This document shows positions 1 through 64,000 of a stretch of DNA of 64,000 nucleotides, in pieces (positions within the stretch are counted from its first letter, which is position 1; each line of letters starts with the position of its first letter). The notes beneath the pieces were generated by a model. It was not told the origin of the DNA. It saw nothing but the letters and a program-made list of their open reading frames with translations, and did no database searches. Origin of the DNA: Pristiophorus japonicus (taxonomy: Eukaryota); contig NC_091980.1 of NCBI RefSeq assembly GCF_044704955.1, positions 131,316,001-131,380,000 on the forward strand, written 5' to 3'. The position numbers and the translations under genes were made by a program.

Positions 1-949
1 CAGCTTCATTGGTTAGTGTGGTGATTCTGAGAAAGATTCTCGTCTGCTCAATCCTACCTCATGGTTGAATAATTTGCCAATGTGACCTGGGCTTGCATGA
101 ATAAGGTGTTGAAGGAATACCTGTGTAACTACACTCCCAATGCATATTATCCTTCTCGGAGGAGTATCTGTATTTCATTAAATGCATAAAGCAAAAGGCC
201 CAAGAAGTTAAACACACACTTTTGGAAAAACATTTCTCCCACCCCGTGCCTCAATTCATAAACCCAATGTATTCATTTCTATTTATTCCCATTTTGCATT
301 TCATATCAAATAGCAATTAATCTGTCCAAATCCTACTGGATCTCCATTTCTTCCCCCATGAATGGATTCAAATGTTAATGCTGCAGCTGTAATAATCCAC
401 TGTTTACAAGTTAGTTTTAGGAAATTAGCTGAAAATGTATTTGTTGCAATTAAACTTACATCTTCAGCCATTCCATGTTAATATCTTTGTAACTCTCAAA
501 GGCACTTTTCGGGTGTCGATGTTACAAAATTTCATGCATTGAGCCACAATTCCACATGTCAGCCTGGGTTTGCGGCTGATGGGTTTGTGACTTCCTGTTT
601 CTGACAAAGTCTTCAGCTCACTCGATTTGAAAACCTTCACAGGTGCCGATATTTTAAGAATTACATCGAATTTACAGCACCGAAAAAGACCATTCGGACC
701 AACTGGGCCATGCTCTGGTTTATGCTCCATGTGAGCCTTCTCACTCCCCACTTCAAGACCTATCAGCATATCCTTCTATACCTTTCTGCCCTATGTGTTT
801 ATCTAGCTTCCCCTTAAATACATCTGTGCTCTTTGCATTGAGTTATTACTGCGGATAGCTCAGTAAACTAAATGCACTGCTGCTGTAGACTTCCTGTTGA
901 GCTGTGTGGGCAAAGAGCAAGTAACTGCCATACAGACCAGCAATGTCTG

Positions 950-1230
950 AGCTCAAGGCCAGCATTTATTGCCCATCTCTAATTGCCCTTGAAGATGAAC
1001 AGCCTTATAGCACTGAATGCCTTGCTGGGCCATTTCAGAGGGCAGTTGATAGTCAGCCACTTTGCTGTGACCCTGGAGTCACATATAGGCCAGACTGGGT
1101 AAGGACGGCAGGTTTCTTTCCCAAAAGGAGATTTGAGAAACACATGGGTTTTTATGACAATCTGCTCATTTCTTGATCACCAGGACTGATATTAGCTTTT
1201 TATTCAAGATTTATTTAATTAATTAGCTGA
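950..1230 (-). mobile_element. HE1-like elasmobranch SINE
   Basis: Reverse complement contains the tail GATGGGCAATAAATGCTGGCC. Paralogous copies lie near 14118-14400 and 40895-41180. Confidence 0.6.
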
Positions 1231-1409
1231 ATAGAGACTTTTCCCGCGTTCTCCGCTTCCCCCATGTCTGTTCCATCAATTTATTAATCCAATCCTCCAT
1301 AAATGTATCCATTTGTATTTCGGCCCATTGTGCATTTCATACCCATTCGCAATCCTACTGCATATCTGTTGGTCCCCTTCTCATCCATGAATGGATTCAA
1401 ATATTGTTG

Positions 1410-3826
1410 ATAGAAACATAGAAACATAGAAATAGGTGCAGGAGTAGGCCATTTGGCCGCTCGAGCCTGCACCACCATTCAATAAGACCATGGCTGATCA
1501 TCCAGCTGAGTACACCTTTCCTGCATTCTCTCCATACCCCTTGATCCCTTTAGCCATTAGGGCCATATTTAACTCCTTGAATATATCAAACGAACTGGCA
1601 TCAACAATTCGCTGCGGTCGAGAATTCCACAGGTTCACAACTCTGGATAAAGAAGTTTCTCCTCATCTCGGTCCTAAATGGCTTACCCCTTATCCTTAGA
1701 CTGTGACCCCTGGTTCTGGACTTCCCCAACATCGGGAACATTCTTCCTGCATCTAACCTGTCCAGTCCTGTCAGATTTTTATATGTTTCTATGAGATCCC
1801 CTCTCATCCTTCTAAACTCCAGTGAATACAGGCCCAGTCGATCCAGTCTCTCCACATATGTCAGTCCTGTCATGCCAGGAATCAGTCTGCTGAACCTTCA
1901 CTGCACTCCCTCAGTAGCAAGAACGTTCTTCCTCAGATTAGGAGACCAAAACTGAACACAATATTCCAGGTGAGGACTCACCAAGGCCCTGTACAACTGC
2001 AGTAAGACCTCCCTGCTCCTATACTCATCCCCTAGATATGAAGGCCAACATGCCATTTGCCTTCTTCACTACCTGCATGCCAACTTTCAATGACTGATGT
2101 ACCATGACACTCAGGTCTCGTTGCACCTCCCCTATTCCTAATCTTCCGCCATTCAGATAATATTCTGCCTTCACGTTTTTGCCACCAAAGTGGATAACCT
2201 CACATTTATCCACATTATACTGCATCTGCCATGCATTTGCCCACTCACCTAACCTGTCCAAGCCACCCGGCAGCCTCTTAGCATCCTCCTCACAGCTCAC
2301 ACCGCCACCCAGTTTAGTGTCATCTGCAAACTTGGAGATAATACACTCAATTCCTTCATCCAAATCATTGATGTATATTGTAAAGAGCTGGGGTCCCAGC
2401 ACTGAGCCCTGTGGCACTCCACTATTCATTGCCTGCCATTCTGAAAAGGATCCGTTTATCCTGACACTCTGCTTCCTGTCTGTCAACCAGTTCTCTATCC
2501 ACGTCAGTATATTACCCCCAATACCATGTGCTTTGATTTTGCACACCAATCTCTTGTGTGGGACCTTGTCAAAAGCCTTTTGAAAGTCCAAATACACCAC
2601 ATCCACTGGTTCTCCCTTGTCCACTCTACTAGTTGCATCCTCAAAAAATTCCAGAAGATTTGTCAAGCATGATTTCCCCTTTATAAATCCATGCTGACTT
2701 GGACTGATCCTGTCACTGCTTTCCAAATGCACTGCTATTTCATCCTTAATAATTGATTCCAACATTTTCCCCACTACTGATGTCAGGCTAACTGGTCTAT
2801 AACTAACAGCTTTCTCTCTCCCTCACTTTTTCAAAAGTGGTGCTACAATAGCTACCCTCCAGTCCATAGGAACTGATCCAGAGTCAATAAACTGTTGGAA
2901 AATGAACACCAATGCATCCACTATTTCGAGGGCCACTTCCTTAAGTACTCTGGGATGCAGACTATCAGGCTTCGAGAATTTATCGGCCTTCAATCCCATC
3001 CATTTCCCTAACACAATTTCGTGCCTAATAAGGATATCCTTCAGTTCCTCCTTCTCACTAGACTCTCGGTCCCCTCTTACTTCCGGAAGGTTATTTATGT
3101 CTTCCATCGTGAAAACAGAACCAAAATATTTGTTCCATTGGTCTGCCATCTCTTTGTTCCCCATTATAAATTCACCTGAATCCAACTGCAAGGGACCTAC
3201 ATTTGTCTTCACTCATTTTTTTTCCTTTCACATATCTAGAGAAGCTTTTGCAGTCAGTTTTTATGTTCCCAGAAAGCTTCTTCTCGTACTCTATTTTTCC
3301 CCTCTTAATTAAACCCTTTGTCCTCCTCTGCTGATTTCTATATTTCTCCCAGTCCTCAGGTTTGTTGCTTATTCTGGCCAATTTATATGCCTCTTCCTTG
3401 GATTTAACACTATCCTTAATTTCCCTTGTTAGCAACGGTTGAGCAACCTTCCCCGTTTTATTTTTACTCCAGAGAGGGATGTACAATTGCTGAAGTTCAT
3501 TCAGGTGATCTTTAAATGTTTGCCATTACCTATCTGCTGTCAACCCTTTAAGTATAATTTGCCAGTCTATTCTAGCCAAATCACGCCTCAAACCATCGGA
3601 GTTACCTTTCCCCAAGTTCAGGACCCTAGTTTCTTAATTAACTGTGTCACTCTCCACCTTAATAAAGAATTCTACCATGTTATGGTCACTCTTCCCCAAG
3701 GGGCCTCGCACAACAAGATTGCTAATTAGTTCTTTCTCATTACATATCACCCAGTCTAGGATGGCCAGCTCCCTAGTTGGCTCCTCGACATATTGGTCGA
3801 GAAAACTATCCCTAATACACTCCGGG
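1410..3826 (-). mobile_element. CR1 LINE, 5'-truncated, decayed ORF2
   Basis: RT motifs [31 protein letters not shown]; (TTTCTATG)n 3' tail at 1410-1432. Confidence 0.92.
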
Positions 3827-3959
3827 AAATATTTACTGAACATCGTGTTCCAGCAGAAAACATTCACCACTCTCCTCGCCTCTTTCCATTTGTGCTTTTC
3901 CCAGGGACAGTCAAACATCAAGAGAGATTAATCATTACCAAACATTCTGCACTCTGCGC

Positions 3960-4292
3960 TGCACTCTTGGAGATGCCATCTTTTGGATGAGATGTTCAAT
4001 CGAGGCTCCGTCTGCCCTCTCAGGTGGACAGAAAAGATCTCATGGTCCCATGGCACTATATCGAAGAAGAGCAGAGGAGTTATCACCGATGTCCTGGCCA
4101 ATATTTATTCCTCAACCAACATCACTGAAAATAGATTATGTGTTCATGACCACATTGCTGTTTGTGGGACCTTGATGTGTGCAAATTAGCTCTGCATTTC
4201 ATACAACAGTGACTGTGCTTCATTGGCTGTAAAGTGCTTTGGGACATCCTGAGATCATGAATGGCGCTATATAAATGCAAGGCTTTCTTTCT
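3960..4292 (+). mobile_element. Deu-domain SINE (SacSINE1-like), partial
   Basis: GGATGAGATGTT..CGAGG..GTCTGCCCTCTCAGGTGGA..GAAGAAGAGCAG core and TATAAATGCAAG tail. Confidence 0.65.
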
Positions 4293-4511
4293 GTACTGCA
4301 GTCTATCTCATTGTTAGGATATGGTAATTTTATTTCATGGTAATAAAACATGAACTGTACATCCCATATTCCCCTCCACATCTAGCTGATGTGTGTACAG
4401 GTACTCAATAAACTTAGAAGTGATGGAGTATCTGAGAACTTGTGTTTGACACATTCATCACAAGCACTTTCCATTCACCTGACACACTTGGTTGCTTTGC
4501 AGACTCACTGA

Positions 4512-5392
4512 AGGGCGGTTTTAGGTGGCAGGTGGGTGAGAGAGCTGTGTTTGGCAAGGTGACTGGAGTTAGGAACATACTTTATGGCAGAGGAGCGGGT
4601 TGGATGGCACCAGAGGAGCTGGCATGGTGCCTATCCTGGGCCAAAGTCCGGCGTGCGGCCAATGCTATCGAGTCGCTATAAACAGCACTGCACTCTAACT
4701 CCATTACGTGTGTCGAGGATGCCCAAGCACGTGGGGTGATCCCATCCAAACTGACCCCCGTCCGGTATCGGAATTTGTCATCGGCTTCAAGCCCGTCCTC
4801 CCTTTATTTACTGGGGACTTGGCCTGGAGGGTGTTGCATGGGGCAGTCCCGTGCAATCGATTTTTAAGTCGGTTCACGGACTCCCAGGCCGTCTGTAATT
4901 TCTGCGGTCTAGAGGACTCCTTGTTCCATATCTATGATGAATGTATGAGGTTGCACTTTCAATATTTGAAGTTGCTGCTCTTCAAATTCTGGTTGCACTT
5001 CAGTCCCAAGATCCTGATCTTTGGGCATCCTGTGCGGAAGGGAGTGGGCAGGTCGGAAGGCCTCCTCATAGGATTGCTCCTGGGCATGGCCAAAATGGCT
5101 ATTAACCAGTCCAGGCAGCGGGCGGTCGAGGGGGTCGTTCAGCCCAACTGCCTGCCTCTCTTCCGCGGTTACATTTGAGTGAGGGGTGTCCCTGGAAATG
5201 GAGCACGTGGTGTCCACCAGTAAGCTCGCGGCCTTCTGCGAGAGGTGGGCACCGGGAAGACTGAATGCATCATCACTCCCAGCAACCACATTTTAATTTG
5301 ACCATTTATTGTTTAGAAAATTTTATTGGTTAATTTGTCGGTTCTAGTGCCCCTTTAAAGGAGGCACTTGATTTATTGTTTTACAAAAGTAG
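4512..5392 (+). mobile_element. Tx1-clade non-LTR retrotransposon, 3' fragment with 15-bp TSD
   Basis: C-terminal zinc-finger region GDLAWRVLHGAV..CNFCGLEDSLFHIYDEC. TSD TTGCAGACTCACTGA at 4497-4511 and 5393-5407. 3'UTR hairpin at 5346-5368. Confidence 0.85.
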
Positions 5393-5512
5393 TTGCAGAC
5401 TCACTGATCTGTTTGGATGTTGCATCAAACCCGCAGATACCTGCAAATTACCAACCCACAGAACAATTCAGAACTAGTGAAAAGACACTGACTCGCAAAC
5501 AACAGAGGATGT

Positions 5513-5730
5513 CAAGGTGGCCATTATCTGGTCCGATCAGAGCGCGGTCGATGGAGTGATCTCTCCGTCTGCCTGCCTCCCTTCCGCAGCTATGTCCGTA
5601 CCCAGGTGTCCCTAGAGAGGGAGCACGCGGTGTCTGCCGGTATACTTGAGGCTTACCGTCATCGGTGGACACCAGAGGGACTGGAGTGCAGCGTGGATAC
5701 AGGGAACTAAATTATAATTTCAAAGATTTT
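5513..5730 (+). mobile_element. Older Tx1 3' fragment split by the Gypsy insertion (resumes ~10464-10530)
   Basis: CTGCCTGCCTC..GGCACCAGAGGGACTGGAGTGC motif. The uninterrupted paralog is at about 46963-47230. Confidence 0.7.
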
Positions 5731-8700
5731 TGTAGTATCCTTACACACTACTATAAATTCACACGAGGCACATTCTGCAGACAAGGTCACTCTGTGACCC
5801 GAACCTTTATTCACAGGACCAAAAAGTGATGACCCTGCGTGGGACCTCCCTTCATATACCTGGATGACCAGGTGAGGAGTGTCTCCCACAAGAACACCCC
5901 CTGTGGTCAAGGTGTGCATTTCTTGGGTGTATACAGTATGCAGTGTTGATACATGAAGGTTACAGTTACATGAAGGTTACATATATGACATCACTCCTCC
6001 CCAACGTTTTATAGGGTCAAAGATTACGTCGTTCGAGCAGTCGATGCTCTCTCGTGGAGCGCTGCAGTTGGGGCTCTGGTTGTTGAGCTTGGCATGCGTC
6101 TCTGTCACCTGTGGTGATTCCGGCTTGTCCAGGCTGGTCGCAGGGACTGTGCATGCTGCTGAAAGTTCTTGTTGCTCATTCACTGGCGATGGTGTTGGCA
6201 GCATCTCATGATCTTCCTCAGGTTCCTCAGTGTCCATGCTGAACTGTTTATTTACTTGGTCCAGATGCCTGCGGCATATCTGTCCATTGTTAAGTCTGAC
6301 CACTATTATCCTATTCCCCTCTTTGCCAAATACAGTACCCTCAAGCCACTTGGGCCCCAAAGCGTGATTAAGAACAAATACAGGGTCATTGATTTCTATA
6401 CATCTCCCCTTTGAGTTACGGTCATGGCACTCATTTTGGGACTGTTGCTTGCCCTCAACAATGTCGACAGGACTAGATGAATGACGGACAGCCGAATTTT
6501 AAGTGTTCGTTTCATGAGTAGTTCCGCGGGCGGGACTCCCGTGAGCGAATGCGGTTGGGACCTATAGGCCAACAGAAGGCGCGTTAGGCAGCATTGAAGG
6601 AAGGGTCCTTGAATCTGGAGCATGCCTTGCTTTATGATTTAGACTGCGCGTTCCGCCTTGCCTTTGGAAGGCGGGTTGAACGGTGCTGTGCTGACATGTT
6701 TGATGCCATTACCCGATATGAACTCCCGGAATTCATAGCTAGTGAAACACGGGCCATTGTCGCTAGCCAGAATGTCCGGCAAGCCGTGGGTTGCAAAGAC
6801 AGTGGTGGATGTCGTGCACGAATTCAATATGATGCACTCGATTCATTTCGCGTATGCATCAACAACAATGAAGGCCATTTTTCCCTTGAACGGGCCCAAG
6901 TAGTCTACGTGAATACGTGACTATGGCCTGGTGGGCCAAGGCCACGGGCTGAGTGGGGCCTCCTTGGGGGCATTGCCCAGCTGGGCACATGTCGTGCACC
7001 TGCGAACACAGTGTTCCAGGTCTGAGTCAATTCCCGGCCACTATACATGTGACCGGGCAATGGCCTTCATTAGCACAATGCCTGGGTGCTCGCTGTGGAG
7101 TTCCCTGATGAATGCTTCCCTTCCCTTCTGGGGCATGACTACCCGGCTGCCCTATAGTTGGCAGTCGGCTTGGATGGAGAGCTCATCCACCCGTCTGTGA
7201 AACGGTCTGACCTCCTCGGGGCATGCTCCATGTGCGGGCGCCCAATCCCCAGTCAGGACACATTTCTTAATCAAGGAAAGGAGGGGATCTCTGTTGGTCC
7301 AGATTTTGATCTGGTGGGCTGTGATGCGGGAGCCTGCGCTGTCAAAGGCATCGACAGTCATGACCATCTCAGCGCTTTGCTCCGCTGCCCCATCAGTGGT
7401 GGCCAGTGGAAGCCTGCTGAGCGCGTCAGCGCAATTTTCAGTGCCGGGCCAGTGTCGTATGGTGTAGTCATAGGCAGCCAGCGTGAGAGCCCATCGCTGT
7501 ATGCGAGATGACGCATTGGAATTGGCAGCTTTGCTGTCTGACAACAGGGATGTTAATGGCTTGTGGTCCGTTTCTAACTCAAACCTTCTGCCAAAAGGTA
7601 CTGGTGCATCTTTTTCACCCCGTAGACAAATGCGAGTGCTTCCTTTTCAACCATCCCATATCCCCTTTCTGCTTGGGAGAGCGACCTGGAGGCATAAGCC
7701 ACAGGTTGAAGTTGGCCCTCATCAGTACTCTGCCGCAACACGCACCTGACCCCACAGGATGATGCATCACATGTCAAAACCAATTTTTTACAGTGGTTGT
7801 ACAGGGTCAACAGCTTATTAGAACAAAGCAGGTTTCGCGCCCGATTGAAAGTCCGTTCCTGACAGTCCCCGCAAAACCAATCGCAACCCTTATGCAGCAG
7901 CACATATAGCAGCTCCAACAATGTGCTTAAGTTCGGCAGAAAGTTCATGAAATAGTTCAAGAAATGAACGCAACTCCTTTGTGTTGCCGGGCCTGGGCGC
8001 ACGACGAATCACCTCAGTTTTGGATTCGGTGGGCCGGATCCCGTCTGCGGCAACCCTCCTGCCCAAAACCTCGACCTCTGGGGCCAAAAACACACACTTG
8101 GACTTCAATAGTCGCAGGCCTACCCGGTCCAGTCGGCGTAGAACCTACTCCAGGTTGTGGAGGTGTTCCTCGGTGATAAGGATGTCGTCCTGAAATACGA
8201 CTGTTTCAGAGTTGGATTTGAGCAGGCTTTCCATGTTCCTTTGAAAGATAGCGGCCACTGATCGAATGCCAAATGGACACCTGTTGTAGACAAACACCCC
8301 CTTGTGCGTGGTGATGGTGGTCAGTAGCTTGGATTATTGGCCAGTTCCAGGGTCATGTAGGCTGAAGTGAGATCCAACTTGGTGAACAGCTTGCCGCCTG
8401 CCAGCGTGGCAAAAAGATCCTCCACTGTCGGAAGCGTGTATTGGTCTTGTAGTGACACTCGGTTGATAGTGGCCTTGTCGTCGCCACAGATCCTGACTGA
8501 GCCATCCATTTTTAGGACAGGGATGATGGGGCTTGCCCAGTCACTGAATTCAACGGGCGGAATTATGCCCTCTCTTAGCAACCTGTCCAACTCACTCTCA
8601 ATTTTCTCCCGCATCACATACATCACAGCTCTGGCTTTGTGGTGCACTGGTCTGGCATCCGGGGTGATGCTATCACCACTTTGGTACCTTTGAAAGTCCC

Positions 8701-10458
8701 GACACCAGGTTGAAATAGTGAGTCAAATTTCTGTAGGACCTGTGAGCATGAACTTCGCTTCACAGATGAAATGGCGTGCACATCCCCCCATTTCCAGTTC
8801 ATCTCGGCTAGCCAGCTTCTCCCCAAAAGTGTGGGACTATTTCCCAGGACAATCCAGAGTGGCAGCCGGTTCTCTGATCCATTATGTGTAACCAGCAACA
8901 TTGCACTGCCTAGCACTGGGATGATCTCTTTGGTGTACATCCGTAATTGCGTGTCAATGCGTTCTAGTTTGGGTCTGCTAGCTCTGAGTGGCCGTAGTTT
9001 TTCAAATTGTTGGACACTCATAAATGACTGGCTGGCCCCTGTGTCCAGCTCCATGCGTACCAGGATGCCATTTAAGAGGACTTTCATCATCATAGGTGGC
9101 GTTTTTGTATATGAGCTGTGGATGTTCGCCACATGAACCCGCTGAACTTCAGCATCCATTGCTTTGTCCCAACCATCAACCTGCCTTGTCGACCCCTCTT
9201 GTAGTTCATCTGCCTCGTAAATTAGCCTCGCTGTGGGCTTCCTGCACATTGTGGCTAAATGTCCACTGAAGTTACAATTTCTACAGATAAATTGTTGAAA
9301 CCTGCAGGTTTTTGCAGCATGTCTGCCCCCGCACCTCCAGCATGAGCTGAGATCATTGTGAACAAAAGAACTGTTACCAGGCATTCCTCTCCGATTGCCT
9401 CTTTGATTACTCTTGAGCACTCTGTTAATGGGTGTCAATAGCCCCATCCCGGGACGTATTGTCCACTGTGATGGTGTAAATGTCCGTTCAACCTGGCATT
9501 GTCTCTGTTGAGGACCCGCTCTAGAGTCTGTTGCTGCCTGGGTGGTGTCGAATTGCCCTTGCCTGGCTGCGGGGTTCTGAGTCGCATTTACAATGTTAAC
9601 TCCCTGAACAATCACCACGTTGGAAGCAGCGTTGCGCGCATATATTATCTTGGTTTCCTCCTCCCCCGCTATGAAGGTCTGAGCCATCAATGCCGCCACT
9701 TCCAAGGTCAAATCCTTGGTCTCAATTAGTTTTCTGAAAATCCCGGAATGACCAATGCCCTCAATGAAGAAATCCCTTAACATCTCCCCGCTGCAGGCGT
9801 CTGTGAACTTACAGGGGCTGGCCAATCGCCGAAGGTCCGCAATGAAGTCCGGTATGCTCTGTCCTTCACGACGTCAGTGTGTATAGAATCGGTGTTGGGC
9901 CATGTGTATACTGCTCGCCGGTTTGAGGTGCTCACCGATCAGTTTGCTGAGCTATTCAAAAGTTTTGTCCGCCGGCTTCTCAGGTGCGAGCAGATCTTTC
10001 ATCAGCACGTAGGTCTCAGGTCCACAGCTGGTCAGTAGATGCGCCCTTCGCTTGTCAGCCACTGCATCTCCCAGCCAGTCCTTTGTGACAAAGCTCTGCT
10101 TGAGCCCCTTAACGAAATCGTCCCAGTCCTCACCAACACAGTACCGTTCCTCTGTGCTACCAGTGGCCATTCTCGTGAGTCGTTGATTCCCATTTCTCGT
10201 TGCCAAATGTAGTGTCCTTACACACTACTATAAATTCACATGAGGCACATTCTGCAGACATGTGACCCGAACCTTTATTCACAGGACCAGGAAGTGATGA
10301 CCCTCTGTGGGACCTCCCTTTATATACCTGGATGACCAAGTGAGGAGTGTCTCCCACAAGTTCACCCCCTGTGGTCAAGGTGTGCAGTTCTTGGGTGTAT
10401 ACCGTATGCAGTGTTGTTACATGAAGGTTACAGTTACATGAAGGATACATACATGACA
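5731..10458 (-). mobile_element. Full-length decayed Ty3/Gypsy LTR retrotransposon (Mag/K02A2.6-like)
   Basis: LTRs 5731-5990 and 10208-10458 (TG..CA), TSD ATTTT/ATTTC, PBS-like TGGCAACGAG and PPT. gag has two CCHC knuckles; protease ELDTGAS, then RT, RNase H (CDAS) and integrase (SDNGPCFTS). Many frameshifts. Confidence 0.95.
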
Positions 10459-10729
10459 ATTTCTATGTTGGTATTGTCATAATTTGGACTTATTGTTTAT
10501 TCCCCCTTATAAAGGAGGCACTTATGGTTTAAATGTTTCCAATCGCTGATTTAATCATCCCAATTAGGGCAGTGGGCCGATCTGCGAATTGGCACAGGTT
10601 CGATGGGCCGAATGGCTTTCTTCCCTGCTTGAACCATTCTTTGATTCTATGAATTGATTGTCCTAAAGATTAAACCTGTGATTCTGGATATTTGAACTGT
10701 GTTTAGGACAATTGTGATCCTTATTGAGT

Positions 10730-10890
10730 TGTCAACCAATGATGCTCATTCTTCAAAGATCTGACTGGCTCTGGGAGTCCATTTCCCCTCCTCCCTTTAT
10801 GTGATTGGTGCTCTGAGAGGCTGCAATATCTGATTGGACAATTATCTAGGCTGCCGCACCCTCTATTATCCAGCAGTACAAATACAGGAG
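10730..10890 (+). promoter_or_regulatory. Ferritin copy 1 proximal promoter (3 CCAAT boxes, mutated TATA)
   Basis: CCAAT at 10736, ATTGG at 10804 and 10833, TACAAATA at 10877-10884. The block is conserved upstream of all copies. Confidence 0.65.
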
Positions 10891-10958
10891 TTTGAGGTTA
10901 GTTAAATTTCAGTTTGGTACTTCATCAAAGTTTAGACTTCAATATAAAAAAAAATAAG

Positions 10959-13519
10959 ATGGCTGCTCAAGTGTGTCAGAACTACCACCAGGACTGTGAG
11001 GGTGCTGTCAACAAGCAGATCAACATGGAGCTCTATTCCTCCTATGTTTATCTCTCTATGGTAAGTTTTGTATATTTGACCACTTCACAATGGAGACTAT
11101 GTAATGAGAATTGACAATTCTATGCTGTATTCCTCACCCCGCCCCCCCCCCCCCCCACCCACTAAACTATGCCCAGCTGGGTTCTTTTTTGCTATAATGT
11201 AATGCAATTCATTTTCATATATATTCCTTAATCCACTTATCTCTGTTTCTTGCAGTAGCTAAACTATATTGAGTATCTTGAATCGTGGCGACTCAATTTT
11301 CTGGGCTCTTGTGAGCTGTGATTTCTGAATGTGTCCTCCATTCTAAATCACTCCATAGACTTTCATGGGCTAAGGCTGAGATTTTTGTTGGATAAGGGTA
11401 AATGGAATTAAACTACAGATGAGCTATAATGAAATTGAATGTGGAGCAGGATTGAGGGGCTGAATGGCCTACTCATTTTTCCTAGTATTTTTCTCCTGTA
11501 ATTTTAAGGACCAGTTTGTACCCTTCTGTCTTTTCTCAAACTCTTTTGCTTTATTGGTTTTAAAGTCTTAAGCAATCGTGTCACTACTCAGTGGAACTCA
11601 ACACCTCTGTCACAGGGGAGGAAGGCAATCATGAAGTGCCTCAAATTCTGAGGGGATCTGATAACTTCTGTTCCTTGGTATCTGGTTTTCGTCTGAAATG
11701 CCTTGTCTAGTGTTGAAGGTGCCAAATTAATGTTGCTTGTGCTAGATTTGTTTCCTTGGGATGAATGTAGCCAGTAAAACTGGGCATGTTTTTCTCCTTT
11801 TTGTACTGTGAATTATGCACTGTGACCACATCTACTCCTACTTTAAGGGGTCTGCTTAGAGTTTTATAGTTCCCCTGAACTAGCCTGCAGAAAATATATC
11901 TGGGTTAATAAACAATGATTGTGATTCTGGTGATAAAAGGTTCCTTCACTAATTTCCAGAGCTACAATGAATATTGGGTGCCAAAATGAAGGTTCCAGTT
12001 TTGAGCATGTTCAATCAAAGCTGAATTGGTGATTATGGAATGATACAGCACAGGAGACCATTCAATCCACTGTGTCTCGCTAAATGTTGGGTGGAGCGAT
12101 ACAACTCGTCCATTCCCTGCGTGTTCCCATAGCCCTGTCCAGTATTTATCCAATTTCCTTTTGAATGTTGCCATTTAATCTGCTTCTACCACCGTTTCGT
12201 GCCCTGCATGCATCTATTTAAAAAAAAAAATAGTAGGAATTCCACTGGTTCTTTTGCAAATCACCTAAGTTTCCAGATTGTTTGTTGTAAAATTATCCAC
12301 TGTCTGTACCAGGTTCATTATTAGATAGTTTCCATTACAAGGCCCAGGATAATGGGTCTGCCATGCAATATCCAACTACTCCTCTTCTGATCTCTCCACA
12401 GTCCTTCTACTTTGACCGGGATGATGTTGCCCTGCGTCACTTTGCGGCGTTCTTCAAGAAGCAGTCCCATGAGGAACGTGAGCATGCTGAGAAACTGATG
12501 GAATTCCAGAATCGGCGTGGAGGACGGATCATCTTGGCGGACATCAAGGTTGGATTTAATAAACTTGAGGTCTTCTATCTCAGTCCCCTTGAACTGATTG
12601 GAACCAAACAATATGCAGCATAAACAAGCCATTTGTTAAGCTGGTCTTTGCCGGTGTTTATACTCCAACGAGCCTCCTCCCACCTTGCTTCATCTTAACC
12701 CCTCAGTGTATTGTTCTATTCCTTTCTCCCCATGCACTTGCCTAGCTTCCCCCTTTAAATGTTCCCTTTAAATTCCTTCTCAATATAACTCCAGTAGTTA
12801 TGATGGTCTAGGCCATCACATTGGTTCACGGTAATGTAGACTTTTGATTGCACCCCTAATTTTGTTCTATACTTTTTGCATGTTTTCTTAATTCAGTGTA
12901 AGTGAACTGTTAAAATGTTCTTTCTTTCTAGAAACCAGAGCAGGATGAGTGGAGCAATGGTCTGGAGGCAATGCAGAGAGCTCTGCAGATGGAGAAGAAT
13001 GTGAACCAGAGTCTGCTGGATCTGCACAAACACTCCACTGGGAGGACAGACCCTCATGTAAGTTTTTTTTTAATGATGTGGGCTTAAGTTGAAAAATTGT
13101 TGTCCTTGAGCCTAATTAAAAGATCTCCATGCATAATAGCTTTTTTTGGAGGGAGGTGCAGGGGAAAGTTGGCCTACTGTGGACAGTGACTCATTAAATG
13201 TATCCCAGTGATCTGAGCACCTATTGTGCAGTAAGTTTAATCTAATGAGGCAGTAATTCCATCAATCTTAATTGCACCACTTGAATATCCTCCAGTCAAG
13301 AGGATTAAAATCTCAACTCCAGGGGATGCTCTGATGATGGTCATAACTTGTTTCCTCCTTCAGTTGTGTGACTTCCTGGAGACTCATTACTTGGATGAAC
13401 AAGTGAAGATGATCAAGAAGTTTGGAGATCACATCACCAACCTGAAGAGACTGGGAGCCCCTGAGAATGGCCTGGGAGCTTACCTGTTTGACAAGCACTC
13501 CCTGGGGGAGAGTGACTAA
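10959..13519 (+). CDS. FTH1-like: Ferritin H/M-type subunit, copy 1, 4 exons, intact 176-aa ORF
   Basis: Exons 10959-11060, 12402-12548, 12932-13057 and 13364-13519, all GT-AG and phase 0, as in vertebrate ferritins. Protein [130 protein letters not shown]. Ferroxidase ligands equivalent to human H E27, Y34, E61, E62, H65, E107 and Q141 are present. Confidence 0.95.
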
Positions 13520-13663
13520 ACTGAATGATGGTTCAAGCTTATTGTGTTTAGTACTTGTATGTATATAAATTGGGATCCCTGTCCTGTAGGGAATGATGGC
13601 TTCTGACTTTGTACAAAGAGCTGTGAGACCTGGGCTCCTGACGTGAATTGTAACATAACAGTA

Positions 13664-13669
13664 AATAAA
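13664..13669 (+). terminator. Polyadenylation signal, copy 1
   Basis: AATAAA about 145 nt after the stop, followed by a GT/T-rich tract. Same position in all copies. Confidence 0.7.
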
Positions 13670-14576
13670 CTATTCAACATTGGACTAGGTTTTGTCTCCT
13701 TGTATGTTTGAGTAATTGCTTATGTTTCAATTTACATAATTCGGTTTGCATCAAAGAATTGAATAAGGATTTAGTATGAAACTTCATACATTAATGAGCC
13801 ACGAGTCGGCCTTGGCTTGTGTGCTGTTTGACAGCTTGGTATTTCCAACAATGTCTTTGGCTTTCAGTCAAACTTTACAGGTGCCCATGTTTTCAGAATT
13901 GCACAGAAAAATACCATTTGGCCCAACTGGTCCATGCTGGTGTTTGTTCTGGCCCTATTAGCATATCTTTCTATTCCTTTTGAGCTTTCCCCTTTAAATT
14001 CATTTGTGTTTTGTATTCAGTTATTACAGTGGGTAGCTCAGTAAACTAAATGTACCACTGCTGCTATAGACTTTCTGTTAAAATATGTGGGCAAAGAACA
14101 AGTAATTGCAGTAATGTCAGCACTTATTGCCTATCTCCAATTGCCCTTGGTGTGTCATCTGGTGCAACTGAATGGCTTGCTAGGCCATTTCATCAGGCAG
14201 TTAAGAATCCACTACCAGGCTATGGGTCTGGAGTCACATATAGGCCTGCTGGGGTAAATTGGCAGATTTCCTTAAAGATTACTGAGCTGGGTTTCATGAT
14301 CACCAGTATAGATACTAGTACTTATTTTTAGATGTATTTTAATTAACACAATTTAAATTGTGCAGCTGCCGGCATAGGTTTTTGTCTCTTGCATCATTAG
14401 TTCAGATGTAGCAAAATATAAGCCTTCTCGGAGTAAATGTTTAAAGAAAAACACCAACATTAAATACTTATCCTGCAACTCTTCCACCTGCCCCTACCCC
14501 TCCCCTGCTAGGCCTGTTCCATCAACTTATGGAGGAGCTGTTAGTATTGGTTTTATGTCATTTATTCAACCAGCAT

Positions 14577-14789
14577 TGTAACCTCTATAATCTGACCTAA
14601 GTTGTACAGAGAACAATGACCACTAGGTGGTGAACTTGTGGGATTCGCACCTAACCTGGACCTTCAGATATAAAAGGGGAAGATCTACCCACTTTCATTT
14701 GAGTGCTAAGGAATAAAGGACAGGTCACAGACTGACCTTTTCTCGCATGGGCCTCGTGTGCATTTATGCTGTATAGTAAGGATGTATCA
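14577..14789 (+). mobile_element. Solo LTR of a second Gypsy family
   Basis: TG..CA ends with internal TATAAAA and AATAAA. Matches the LTR at 41373-41574. Confidence 0.8.
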
Positions 14790-15009
14790 CTCCATATTTA
14801 TATTTAGTCCTGTTGTCCATTTTGTACCACACAGCAATCATCCTTTCAAAATCCTCCTGGGTTTTCATTTGTCCCCTTCTCGTGCATGAATGGATTCAAA
14901 TGTTGAAGTTGGAGCTGCAATAATCCAGTGTTTACAAGTTAATTAAGGACTTTGCTGATAACTGCATTGGCTGCAATTATATTGCAATCGTTAGTCTAAC
15001 AATGTTAAT

Positions 15010-15610
15010 TTTTTTTAATTCTGGGATGTGGACATCACTGGCAAGGCAAGCATTTATTGCCCATGAGAATGTGGTAAGTCACCACCTTACAGGCCTGTGG
15101 TGAAGGTACACCTACAGTGCTTATATGGCAGGAGTTCCATGATGTTGACCCAATGGCGATATATTTACAAGTCAGAATGGTGTGTAACTTGGAGGGGAAC
15201 TTGTAGATGGTGGTGTTCCCATGTGGCTGCTGCCTGTGTCCTTCTAGTTGGTAGAGCTTGTGGGTTAGTAGGTGCTGCCGAAGAAGCTGTGGCAAGTTGC
15301 TGCAGTGCATCTTGTCGATGGTACACACTGCAGCCATGGTGCACCGGTGGTGGAGACAGTGAATGTTGAAGGTGATGGATGGGGTGCCAATCAAGCGGCT
15401 TCTTTGTCCGGGATGGGGTCGAGCTTCTGCAGAATTGTTGGAGCTGCACTCATCCAGGCAAGTGGAGAGTATTCCATCGCACTCCTGACTTGTGCCTTGT
15501 AGATGGTGGAACGGCTTTGGGTTATCAGGTGAGACACTCAATGCAGAATACCCAGCCTCTGACCAGTCTTGTTCCCAGAGTATTTATGTGGCTGGTCCAG
15601 TTAAACTTCT
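15010..15610 (-). mobile_element. CR1-type (HER1-like) LINE 3' fragment
   Basis: ORF2 C-terminus remnants (LHHRCTMAAVCTI..KMHCSN) and the same 3' tail as the HE1-like SINE. Confidence 0.7.
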
Positions 15611-15624
15611 AGTCTTGTACGCTA

Positions 15625-15988
15625 CTGATCTTTGGGCATCCTGTGCAGAGGGGAATGGGTAGATCGGAAGGCCTCCTTATCAGACTGCTCCTGGGCATTG
15701 CCAAGGTGGCCATTAATTGGTCCAGTCAGCGAGCGGTTGAGGGGCTTGTTTAGCCCGACCGCCTGCCTCTCTTCCGCGGTTACGTTCAAGCCAGGCTTTC
15801 CCTGGAGATGGAGCATGCGATGTCTACCAGTACATTCGTGGCCTTCCATGAAAGGTGGGCACTGGATGGACTGGAGTGTATCACCCCCGCCAACGACATT
15901 TTAATTCGATTGGTTTAATTTGTTAATTTGTCGGTTCTAGTGCCCCTTTTTATAAGGGGGCACTTTAATTCAAGTTTTACAAAAATAG
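15625..15988 (+). mobile_element. Tx1 3' fragment with decayed TSD
   Basis: LIFGHPV motif; 3'UTR hairpin AGTGCCCCTTT-TTAT-AAGGGGGCACT at 15939-15964. Confidence 0.75.
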
Positions 15989-16029
15989 TTGTAGAGCTGT
16001 TGACATGTCATGGCGCACCATCTTGCTGT

Positions 16030-16535
16030 CTTCAGGAGGCGGGGATCCCTAATGGAGAGGTCTCTACGTGGGAGTCCTCCCTTTATTAATTGGGATCTTA
16101 GCCGGAGGGTGGTGCACAGGGCAATCCTGTGCAATAAGTTTTTATGTTGGTTCACAGACTCCCTGGCCACCTACAATTTCTGCGGTCCAGTGTGTGAGGT
16201 TGCAGCCCCTCTTCCATTATTTGACGGGGCTGCTCCTTGATTTTTGGCTGCACTTCAGTCCCACGCTCCTGATCTTTGGCCATCCTGTGCGGAGGGAAGC
16301 GAGTAGGTTGGAAGGCCTCCTCTGGGAACTGCTCCTGGGCCTGGCCATGGTGGCTATTAACCGGTCCAGGCAGTGGGCGGTCGACGGTGTCGTTCAGCCT
16401 CTCTTCTGCGGCTACTATCGTGCCAGTGTGTCCCTGGAGATGGAGCACACGGTGTCCACCGGAACGGTCGCAGCCTTCCATGAGAGGTGGGCTCCAGAGG
16501 GACTGGAGTGCACCATCACCCCAGGGAACAGAATT
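16030..16535 (+). mobile_element. Tx1 ORF2 C-terminal fragment
   Basis: RLQPLFHYL..FWLHFSPTLLIFGHPVRR..RWAPEGLEC. Confidence 0.75.
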
Positions 16536-16859
16536 TATACGAGGTATGTCTAATCTCCTAATGTCCCATGGTTCACTGAGTGTTAGTATTCTAGAATATG
16601 GTGTCACAATAGGTCAATATCTTGCACTATTCTGTAATATTTCTAGAGTGCGGTCAGCTGCACACCAATCCTTGTTATATCCATTCAATAAAAGTATTAC
16701 AACACAAATCGGGTACTTATTTTTATATAAACTTCCCTGCCACAAACTCTGTTCCCCAGCCACGGACTCCATCCCTCTTCCTGGCCACTATCTGAGGCTG
16801 AACCAGACTGTTCACAACCACGCCATTCTATTTGACCCTGAGCTGAGGTTTCAACCTTA

Positions 16860-17930
16860 TACCCTCTCTGTGGTGGACATGGCCCTTGATGGTGTCCGTT
16901 CCATTTCCCGCAGCTCTAATCTCACCCCTTCCCCTCCCTCCCAGAACCATAATACTGATCCCCTTATACTCACCTTTCACCCCACCAGCCATCACATTCA
17001 ATGGATAATCGTCTGCCATTTCTGCCACCTCCCATCACCAAACACATCTTCCCTTCCCCTCCCCTCCCTAAGGGACCTCTCCCTCCATGACACCCTGGTC
17101 CACTCCTCAATCACCTTCAACACTCCCTCCTTTTCCTATGGCACATTCCTGTGAAGGACATGCAACGCCTGCCCTTTTACCTCCTCCCATCCCACTGTTC
17201 AAATCCCCAAACACTCCTTCCAGGTAAAACAGTGATTTACCTATACTTTTACAATTGAGTATACTCCATTCGCAGCTCAGGATGTGATCTCCTCTACACT
17301 GGGAAGAGCAAATGCAGATTGGGTGACCGCTTTGCGAAATTCCTCTGTTCAGTCGACAATTGTGACCCAGATTTTCCGATCGTCTGTTAAATTAATTCTC
17401 CACTCCACTCTCACTCTGACCTCTCTGTCCTCGGCCTCTTACACTGTTCTAGTGAAGCTCAACATAACTTCCTCAGCTTTCTATTAGGCACATTACAACC
17501 TTCTGGACTCAACATCGAGTTCAACAATTTCAGATCATAACCTCTGTCCCTATTTTTTTCATATGGCATCTGTTGATTCTACTGCACCCATTTACACCTC
17601 TTCTAGACACGTCTTTTGTTCCTTTACTTGTCCCATTGCCATCTCCATTTGCTTTGTTCTTTCATACCTTTTGTCATTTAATCACTCCGGCCTTTCACCC
17701 TATCACAGACCTTCCCTTTTGTTCTTTTCTCCCCTCCCCCAACCTTTCCCTCTTTCTGCACTTGCTTAAAATCTGTTATATCTCGAACTTTTTTCAGTTC
17801 TGACGAAAGATCATCGACCAGAAGCGTTAACTCTGTTTCTCTCTCCACAGATGCTGCCTGACCTGTTGAGTATTTCCAGCATTTTCTGTTTTTATTTCAG
17901 ATTTCCAGCACCTGCAGTATTTTGCTTTTG
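16860..17930 (+). mobile_element. Penelope-like element, 3' part
   Basis: PLILTFHP motif, decayed GIY-YIG remnant (near 17295-17340), and the typical terminal CTCTCCACAGATGCTGCCTGACCTG..TTTCCAGCA repeats. Confidence 0.75.
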
Positions 17931-18784
17931 TTCCTTTTCTTCTTTTAAGTAACTGAGCACATTTTCAGCACATTTTCAGATCAATGTCGTGTGACCTTGC
18001 ATTAAACAAGAACTACTTCTGCTGAGAAATTAGTTGTAATCTTGATCAAACCTGATTTGCTTGGGCATGTGGCTGTTTTAATCTCTTCCCCTCCAGAATA
18101 CTGCCTTTGGTTCAGTGGTGGCCTAAGATGGTCACAGCTACAATTCTAATCTTAGCCTTGAACTGGTTTTAAAGTGGGGTGAACTGGAGAAAGAGATTTC
18201 AGTGTAATCTGGTCACAGTAAGACCTCACCCCTCATGTTTGAACCACTTTGCCAAGGGTGTGCTGTTACAGTACAGAGTCTGTACCTTCTGAATATACAA
18301 CCCAAGAATTACTGCTGATAGGCTTTCTATTTTGGGAACACTAGGAAAGTGATCGCTGAAGCAGGTATCGATCCAAAGCAACAGGAACGCTGGATGAGGC
18401 CTCACTAAGTTTACGTATCGTGTGGAAAGGAAGAATTGGTAACACAGTTAGCTATCTTAATGTAAACTGCTAATCTATATACTACCAGCCTCTGTGAACT
18501 AGGCCAATGGTCATGGAGAATGATTTAACAATGTGCAGTTTTCTCTTTGAGTCATATTCATCTAAAGGTAATTGTTGACTATAATGGACCAAAATAGTTA
18601 ATTTGCAATTAATGGATATGAGACTTTCCCATCAGTTCTGAATTAAATAAACTGTTGTTTCAATTCAAATACCGGTGGTTACCAGGACATAATACGTGCA
18701 AAATGACTTCAGTCTCATTTCAGCCTTTTAATTGTCCTGACTCAAAGAGGGAAAGAGGAGATTCAGCCTTTTTCAAGCTATATG

Positions 18785-19030
18785 TTAGGGGTACAATAGT
18801 GCAGTGGTTGTTTTACTGGACTAGTAATCCAGAGGCCTGGACCAATAATACACGGAATGTGAGTTCAAATTCCACCATCATTTGGTTTAAAATTTAAAAC
18901 AAACTGATATCAGTAACCATAGACTTTTTGGATTGTTGTAAAAATCCAACTGGCTCACTAATTTCCTTTTCGGGAAGGAAACCTGCCGTCCTTACATGTG
19001 ACTCTATTTGCACAGTAATGTGGTTGATGC
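18785..19030 (+). mobile_element. tRNA-derived SINE (HE1-like)
   Basis: A/B-box-like GTGGTT..ACTGGACTAGTAATCCAGAGG..GAGTTCAAATTCC. Paralog at about 44230-44460. Confidence 0.55.
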
Positions 19031-19032
19031 TT

Positions 19033-19693
19033 ACATAAGAACATAAGAAATAGGAACAGGAGTAGACCATACGGCCCCATGAGCCTGCTCCGCCATTCAA
19101 TAAGATCATGGCTGTTCTGATCATGGACTCAGCTCCACTTCCCTTCCCGCTCCCCATAACCCCTTATCCCCTGATCGTTTAAGAAACTGTTTATTTCTGT
19201 CTTAAATTTATTCAATGTCTCAGCTTCCACAGCTCTGTGAGGCACCGGATTCCACAGATCTACAATCCTCAGAGAAGAAATTTCTCCTCATCTCAGTTTT
19301 AAATGGGCGGACCCTTATTATAAGATCATGTCATTCTAGTCTCCCCCATCAGTGGAAACATCCCCTCTGCATCCACCTTGTCAAGCTCCCTCATAATCAT
19401 ATATGTTTCGATAAGATCACCTCTCATTATTCTGAATTCCAATGAGTAGAAGCCCCACCTTCTCAACCATTCCTCATATGTCAACCCCCTCATTTCCGGA
19501 ATCAACTTAGTGAACCTTCTCTGAACAGCCTCCAAAGCAAGTATATGCTTTCGTAAATATGGAAAACAAAACTGCACGCTGAATTCCAGGTGTGGCCTCA
19601 CCAATACCCTGTATAGCTGTCGTAAGACTTCCCTGCTTTTCTACTCCATCCCCTTTTCAATAAAGGCCAAGATTCTATTGTCCTTCCTGATCA
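19033..19693 (-). mobile_element. CR1 LINE 3' fragment
   Basis: VRPHLE..VQRRFTKLIP..RGDLIETY motifs and (TTCTTATG)n tail. Confidence 0.85.
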
Positions 19694-19902
19694 TGTGGGC
19701 ACCAGAGGGACTGGAGTGCAGCATGGATACAGGGAACTAAATTATAATTTGAAAAGTGCTTGTTAGTTTTGTCATATTTGGAACTTATTGTTTATTCATC
19801 CCTATAAGGGGGGCACATGGTTTAATTTTTTCCCAATTGATTAGTCTAAAGAATAGAGGATTCCTTTCAACCTGTGATTCGGGATATTTCAACTGTGTTT
19901 GA

Positions 19903-22900
19903 GAGAGTGCAGCAACATAGAGTGGCATTTGTGAGTTTGATAAGTGGGTGAGTTCAGGCAAGCATGGGTGGCAGGTTCTGTTTTGTCTTGTTTTTCCTAC
20001 CAGTGCTGACACTAGAGCAGCTGATAATGAGTGCGAGAGTAGGAGATGAAGGTCCAGAGACCAGTCCAACCAGCTGCAGACAAAGATAGAGGGGTGAGAA
20101 ATCGAGAGTTGACGTCAGAGTGCGGGGAGGAGGAGCAGCGTCAGCGGCAGTCCGGGGTGAGCGGCCTACAAAGGCCCAGTGGCAGTCGGTGAGCAAGCAG
20201 TGCGGGAAGGAGGGACAAGAAATCAAAAAGTGACGACACAGCCAAGCTGGTAAGTGGTTGGCTGATCGGCTGGTGAGTGTATCTCTTTGATTTTGTTTTC
20301 TAATAGATAAGAGGATAAATTACTAAATAGCTGTTTAGTGTGTGTAGTGGGAGTCAGTGTTTTTGCTGGGTAATTTAAGGGTAACTAGTGGGATGGCAGG
20401 GCAGCTTGTTCAAAAGGAATGCAACATTTGTGCCATGTGGGAATTCCTAGATGCTTCCCGCAACGGGGATGACCACATGTGCAGGAAGTGTCTCCAGCTC
20501 CTCCAACTCGAGCGCCGAGTCTCGGAGCTTGAGCGAGGACTGGAAGCACTGAGGAACATCCGAGAGAACAAGAGGTACATGGATAGCTCCTTTCAGGCAT
20601 TGGTTACCCCACAGATTAAAAGGGTACAGGAGGATAGGGAATGGGTGACCGTAGCACACAAGAGTATGGCGAGGCAGGTAGTGCAGGAGTCGCCTGAGGC
20701 TATCCCGCTCTCCAACCGGCACTCTATTCTGACTACTGGCGAGGGCAGTGATGCCTCTGGGGAATGCAGCCAGGGCCAAGTCCACAGCACCATGGGTGGC
20801 TCAGCTGCACAGCGGGGGAGGAAGAAGACGGGAAGGACTATAGTGATAGGAGATTCAATAGTTAGGGGAGCAGATAGGCGCTTCTGCGGCAGCAAAAATG
20901 ACATCAGGATGGTCTGTTGCCTCCCTGGTGCAAGGGTCAATGATGTCACTGAGCGACGGCAGAGCATTCTGGGGAGGGAAGGGGAACAGCCAGTGGTTGT
21001 GGTCCACATTGGTACCAATGACATAGGTAGAAAGAGGGGTGAGGTCCTGAAAGCTGAGTTTTGGGAGCTAGGAGTAAGATTGAAAGCCAGGACCTCAAAG
21101 GTGGTAATCTCGGGATTACTGCCAGTGACACGTACTAGTGAGGGTAGAAATAGGAAGGCTAGTCAGATAAATACGTGGCTGGGGCATTGGTGTAGGAGGG
21201 AGGGCTTTAGTTTCCTGAACAATTGGAACCACTTCTGGGGTAGGTGGGACCTGTATAAGTCGGACAGGTTACACCTCAACAGAGACGGGACCAATGTTGT
21301 CACGGGTGGTTTTGATAGTACGATTGGGAGGGCTTTAAACTAGCTTGGCAGAGGGATGGGAACCCAGGAGAGGGTTCTGAGCACCCAGGAGAGGGTTCTG
21401 AGCGAGTTAGTGTGGGTGAGAGCTCAGATGAACAGAACCCCAAGAAAGGATGCAAAAGCAAGGAGGCAACAGAGCAGAGTAGCACTGGGGTAAGTGTAAA
21501 CCACAAGGTGATAGGAAGGGACAATATGTTTGAATATAAAGGGGCTGCAGGAGGGGTCAAAACTAAAAATCATGATTTAAAAACTAGTATTAAAACACTT
21601 TACCTAAGCGCATGTAGCATTTGAAACAAAGTAAATGAGTTGACGGCACAAATGATTACAAATGGGTCTGATTTGGTGGCCATTACAGAAACATGGTTGC
21701 AGGGTGGCCAAAACTGGGAATTAAACATAAAGGGGTATCTGACAATTCGGAAAGATAGACAAGAAGGGAAAGGAGGTGGGGTAGCTCTGTTAATAAAGGA
21801 TGATATCAGGGCAGTTGTGAGAGACGATATTGGCTCAAATGAACAAAATGTTGAATCATTGTGGGTGGAGATTAGAGATAGTAAGGGGAAAAAGTCACTG
21901 GTGGGCGTAGTTTATAGGCCCCCAAATAATAACTTCACGGTGGGGCGGACAATAATCAAGGGAATAATGGAGGCATGTGAAAAGGGAATCATGGGGGATT
22001 TTAACCTACATATCGATTGGTCAAATCAAATCGCACGGGGTAGCCTTGAGGAGGAATTCATAGAATGCATACGGGATTGTTTCTTAGAACAGTATTTTAC
22101 AGAACCTACAAGGGAGCAAGCTATCTTAGATCTGGGGACTACAGTGGGATGAGGGCAGAGTTGGCTAAAGTAGACTGGGAACATAGACTAAACGGTGGCA
22201 CAATTGAGGAACAGTGGAGGACTTTTAAGGAGCTCTTTCATAGTGCTCAACAAAAATATATTCAAGTGATAAAGAAGGGATAACCAGCCGTAGATAACCA
22301 AGGAAATAAAGGAGAGTATCAAATTAAAAACCAATACGTATAAAGTGGCCAAAGATAGTGGGAAACTAGAAGATTGGGAACATTTTAAACGACAGCAAAG
22401 AATGACTAAGAAAGCAATAAAGAAAGGAAAGATAGATTACGAAAGTAAACTTGCGCAAAACATAAAAACAGATAGTAAAAGCTTTTACCGATATATAAAA
22501 CGGAAAAGAGTGACTAAAGTAAATGTTGGTCCCTGAGAAGATGAGAAGGGGGATTTAATAATGGGAAATGTGGAAATGGCTGATACCTCAAACAATTATT
22601 TTGCTTCGGTCTTCACAGTGGAAGACATAAAAACCATGCCAAAAATTGCTGGTCACGGGAATGTGGGAAGGGAGGACCTTGAGACAATCACTATCACTAG
22701 GTGGGTAGTGCTGGATAGGCTAATGGATCTCAAGATAGACAAGTCCCCTGATCCTGATGAAATGTATCCCAGGATATTAAAAGAGATGGCGGAAGTTATA
22801 GCAGTTGCATTCGTTATAATCTACCAAAATTCTCTGGACTCTGGGGAGGTACCATTGGATTGGAAAGCAGCTAATGCAACGCCTCTGTTTAAAAAAGGGG

Positions 22901-24331
22901 GCAGACAAAAGGCAGGTAACTATAGGCCGGTTAGTTTAACATCTGAAGTGGGGAAAATGCTTGAAATTATCATTAAGGAAGAATTAGCGGGACATCTAGA
23001 TAGGAATAGTGCAATCAAGCAGACGCAACATGGATTCATGAAGGGGAAATCATGTTTAACTAATTTAATGGAATTCTTTGAGGATATAACGAACATGGTG
23101 GACAGAGGTGTACCGATGGATGTGGTGTATTTAGATTACCAAAAGGCATTCGATCAGGTGCCACACAAAAGGTTACTGCAGAAGATAAAGGTACGCGGAG
23201 TCAGAGGAAATGTATTAGCATGGATAGAGAATTGGCTGCCTAACAGAAAGCAGAGAGTCTGGATAAATGGGTCCTTTTAGGGTTGGCAATCAGTGGATAG
23301 TGGTGTGCCACGGGATCGGTGCTGGGACCACAACTGTTTCCAATATACATAGATGACCTGGAAGAGGGGACAGAGTGTAGTGCAACAAAATTTGCAGATG
23401 ACACAAAGATTAGTGGGAAAGCGGGTTGTGTAGAGGACACAGAGAGGCTGCAAAGAGATTTAGATAGGTTCAGCGAATGGGCTAAGGTTTGGCAGATGGA
23501 ATACAATGTCTGAAAATGTGAGGTCATCCACCTTGGAAAAAAAAACAGTAAAAGGGAATATTATTTGAATGGGGAGAAATTACAACATGCTGCGGTGCAG
23601 AGGGACCTGGGGTCCTTGTGCATGAATCCCAAAAGTTAGTTTGCAGGTGCAGCAGGTAATCAGGAAGGCGAATGGAATGTTGGCCTTCATTGTGAGAGAG
23701 ATGGAATACAAAAGCAGGGCGGTCCTGCTGCAACTGTATAGGGTATTGGTGAGACCGCACCTGGAGTACTGCGTGCAGTTTTGGTCACCTTTCTTAAGGA
23801 AGGCTATACTAGCTTTGGAGGGGGTACAGAGATGATTCACTAGGCTTATTCCGGAGATGAGGGGGTTACCTTATGATGATAGATTGAGTAGACTGGGTCT
23901 TTACTCGTTGAAGTTCAGAAGGATGAGGGGTGATCTTTTAGAAACATTTAAAATAATGAAAGGGATAGACAAGATCGAGGCAGAGAGGTTGTTTCCACTG
24001 GTCGGGGAGACTGGAACTAGGGGGCACAGCCTCAAAATACGGGGGAGCCAATTTAAAACCGAGTTGAGAAGCAATTTCTTCTCCCAGAGGGTTGTGAATC
24101 TGTGGAATTCTCTGCCCAGGGAAGCAGTTGAGGCTAGCTCATTGAATGTATTCAAATCACAGATGGATAGATTTTTAACCAATAAGGGAATTAAGGGTTA
24201 TGGGGAGTGGGCGGGTAAGTGGAGCCCTGGCCAGATCAGCCATGATCTTGTTGAGTGGCGGAGCAGGCTCGAGGGGCTAAATGGCCTACCTCTGTTCCTA
24301 ATTCTTATGTTCTTATGTTCTTATGTTCTTA
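19903..24331 (+). mobile_element. Near full-length CR1 LINE (5'UTR, ORF1, disrupted APE-RT ORF2)
   Basis: ORF2 motifs AITETWL, VYRPP, MGDFN, YLDYQKAFD, KFADDTK with stops and a deletion near 22133. (TTCTTATG)n tail at about 24302-24333. Confidence 0.93.
20393..21343 (+). CDS. CR1 ORF1p (zinc finger, coiled coil, SGNH/GDSL esterase), open 316 aa
   Basis: CxxC..CxxC, heptad region, IVIGDSIVRG, VVHIGTND, DRLHLN. Confidence 0.85.
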   Translation: MAGQLVQKECNICAMWEFLDASRNGDDHMCRKCLQLLQLERRVSELERGLEALRNIRENKRYMDSSFQALVTPQIKRVQEDREWVTVAHKSMARQVVQESPEAIPLSNRHSILTTGEGSDASGECSQGQVHSTMGGSAAQRGRKKTGRTIVIGDSIVRGADRRFCGSKNDIRMVCCLPGARVNDVTERRQSILGREGEQPVVVVHIGTNDIGRKRGEVLKAEFWELGVRLKARTSKVVISGLLPVTRTSEGRNRKASQINTWLGHWCRREGFSFLNNWNHFWGRWDLYKSDRLHLNRDGTNVVTGGFDSTIGRALN

Positions 24332-24414
24332 TGAGCTCAGAACTGCGCTAATGGTTAACTGTTTACGTATGCATCACAAAATATATCAGGTCAATGTTCA
24401 TCCCACTCCATGCT

Positions 24415-24546
24415 AATAACATAAGAACATAATTAGGTGCAGGAGCATGCCCAATGGCACCTTGAGTCTGCTTTGCCATTCAATAAGATCATGGTTGATC
24501 GTCAACTGCACTTTCCCGCCCGATCGCCATATCCTTTGATTCCCTG
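24415..24546 (-). mobile_element. CR1 3' tail fragment
   Basis: ACATAAGAACATAA tail and CCATTCAATAAGATCATGG motif. Confidence 0.65.
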
Positions 24547-25689
24547 TGTTGATAACTTCTGACTCAGGGACAAGATTGTTAGCAACTGATCCAAGGTTGA
24601 TCAAATCTTGCATTTATATGATGCATTTTTATCAGGGCAGCCCAACGCACTTCATAGCCAATGAAGTTCTTTTGAAGTTCAGTCTCTGTTTTGGAGTAGC
24701 CAATTTATACACAGAAAGGTCCCCCATCAGTCTGTTTACAATGGGGAGATCTGGATTTGGATGAATGTACACACGTGGATTTGTAACACTGCTCCAACTA
24801 AAAGACACAGTCAGCACCACTCAAAATAAATGCAAAGTCATATATGTATGGAGTCTCAAATTGTAATTCCCATTCCAAATGTATTCATTCACAATACAGG
24901 GAGGGACAAGCAATGAAGGGCCGCAGCAACTGAGGGATGTGCCCACAGTCAGTCAGTAGAGAGTCAGGTTGTGGATATCACCACCAGTTTAAACATATCT
25001 CATAGAAATTAGTGTGAAACCTAAATTTAGGTGCTTCTGGTTTGTAGATTTTCAAAGTTTCTAAAACTCAAAATTATTTACATCGTAATCAAAGATGCAG
25101 CCTGGATTTTAGCCTGCTGTCCACGGCCAGATTAGGCACAATCCCCTCAAGGAGGTCCACCTCTCCCTCTCCATGGTCAAATACTATTATTTGAAGCTCA
25201 TCCTGGATAAGAAAAAATCCAAATCTCCTTTCTCTAGTGCTAATTGCCTCCTCTAACATCACTTGCAGCTCCATTTTCTCTTCACACTCAGTGTGAGCTC
25301 ATAGACTGCTTTGCCCTAATATAGTCTTCACAGCTGCTTCTGCCTCACGTTCTTCCACATAGGCCAATGAGGACAAAACAAGGAAAGAGAAAATATCCAA
25401 GAAAGTTGAGTATGTTCCCTTGTCTCTTACACTTGGTATGTCTAACCTCACAATGCCCCATGGTTCAGTGAGTGTTAACATTCTAGAACATGGTGTCACA
25501 ATAGGTCAATGTCATGCACTATTCTGTAACATTTCTAGAGTGCGGTCAACTCAGGATTAAAACTGCACAAAAAATGTTGTACATTGACCGAACTAAAGTG
25601 TTACCCACATGAATCAAGCACTTACTTTTAAAATAAACTTCCCTGCCACAAATTCTGTTCCCGAGCCACCAACTCCATCACTCTTCCAG

Positions 25690-25980
25690 GCCATTATTTC
25701 ATGCTGAACCAGACAGTTCATAACTTGCCATGCTCTTTGACCCCGAGCTGAGCTTCTGACCACATAACTGATCCATCACCAAATCTGCCTACTTCCACCT
25801 ATGTAACATCACGTGTTTCCACCATGCCTCAGCTCTTCTACTGCTGAAACCCTCATCTGTGCCTTTTAAACTCTAGAATTGACTATTTCAATGCTCTCAT
25901 GTCAGCCTTACATGCTCCATGAACTTAAGCTTATTGAAAACTCTGCTTCCCGTATCCTAACACATACCTAGTCCCATTTG
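25690..25980 (+). mobile_element. Old L2/CR1-like LINE fragment
   Basis: Decayed ..ITKSAYFHL.NI..AETLI.AF..SRIDYFNAL pattern. Confidence 0.55.
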
Positions 25981-28080
25981 TCTTGAATCCCCTTGCCACG
26001 GGACCAAGACCTTGCTCTGTCAAGCCCGTGTGTTAACTGGTGTGCAACGGCCACCTCACGTTAAAAGAAGTTCAGGAACAGGAACATCAGGACCCTCATG
26101 GACAACGCCAACAGCAACAGACCGGAAAGCTGCACCGCAATTGTTGCCCTGGAACTCAGGCACTTCGCCATAGACATCGCTGCCCTCAGCGAGACCCGGC
26201 AGGCAGGGGAAGGCCTGCTCAAAGAACAAGGAAAGAAAAACCAGAAGCAGAATGCTTCCTCCATGGCGTAGGTTTCACTGTAAAAAACGAGCTTGTATGT
26301 CGTCTCAAAGACTCTCCCATAGGATAAACGAATGCCTCATGACTCTTCGGTTCACCCTAACCTGGAACCAGTGCATTACGATCTTCCATGCATACGCCCG
26401 AACACTGGAAGCTCCAGACGAGACCAAAGAGGAATTCTCCTCCAGCCTCGAACAATCCCTGTCCCAAGTCCCAACGGGTGACAAGCTGATCCTCCTTGGT
26501 GACTTTAAAGCCAGAGTCGGTCAGGACACAGACCTCTGGGGAGGTGTGATCGGCAGAGAGGGTGTAGGGAAAGCCAATCCAATGGCACCCTCCTCCTGAT
26601 GAAATGCTTAGGAGACAGCCACATCATAAACAATACCCTGTTCCGTCAGAAGTACAAATATAAAGTCTCATGGCAGCAACCTCGCTCCAAGCACTGGTAT
26701 CTGCTAGACTACGTCATCGTCCGATCGAGGGACCGCAAAGTGGTGCATATCACCTGCGCTATGACAGGAGCAGACGATTGCTGGATGGACCACTGCCTAA
26801 TTCGTTCTGTCATCAACATCAACATTGCCCCAAATAAGTGACGGTAACAGAAATAATGCCGCAGGAAAATCAATGCCGGAGCACTCAAAGATCCTGCTAA
26901 GAAATCCCTATTCAGCCAACGCCTTGCTACCATCCTGACGACTCCCAGTGACCCAGAGATGCAGAGTGTTCTCAGCGCCTAGTCTGCCCTCAAGGCTTCC
27001 ATAATTAGCTGAGACACTGAGTCATTCGACCAGGAAAGACCAAGACTGGTTCGACGAGAATGTCCAGGAGATCCAGGAGCTAATATGTCGCAATCACAAG
27101 GCATTCTTGGACTGGAAGCAGCAACACAAATCAAGGGCAAGAAAACAGATCTACAGTCTGAAGGCCGAGGTACAACAGAAAACCGTGACCTAAAGAACAG
27201 ATGGTGGGTGGAGAAATCACAAGAAATCCAGCAGCAACCACGACTTGCGAGGATTCTTCAACGATGTCAAGATGACCGACAGCCCAAGCAGCTAAGGACG
27301 TTCCCCACTGCTGGCCAAGAATGTGGAGAGGTACTCATCAAGGACAAAGAGGCAGTCAGTGCCTGCTCAAAGAGCATTTCGAGGATCTCTTTAACTGAGG
27401 CTCTGTCTTCAACGCGAGTGCCCTCGAATTCATCCCACAGCATGCCACCCGCCACCATCTCAGCACATCCCCAGCCCGGCACGAGTCGAAAAGACCATCC
27501 GACAATTGAAGAACAACAATGCACCAGGAGCAGATGGAATCCCCGCCGGAGCACTGAAACATGGTGGAGAAGCACTACTGGCGCGGATTCATGACCTCAT
27601 CTTTCTTATCTGGAAGGAGGAGATCATGCCAGGAGATCTCAGAGATGTTGTAATCGTGACCATTTTCAGGAAAGGTCAGAAGTCTGACTGCGGAAACTAC
27701 AGAAGAATCTCCCTGCTGTCGACCACCGGGAAAATCATCGTAAGAATCCTCCTCAATCGCCTTCTCCCTGAGGCTGAAGAGCTCCTCTCAGAGTCGTAAT
27801 GCGGATTCCGCCCACTAAAGGGCACAATGGACATGATCTTCACTGCGCGGCAGATACAAGAGAAATGCAGGGAATAGCACCAACCCTTGTACGTGGCCTT
27901 CTTTGATCTCACAAAAGCCTTGAGGGATTATGGAGCATCCTCCTCAGATTGGGCCGCCATCAAAAGTTTGTCACACCGTGCTCCACGATGACATGCAAGC
28001 CGTGATCCTGACCAACGGATACATCACAGACCCATTCCACATTCAGACCAGGGTCAAGCGAGGCTGTCATCGCACCAATG
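25981..28080 (+). mobile_element. RTE-clade LINE, 5' half, decayed
   Basis: APE motifs (DIAALSET, LILLGDFKARVG, LLDYVIV, DH) and RT N-terminus (APGADGIP, CGNYRRISLLS). Ends at the left edge of duplicate B. Confidence 0.85.
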
Positions 28081-28104
28081 CTACAGGCCAGATCGAAGGT
28101 CATC

Positions 28105-30058
28105 CCGGGAGTCAGTCTGGTGAACCTTCGCTGCACTCCCTCAATAGCAAGAACGTCCTTCCTCAGATTAGGAGACCAACACTGAACACAATATTCCAGG
28201 AGAGGCCTCACCAAGGCCCTGTACAACTGCAGTAAGACCTCCGTGCTCTTATACTCAAATCCCCTAACTATGAAGGCCAACATACCATTTGCCATCTTCA
28301 CCGCCTGCTGTACCTGTATGCCAACTTTCAATGACTGATGAACCATGACACCCACGTTTCGTTGCAGCTCCCCTTTTCCTAACCTGCCGCCATTCAGATA
28401 AAATTCTGTCTTCACATTTTTGCCCCAAAGTGGATAACCTCACATTTATCCACATTATACTGCATCTACCATGCATTTGCCCACTTACCTAACCTGTGCA
28501 AGTCGCCCTGCAGCCTCCTAGTGTCCCCCTCACAGCTCACACCGCCACCGAGTTTAGTGTCATCTGCAAATTTGGAGATATTACACTCAATTCATTCATC
28601 CAAATCATTGATGTATATTGTAAAGAGCTGGGGTCCCAGCACTGAGCCCTGCGGCACTCCACTAGTCATTGCCTGCCATTCTGAAAAGGACCCGTTTATC
28701 CTGACTCTCTGCTTCCTGTCTGCCAACCAATTCTCTAGCCACATCAGTATATTACCCGCAATACCATGTGCTTTGATTTTGCACACCAATCTCTTGTATG
28801 GGACTTTGTCAAAAGCCTTTTGAAAGTCCAAATACACCACATCCACTGGTTCTCCCTTGTCCACTCTACTAGTTACATCGTCATAAAATTCCAGAAAATT
28901 TGTCAAGCATGATTTCCCCTTTATAAATCCATGCTGACTTGGACTGATCCTGTCACTGCTTTCTAAATGCACTGCTATTTCATCCTTAATAATTGATTCC
29001 AACATTTTCCCCACTAATGATGTCAGGCTAACCGGTCTATATTTACCCGTTTTCTCTCTCCCTCCCTTTTTTTTAAAAGTGGTGTTACATTAGCTACCCT
29101 CCAGTCCATAGGAACTGATCCAGAGTCAATAGAATGTTGGAAAATGATCACCAATGCATCCACTATTTCGAGGGCCACTTCCTTAAGTACTCTGGGATGC
29201 AGACTATCAGGCTCTGGGGATTTATCGGCCTTCAATCCCATCAATTTCCCTAACACAGTTTTGTGCCTATTAAGGATATCCTTCAGTTCCTCCTTCTCAC
29301 TAGATCCTCGGTCCCCTAGTACTTCCGGAAGGTTATTTGTGTCTTCCATCGTGAAGACAAAACCAAAGTATTTGTTCCATTGGTCTGCCATCTCTTTGTT
29401 CCCCATTATAAATTCACCTGAATCCAACTGCAAGGGATCTACATTTGTCTTCACTCATTTTTTTCTTTTCACATATCTATAGAAGCTTTTGCAGTCAGTT
29501 TTTATATTCCCGGAAAGCCTCTTCTCGTACTCTATTTTCCCTTCTTAATTAAACGCTTTGTCCTCCTCTGCTGAATTCTAAATTTCTCCCAGTCCTCAGG
29601 TTTGTTGCTTATTCTGGCCAATTTATATGCCTCTTCCTTGGATTTAACACTATCCTTAATTTCCCTTGTTTGCCACTGTTGAGCCACCTTCACCGTTTTA
29701 TTTTTACTCCAGACAGGGATGTACAATTGTTGATGTTCATCCATGTGATCTTTAAATGTTTGCCATTGCCTATCCACTGTCAATACTTTAAGTATCATTT
29801 GATTGTCTATTCCAGCCTATTCACGCCTCAAACCATCGAAGTTACCTTTCCCCAAGTTCAGGACCCTAGTTTCTTAATTAACTGTGTCACTCGCCAACTT
29901 AATAAAGAATTCTACCATGTTATGGTCACTCTTCCCCAAGGGGCCTCGCACAACAAGATTGCTAATTAGTTCTTTCTTGTTACATATCACCCAGTCTAGG
30001 ATGGCCAGCTCCCTAGTTGGTTCCTCAACATATTGGTCTAGAAAACCATCCCTGATAC
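28105..30058 (-). mobile_element. CR1 LINE fragment, duplicate of 1876-3826
   Basis: Near-identical ORF2 peptides and nearly the same 5' truncation point. Confidence 0.9.
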
Positions 30059-30619
30059 AAGAGAGATTAATCATCACCAAACACAGGAAAAAACAAATAT
30101 TCCCTTCACACCAGTGGGACAATGTCTACACAACCAACACTACACACAGTGTTTCTCTCTCTCTTCCCACAATCCCTCCAATCCCTTCAGCTTGACACAA
30201 ACGTCCTGCCCTTTAACCTCTGCGGATAGACCAGACTTACCAGAGCACATGTAAAATACATGGAATGTACTGGAGCAAATAGGCGCCTCCTCAGATATTT
30301 AGGACATTATAGAAAACACACTCGGTTAACCATCATTTCAAGTTTGCATGAATGTAATAATAGGGGTGAGGCAAACCCAATATAAAGGGACCTGGATAGG
30401 TGTGCTGCTGGTGGAAAATGGTATTTAATATGGGAAAATGCAAGAGAATGAGACGAGGGTAGGGAAATCAAGAGTGGGAATATAAACTGAATAGTTCCAG
30501 GCCACAAGCCACCAAAATGGGAGTTGAGTCTGGGGATCCCAGAAGCAGATAGCATGGAGATTTTACACATGATTGAGATAGATATCGGCGGACTGGGTTA
30601 CTGAGAACTTTTAGCATCA

Positions 30620-31095
30620 GGGATCAGTTAGATGGACTCAGTTTGTAGCGCTCTCATCTCACAGTCAGAAAATTATGGGTTTGAGTCCCACTCCAGAGAA
30701 TTGAGCACAAAATCTCGGCTGACACGACAGTGCAGAAATGAGGGAATGCTGCGCTGTTGGAGATGCCATCTTTTGGATGAGATGTTTAACCGAGGCTCCG
30801 TCTGCCCTCGCAGGTGGACAGAAATGATCTCATGGTCCCATGGCACTATATCGAAGAAGAGCAGGGGAGTTATTCCCGATATCCTAGCCAATATTTATTC
30901 CTCAAACAACATCACTGAAAACAGATTTTGTATTCATGATCACGTTGCTGTTTGTGGGACCTTGCTGTGTGCAAATTAGCTCCGCATTTCCAACAACAGT
31001 GACTGTGCTTCAAAAAGTACTTCATTGGCTGTAAAATGCTTTGGGACATCCTGAGATCATGAATAGCGCTATATAAATGCAAGGCTTTCTTTCTG
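30620..31095 (+). mobile_element. Deu-domain SINE (SacSINE1-like)
   Basis: tRNA-like head plus Deu core. Paralog of 3960-4292 and 46170-46632. Confidence 0.65.
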
Positions 31096-31305
31096 GACTG
31101 CAGTCTATCTCATTGTTACAGCAATTTCATGGTAATAACACATGAACTGTACATCCCATGGTCCCCTCCACATCTAGCTGATGTGTGTACAGGTACTCAA
31201 TAAACTTAGAAGTGATGGTGTATCTGAGAACTTGTGTTTGACACATTCATCACAAGCACTTTCCATTCACCTGACACACTGTTGGTTGCTTTGCAGACTC
31301 ACTGA

Positions 31306-32174
31306 AGGGTGGTTTTAGGTGGCAGGCGGATGAGAGGGCTGTGTTTGGCAAGGTGACCAGAGTCAGGGACATACTGGATGGCAGAGGAGCGGACTGGATG
31401 GCGCCAGAGGAGCTGGCATGGTGCCTATCCTGGGCCAAAGTCCGGCGCGCGGCCAATGCCATCGAGTCGCTAAAAACAGCACTGCGCCCTGACTCCTTTA
31501 GGTGTGTCGAGGAGGCCTCAGCAGGTGGGGCGATCCCATCCGGACGGAATTCCTCATCGGCTTCAAGCCTGTCCTCCCTTTATTTATTGGGGACTTGGCC
31601 TGGAGGGTGTTGCATGGAGCAGTCCCGTGCAATCGATTTTTAAGTCGGTTCACGGACTCCCAGGCCGTCTGTAATTTCTGTGGTCTAGAGGACTCCTTGT
31701 TCCATATCTATGATGAATGTATGAGGTTGCAGCCGCTCTTTCAATATTTGAAGGTACTGCTCCTCAAATTCTGGTTGCACTTCAATCCCACGATCCTGAT
31801 CTTTGGGCATCCTGTATGGAAGGGAGTGGGCAGGTCGGAAGGCCTCCTCGTAGGACTGGTCCTGGGCATGGCCAAAATGGCTATTAACCAGTACAGGCAG
31901 CGGGCGGTCGAGGGGGTCGTTCAGCCCAACTGCCTGCCTCTCTTCCGCGGTTACATTCGAGTGACGGGTGTCCCTGGAAATGGAGCACGCGGTGTCCACC
32001 AGTACGCTCGCAGCTTTCCGCGAGAGGTGGGCACCGGAGAGACTGAATGCATCATCACACCCAGCAACCAAATTTTAATTTGACCATTTATTGTTTAGAA
32101 AGTTTTATTGGTTAATTTGTCAGTTCTAGTGGCCCTTTAAAGGGGGCACTTGATTTATTGTTTTACAAAAGTAG
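31306..32174 (+). mobile_element. Tx1 3' fragment, duplicate of 4512-5392
   Basis: Same TSD TTGCAGACTCACTGA at 31291-31305 and 32175-32189. Confidence 0.85.
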
Positions 32175-32506
32175 TTGCAGACTCACTGATCTGTTTGGAT
32201 GTTGCATCAAACCCGCAGATACCTGCAAATGACCAGAACAATTCAGAACTATTGAAAAGACACTGACTCGCAAACAACAGAGGATGTCAAGGTGGCCATT
32301 ATCTGGTCCGATCAGAGCGTGGGCGATGGGGTGATCTCTCCATCTGCCTGCCTCTCTTCCGTGGCTTATGTCCGTACCCAGGTGTCCCTGGAGAGGAAGC
32401 ACGTGGTGTCTGCCAGAATGCTTGAGGCTTTCCGTGACCGGTGGGCACCAGAGGGACTGGAGTGCAGCGTGGATACAGGGAATTAAATTATAATTTGAAA
32501 CATTTT

Positions 32507-35500
32507 TGTAGTATCCTTACACACTACTATAAATTCACACGAGGCACATTCTGCAGACAAGGTCACTCTGTGAACCAAACCTTTATTCACAGGACCAAGA
32601 AGTGATGACCCTGCGTGGGACCTCCCTTTATATACCTGGATGACCAGGTGAGGAGTGTCTCCCACAAGAACATCCCCTGTGGTCAAGGTGTGCATTTCTT
32701 GGGTGTATACAGTATGCAGTGTTATTACATGACGGTTACAGTTACATGAAGGTTACGTACATGACATCACCTCCCGCCAACATTTTATAGGGTCAAAGAT
32801 TAAGTCGTTCGGGCAGTCGATGCTCTCTCGTGGAGCGCTGCAGTTGGGGCTCTGGTTGTTGAGCTTGGCATGCGTCTCTGTCACCTGTGGTGATTCCGGC
32901 TTGTCCAGGCTGGTCGCAGGGACTGTGCATGCTGCTGAAAATTCTTGTTGCTCATTCACTGGCGATGGTGTTGGCAGCATCTCATGATCTTCCTCAGGTT
33001 CCTCAGTGTCCATGCTGAACTGTTTGTTTACTTGGTCCAGATGCCTGCGGCATATCTGTCCATTGTTAAGTCTTACCACTATTACCCTATTCCCCTCTTT
33101 GCCAAATACAGTACCCTCAAGCCACTTGGGCCCCAAAGCGTGATTAAGAACAAATACAGGGTCATTGATTTCTCTTCATCTCCCTTTTGAGTTACGGTCA
33201 TGGCACTCATTTTGGGACTGGCGCTTGCCCTCAACAATGTCTGACGGGACTAGATGAATTAGGAACAGCCGAGTTTTAAGTGTACATTTCATGAGTAGTT
33301 CATGACTCCCGTGAGCGAATGCGGTTGGGACCTATAGGCCAGCAGGAGGCGCGATAGGCGGCATTGAAGGGAGGGTCCTTGAATCTGGAGCATGCCTTGC
33401 TTTATGATTTAGACTGCACGTTCCACCTGGCCTTTGGAAGGCGGGTTGAACGGTGCTGTGCTGACATGTTTGATGCCATTACCCGACATGAACTCCCAGA
33501 ATTCATAGCTAGTGAAACACGGGCCGTTGTCGCTAACCAGAATGTCCGGCAAGCCGTGGGTTGCAAAGACTGCACGGAGACTCTCCACAGTGGTGGATGT
33601 CATGCACGAATTCAATATGATGCACTCGATCCATTTCGAGTATGCATCAACAACAATGAGGACCATTTTTCTCATGAACGGGCCCACGTAGGCTACATGA
33701 ATAAGTAACTATGGCCTGGTGGGCCAGGGCCACGGGCTGAGTGGGGCCTCCTTGGGGGCATTGCCCAGCTGGTCACACGTCGTGCACCTGCGAACACAGT
33801 GTTCCAGGTCTGAGTCAATTCCCGGCCACCATACATGTGACCGGGCAATGGCCTTCATTAGCACAATGCCTGGGTGCTCGCTGTGGAGTTCCCTGATGAA
33901 TGCTTCCCTTCCCTTCTGGGGCATGACTACCCGGCTGCCCTATAGTAGGCAGTCGGCTTGGATGGAGAGCTCATCCACCCATCTGTGAAACGGTCTGACC
34001 TCCTCGGGGCATGCTCCGTGTGCGGGCGCCCAATCCCCAGTCAGGACACATTTCTTAATCAAGGATAGGAGGGGATCTCTGTTGGTCCAGATTTTGATCT
34101 GGTGGGCTGTGTTGCGGGAGCCTGCGGTGTCAAATGCATCGACAGCCATGACCATCTCAGCGCTTTGCTCCGCTGCCCCATCAGTGGTGGCCAGTGGAAG
34201 CCTGCTGAGCGCATCAGCGAAATTTTCAGTGCCGGGCCAGTGTCGTATGGTGTAGTCATAGGCAGCCAGCGTGAGAGCCCATCGCTGTATGCGAGCTGAC
34301 GCATTGGCATTGACAGCTTTGCTGTCTGACAACAAATGTTAATCGCTTCTGATCCGTTTCTAACTTGAACCTTCTGCCAAAAAAGTACTGGTGCATCTTT
34401 TTCACCCCGTAGACACATGCGAGTGCTTCCTTTTCAACCATCCCATATCCCCTTTCTGCTTGGGAGAGCGACCTGGAGGCATAAGCCACAGGTTGGAGTT
34501 GGTCCTCATCATTACTCTGCTGCAACATGCACCCAACCCTATAGGATGTTGCATCACATGTCAAAATCAATTTCTTGCAGGGATTGTACAGGGTCAACAG
34601 CTTATTAGAACAAAGGAGGTTTCGCGCCCGATTGAAAGCCCGTTCCTGACAGTCCCCCTAAAACCAATCGCAACCCTTACGCAGGACCAGGTATAGTGGC
34701 TCCAACAATGTGCTTAAGTTCGACAGAAAGTTCCCGAAATAGTTCAAGAGTCCCAGAAATGAATGCAACTCTGATGTGTTGCCGGACCTGGGCGCACGAC
34801 GAATCGCCTCCGTTTTGGATTCGGTAGGCCGGTTCCCGTCTGCAGCATTCCTCCTGCCCAAAACCTCGACCTCTGGGGCCAAAAACACACACTTGGACTT
34901 CTTTCGTCGCAGGCCTACATGGTCCAGTCGGCGTAGCACCTCCTCCAGGTTGTGGAGGTGTTCCTCGGTGTCTTGACCCGTGATAAGCATGTCGTCCTGA
35001 AATACGATTGTTCCACTGATGGATTTGAGCAGGCTTTCCATGTTCCTTTGAAAGATAGCGGCCACTGATCGAATGCCAAACGGACACCTGTTGTAGACAA
35101 ACAGCCCCTTGTGTGTGGTGATGGTGGTCAGTAGCTTGGGTTCTTGGCCAGTTCCTCGGTCATGTAGGCTGAAGTGAGGTCCAACTTGGTGAACAGCTTG
35201 CCACCTGCCAGCGTGGCAAAATGATGCTCCGCTGTAGGAAAAGTATATTGGTCTTGTAGTATCACTCAGTTGATAGTGGCCTTGTAGTCGCCACAGATCC
35301 TGACCGAGCCATCCGTTTTTAGGACAGGGATGATGGGGTTTGCCCAGTCGCTGAATTCAATGGGCGAAATTATGCCCTCTCTTAGCAACCTGTCCAACTC
35401 ATTCTCACTTTTCTCCCGCATTACATACGGCACAGCTCTGGCTTTGTGGTGCACTGGTCTGGCGTCCGGGGTGACGCGTATCACTACTTTGGTACCTTTG

Positions 35501-37255
35501 AAAGTCCCGACACCAGGTTGAAATAGTGACTCAAATTTCTGTAGGACCTGTGAGATGAAATGGCGTGCACATCCCCCCATTTCCAGTTCATCTCGGCTAG
35601 CCAGCTTCTCCCCAAAAGTACGGGACCATTTCCTGGGACAATCCAGAGTGGCAGCAGGTTCTCTGATCCATTATGTGTGACCACCAACATTGCACTGCCT
35701 AGCACTGGGATGATCTCTTTGGAGCACGTCCATAATTGCGTGTCAATGCGTTCTAGTTTGGGTCTGCTAGCTCTGAGTGGCCATAGTTTCTCGAATTGTT
35801 GGACACTCATAAGTGACTGGCTAACCCCTGTGTCCAGCTCCATGCGTACCAGAATGCCGTTTAAGAGGACTTTCATCATCATAGGTGGCGTTTTTGTATA
35901 TGAGCTGTGGATGTTCGCCACATGAACCCACTGAACTTCAGTGTCCATTGCTTTGTCCCAAGCATCAACCTGCCTTGCAGACCCCTCTTGTAGTTCATCT
36001 GCCTCGTAAATTAGCCTTGCTGTGGGCTCCCTGCACATTCTGGCTAAATGTCCGCTGAAGTTACAATTTCTACAGTTAAATTGTTGAAACCTCCAGGTTT
36101 TTGCAGCATGTCTGCCCCCACACCTCCAGCATGAGCTGAGATCATTGTGAACAAAAGAGCTGTTACCAGGCATTCCTCTCTGATTGTCTCTTTGATTACT
36201 CTTGAGCACTCTGTTAGTGGGTGTCAATAGCCCCATCCCGGGACGTATTGTCCACTGTGATGGTGTAAATGTCCATTCAACCTGGCATTGTCTCTGTTGA
36301 GGACCCACTCTAGAGTCTGTTGCTGCCTGAGTGGTGTTGAATTGTCCTTGCCTGACTGCGGGGTTTTGCGTCGCGTTTACAATGTTAACTCCCTGATCCA
36401 TCGCCATGTTGGAAGCAGAGTTGCGCGCGTATATTATCTTGGTTTCCTCCTCCCCCGCCATGAAGGTCTGAGCCATCAACGCCGCCACTTCCAAGGTTAA
36501 GTCCTTGGTCTCAATTAGCTTTCTGAAAATCCTGGAATGACCAATGCCCTCAATGAAGAAATCCCTTAACATCTCCCCGCTGCAGGCGTCTGTGAACTTA
36601 CAGGGGCTGGCCAATCGCCGAAGGTCTGCAACGAAGTCCGGTATGCTCTGTCCGTCCCGACGTCGGTGTGTATAGAATCGGTGTCGGGCCATGTGTATAC
36701 TGCTCGCCGGTTTGAGGTGCTCACCAATCAGTTTGATGAACTATTCAAAGGTTTTGTCCGCCGGCATCTCGGGTGCGAGCAGATCTTTCATCAGCGCGTA
36801 GGTCTCAGGTCCACAGCTGGTCAGTAGATGCGCCCTTCGCTTGTCAGCCGCTGCATCTCCCAGCCAGTCCTTTGTGAAAAAGCTCTGCTGGAGCCTCTCA
36901 ACGAAATCGTCCCAGTCCTCACCAACACAGTACCGTTCCTCTGTGCTACCAGTGGCCATTCTCGTGAGTCGCTGATTCCCGTTTCTTGTCGCCAAATGTA
37001 GTATCCTTACACACTATTATAAATTCACACGAGGCACATTCTGCAGACAAGGTCACTGTGTGACCCGAACCTTTATTCACAGGACCAAGAAGTGATGACC
37101 CTGCGTGGGACCTCCCTTAAAATACCTGGATGACCAGGTGAGGAGTGTCTCGCACAAGTTCACCCCCTGTGGTCAAGGTGTGCATTTCTTGGGTGTATAC
37201 AGTATGCAGTGTTGTTACAGGAAGGTTACAGTTACATGACGTTACATACATGACA
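32507..37255 (-). mobile_element. Full-length decayed Gypsy LTR retrotransposon, duplicate of 5731-10458
   Basis: LTRs 32507-32766 and 36997-37255, perfect ATTTT TSD, gag-PR-RT-RH-IN remnants. Confidence 0.95.
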
Positions 37256-37524
37256 ATTTTTATGTTAGTATTGTCATAATTTGGACTTATTGTTTATTCC
37301 TCCTTATAAAGGAGGCACTTATGGTTTAAATGTTTCCGATAGCTGATTTAATCATCCCAATTAGGGCAGTGGGCCTATCTGCGAATTGGCACAGACTCGA
37401 TGGGCCGAATGGCTTTCTTCCCTGCTGGAACCATTCTATGATTCTATGAATTGAATAGCCTAAAGATTAAACCTGTGATTCTGGATATTTGAACTGTGTT
37501 TAGGACAATTGTGATCCTTATTGA

Positions 37525-37680
37525 GTTGTCAACCAATGATGCTCATTCTTCAAAGATCTGACTGGCTCTGGGAGTCCATTTCCCCTCCTCCCTTTACATG
37601 ATTGGTGCTCTGAGAGGCTGATTGGACAATTATCTAGGCTGCCGCGCCCTCGATTATCCAGCAGTATAAATACAGGAGTT
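37525..37680 (+). promoter_or_regulatory. Ferritin copy 2 proximal promoter
   Basis: CCAAT, two ATTGG boxes, and TATAAATA at 37665-37672, 84 nt before the ATG. Confidence 0.7.
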
Positions 37681-37748
37681 TGAGGTTAGTTAAATCTCAG
37701 TTTGGTACTTCATCAAAGTTGAGACTTCAATATAAAAAAAAAAATAAG

Positions 37749-40342
37749 ATGGCTGCTCAAGTGTGTCAGAACTACCACCAGGACTGTGAGGATGCTGTCA
37801 ACAAGCAGATCAACATGGAGCTCTATTCCTCCTATGTTTATCTCTCCATGGTGAGTTTTGTATATTTGACCACTTCACAATGGAGACTATGTAATGCGAA
37901 TTGACTAAATTCTATGCTGCATTCCTCACTCCCCCCCACCCCAAACAATGCCCAGGTGGATTCATTTTTGAAGCTATAATGTAATGCAATTCATTTTCAT
38001 GTATATTATTTAATACACTTATCTGTTTCTTGCAGTAGCTAAACTCAATTCTGAGTATCTTGAATCTTAGCGACTCAATTTCCTGTGCTCTTGTGAGCTG
38101 TGAGTTCTGAATTTGTATCCTTGGTCTAAATCACTCCATAGCTTTTCATGGGTTAAGGCTGAGATTTTTGTTGGATAAGGTTAAATGGAATTAAACTACA
38201 GATGAGCTATAATGAAATTGAATGTGGAGCAGGATTGAGGGGCTGAATGGCCTACTTGTATTCCTAGTGTTTTTCTCCTCCCTGTAATTGTAAGTACCAG
38301 TTTGTTCCCTTCTGTCTTTTCTCTAACTCGTTTTTGCTTTAGTGGTTTTAAAGCCTTTAGCAATCGTGTCTCTACTCAGTGGATCTCTGTCTCTCTGTCT
38401 CTGTCTCTGCCTTCCTCCCCCTGAGAGAGAGAGACAATCATGAAGTGCCTCAAATTCTGAGGGGTTTTGATAACTTCTATTCCTTGGTATCTGGTTCTCC
38501 TCTGAAATGCCTTGTCCACTGTTGAAGGTGCCACATTAATGCTGCTTGTGGTAGATTTGGTTCCTTGGGATGAATGTAGCCAGTAAAACTGGACCAGTTT
38601 TTCTCCTTTTTTGTACGATGTGAATTGTGTACTGTGACCAGATCTCCTACTTTAAGGGGTCTGCTGTTCCCCTTAACTAGCCTGTAGAAAATATACCTGG
38701 GTTAATAAACAATGATTGTGATTCTGGTGACCAGAAGGGTATAAATCTTGAAGTTCCTTCTCATTTCCAGAGCTACAATGAATATTGGGTGCCAAGATGA
38801 AGGTTCCAGTTTTGAGCATGTTCAATCAAAGCTGAATTGGTGATCATGGAATGATGCAGCACAGGAGGCTATTCAGTCCATTGTGCCTCGCTGAATGTTG
38901 GGTGGAGGATACAACTTGTCCACTCCCTGCATGTTCCCATAGCCCTGTCCAGTATTTATCCAATTTCCTTTTGAATGTTGGCATTTAATCTGCTTCCACC
39001 ACCCTTTCATGCTCTGCATGCATCTTTTTTTTAAATTTAAAAAAAAAAAAAAAATTGTAGGTATTCCACTGGTTCTTTTGCAAATCACTAAGTTTCCAGA
39101 TTTTGTTGTAAAATTATCCACTGACTGTTCCAGGTTAGTTAAGTAGATAGTTTTCATTACAAGGCCCAGTATAATGGGTCTGCCATGCAATATCCAACTA
39201 CTCCTCTTCTGATCTCTCCACAGTCCTTCTACTTTGACCGGGATGATGTTGCCCTGCATCACTTTGCTGAGTTCTTCAAGGACCAGTCACATGAGGAATG
39301 TGAGCATGCTGAGAAACTGATGAAATTCCAGAATCGGCGTGGAGGATGAATCATCTTGGCGGACATCAAGGTTGTAGTTAATAAACTTGTGGTTTTCTAT
39401 CTCTGTCCTCTTGGACTGATTGGAACCAAACAATGTGCAGCATATACAAGGCATTTGCTCAGCTGGTGTTTATACTCCAATGAGCCTGCTCCCATCTTGC
39501 TTCATCTCACCCCCTCAGCATATCATCCTATTCCTTTCTCCCCATGCACTTGCCTTGCTTCCCCTTTAAATATTCCTTTAAATTCCCCCTCCATATAACT
39601 CCAGTGGTTATGATGGCCTAGGCCATCACATTGGTTCATGGTAATGTAGACTTCTGATTGCATCCCTAATTTTGTTCTATACTTTTCGCATGTTTGCTTA
39701 ATTCAGTGTAAGTGAACTGTTAAAATGTTCTTTCTTTGCAGAAACCAGAGCAGGATGAGTGGAGCAATGGTCTGGTCGTGATGCAGAGAGCTCTGCAGAT
39801 GGAGAAGAATGTGAACCAGAGTCTGCTGGATCTGCCCAAACTCTCCATTGAGGGGACAGACCCTCATGTAAGTTTTTATTTCATGATGTGGGCTTAAGTT
39901 GAGAAATTGTTGTCCTTGAGCCTAATTAAAAGATCTCCATGCACAAGTTTTTTTTTTTTTTGTTTTGAGGGGGGTGGGGTGGAGTGAAAGTTGGCCTACT
40001 GTGGAGTGACTCGTAAAAGTATCCCAGGATCTGCGCACCTATTGTGCAGTAAGTTTAATCTAATGATGAAGTAATTGCACCACTTGACTATCCTCCAGTC
40101 CAAGAGAATTAAAATCTCAACTCCAGGGGATGCTCTGATGATCCTTGATATCTGCGTCTGGTCATAACTTGTTTCCTCCTCCAGTTGTGTGACTTCCTGG
40201 CGACCCACTACTTGGATGAACAAGTGAAGATGATCAAGAAGCTTGGAGATCACATCACCAACCTGAAGAGACTGGGAGCCCCTGAGAATGGCATGGGAGT
40301 GTACCTTTTTTTGACAAGCACACGCTGGGGGGGAGTGACTAA
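37749..40342 (+). pseudogene. FTH1-like: Ferritin copy 2, pseudogene
   Basis: Exons 37749-37850, 39224-39370, 39742-39867 and 40185-40342. In-frame TGA at 39347-39349 (GGR>GG*), +2 frameshift in a T-run near 40306-40312, plus R63C and H118P equivalents. Confidence 0.9.
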
Positions 40343-40485
40343 ACTGAATGATGGATCAAGGTTATTGTGTTTAGTACTTGTATTTATATAATTGGCAACC
40401 CTGTCCTGTACGGAATGATGGCTTGTGACTTTGTACAAAGAGATGTGAGACCTGGGTTCCTGCTGTGAAATGTAACATAACAGTA

Positions 40486-40491
40486 AATAAA
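40486..40491 (+). terminator. Polyadenylation signal, copy 2
   Basis: AATAAA at the paralogous position. Confidence 0.6.
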
Positions 40492-41372
40492 GTGTTCAAC
40501 ATTGGACTAGGTTTTGTCTCCTTGTATGTTTGTGGTTGCTTATGTTTCAATTGACATAATTTGGTTTGCATCAAAGAATTGAATAAGGATTTAGTATGCA
40601 ACTTCATACATTTAATGAGCCACGAGTCGGCCTGGGTTTGCATGCTGTTTTACAGCTTAGTATTTCCAACAATATCTTTGGCTCTGTCAAACTTTACAGG
40701 TGCCCATGTTCTGGACCTATTAGCATATCTTTTTATTCCTTTCTAGCTTCCCCTTAAATTCATTTGTGCTCTTTGCATTCAGTTATTACTGCAGGTAGCT
40801 CAATAAACTGAATGTACCACTGCTGCTATAGACTTCCTGTTAAACTATGTGGGCAAGGAGCAAGTAACTGCAGCAATGTCTGAACTCATGGTCTGCCTTT
40901 ATTGCCTATCTCCAATTGCCCTTGGAGTGTCATCTGGTACAACTGAGTGGCTTGCTAGGCCATTTCAATGGGCAGTTCAGAATCAACTACCAGGCTATGG
41001 GTTGAGAGTCACATATCGGCCTGCTGGGGTAAGTTGGCAGATTTCCTTAAAGATTATTGAGCTGGGTTTTATGATCACCAGTATTGATACTAGCTTTTAT
41101 TTTTAGATGTATTTAATCCACAAAATTTAAATTATGCAGCTGCCAGCATAGGTTTTTTTGTCCCTTGGCTCATTAGTTCAGATATTGCAAAAATATAAGC
41201 CTTCTGGAAGGAGTAAATGTTTAAAGAAAAACACTGACATTAAATACTTATCCTGCAACTCTTCCACCTACCCATCCCCTGCTTGGCCTGTTCCATCAAC
41301 TTATAAACCCAATACTAGCAGCTTTCCCCGCCCCCCCCCCCCCCCCCCCCATGTCATTTATTCAACCAGCTT

Positions 41373-43697
41373 TGTAACCCATGTATAATCTGATCTAAGT
41401 TGTACACTGAGAACAATGACCATTAGGTGGTGAACTTGTGGGAGAAACTCCTAACGTGGACGTTCAGATATAAAAGGGGAAGCTCCACCCACTTTCATTT
41501 GAGTGCTAAGAAATAAAGGACCTTCTCAAGCATAGGCCTCATGTGCATTTATACTGTATAGTAAGGACGTATCAATGGCAACAAGAAACTGGGATTTAAA
41601 CCACGTAAGTTTGGCCACTAGCAGAACAGACGAGAGGTACAGTGTTAAGGAATGGTAGGGACAGAGATTCAACATTGTTAAAGCAGCACACCGTTCTCCA
41701 GGCAGACAAGGGCAATCGAGCATACCCCAATATGTAGTCCCACCCAGAGGGTGAGTTCGACAGAGACAATGGCAAGCTGAACGGTGATTCATGCTAGTGC
41801 AAGAGGTAATGGGGCCCTCAACACCTGTTAATGGCGCACTGAAGGACAGCCACAGGGGCAGTCAGGGACGATCAACTGGCAAGGGACCTTTTGTTTCCAA
41901 CAACAGCTCATGTTGGAGGCGTGGAGGCACACACTCAGCCGGAGTTTTCAGAGATGAGCAAAATAATTGCAGAAATGAACGCTGGGGGAAATCGCTGGAA
42001 GCTAAAGTTCAGCGAGTTCATGTTCATACACCAGGACGCCACCGATAATGATGAAAGTGCTCCTCAATGGCATCCCAGTATCAATGGAGCTAGACACTGG
42101 GGCCAGCCAGTCCCTGATGGGTATCAAACAGTTTGAAAAGTTTTGGGCGTCCAAGGCCAGGAGGCCAAGATTATCGCCGATTGACGCACAGCTACGGACG
42201 TACACAAAGAAGATCTTTCCGGTGCTAGGCAGCGCCACGTTAGTCGTGACCCATAAAGATTCAGAGAACAGGTTGCCACTCTGGGTTGTCCCGGGAGACA
42301 GTGCCGCACTACTGGGGAGGAGTTGGCTTGCTGTCATGAACTGGAAATGGGGTGATGTCAATGCAATTTCCTCTGTGGAGCGAGTATCATTCTAATGATC
42401 CTGGACAAATTTGACTAATTATTTCAACTCGGCATTGGCACTTTCATGGGGGCCAAGGTAGTGATTCACATAAACCCGGACGCCAGGCCAGGACACCACA
42501 AGGCCAGAGCGGTGCCGTACATAATGTGGGAAAAGATAGAAGGCGAAGTGGACCGCCTGCTGAGGGAAGGCATCATCTCGCCAGTTGAATTCAGTGACTG
42601 GGCAAGCCCGATTGTGCCGGTGCTCAAGGCGGATGGGTCGGTCAGGATATGTGGTGATTACAAGGCCACTATCAATCGGGTGTCACTCCAAGACCAGTAC
42701 CCGCTACCGAGAGCGGAGGACCTCTTTGTGACGCTATCCGATGGCAAGCTTTTTTCAAAATTGGACCTGACCTCCGCTTACATGACATCACCTCCCCCCA
42801 CGGACAAATAGAGACCCGCTATTATCTCTAGTCAAGAAATGTGTCCTGAATGGGGACTGGGCAGCCACGTACAGGGCATGCCCTGAGGAATTTAAACCAT
42901 TTCACAGGTGCAAGGATGAACTCTCGATTCAGGCCGATTGCCTACTTGGGGGAAACCGCATAGTCATGCCCCAGATGTGCAGAGAGGTGTTCATCAGGGA
43001 ACTCCACAATGAGCACTCGGGCATTGTCATGATGAAGGCAATTGCCAGGTCACACGTTTGGTGGCCAGGGATAGACGCAGATCTGGAACTTTTTGTTCGC
43101 AGGTGTAACACGTGTGCCCAGCTGGGCAATACGCCCATGGAAGCCCCCCCTTAGCCCCTGGCCATGGCCCGCCAAGCCTTGGTCACGCATCCATGTGGAC
43201 TATGCAGGTCCTTTCATGGGAAAAATGTTTTTGGTTGCAGTCGAAGCCTACTCCAAATGGATCGAGTGTGACATTTTAAATTCAAGCACATCCTCTGCCA
43301 TGGTAGAAAGTCTACGGGCAATGTTCGCCGCCCACAGTCTACCGGACATCTTGGTCAGCGACAATGGCCCGTGCTTCACAAGCACTGAATTCCAGGACTT
43401 CATGGCAGGCAATGGAATTAACCATGTCAGAACGGCACCGTTCAAACCGGCCTCAAAAGGCCAGGCAGAACGAGCAGTGCAGATAATCAAACAGGGGATG
43501 CTCAGAATCCAAGGGGGTTCCCTACAAAGCCGCTTATCACGCTTCCTGTTGGCCTACAGATCCCGACCACACTCGCAGAGCTGCTAATAAAAAGGACGCT
43601 CAAAACACGGTTATCCCTTATACACCCCACCATGAAAGAAATTATCGAGAGCAGGCACCAGTCACAATATGACTACCATGACAGGAATGCCAAGGGC
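41373..43697 (+). mobile_element. Internally deleted, 3'-truncated Gypsy element (second family)
   Basis: 5' LTR 41373-41574, PBS-like TGGCAACAAG, protease ELDTGAS, RT N-terminus, integrase RIHVDYAGPF..SDNGPCFTS. No 3' LTR. Confidence 0.9.
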
Positions 43698-44460
43698 GTG
43701 CTGTTACAGTATAGAGTCTGTACCTCCTAAAAAGACAACCCCCAAGAATTACTGCTGATAGTGTTCCCAAAATAGAAAGCCTAAGAAAGTGATCGCTGAA
43801 GCAGGTATCGATCCAAAGCAATAGGAACGCTGGATGAGGCCTCACTAAGTTTACATATCGTGTGGAAAGGAAGAATTGGTAACACAGTTAGATATCTTAA
43901 TGTAAACTGCTAATCTAAATACTACCAGCCTCTGTGAACTAGGCCAATGGTCATGGAGAATGATTTAACAATGTGCAGTTTTCTCTTTGAGTTATATTCA
44001 TCTAAAGGTAATTGTTGACGACAATGGACCAAAATAGTTAATTTGCAATTAATGGATATGAGACTTTCCCATCAGTTATGAATTAAATAAGCTGTTGTTT
44101 GAATTCAAATACCGGTGGTTACCAGGACATAATACGTGCGAAATTACTTCAGTCTCATTGCAGCCTTTAAACTGTCCTGACTCAATGAGGGAAAGAGGAG
44201 ATTCAGCCATATTTCAAGCTATATGTTTGGGGTACAATAGTGCAGAAGCCTGGACCAATAATACATGGAATGTGAGTTCAAATTCCACCATCATTTGGAT
44301 TCAGTTTAAAATTTAAAACAAACTGATATCAGTAACCATGGACTTTTTGGATTGTGGTAAAAATCCAGCTGGCTCACTAATTTCCTTTTAGGGACAGAAA
44401 CCTGCCATCCTTACCCAGTCTCCATTTGACTCCATTTGCACAGTAATGTGGTTGATGCTT

Positions 44461-45715
44461 ACATAAGAACATAATAACATAAGAAATAAGAACAAGAGTA
44501 GACCATATAGCCCCATAAGCCTGCTCCACCATTCAATAAGATCATGGCTGATCTGACCATGGACTCAGCTCCACTTCCCTACCCACTCTCCATAACGCCT
44601 TACCTCCTTATCGTTTAAGAAACTGTTTATTTCTGTCTTAAATTTATTCAATGTCCCAGCTTCCACAGCTCTCTGAGACAGATTTCCACAGATCTACAAC
44701 CCTCAGAGAAGAAATTTCTCCTCATCTCAGTTTTAAATGGGCGGACCCTTATTCTAAGATCATGCCTGTAGTTCTATTCTCCCCCATCAGTGGAAACATC
44801 CTCTCTGCATCCAATTTGTCAAGCCCCCTCATAATCTTATACGTTTTGATAAGATCATCCCTCATTATTCTGAATTTCAATGAGTAGAGGCCCAACCTTC
44901 TCACCCTTTCCTCATAAGTCAACCCCCTCATCTCCAGAATCAACTTAGTGAACCTTCTCTGAACTGCCTCCAAAGCAAGTGTATCGTTTCGTAAATATGG
45001 AAACCAAAACTGCACACAGTATTCCAGGTGTGGCCTCAGCAATACCCTGTAGAGCTGGAATAAGACTTCCCTGCTTTTATACTCCATCCCCTTTGCAATA
45101 AAGGCCAATATTCTATTGACCTTCCTGATCACGTGCTGTACGTGCATACTATCCTTTTCTGTTTCATGCACAAGTATCGCCAGGTCTCACTGTACTGAAG
45201 CACTTTGCAATCTTTCTCTATTTAAATAATAACTTGCTCTTTGATTTTTTTCTGCCAAAGTGCATGACCTCACACTATCCAACATTATACTCCATCTGCT
45301 AAATTTAGCTCATTCACTTAGCCTGTTTATGTATTTTTCTGTCCTCCTTACACATTGCTTTTCCTCCCATCTTTGTATCGTCAGCAAACTTGGCTACGTT
45401 ACACTCAGTCATTTCTTCCAAGTCGTTAATATAGATTGTAAATAGTTGGTGGCCCAGCACTGATCACTGCGGTACCCCACTAGTTATTGATTGCCAACCA
45501 GAAAATGAACCATTGGTCCCGAATCTATTTTCTGTTAGTTAGCCAATCCTCTATCCATGCTAATATATTACCCCCAACCTGTGAAATTCTAACTTGTGCA
45601 GTAACCTTTTATGTGGCATCTTGTCAAATACCTCCTGGGATTCCAAATACACCACATCTATTGGTTCTCCTTTATCCATCCTGTTTGTTACATCCTCAAA
45701 GAATTCCAGCAAATG
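44461..45715 (-). mobile_element. CR1 LINE 3' fragment, longer paralog of 19033-19693
   Basis: [24 protein letters not shown] motifs and (TTCTTATG)-type tail. Confidence 0.85.
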
Positions 45716-46169
45716 TTCTCTGAAGTGACCGAGCAAGGCGTCTCTCAACCATTGAGTACCTGAACATGGTTCAAGAAGGAGTCTCACCAGCTCCTTCTCA
45801 GGGCAACTAGGGATGGGCAATAAATGTTGGCCTTGTCAGCGACATCGAAACTTGGGCATGTGGCAAACTCAGACGAAGTTCTAAGCAATGAGACTAAATC
45901 TCCAGTAGTTATTCCTATATGACCTGGCTGCTTTCTCCATCTCTTCAGCCTGTCTTCCCCTTGCTGTGCAGCACTTGGCTCAAGCTCCTGCTGTTTGTAT
46001 CAATCTTGTTTTATATTTCCCAACCTCTCTCTGCGCTCAGCTCTAATACGTGGTCTAACATGAGAGGTGAGACTGGGATCACGGGAGCCAGATAAATTGG
46101 AGATTTCACAGATGATTGAGTTAGTTATTGGCAGAGAAGGTAACAGAGCTTTTAATTTCAGGGATCAAT

Positions 46170-46632
46170 CAGTTGGACTTAGTGTGTAGCACTCTCGTCT
46201 CTGAGTCAGAAGGTTGTGGGTTGAAGTCCCCACTCCATAGACGTGAGCACAGAATCTCGGCTGACACTACAGTGCAGTAATGAGGGAGTGCTGCACTGTC
46301 GGAGTTGTTGTTTTTCAGATGACATGTTCAACCATGGCCCTGACTGCCCTCTGAGCTGGATATAACAGATCCCACAGCAATACTTTGAAGAAGAGCAGGG
46401 GAGTTTTCCCCGGTGTTCAGGTCATATTTATTCCTCAACCAATGTTACTGAGAACAGATAATGTGGTGATGTTCACCTTGCTGTTTATGGGGCCTTGCTG
46501 CGTGCAAATTGGCTGCCATAGTTCCTACGTTACAACAGTGACTCTGCTTCAAAACGTACTTCATTGGCTGTGGAGCGGTCAGGGACAGCCTGGGATTGTG
46601 AAAGGCGCGATATAAATGCAAGTCTTCCTTTT
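46170..46632 (+). mobile_element. Deu-domain SINE (SacSINE1-like)
   Basis: tRNA-like head, GAAGAAGAGCAGGGGAGTT core, TATAAATGCAAG tail. Confidence 0.65.
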
Positions 46633-46962
46633 TGGCCTGCAGACTATTTCTTTGCTTCTAAAATTTAATGATTAAAAAACATGAACAGCACATCCTATGG
46701 TCCCCTCCACATTCTAGCTGATGTGTGTACAAGTGCTCACTAAACTTAGAAGTTATGGAGTATCTGAGCACTTGTATTTTGACACATTGATCACGCGCAC
46801 TTTGAATTCATCTGACCCACTGTCGGTTGCTTTGCACACTCACTGATCTGTTTGGATGTTGCAGCAAACCCGCAGATACCTGCAAATGACCAACCCACAG
46901 AACCATTCAGAACTATTAAAAAGACAGTAACTCGCAAACAACAGAGGATTCAATAAAACTTT

Positions 46963-47230
46963 CAAGGTGGCCATTAACTGGTTACAGGCAGAGCACGGTC
47001 GATGGGGTGTTCTCTCCACTTGCCTTCCGCGGCTATGTCCGTGCCCGGGTGTCCGTGGAGAGGGCGCTGTCTGCCGGTATACTGGGGGCTTTTCATGACT
47101 GGTGGGCACCAGAGGGACTGGAGTGCAGCGTGGATACAGGGAACTAAATTAAAATTTGAAAAATGCTTGTTAGTTTTGTCATATTTGGAACTTATTTTTT
47201 ATTCATCCCTATAAGGGGGGCGCATGGTTT
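46963..47230 (+). mobile_element. Tx1 3' fragment upstream of ferritin copy 3
   Basis: Uninterrupted version of the fragment split by Gypsy in units 1 and 2. Confidence 0.7.
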
Positions 47231-47339
47231 AATTTTTTCCCAATTGATTAGCCTAAAGAGGAGAGGATTTCTTTCAACCTGTGATTCTGGATATTTGAAC
47301 TGTGTTTGAGGAAAGTTAGGACAATTGAGATCCTCATTG

Positions 47340-47520
47340 AGTTGTCAGCCAATGATGCTCATTCTTCAAATATCTGACTGGCTCTGGGAGTCCATCTCCC
47401 CTCCTCTCTTTAGTTGATTGGTGCTCTGAGAGGCTGCAACTTCTGATTGGGTAATGAGGAATGTCACTCATCATCTAACCTGCCACACCTTGGATTATCC
47501 AGCAGTATATACTGAAGGAG
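47340..47520 (+). promoter_or_regulatory. Ferritin copy 3 proximal promoter
   Basis: CCAAT near 47349, two GATTGG boxes, TATATA at 47506-47511. Confidence 0.7.
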
Positions 47521-47585
47521 TTTGCGGTTAGTTAAATCTTAGTTTGTTGCTTTAACAAACTATAGATTTGTGATAAGAAATCAAA

Positions 47586-50200
<2,615 letters not shown>

Positions 50201-50343
50201 ACTCTCTGTCTGGATCAAGCTTATTGTGTTTAGTACTTGTATGTATAATAACTGGGACCCCTGTTCTGTAGGGAATGATGGCTTGTGATGTTTGACACTG
50301 ATCTGTGAGACTGAGGCTCTTGCTGTAAAATGTAACATAACTA

Positions 50344-50349
50344 AATAAA
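50344..50349 (+). terminator. Polyadenylation signal, copy 3
   Basis: AATAAA at the paralogous position. Confidence 0.7.
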
Positions 50350-51249
50350 CTGTTCAACATTGGACTGGGTTTTGTCTCCTTGTATGTTTTGAGTGGTCAT
50401 TTTTAATTTAACAATATGATTTACATCAGACAAGAATTACATTGAGTTGTGCAACAGTGTTATGGAATTCAGTCCTACGAATTTTTTGTTTTTTCTCTGG
50501 GGTTTATTGAGTTGTTATAGTCAGACACGTGTTGCAAAGTGTGAAATGTACGAGGTTGTGTTCAGACTATTAACACCTGAGAAATTGGCTGAGGGACAAA
50601 ACATGGTCTGAGGGAGGTTATAGGGAGTGTCTTAAATAGGTTGAGAGGGAATGGTGGAGCATGGGATCTAGATAGTGGATTAAAAATACCTGTTCCCATT
50701 AGTGAACTGCCATTACATAACTGATAACTCAATACAACAAAAGTTGCTGGAACATGTGTTAAACACTGGGAATGTTACTCACTAAATCAGTCTCACCATT
50801 TCAGATCAATGAAGGGGGGAAAAGTCCAGGATTAGCATCCTATTTGATATATGTATTGGTCCTGGAATTAGCAGTTTGTAGTCAGTAACTGCTGCAGATC
50901 CTGTTTAGTTATTATTGCAGGTCGTTCAGAAACTAAACTCACCACTGCTGCTGTAGACTTCCTGTTAAGCTTTGTAGGCAGAGCAGGAACTGCTGTACAG
51001 AGCAGCAGTGTCCGAGTTCATTGAACTTCGGACTACAATTGGGTGAGGAGGGAAAGCAGCAGGTGCCATCAGCTTGCTGTCACTGCTTCATCGATTAGTG
51101 TGGATACCCTCGTGTGGTGGTTCTCGGACAGCTTCTTCTACCTACTCCCATCGCGATCGAATAACTTGGCAACCTGATCAATGCTCACATGAATAAGGTA
51201 TCCAAGGACTGCCAGTGCAGCTGGACTCCATTTCCCACAGTTATACTCT

Positions 51250-52765
51250 AACCCCTTTCCCTCACTCGCAGATCCACGATGCAGTTCCCCTTGTCCTCAC
51301 CTTCCCTACCATGAGCGTCCACATTCAATGAATCATTCTCCGTCTTTTCTGCCATCTCCAGAGCAATCCTACTCGCAAACGCATCTTCCCTTTCCTTCCC
51401 CTTTCAGCATTGTGAAGTGACCTCTCTGACTGACACTCTGGTCCTCAATCACCCCAAAGACCCCCTCCCTATCCCATGACACATTCCAGTGAAAGTGCAG
51501 GAGATGCAACACCTGTCCGTTTACCTCCTCTCTTCCCAATGTTCAGAGCACCAAACACTCCTACCAGTTGAAACAGTGAATTAATTGTACTCCTTACAAT
51601 TTAGTATACTCTATTCATTACTCACGATGCAATCTCCTCGACATTGGGGAGACCAAATCCTCTTTTCTTGGACAGTCCCTCGAAATCGAGGCTGACTTGC
51701 TTTCACACTCAAAATGCGATCTCTAGTGACTGAAGAATCCAATGTGATATGTAAATGTAGGGCACAGTGGTGTGGAGGAACGGGAGGTTGGGTTGCCGTG
51801 CGCTCCTTCCACTCTCAATGCTTGGCTTGAGTTTGCTCTCGGCGAAGAGACTTGAGTTGTTCAGCGCCCTCCCCGATATGTTTCCTCCACTTTGGGCGGT
51901 CTTGGGCCAGGGATTAGTAGGTGTCGATGGTAATGTTATACTTTTTCAAAGAGGCTTTGAGGGTGTTCTTGAAGCGTTTCCTCTGCCCAACTGGCGCTCA
52001 CTTGCCTTGTTGGAGCTCCGAGTGTTTTAGGAGCCTCGAGTCAGACATACGGACGATGTGGCCCGTCCCGCGGAGCTGATCAATTGTGGTCAATGCTTCG
52101 ATGCTGGGGATGTTGGCCTGAGCGAGGACACTGATGTTGATGTGCCTATCTTGCCAATGCATTTGCAGAATCTTGCACTTTCAACGGTGGTGGTACTTCT
52201 CCAGTGTTTTGAGATGCCTGCTGTACATAGTCCATGTCTCTGAGCCAAAAAGAATGGCGGTTATTACCACTGCTCTGTAGACCATGAGCCTGGTGCTGGG
52301 TTTGAGGTCCTGGTCTTGAAACACTCTCTTCCTCAGGCAACCGAAGGCTGCACTGAAGGCGGTGTTGGACCTCGTCGTCGATGTCTGCCCTTGTTGACAG
52401 GAGGCATTGGGGAGACCAAATGTAGATTGGGTGGCCGCTTTGCAAAACACCTCTGTTCAGTCTGCAAACTTCCGGTCGCCTGTCACTTTAATTCTCCGCT
52501 CCCCTCACACTCTGACCTCTCTGTCATCGGCCTCTTACACTGTTCCAACAAAGCTCAACATAATCTCCTCAGCTTTCTATTAGGCTCGTTATAGCCTTCT
52601 GGACTCAGCATCGAGTTCAACAATTTCAGACTAAAACCTCTGTCCATTTCCTTTTTAGCTGTTGATGATCCTGCTGCACCCATTTACACCTCTTCTGGAC
52701 CCATCTTTTGTTCCTTTACTTGTCCCATTACCTTCTCCATTTGCTTTGTACTTTCATACCTTTTG
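51250..52765 (+). mobile_element. Penelope-like fragment interrupted by an RTE
   Basis: Homologous to 16900-17680. The GIY-YIG remnant IGETKCRLG.RFA.HL is split at the RTE TSD. Confidence 0.75.
51659..52404 (-). mobile_element. RTE LINE 3' fragment with 17-bp TSD
   Basis: TSD CATTGGGGAGACCAAAT at 51642-51658 and 52405-52421. AAFGCLRKRVF..LMVYRAVV..GSETWT motif. Confidence 0.88.
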
Positions 52766-52895
52766 TCCATCCCCCTTCTTCCAATTACTTGATTGGTGCT
52801 CTGAGAGGCTGCAACTTCTGATTGGGTATTGAGGACTGTCACTCATCCTGCAGGCTGCCACACCCTGGGTTGTCCAGCAGTATAAATACAGGAGT
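52765..52895 (+). promoter_or_regulatory. Ferritin copy 4 promoter, upstream part replaced by Penelope sequence
   Basis: Two GATTGG boxes and TATAAATA at 52881-52888. Homology to the other promoters stops near 52765. Confidence 0.6.
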
Positions 52896-53100
52896 TTGAG
52901 GTTGGCTATATTTGAGTTTGTTGCTTTCACAAAATTTTGATTTGTAAAACGGAATAAAGATGGCTTCTCAAGTGTGTCAGAACTACTACCAGGACTGTGA
53001 GGATGCTGTCAACAAGCAGATCAACATGGAGCTCTATTCCTCCTATGTTTAGCTCTCTATGTGAGTTTTGCATTTTAGACCACTTCACAATGGAGTCTAT

Positions 53101-54447
53101 GGGCCCAAGTTTCGGCCTCAGTTGCTCCTGATTTTTTGGAGCAACTGGTGTAGAACGGAGTATCTTAGAAATTCAAATTCTCGGCATTTAGTTTGCTCCA
53201 GTTCTAGTCAGTTAGAACAGTTTCACTTTGGAACAGAATATTTTTTTCAAAAGAGGGCGTGTCTGGCCACTTACGCCTGTTTTCAAAGTTTCGGCAGTGA
53301 AAACTAACTCCAAACTAACTTAGAATAGAGTAAGTGAAGATTTTTGTACGCTCGAAAAAACCTTGTCTACACTTTAGAAAATCAGGCGTAGGTTACAAAT
53401 TAGGCGTAGGGAACGAGGTGGGGGGGGGGGGGGAAAGGAAGTCATTAAATTCTACAATCAATCCTTAGTTATACTTATACAAATATTATACAAATAAATC
53501 CAACCTGAATAAAAATTTATAAGCAAAGAAAAGATTAAATAAACCATGTTCCTACCTGAAGCACAGCAGCCTTCGAGCTGCTGTGCTTCAGGCAGGCCTT
53601 TCATGTTGGAGATAGGCAGGGATGTGGCGTCAGTGTCTCGACGGTAGCCCCAACAGCGGCAGCAAGCAGCCTTCGAGCTGAGCTGCTGTGCTGCAGGCAG
53701 GCTTCATTCTGTTAGTGACTGGCCGGCAGCCGAAGAATCAACACCGGACGCACGCAGCTTTTCAAGGGGGTTAAGGCCATTCGGCCATGGGATAGTGGCT
53801 GGCCGGCAGCTGAAGGATCAACACCGGACGCACGCAGCTTTTCAAGGGGGTTAAGGCCATTCGGCCATGGGATAGTGGCTGGCCGGCAGCCGAAGGATCA
53901 ACACCGGACGCACGCAGCTTTTCAAGGGGGTAGAGGCCAATCGGCCACGCTTTAGGGGCGGTGTCAGTGGCTCGACGGCAGCCGAAGATACAGCACCGGA
54001 CCGACGTGAGGCCATTTGGTCATGGGATAGCAGCGGCGTCAGTGGCTGGCCGGCAGCCGAAGAATCAACACAGGACACACGTAGCTTTTCAAGGGGGTTG
54101 AGGCCATTCGGCCACGCTTTAGGGGCGACGTCAGTGGCTCCAGTCCTTTTAAAAATGGCCGAGTGCCAATGTTTGTTTGACACGGCGCGCACGCTCCAAC
54201 GCGCACACACAGGGTTGCCGGCACCACGTTGGCTCATTCAAATTGGACTCGCCCCCCCACTACTTACAGAATCGGCGCGAGTGTTTGGCTCCGCCCCCCG
54301 CTGTGAAGAGCGCGCCGCGCCAAGCACAGATCAAGCTCCGAGGAGCCGGAGAATATCGAAGTTTTTTTCTAGCGCACTTTTAGGCGTGAAGAACAGACGT
54401 CCAGCTCGGAGGTGCGCCGTTTTCGGCGCGGACCGAAACTTGGGGCC
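53101..54447. mobile_element. Non-autonomous TIR DNA transposon (PIF/Harbinger-like) in copy 4 intron 1
   Basis: 15-bp TIRs GGGCCCAAGTTTCGG / CCGAAACTTGGGGCC (1 mismatch) and 3-bp TSD TAT. Paralogous introns show the empty site. Confidence 0.8.
53715..54140. repeat. GC-rich 80-bp tandem repeat inside the DNA transposon
   Basis: Units start at 53715, 53795 and 53875, with variant units to about 54140. Confidence 0.9.
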
Positions 54448-54742
54448 TATGTAATGTGAATTTACTAAATTCTGTGCTGCATCCAGCCCACCTATTCTGA
54501 GTATCTTAAATCTTTGACTCTCATTTCTGGGCTCTTTTGAGCTTGTTGTTGAAGTTTATTCCGAATAATTCCTAAATTCTGCATTCAATGCATGGAATTC
54601 AGAATTTGTATACTCATTCTAAATCACTTCATGGACTTTCTCTACCTTGCCTTTTGCAATGAGGGATGTAATGAAATTTAGTCAGGCCATTTAGGAGGGA
54701 AGTCGGGAAGTATTCTTTCCTACAAGAGTGTTGGAAATCTGG

Positions 54743-54744
<2 letters not shown>

Positions 54745-54773
<29 letters not shown>
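54745..54773. repeat. (CT)n microsatellite
   Basis: Direct reading. Confidence 0.95.
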
Positions 54774-54774
<1 letters not shown>

Positions 54775-54776
<2 letters not shown>

Positions 54777-55105
54777 GACTTGCTTCCACGCTTAAAATGA
54801 GTCCTTGGGTGGCTGAACAGTCCAATACGAGAACCACAGACTCAGGTGGGAAACATAGTTGTTGAGGGAAAGAGTGGGTGGCACTAGTTTGCCGCACGCT
54901 TTTTTGGTTGCCTGCTCTTGGTGGTGAGACTCGTGGTACTCAGCGCCCTCCCGGATGCACTTCTTCCGCTTGGGGTGATCTCTGGCCAGGGATTCCCAGG
55001 TGTCAGTGCTTATGTTACAATTTTTCAAGGAGGCTTTGAGGGTGTCCCTGTAATGTTTCCTCTGCGCACGTTTGGCTCGTTTGCCATTAAGGAGTTCCAT
55101 GTTCA
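54775..55105 (-). mobile_element. RTE LINE 3' fragment
   Basis: GKR..QRKHYRDTLKASLKNCNI..WESLA motif. Confidence 0.8.
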
Positions 55106-56439
55106 GTAAAGTTTTGAACCCTTGAAAGAAAGCAAAATATTGAGGTTGAAGTTATGTGCTGTGCAAATGATGATTGGTCTGTGACATAATCTTCTGATCT
55201 CTCCACAGTCCTTCTTCTTTGACCAGGATGATGGAGTTCTTCAAAGAGCATTCAGGTGAGCATGTTGAGAAACTGATGAAATTCCAGAATTGACGTGGTG
55301 GCTGAATCATTTTGGCAGACATCAAGGTTTGGTTCAATAAAAGTGGCCTTCTGACTGGCTCCCCTTCGACTGAATGTTCCCAATACGTGCTAAAGCAATT
55401 ATTTCCAATTTACAGCACACAGGCCATTTGGCCAAGCTGGTCTTTGTTGGTGTTTATACTCCACATGAGCCTCCTCCCATTTTGCTTTATCTTGGCCTGT
55501 CAGCATATCATTCTATTCTCTTCTCCCCATGCACTTGCATTGAATCCCTTTAAATACATCTCTGCAAAACATCCAGTGGTTGTAATAGCTTCATGGCAAT
55601 TTTGTATTCTAACAAATCAGTTCATAGTAAAGTCGACTTTTGATTGAACCCCAATTTCCTTTAATACATTCTAATGTTTGTTTAATCCATTGTAAGTGAA
55701 CTGTTAGAACTTTCTTTCCAGAAACCAGAGCAGGATGAGTGGAGCAATGGTCTAGAGGTGATGCAGAGAGCTCTGCAGATGAAAAATGTGAACCAGAGTC
55801 TGCTGGATCTGCACAAACACTCCACTGAGCACTGATCCTCATGTAAGTTGTTAATGATTTAATGTGGGCTTTTGGGTAAGTTGGAGGTTGTAAACCTTGC
55901 TGTGCTTTTAAAAGATCTCCATGTGTTGGTGTCTCTTTTTGTTTGGGGAGTAGTGAGAAGGGACGGGGGAAGTTTGCCTACTGTGGACAGTGACTAGTCA
56001 GTGTCCGAGTGATCCCAGGATCTGAGCACCTATTGTGCAGTAAGTTTAATCTCAATTGCACCACTTGACTATCCTCCAGTTGAAGAGGATTATGATCCAG
56101 ATTCTCAAGGGACAGTTGACATTCCTTGATATCTGCTGCTGAACATAACTAGTTTCTCTCTTTCAGTTGTGTGACTTCCTGGAGACCCACTACTTGGATG
56201 AACAAGTGAAGATGATCAAGAAGCTTGGAGATCACATCACCAACCTGAAGAGACTGGGAGCCCCTCAGAATGGCATGGGAGAGTACCTGTTTGACAAGCA
56301 CACCCGAGGGGATAGTGACAAAACTGACTGATGGGTTCAAGCTTATTGTATTTGTATAATTAGGACCCCCCATCCTGTGGGGAATGATGGCTTCTGACTT
56401 TGTACAAAGAGCTATGATGCAAAATGTAACATAACTGTA

Positions 56440-56445
56440 AATAAA
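56440..56445 (+). terminator. Polyadenylation signal, copy 4
   Basis: AATAAA at the paralogous position. Confidence 0.6.
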
Positions 56446-57589
56446 CTGTTCAACATTGGACTGGGTTTTGTCATCTTGTATGTGAGTGGTTGCTTATCTT
56501 TCAATTAACATAACCAGAATTACACTGACCTGTGCAACAGTGTAATGGGATTCAGTCTAATCAAATTTGCTTTTCCTCTGATGTATATCGATGTATTGAG
56601 TTTGATATTCAGACATGTGTTGCAAGGCCGAAAATGTTCAAGGTGTGTGCAGATCATTAACAACCCCATTTGAGGGACAAAGCATGGTCAGAGGTAGGTT
56701 TTAGGGAATGTATTAAATAGGTTTAGAGAGGGAATGCCAAAGCTTGCGACCTAAGCAGTGGAATTAAAAATACCTGTTTCCACTAGTGAACATTCTCATG
56801 GCCCTTATATAAAGGAAAATTCAATAACAAAATACAAGTTGCTATAACATGGGTTAAACAGTGGCAGCATATTCCAGTAAATCAGAGTTTCACCATTTTG
56901 GTCTAGTGAAGAAAGTGACCTGGGTTAGTATCCTACTTCAGTGTATAAACCCTGGAATTAGCAGTTTGTATTCAGTATTTGCTGCAGATCCTGTTCTGTT
57001 ATTACTGCAGATTGCTCTGTAACTGAACTCACCACTGCTGTTGTAGAATTTCTGTTCAGCTTTGTAGGCAGAGCTCCAATTAATGTACAGACCAACAATG
57101 AGTGATTTGAATGCTGGGGACTACAATTGGATGAGGAGGGAAAGCAACAGGTGGCATCAGCTTACTGTCACGGCTTCATTGGTTAGTGTGGATACCCAAG
57201 TGTGGTGGTTCGGGGACACATTCTCTTCCGCCTGCTTCCCATCCTGATCGAATAACTTGCTAACATGATCTATGCTCACAAGAATAAGGTATTGGAGGAT
57301 TACCTGTGCAACTGGACTTGAACAAAATATAATCCTTTTGGAAGGGAGAGTAAATGTGTTTCTTTAAATGCACAAAGCAAAAGGCCCAAGATTTTAAACA
57401 CACAGCACTGGAAAATCATTTGTCCCATCCTGGGCCCCAATGCCAAATACCTGAATTTATCAACCCAATGTATCCAGTTGTATTTGCTCGCAATGTGCAT
57501 TTCATACCAAATAGCAATTATCCTGTCCAAATGCCAGTGGATCTCCATTTCTTTACTTCACCCCTGTGAATGGATTCAAATGTCAATGC

Positions 57590-58143
57590 TGAACTCCAAG
57601 CCTTCGTCAACACCCTCACCGAGGCGTAAGAAAGCAAAGGCCTTGCACTAAACATCTGGAGGACAAAGGTCTTCCACCAACCTGACCCCGCCACGCAGCA
57701 CTTTACCCGGTCATCAAAATCCACGGCGCGGCCTTGGACACATTTTCCATATCTCGGGAAACTACTGTCAGCAAGGGCAGACATCGATGACGAGGTCCAA
57801 CATCGCCTTCGGTCGCCTGAAAAATGGAATGTTCAAAACTGGCACCAAGCTTATGATCTATAGGGCAATAGTGATAACCGCCCTCCTTTATGGCAAACAG
57901 CTCAAAATACTTGAGAAGTACCACCAGCACTGCATCCGCAAGATCATGCAAATCCATTTGGAGCAAAGACGCACCAACGTTTGTGTTCTCGCTTAGGCCA
58001 ACATCCCCCGCATCAAAGCACTGATCACGCTCGATCAGCTCCGTTGGGCAGGTCACATCGTCCACATGCCCAACACGAGACTCCAAAAGCAAGCGCTCCT
58101 TGGAGTTTCATCACAGCAGGTAAGCTCGAGGTGGGCAGAGGAA
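57590..58143 (+). mobile_element. RTE fragment interrupted by a CR1 (resumes 62492-62775)
   Basis: ..GGTGGGCAGAGGAA joins ACACTTCAAGGACACCCTCAAAGCC across the CR1. Confidence 0.8.
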
Positions 58144-61100
58144 GGAGTGCAGCAGCATAGAGTGGCATTCGTGAGTTTGGTAAGTGGGTGAGTTATAAGG
58201 GCAAGTGGGGGTGGTAGATGCTGTTTTGTCTTATTTTTCCTGCCAGTGCTGACAGTAGAGCAGCTGAGAAGGAGCACGAGAGTAGGAGACGGAGGCCCAG
58301 AGACCGGCCCAACCAACTGCAGACAAAGATAGAGGGGTGCAAAATCGAGAGGTGATGTCACAGCCAAGCTGGTAAGTGGTTGGCTGTTCAACTGATAAAT
58401 ATAACTCTCTTTTAGACTGACTTTTAGATTGGTTTAATTGGCAGTGAAGTAGCTGTTTCATGTTTAAGTGAATTTTAGTAAGTAAATTAATTTAAGGGTT
58501 AAGTCATGGCAGGAGAGCTCGGACCCATGTCATGCTCCTCCTGTGCTATGTGGGAAATCAGGGACACTTCTAGTGTCCCTGACTACTATGTGTGCAGGAA
58601 GTGTGTCCAGCTGCAGCTCTTGACAGACCGCATGGCGGCACTGGAGCTGCGGATGGACTCACTCTGGAGCATGCACGATGCTGAGAATGTTGTGGATAGC
58701 ACATTTACTGAGTTGGTCACACCGCAGGTAATGGTTAGAACAGATAGTGAATGGATGACCAAGAGACAAGGCAAGAACAGGAAGGTAGTGCAGGAGTCCC
58801 CTGCAGTCATCTCCTTCCAGATATACAGTTTTGGATACTGTTGGGGGAGATGACTTACCAGGGGAAGGCACCAGCAGCCAGGTTCATGGTACCATGGGTG
58901 GCTCTGCTGCACAGAAGGGCTGGAAAAAGAGTGGGAGAGCTATAGTGATAGGGGACTCTATTGTAAGGGGAATAGATAGGAGTTTCTGCGGCTGCAACCG
59001 AGACTCCAGGATGGTATGTTGCCTCCCTGGTGCAAGGGTCAAGGATGTCTCGGAGCGGCTGCACAGCATTCTGGAGAGGGAGGGTGAACAGCCAACGATA
59101 TAGGTAAGAAGCAGGAAGAGGTCCTACAAGCTGAATTTAGGGAGCTTGAGTTAAATTAAAAAGTAGTATCTCAAAGGTAGTAATCTCTGGATTGCTACCA
59201 GTGCCACGTGCTAATCAGGATAGTTAGAATAAATACGTGGCTTGAGCAGTGGTGCAAGAGCGAGGGATTCAAATTCCTGGGGCATTGGAACCAGTTCTGG
59301 GGAAAGTGGGACCTGTACAAAAGGGACAGTTTGCACTTGGGCAGGACTGGAACTGATGTGCTGGGGGTAACATTTGCTTCTGCAGTTCGGGAGTGTTTAA
59401 ACTAATATGGCAGGGGGATGGGAACCTATGCAGCGAGACCGGGAAAAGTAATATGGAGTAATATCAGAAACAGATGTTAGAAAGGTAAAAAGCAATAGTG
59501 GAAGGCCGAGTAAAAAAAGGCAAGAAACAAAAAGGGCCACAATACATCATAATTCTAAAAGGACAAAGGGTGTTAAAAAAAAATAAGCCTGAAGGCTTTG
59601 TGTCTTAATGCAAGGAGTATCCGTAATAAGGTGGATGAATTAACTGTGCAAATAGATGTTAACAGATATGATGTGATTGGGATTACAGAGACATGGCTCC
59701 AGGATGATCAGGGCTGGGAACTCAACATCCAAGGGTATTCAACATTCAACATTCAGGAAGGATACAATAAAAGGAAAAGGAGGTGGTGTAGCATTGCTGG
59801 TTACAGAGGAGATTAATGCCATAGTTAGGAAGGACAGTAGCTTGGATGATGTGGAATCTATATGGGTAGAGCTGCAGCACACCAAAGGGCAAAAAACGTT
59901 AGTGGGAGTTGTGTACAGACCTCCAAACAGTAGTAGTGATGTTGAGGAGGGCATCAAACAGGAAATTAGGGGTGCATGCAATAAAGGTGCAGCAGTTATC
60001 ATGTGTGACTTTAATATGCATATAGATTGGGCTAACCAAACTGGAAGCAATACGGTGGAGGAGGATTTCCTGGAGTGCATAAGGGATGGTTTTCTCGACC
60101 AATATGTCGAGGAACCAACTAGAGGGGAGGCCATCTTAGCCTAGGTGTTGTGTAATGAGAGAGGATTAATTAGCAATCTCGTTGTGTGAGGCCCCTTGGG
60201 GAAGAGTGACCATAATATGGTGGAATTCTACATTAGGATGGAGAATGAAACAGTTAATTCAGAGACCATGGTCCAGAACTTAAAGAACGGTAACTTTGAA
60301 GGTATGAGGCGTGAATTGGCTAGGATAGATTGGCGAATATTACTTAAGGTGTTGACAGTGGATGGGCAATGGCAGACCTTTAGAGACCGCATGGATGAAC
60401 TACAACAATTGTACATCCCTGTATGGCGCAAAAATAAAAAAGCGAAGGTGGCTCAACCGTGGCTATCACGGGAAATCAGCGATAGTCTTAAAGCTAAGGA
60501 GGTGGCATACAAATTGGCCAGAAATAGCAGCGAACCCGGGGAATGGGAGAAATTTAGAACTCAGCAGAGGAGGACAAAAAGTTTGATTAGGGCAGGGAAA
60601 ATAGTGTACAAGAGGAAACTTGCAGGGAACAGAAAGACGGACTGCAAAAGCTTCTATAGATATGTAAAGAGAAAAAGGTTAGTAAAGACAAACATAGGTC
60701 CCCTGCAGTCAGAATCAGGGGAAGTTATAATGGGGAACAAAGAAATGGTAGACCAATTGAACAAGTACTTTGGTTCGGTATTCAATAAGGAGGACACAAA
60801 CAACCTTCCGGATATAAAAGGGGTCAGAGGTCTTGTAAGAAGGAGGAACTGAGGGAAATCCTTATTAGTCAGGAAATTGTGTTGGGGAAATTGATGGGAT
60901 TGCAGGGCGATAAATCCCCAGGGCCTGATGGTCTGCATCCCAGAGTACTTAAGGAGGTGGCCTTGGAAATAGCGGATGCATTGACAGTCATTTTCCAACA
61001 TTCCATAGTCTCTGGATCAGTTCCTATGGAGTGGAAGATAGCCAATGAAACCCCACTTTTTAAAAAAGGATGGAGAGAGAAAACGGGGAATTATAGACTG

Positions 61101-62491
61101 GTCAGCCTGACATCGGTAGTGGGTAAAATGATGGAATCAATTTTAAAGGATATCACAGCAGCGCATTTGGAAAGAGGTGATATGATAGGTCCAAGTCAGC
61201 ATGATTTGTGAAAGGGAAATCATGCTTGACAAATCTTCTGGAATTTTTTGAGGATGTTTCCAATAGAGTGGACAAGGGGGAACCAGTTGGTGTGGTGTAT
61301 TTGGACTTTCAAAAGGCTTTCGACAAGTTCCCACACAAGAGAATAATGTGCAAAGTTAAAGCACATGGGATTGGGGGTCGTGTGCTATATGTGGATTGAG
61401 AACTGGTTGGCAGATAGGAAGCAAAGTGTAGGAGTAAATGGGTACTTTTCAGAATGGCAGGCAGTTACTAGTGGGGTACCGCAAGGTTCTGTGCTGGGGC
61501 CCCAGCTGTTTACATTGTACATTAATGATTTAGACGAGGGGATTAAATGTAGTATCTCCAAATTTGCGGATAACGCTAAGTTGGGTGGCAGTGTGAGCTG
61601 CGAGGAGGATGCTATGAGGCTGCAGAGTGACTTGGATAGGTTAGGTGAGTGGGCAAATGCTTGGCAGATGATGTATAATGCGGATAAATGTGAGGTTTAT
61701 CCACTTTGGTGGTAAAAACAGAGCGATAGACTTATCTGAATGGTGACAGATTAGGAAAAGGGGAGGTGCAATGAGACCTGGGTGTCATGGTACATCAGTC
61801 ATTGAAGGTTGGCATGCAGGTACAGCAGGCGGTAAAGAAATCAAATGGCATGTTGGCCTTCATAGCTAGGAGATTTGAGTATGGGAGCAGGGAGGTGTTA
61901 TTACAGTTGTTACAGGGCCTTGGTGAGGCCACACCTGGAGTATTGTGTACAATTTTGGTCTCCTAACTTGAGGAAGGACATTCTTGCTATTGAGGGAGTG
62001 CAGCGAAGGTTCACCAGACTGATTCCCAGGGTGGCGGGACTGATATATCGAGAAAGACTGGATCAATTGGGCTTGTATTCACTGGAGTTCAGAAGAATGA
62101 GAGGGGATCTCATAGAAACGTTTAAAATTCTGATGGGATTAGACAGGTTAGATGCAGGAAGAATGTTCCCAATGTTGGGGAAGTCCAGAACCAGGGGTCA
62201 CAGTCTAAGGATAAGGGGTAAACCATTTAGGACCGAGATGAGGAGAAACTTCATCACGCAGAAAGTGGTGAACCTGTGGAATTCTCCACCACAGAAAGTT
62301 GTTGAGGCCAATTCAATAAATATATTAAAAAAGGAGTTAGATGTAGTCCTTACTACTAGGGGGAACAAGGGGTATGGTGAGAAAGCAGGAATGGGGTACT
62401 GACGTTGCATGTTCAGCCATGAACTCATTGAATGGCGGTGCAGGCTAGAAGGGCCGAATGGCCTAATCCTGCACCTATTTTCTATGTTTCT
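58144..62491 (+). mobile_element. Full-length decayed CR1 LINE (different subfamily from 19903-24331)
   Basis: 5'UTR, frameshifted esterase ORF1 from 58506 (IVIGDSIVRG), APE-RT ORF2 from about 59598 with stops, TTTCTATGTTTCTA tail. Confidence 0.93.
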
Positions 62492-62814
62492 AACACTTCA
62501 AGGACACCCTCAAAGCCTCCTTGACAAAGTGCAACATCCCCACCGATACCTGGGAGTCCCTGGCCCAAAACCACACAAAGTGGAGGAACAGCATGCAGGA
62601 CATCGCTGAGCACCTCGAGTCTCATCGCTGAGAGCAAGCAGAAACCAAGCACAGACAGCAGAAGGAGCATGTGTCAACCCAGGCTCCCCGCTTTTCTTCA
62701 ACCACTGTCTGCCCTACATTGGTCTCTTCAGCCACCTGAGAACTCACTTTTAGAGTGGAAGCAAGTCATCCTCGTTTTTGACTCTGGATCATTAGTCCAG
62801 GCCTCTAGATTACT

Positions 62815-64000
62815 TACTTAAGAACAGATGAAATAAGAACAGGGGTAGGTCATTTGGCTCCTTGAGTCTGCTCCACCATTCAATAAGATCATGGCTGATC
62901 TAATGATGGCCTCAACTCCACTTACCTGCCCTCTTCCCATAACCCTTGACTCCCTTATCGTTCAGAAATCTGTTGATCTCCACCTTGCATATATTCAGGC
63001 TACCGAAATATGGGAAGTGGTCCACGTTGTCCAGGGTCGCACCATGGATGTTGATGACATGGGGGGCAATGCTGTGCAGTGAGGATAGCATATCTTGGGA
63101 GCCTCCTATCATCAAGAGCAGGCATTGACGATGAGATCCGACACTGCCTCCAGTGTGCCAGTGCAGTCTTCAGCCACCTGAGGAAAAGAGTGTTTGAAGA
63201 CCGAGCCCTCAGAACTGCCACCAATCTCATGGTCTACAGGGCTGTAGTAATATCCGCCCTCCTGTATGGCTTAGAGACATGGACCATATACAATAGATAC
63301 CTCAAGTCGCTGGAGGCATACCACCAACGATGTCTCTGCAAGATCCTACAAATCCCCTGGGAGGACAGGTGCACCAACATTAGCATCCTCGACCAGGCCA
63401 ACATCCCCAGTATTGAAGTACTGACTAAACATGATCAGCTCCGCTGGACAGGCCACGTAGTTCGCATGACAGATACGAGACTCCCAAAGCAAGTGGTCTA
63501 CTCGGAACTCCTTAATGGCAAACGAGCCAATGGTGGGCAGCAGAAGCATGACAAGGACACCCACAAAGCATCCCTGATAAAGTGCAACATCTCCACTGAC
63601 CTCTGGGAGTCCCTGGCCAAAGACCGCCCTAAGTGGAGGAAGTGCATCCGTGTGGGCGCTGAGCCCCTTGTGCCTCATCGCCCAAAGCATGCAGAAATCA
63701 AGCGCTGGCAGCGGAAAGAGCGTGCGGCAAACCTGTCCCACCCACCCCTTCCCTCAATGACTATCTGTCCCACCTGTGACAGAGTCTGTGGTTCTCGTAT
63801 TGGACTGTTCAGCCACCAAAGAACTCATTATAAGAGTGGAAGCAAGTCGTCCTCGATTCTGAGGGACTGCCTATGATGATGATGATTATGACATATATTC
63901 AGTGACCCAGTCTCCACAGATCTGTGGGGGAGAGAATTCGAAAGATTCACAACCCTCTGAGAGAAGAAATTCTTCCTCATTTCGGTTTTAAATGGGCATC
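62815..64000 (-). mobile_element. CR1 3' tail fragment interrupted by an RTE
   Basis: CCATTCAATAAGATCATGGCTGATC motif; continues after 63892. Confidence 0.7.
62999..63891 (+). mobile_element. RTE LINE, 5'-truncated with 5' inversion, 11-bp TSD
   Basis: TSD CATATATTCAG at 62988-62998 and 63892-63902. Open C-terminal ORF with CPTC..H..H finger and (GAT)n tail. Confidence 0.88.

Follow-up and report, generated by a model that had tools for sequence, protein, structure and literature searches.

A large shark ferritin gene array without canonical IREs in its modelled genes and with a degenerate IRE remnant in many of its leaders

An array of ferritin genes spanning ~5.6 Mb is present on C4 of the Pristiophorus japonicus genome. 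No canonical IRE was found among the 159 array genes modelled, whereas many array leaders carry a stretch alignable with the IRE of a single-copy ferritin gene on C19. It is quite probable that the array represents an IRP-independent, dosage-amplified maternal ferritin, which would have originated from a C19-type IRE gene through IRE loss before the radiation of the copies.

The window, the whole stretch of 64,000 nucleotides that was analyzed, is a small part of the array. The sequence-only reading had recognized here four genes of a multi-copy ferritin family. Four copies are indeed present, but two of them are pseudogenes, and the size of the family greatly exceeds four. The exon-1 motif has 278 matches genome-wide (control, 0), and all 150 scored exon-2 matches fall in C4 127.85-133.40 Mb. 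The array would thus comprise a few hundred ferritin genes, which probably evolve by birth and death. The copies and the duplication unit in the window are as follows.

3958..13891, plus strand: duplication unit of 10 kb that includes copy 1; identity to 30748-40710, with copy 2, is 90.8%
10959..13519, plus strand: copy 1, an intact ferritin gene encoding 176 aa; exons 10959-11060, 12402-12548, 12932-13057 and 13364-13519
37749..40342, plus strand: copy 2, a ferritin pseudogene with a TGA stop in exon 2 (codon 76) and a frameshift in exon 4
47586..50200, plus strand: copy 3, an intact ferritin gene encoding 176 aa; exons 47586-47687, 49026-49172, 49570-49695 and 50045-50200
52960..56322, plus strand: copy 4, a ferritin pseudogene with a TAG stop in exon 1 (codon 31), a lost donor and broken exons 2-3

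Reads of two presumed RNA runs that are distantly similar, X1 and X2, mapped at 80%, showed exon-exon joins and deep exon cover. This mapping is uninformative on tissue and on transcription start.

The claim that the copies lack a functional IRE was supported throughout at the sequence level. All four window copies are devoid of both CAGTG and CAGAG between the TATA box and the ATG, and the CAGWGH hexaloop, canonical in RF00037 and SIREs, is found in 0/4. The Rfam scan of the window gave no match at the gathering threshold, and for the copy-1 leader no IRE family appeared even when E values as high as 10 were admitted. Among all 165 gene models, which include the ferritins on C14 and C19, the canonical loop and the stem rule were satisfied together by only two, the single-copy ferritins on C14 (FTH1) and C19. 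A tight IRE pattern matched 13 sites genome-wide, none of them on C4, and of the six matches to RF00037 (82 scored of 2.8 million candidates) none was on C4 either. CAGWG was observed 17 times within 12-42 nt of array-type ATGs, 16 times on C4 and once on C19; the stem rule was satisfied in none of these.

Leaders were read for 151 of roughly 280-370 copies. All 151 promoters have CCAAT elements and 109 have a consensus TATA. In the window copies the distance from the TATA box to the ATG (10959, 37749, 47586 and 52960) is 79-84 nt.

10877..10884, plus strand: copy 1 TATA-like box, variant TACAAATA
37665..37672, plus strand: copy 2 TATA box
47506..47513, plus strand: copy 3 TATA-like box
52881..52888, plus strand: copy 4 TATA box

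The predicted leaders are short, 45-55 nt, and are of two types, type A (the majority) and type B (38/151). It is extremely unlikely that an upstream non-coding exon provides the array genes with an IRE. A conserved AG before the remnant can be read as an acceptor, and the array 5' ends are predicted rather than directly mapped. Against such an exon stand the promoter elements and the lack of Rfam or tight-pattern IRE matches on C4 among the candidates scored. In addition, the 5' end of the processed retrocopy L256 is 55 nt before the ATG and ~30 nt after the TATA box, at the predicted start, which argues against an upstream exon.

The sequence-only reading had also proposed an IRE fossil in every copy. 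The four strings quoted for it were all found in place.

10914..10936, plus strand: copy 1 IRE remnant; former loop CAAAGT from 10926; 13/19 vs core, shuffle P=0.014; local alignment P=0.080
37702..37724, plus strand: copy 2 IRE remnant; former loop from 37714; 12/19 vs core, shuffle P=0.059; local alignment P=0.31
47544..47566, plus strand: copy 3 IRE remnant; former loop CAAACT from 47556; 11/19 vs core, shuffle P=0.24; local alignment P=0.079
52918..52940, plus strand: copy 4 IRE remnant; former loop CAAAAT from 52930; 11/19 vs core, shuffle P=0.25; local alignment P=0.13

Leaders were compared by local alignment to the C19 IRE and by the best match to the 19-nt core, the latter with a shuffle P. 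No single window copy is significant by local alignment (P 0.08-0.31). The fossil is supported at the level of the array, not by the window copies alone and not in type B. A majority sequence was derived from 99 distinct type-A leaders, the parent being left out of their alignment. It agrees with the C19 IRE at 17 of 20 bases (P=0.0014), the 20-nt window being the one picked by the alignment. When aligned from the TATA box to the loop, this majority is similar to the C19 gene (P=0.002) and not significantly so to the C14 gene (P=0.11). At least 13/19 core bases are matched in 56/113 type-A leaders but in only 61/5006 background windows. The remnant pattern occurs 64 times, always within the array, and in one array subfamily 14 consecutive bases are identical to the IRE. 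Type-B leaders show no significant remnant (P=0.83); they align to the C19 gene over 46 nt after the TATA box (P=0.0002) and also align loosely with type A across the remnant, and a clean deletion of the IRE in type B is not a secure reading.

These alignments identify the type-A remnant as a degenerate homolog of the C19 ferritin IRE. That the likeness arose by chance in an AT-rich leader, the IRE having simply been deleted, is very improbable. The failure of all four window copies to reach significance by local alignment and the lack of a remnant in type B would fit such a chance origin, as would the Rfam scan of L036, a best-preserved leader, which did not pick an IRE family. It is opposed by the match of the type-A majority, by its colinearity with the C19 gene, which starts at the TATA box, and by the run of 14 identical bases. 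One part of the proposed fossil was dismissed. AACGGAA of copy 4 (52948-52954), taken for the IRE lower stem, is located well beyond the 3' arm, at a site that reads AAAAAGAA or TTAAAGAA in the other copies; it is thus coincidental and not derived from the IRE.

The remnant is at the same position after the start as the 5' IRE (RF00037) of vertebrate ferritins, including the C14 and C19 genes, and type A largely retains the 5' arm, C8, C14, A15 and G18. Unlike RF00037, type A has altered G16 and U17, a mismatched upper stem and no lower stem, and is not a member of that family. C8, the unpaired C five bases before the loop, is present in 4/4 window copies and in 74/106 type-A sites; C14 is kept in 92, A15 in 100, G18 in 77 and both C14 and G18 in 70 of the 106. 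It is nevertheless improbable that some type-A leaders act as weak non-canonical IREs under partial IRP control. The retained bases are in favor of it, as are the 22/106 sites that pass the stem rule when the loop is ignored, and SIREs includes 16 SELEX-derived loop motifs for non-canonical IREs (PMC2896125). However, G16 is missing in 103/106 sites, and the three with G16 have no valid stem. All five upper-stem pairs are formed in 3/106 sites, and the ensemble probability of the upper stem exceeds 0.5 in 0/106, in contrast to 0.99 for the C14 and C19 genes; it is 0.0 in all four window copies. IRE pairing in the leaders is at or below that in all 500 shuffles and is thus not conserved. In the human FTL IRE, loop mutations cause the strongest derepression (PMC3585816). 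Divergence is 0.24 in the remnant, compared with 0.16 in introns and a dS of 0.15. The remnant in type-A leaders appears to be unconstrained now.

In another scenario, the former IRE has given way to a different cap-proximal hairpin formed by its refolding, TTTGTTG-CTT-CAACAAA, which would be selected as an oocyte translational control element. The former C bulge would then be in the loop. Within the 20-nt core, the type-A majority departs from the IRE by three changes, and all of them create pairs of this hairpin. In 64 leaders, 73.6% of cells pair with a covariation of 0.149, a value not reached in 500 shuffles. This test is inflated by the relatedness of the leaders, and the structure itself was derived from their consensus. 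The hairpin beats all six slid registers, and the copy 3 leader (z=-3.5) folds best into it. On the other hand, RNAalifold gave no consensus structure, the median z is only -0.6, intact and broken genes do not differ significantly (P=0.22), and pair probability exceeds 0.5 in just 32/106 predicted leaders. The outer stem is mostly upstream of the predicted start, and divergence at the site is no slower than in introns. A one-off template switch at a quasi-palindrome could give the same pattern without function. It is unlikely that the hairpin is a selected element, and equally so that cartilaginous fishes left IRP control by turning the IRE into a hairpin regulating a maternal oocyte array of several hundred genes. 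If true, the change of one regulatory RNA structure into another could be traced here.

The coding sequences are under purifying selection: dN/dS is 0.21-0.24. The seven ferroxidase ligands, E27, Y34, E61, E62, H65, E107 and Q141 in human H numbering, are retained in 74/79 distinct intact CDS, suggesting that the array proteins are ferroxidase-competent (H/M-type) ferritins. Array-type proteins are present across sharks, rays and chimaera. In a quick protein tree, the array constitutes its own chondrichthyan clade (SH-aLRT 94), while the C14 gene groups with vertebrate H chains; annotating array copies as FTH1 or FTL is thus misleading. The array is placed beside a shark "middle-like" clade (SH-aLRT 84) and is not joined to the C19 gene. 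An ortholog of this clade, a third IRE-bearing ferritin, was sought in this genome and not found. The leader alignment, dS and adjacency favor descent from a C19-type gene. dS is 1.5 between the array and the C19 gene, which is near saturation and makes the timing rough, and 3.45 or saturated against the C14 gene. The C19 gene has two array-type, IRE-less neighbors, at distances of 53 and 92 kb. Glycogen synthase genes are absent from C4; they lie at 1.8 Mb from the gene on C14 and at 4.3 Mb from that on C19.

The preferred reading, an IRP-independent maternal ferritin, would involve the following order of events. An IRE-bearing C19-type ferritin was probably duplicated, and the duplicate lineage would have retained the IRE for a long time. 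The IRE would then have been lost, prior to the radiation of today's C4 copies. This loss would have removed ~12 nt from the lower stem on its 5' side and ~100 nt from the UTR further downstream, changed the loop from CAGTG to CAAAG and altered the 3' upper stem. Tandem and segmental duplications would have expanded the C4 copies to a few hundred genes under birth-and-death evolution. Since leaders of 45-55 nt are unable to form an IRE, IRP1 and IRP2 should not bind and repress array mRNAs, and we infer that translation is independent of iron. Output would depend on promoter activity and on gene dose. The ovary is the most likely site, and the result would be a large maternal pool of ferroxidase-competent ferritin that serves there as a bulk store of iron. 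If the IRE was lost first, amplification makes sense as a route by which the ovary obtains very high ferritin output independent of iron. This would offer a mechanism for an unexplained genome feature, the hundreds of ferritin genes in sharks. Because one genome holds an intact IRE gene, two IRE-less neighbors and a graded remnant series, the loss of an RNA element can be traced base by base.

The germ-cell ferritin FTHL17 is not known to have an IRE. FTHL17 and the mitochondrial ferritin FTMT are described as ferritin paralogs whose expression is restricted; FTMT is not subject to IRE/IRP control, but it is intronless and mitochondrial, mouse Fthl17 is a six-gene family, and FTHL17 is without ferroxidase activity (PMC7760355). 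Unlike these, the shark array genes have three introns and a retained ferroxidase center, and there are hundreds of copies. The yolk ferritins of Schistosoma and Lymnaea are female reproductive ferritins, as is proposed for the array, but of invertebrates, and Schistosoma ferritin mRNAs have no IRE according to a title cited in PMC1488847. The array proteins differ from them in having 176 aa and no leader extension, and would therefore be cytosolic.

A shark ferritin expansion with ovary expression has already been reported, in a preprint (10.1101/2024.09.09.611499) describing a large clustered family in two sharks, with 155 and 179 copies labelled FTL/FTH1 and an age of at least 250 My. Like the C4 array, it is large, clustered, mostly full length and common to distant sharks, and the two are presumably the same cluster. 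Expression of the array in the ovary is thus most likely, by analogy with these other assemblies. Among the tissue roles that the earlier reading had offered, this favors the oocyte over the erythroid, immune and stress options. The available text of the preprint mentions neither iron ("iron" 0 times) nor the IRE, and no earlier description of IRE loss in the shark ferritin expansion was found in the literature searched. Compared with the preprint, what is new here is the IRE loss, the remnant and the two leader types, together with the placement of the array in a clade of its own, to which the true FTH1 on C14 does not belong.

The lack of a canonical IRE in the modelled genes of the shark ferritin array, and the presence of an IRE remnant in its type-A leaders, are a real feature of this cluster, which spans ~5.6 Mb of contig C4. 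In the window (C4:131316001-131380000), the four IRE-like strings quoted in the sequence-only reading are found where it placed them, and all four copies lack CAGTG/CAGAG between the TATA-like box and the ATG. The Rfam check on the window found nothing. Copies 1 and 3 are intact and encode 176-aa ferritins in four exons, while copies 2 and 4, counted with them as ferritin genes, carry stops and frameshifts that had been overlooked. Copies 1 and 2 lie inside a 10-kb duplication with 90.8% identity. The closest named relatives of the window genes are cartilaginous-fish ferritins. An insertion within intron 1 of copy 4 contains an 80-nt tandem repeat (window 53713-54140), and retroelement fragments lie between the genes:

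Window 2025-2822: RVT_1 match
Window 22537-23280: RVT_1 match
Window 34658-35356: RVT_1 match
Window 20348-21343: GDSL-esterase-like ORF

The apparent IRE fossil is not demonstrable from the window copies alone. Local alignment of their remnants to the IRE of the single-copy ferritin on contig C19 gave P = 0.080, 0.31, 0.079, and 0.13 for copies 1 to 4, and the ungapped core match to the IRE gave P = 0.014-0.25. The AACGGAA of copy 4, read as part of the IRE, belongs instead to an A-rich tract, of which it is a derived form. Array-wide, the fossil stands. Sufficient upstream sequence was available for 151 array leaders, 113 of type A (all four window copies included) and 38 of type B. When 99 distinct type-A leaders are aligned with no IRE gene among them, their majority sequence agrees with the C19 IRE at 17/20 bases (P = 0.0014 by 5000 dinucleotide shuffles). 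It aligns with the C19 gene from the TATA through the loop (P = 0.002; P = 0.11 against the FTH1 gene on C14), with a ~12-nt gap over the 5' lower stem in the global alignment and a loop-to-ATG distance changed from 130 to ~30 nt. A core match of at least 13/19 is seen in 56/113 type-A leaders, the copies being non-independent, versus 61/5006 non-coding windows of the same genes. All 64 genomic occurrences of a remnant pattern fall inside the array. The 46 nt that follow the TATA in type B can be aligned with the C19 gene (P = 0.0002), but type B shows no significant alignment to the IRE itself (P = 0.83).

Intact IREs are found elsewhere. RF00037 (82 scored of 2.8 million candidates) has six matches in the genome, one each in the C14 and C19 ferritins and four in orphan C19-leader fragments. 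None of the 13 genome-wide matches to a tight IRE pattern is on C4. The canonical-loop stem rule, modelled on PMC2896125, is passed by 2/165 gene models, C14 and C19. In a quick tree, the C14 gene clusters with vertebrate H chains, the array forms a clade of chondrichthyan sequences in which rays and chimaera are represented (SH-aLRT 94), and the C19 gene is unplaced.

The orphan fragments (L002 to L005, on C10, C12, C17, and C18) are inserted copies of the 5' leader of the C19 ferritin, and their IRE is intact. All stop at one common U-rich tract (-59/-60) and have one A-to-C difference from the C19 gene in common; no clear target-site duplication was found around them. They look like a short IRE RNA copied into the genome, similar to human FTL_short (PMC5137419), or may come from internal priming. 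L253 (C20:22404824), L254, and L255 are processed copies of FTH1; L253 carries a small deletion, its frame remains open, and C8 of its IRE is changed to G. A sense-strand CAGTGA hairpin with a perfect stem lies in intron 1 of eight array genes, 116-125 nt 5' of exon 2, and is probably an intronic chance occurrence.

That an upstream non-coding exon supplies an IRE is very unlikely: CCAAT elements are present in 151/151 promoters and a consensus TATA in 109/151. Moreover, L256, a processed retrocopy on C11 with exon 1 joined to exon 2, begins 55 nt before the ATG, ~30 nt after the TATA. The DNA directly 5' of it has no match in the fetched array DNA. As a stand-in for 5'RACE, this one case shows that the remnant is part of the mRNA. 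A second processed retrocopy, on C3, carries the remnant as well, from -44 on. The processed array-gene copies (L037 on C3, L038 at C4:112.56 Mb, and L256) point to germline expression of the array. Type-B promoters (C4 128.98-131.13 Mb) differ from type A in the CAGCTG E-box (25/38 vs 1/113), CACCC box (0/38 vs 75/113), and AP-1/ARE-like motif (0/38 vs 62/113), possibly representing two expression programmes within one array.

The type-A sites were analyzed in 106 leaders, leaving out 7/113 whose best match fell outside 26-46 nt from the ATG. Loops are most often CAAAGT (50), CAAACT (11), or CAAGGC (7), and G16 of the IRE is missing in 103/106. Upper-stem probability is at most 0.34, versus 0.99 for C14 and C19. 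IRE pairing in 64 representatives (68 minus four mis-anchored) was equalled or surpassed by 500/500 shuffles. Divergence between copies is 0.24 at the remnant, versus 0.16 in intron 3 and 0.12 in the promoter. In human FTL, the highest ferritin levels come from loop mutations (PMC3585816). Against a dead element, 22/106 sites pass the stem rule with the loop ignored, and 70/106 keep IRE bases C14 and G18 together, so the loss of IRP binding by the array leaders stays putative.

The loop-killing changes also created pairing with the former 5' arm, closing a hairpin around the old C bulge. A selected role for this hairpin is unlikely: it exceeds 500/500 shuffles and every slid register, but it dominates in only 32/106 predicted leaders, its median z is -0.6, intact and broken genes do not differ (P = 0.22), RNAalifold gives no consensus fold, and one template-switch event could account for it without function.

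The timing of IRE decay was considered from dS, which between the array and the C19 gene is ~1.5, and to C14 is 3.45 or saturated. The C19 IRE gene has two array-type neighbours without an IRE, at distances of 53 and 92 kb:

C19:93055483, - strand: array-type ferritin (L096/L243)
C19:93093920, + strand: array-type ferritin (L242)

In one the frame is open, though exon 3 has an AA acceptor; the other is broken. L096/L243 is at dS ~0.5 from the array and clusters with type B in the CDS tree. Since 17/20 is improbable for a dead element over half of dS 1.5 on the array branch (P = 0.003) and fits dS 0.15-0.4 (P = 0.09-0.72), the IRE probably persisted beyond the first duplication, and its loss would predate the radiation of the present copies; the estimate is rough, with dS near saturation. 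The protein tree gave no confirmation of a C19-type parent.

A shark ferritin expansion with ovary expression has already been reported; IRE loss in the array was not found in the literature searched, which takes in a minority of subscription journals. The preprint 10.1101/2024.09.09.611499, where the word "iron" is absent, describes ferritin clusters common to two sharks, with 155 and 179 copies, an age of at least 250 My, and expression in ovary; they are a candidate counterpart of the C4 array. Known ferritins that are free of IRE control or restricted to germ cells include FTMT and FTHL17 (PMC7760355) and, from the title of a cited reference, one in Schistosoma.

The exon-2 search gave 367 candidates, and 150/150 scored ones are on C4 127.85-133.40 Mb. 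A 24-nt exon-1 motif with at most one mismatch has 278 matches genome-wide (control 0), with 98 inside the array among 100 matches listed. At least 214 distinct gene positions are in the lists. The 159 gene models comprise 83 intact, 43 broken, 31 partly fetched, and two with a bad splice site, a sample biased toward intact copies since many were chosen by protein score. Because 81/83 intact genes are distinct over CDS and introns 2-3, these are not simple assembly duplicates. For 79 distinct in-register CDS, dN/dS is 0.21-0.24 at a mean dS of 0.11-0.18, and the full set of seven ferroxidase ligands is retained in 74. E134K (human H numbering), in the three-fold channel, occurs in 7/79 intact array proteins and E62N in three. 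Match positions recur at offsets of ~260 kb and ~125-185 kb (C4 129.05-129.48 Mb, 132.28-133.12 Mb), which suggests recent multi-gene segmental duplications.
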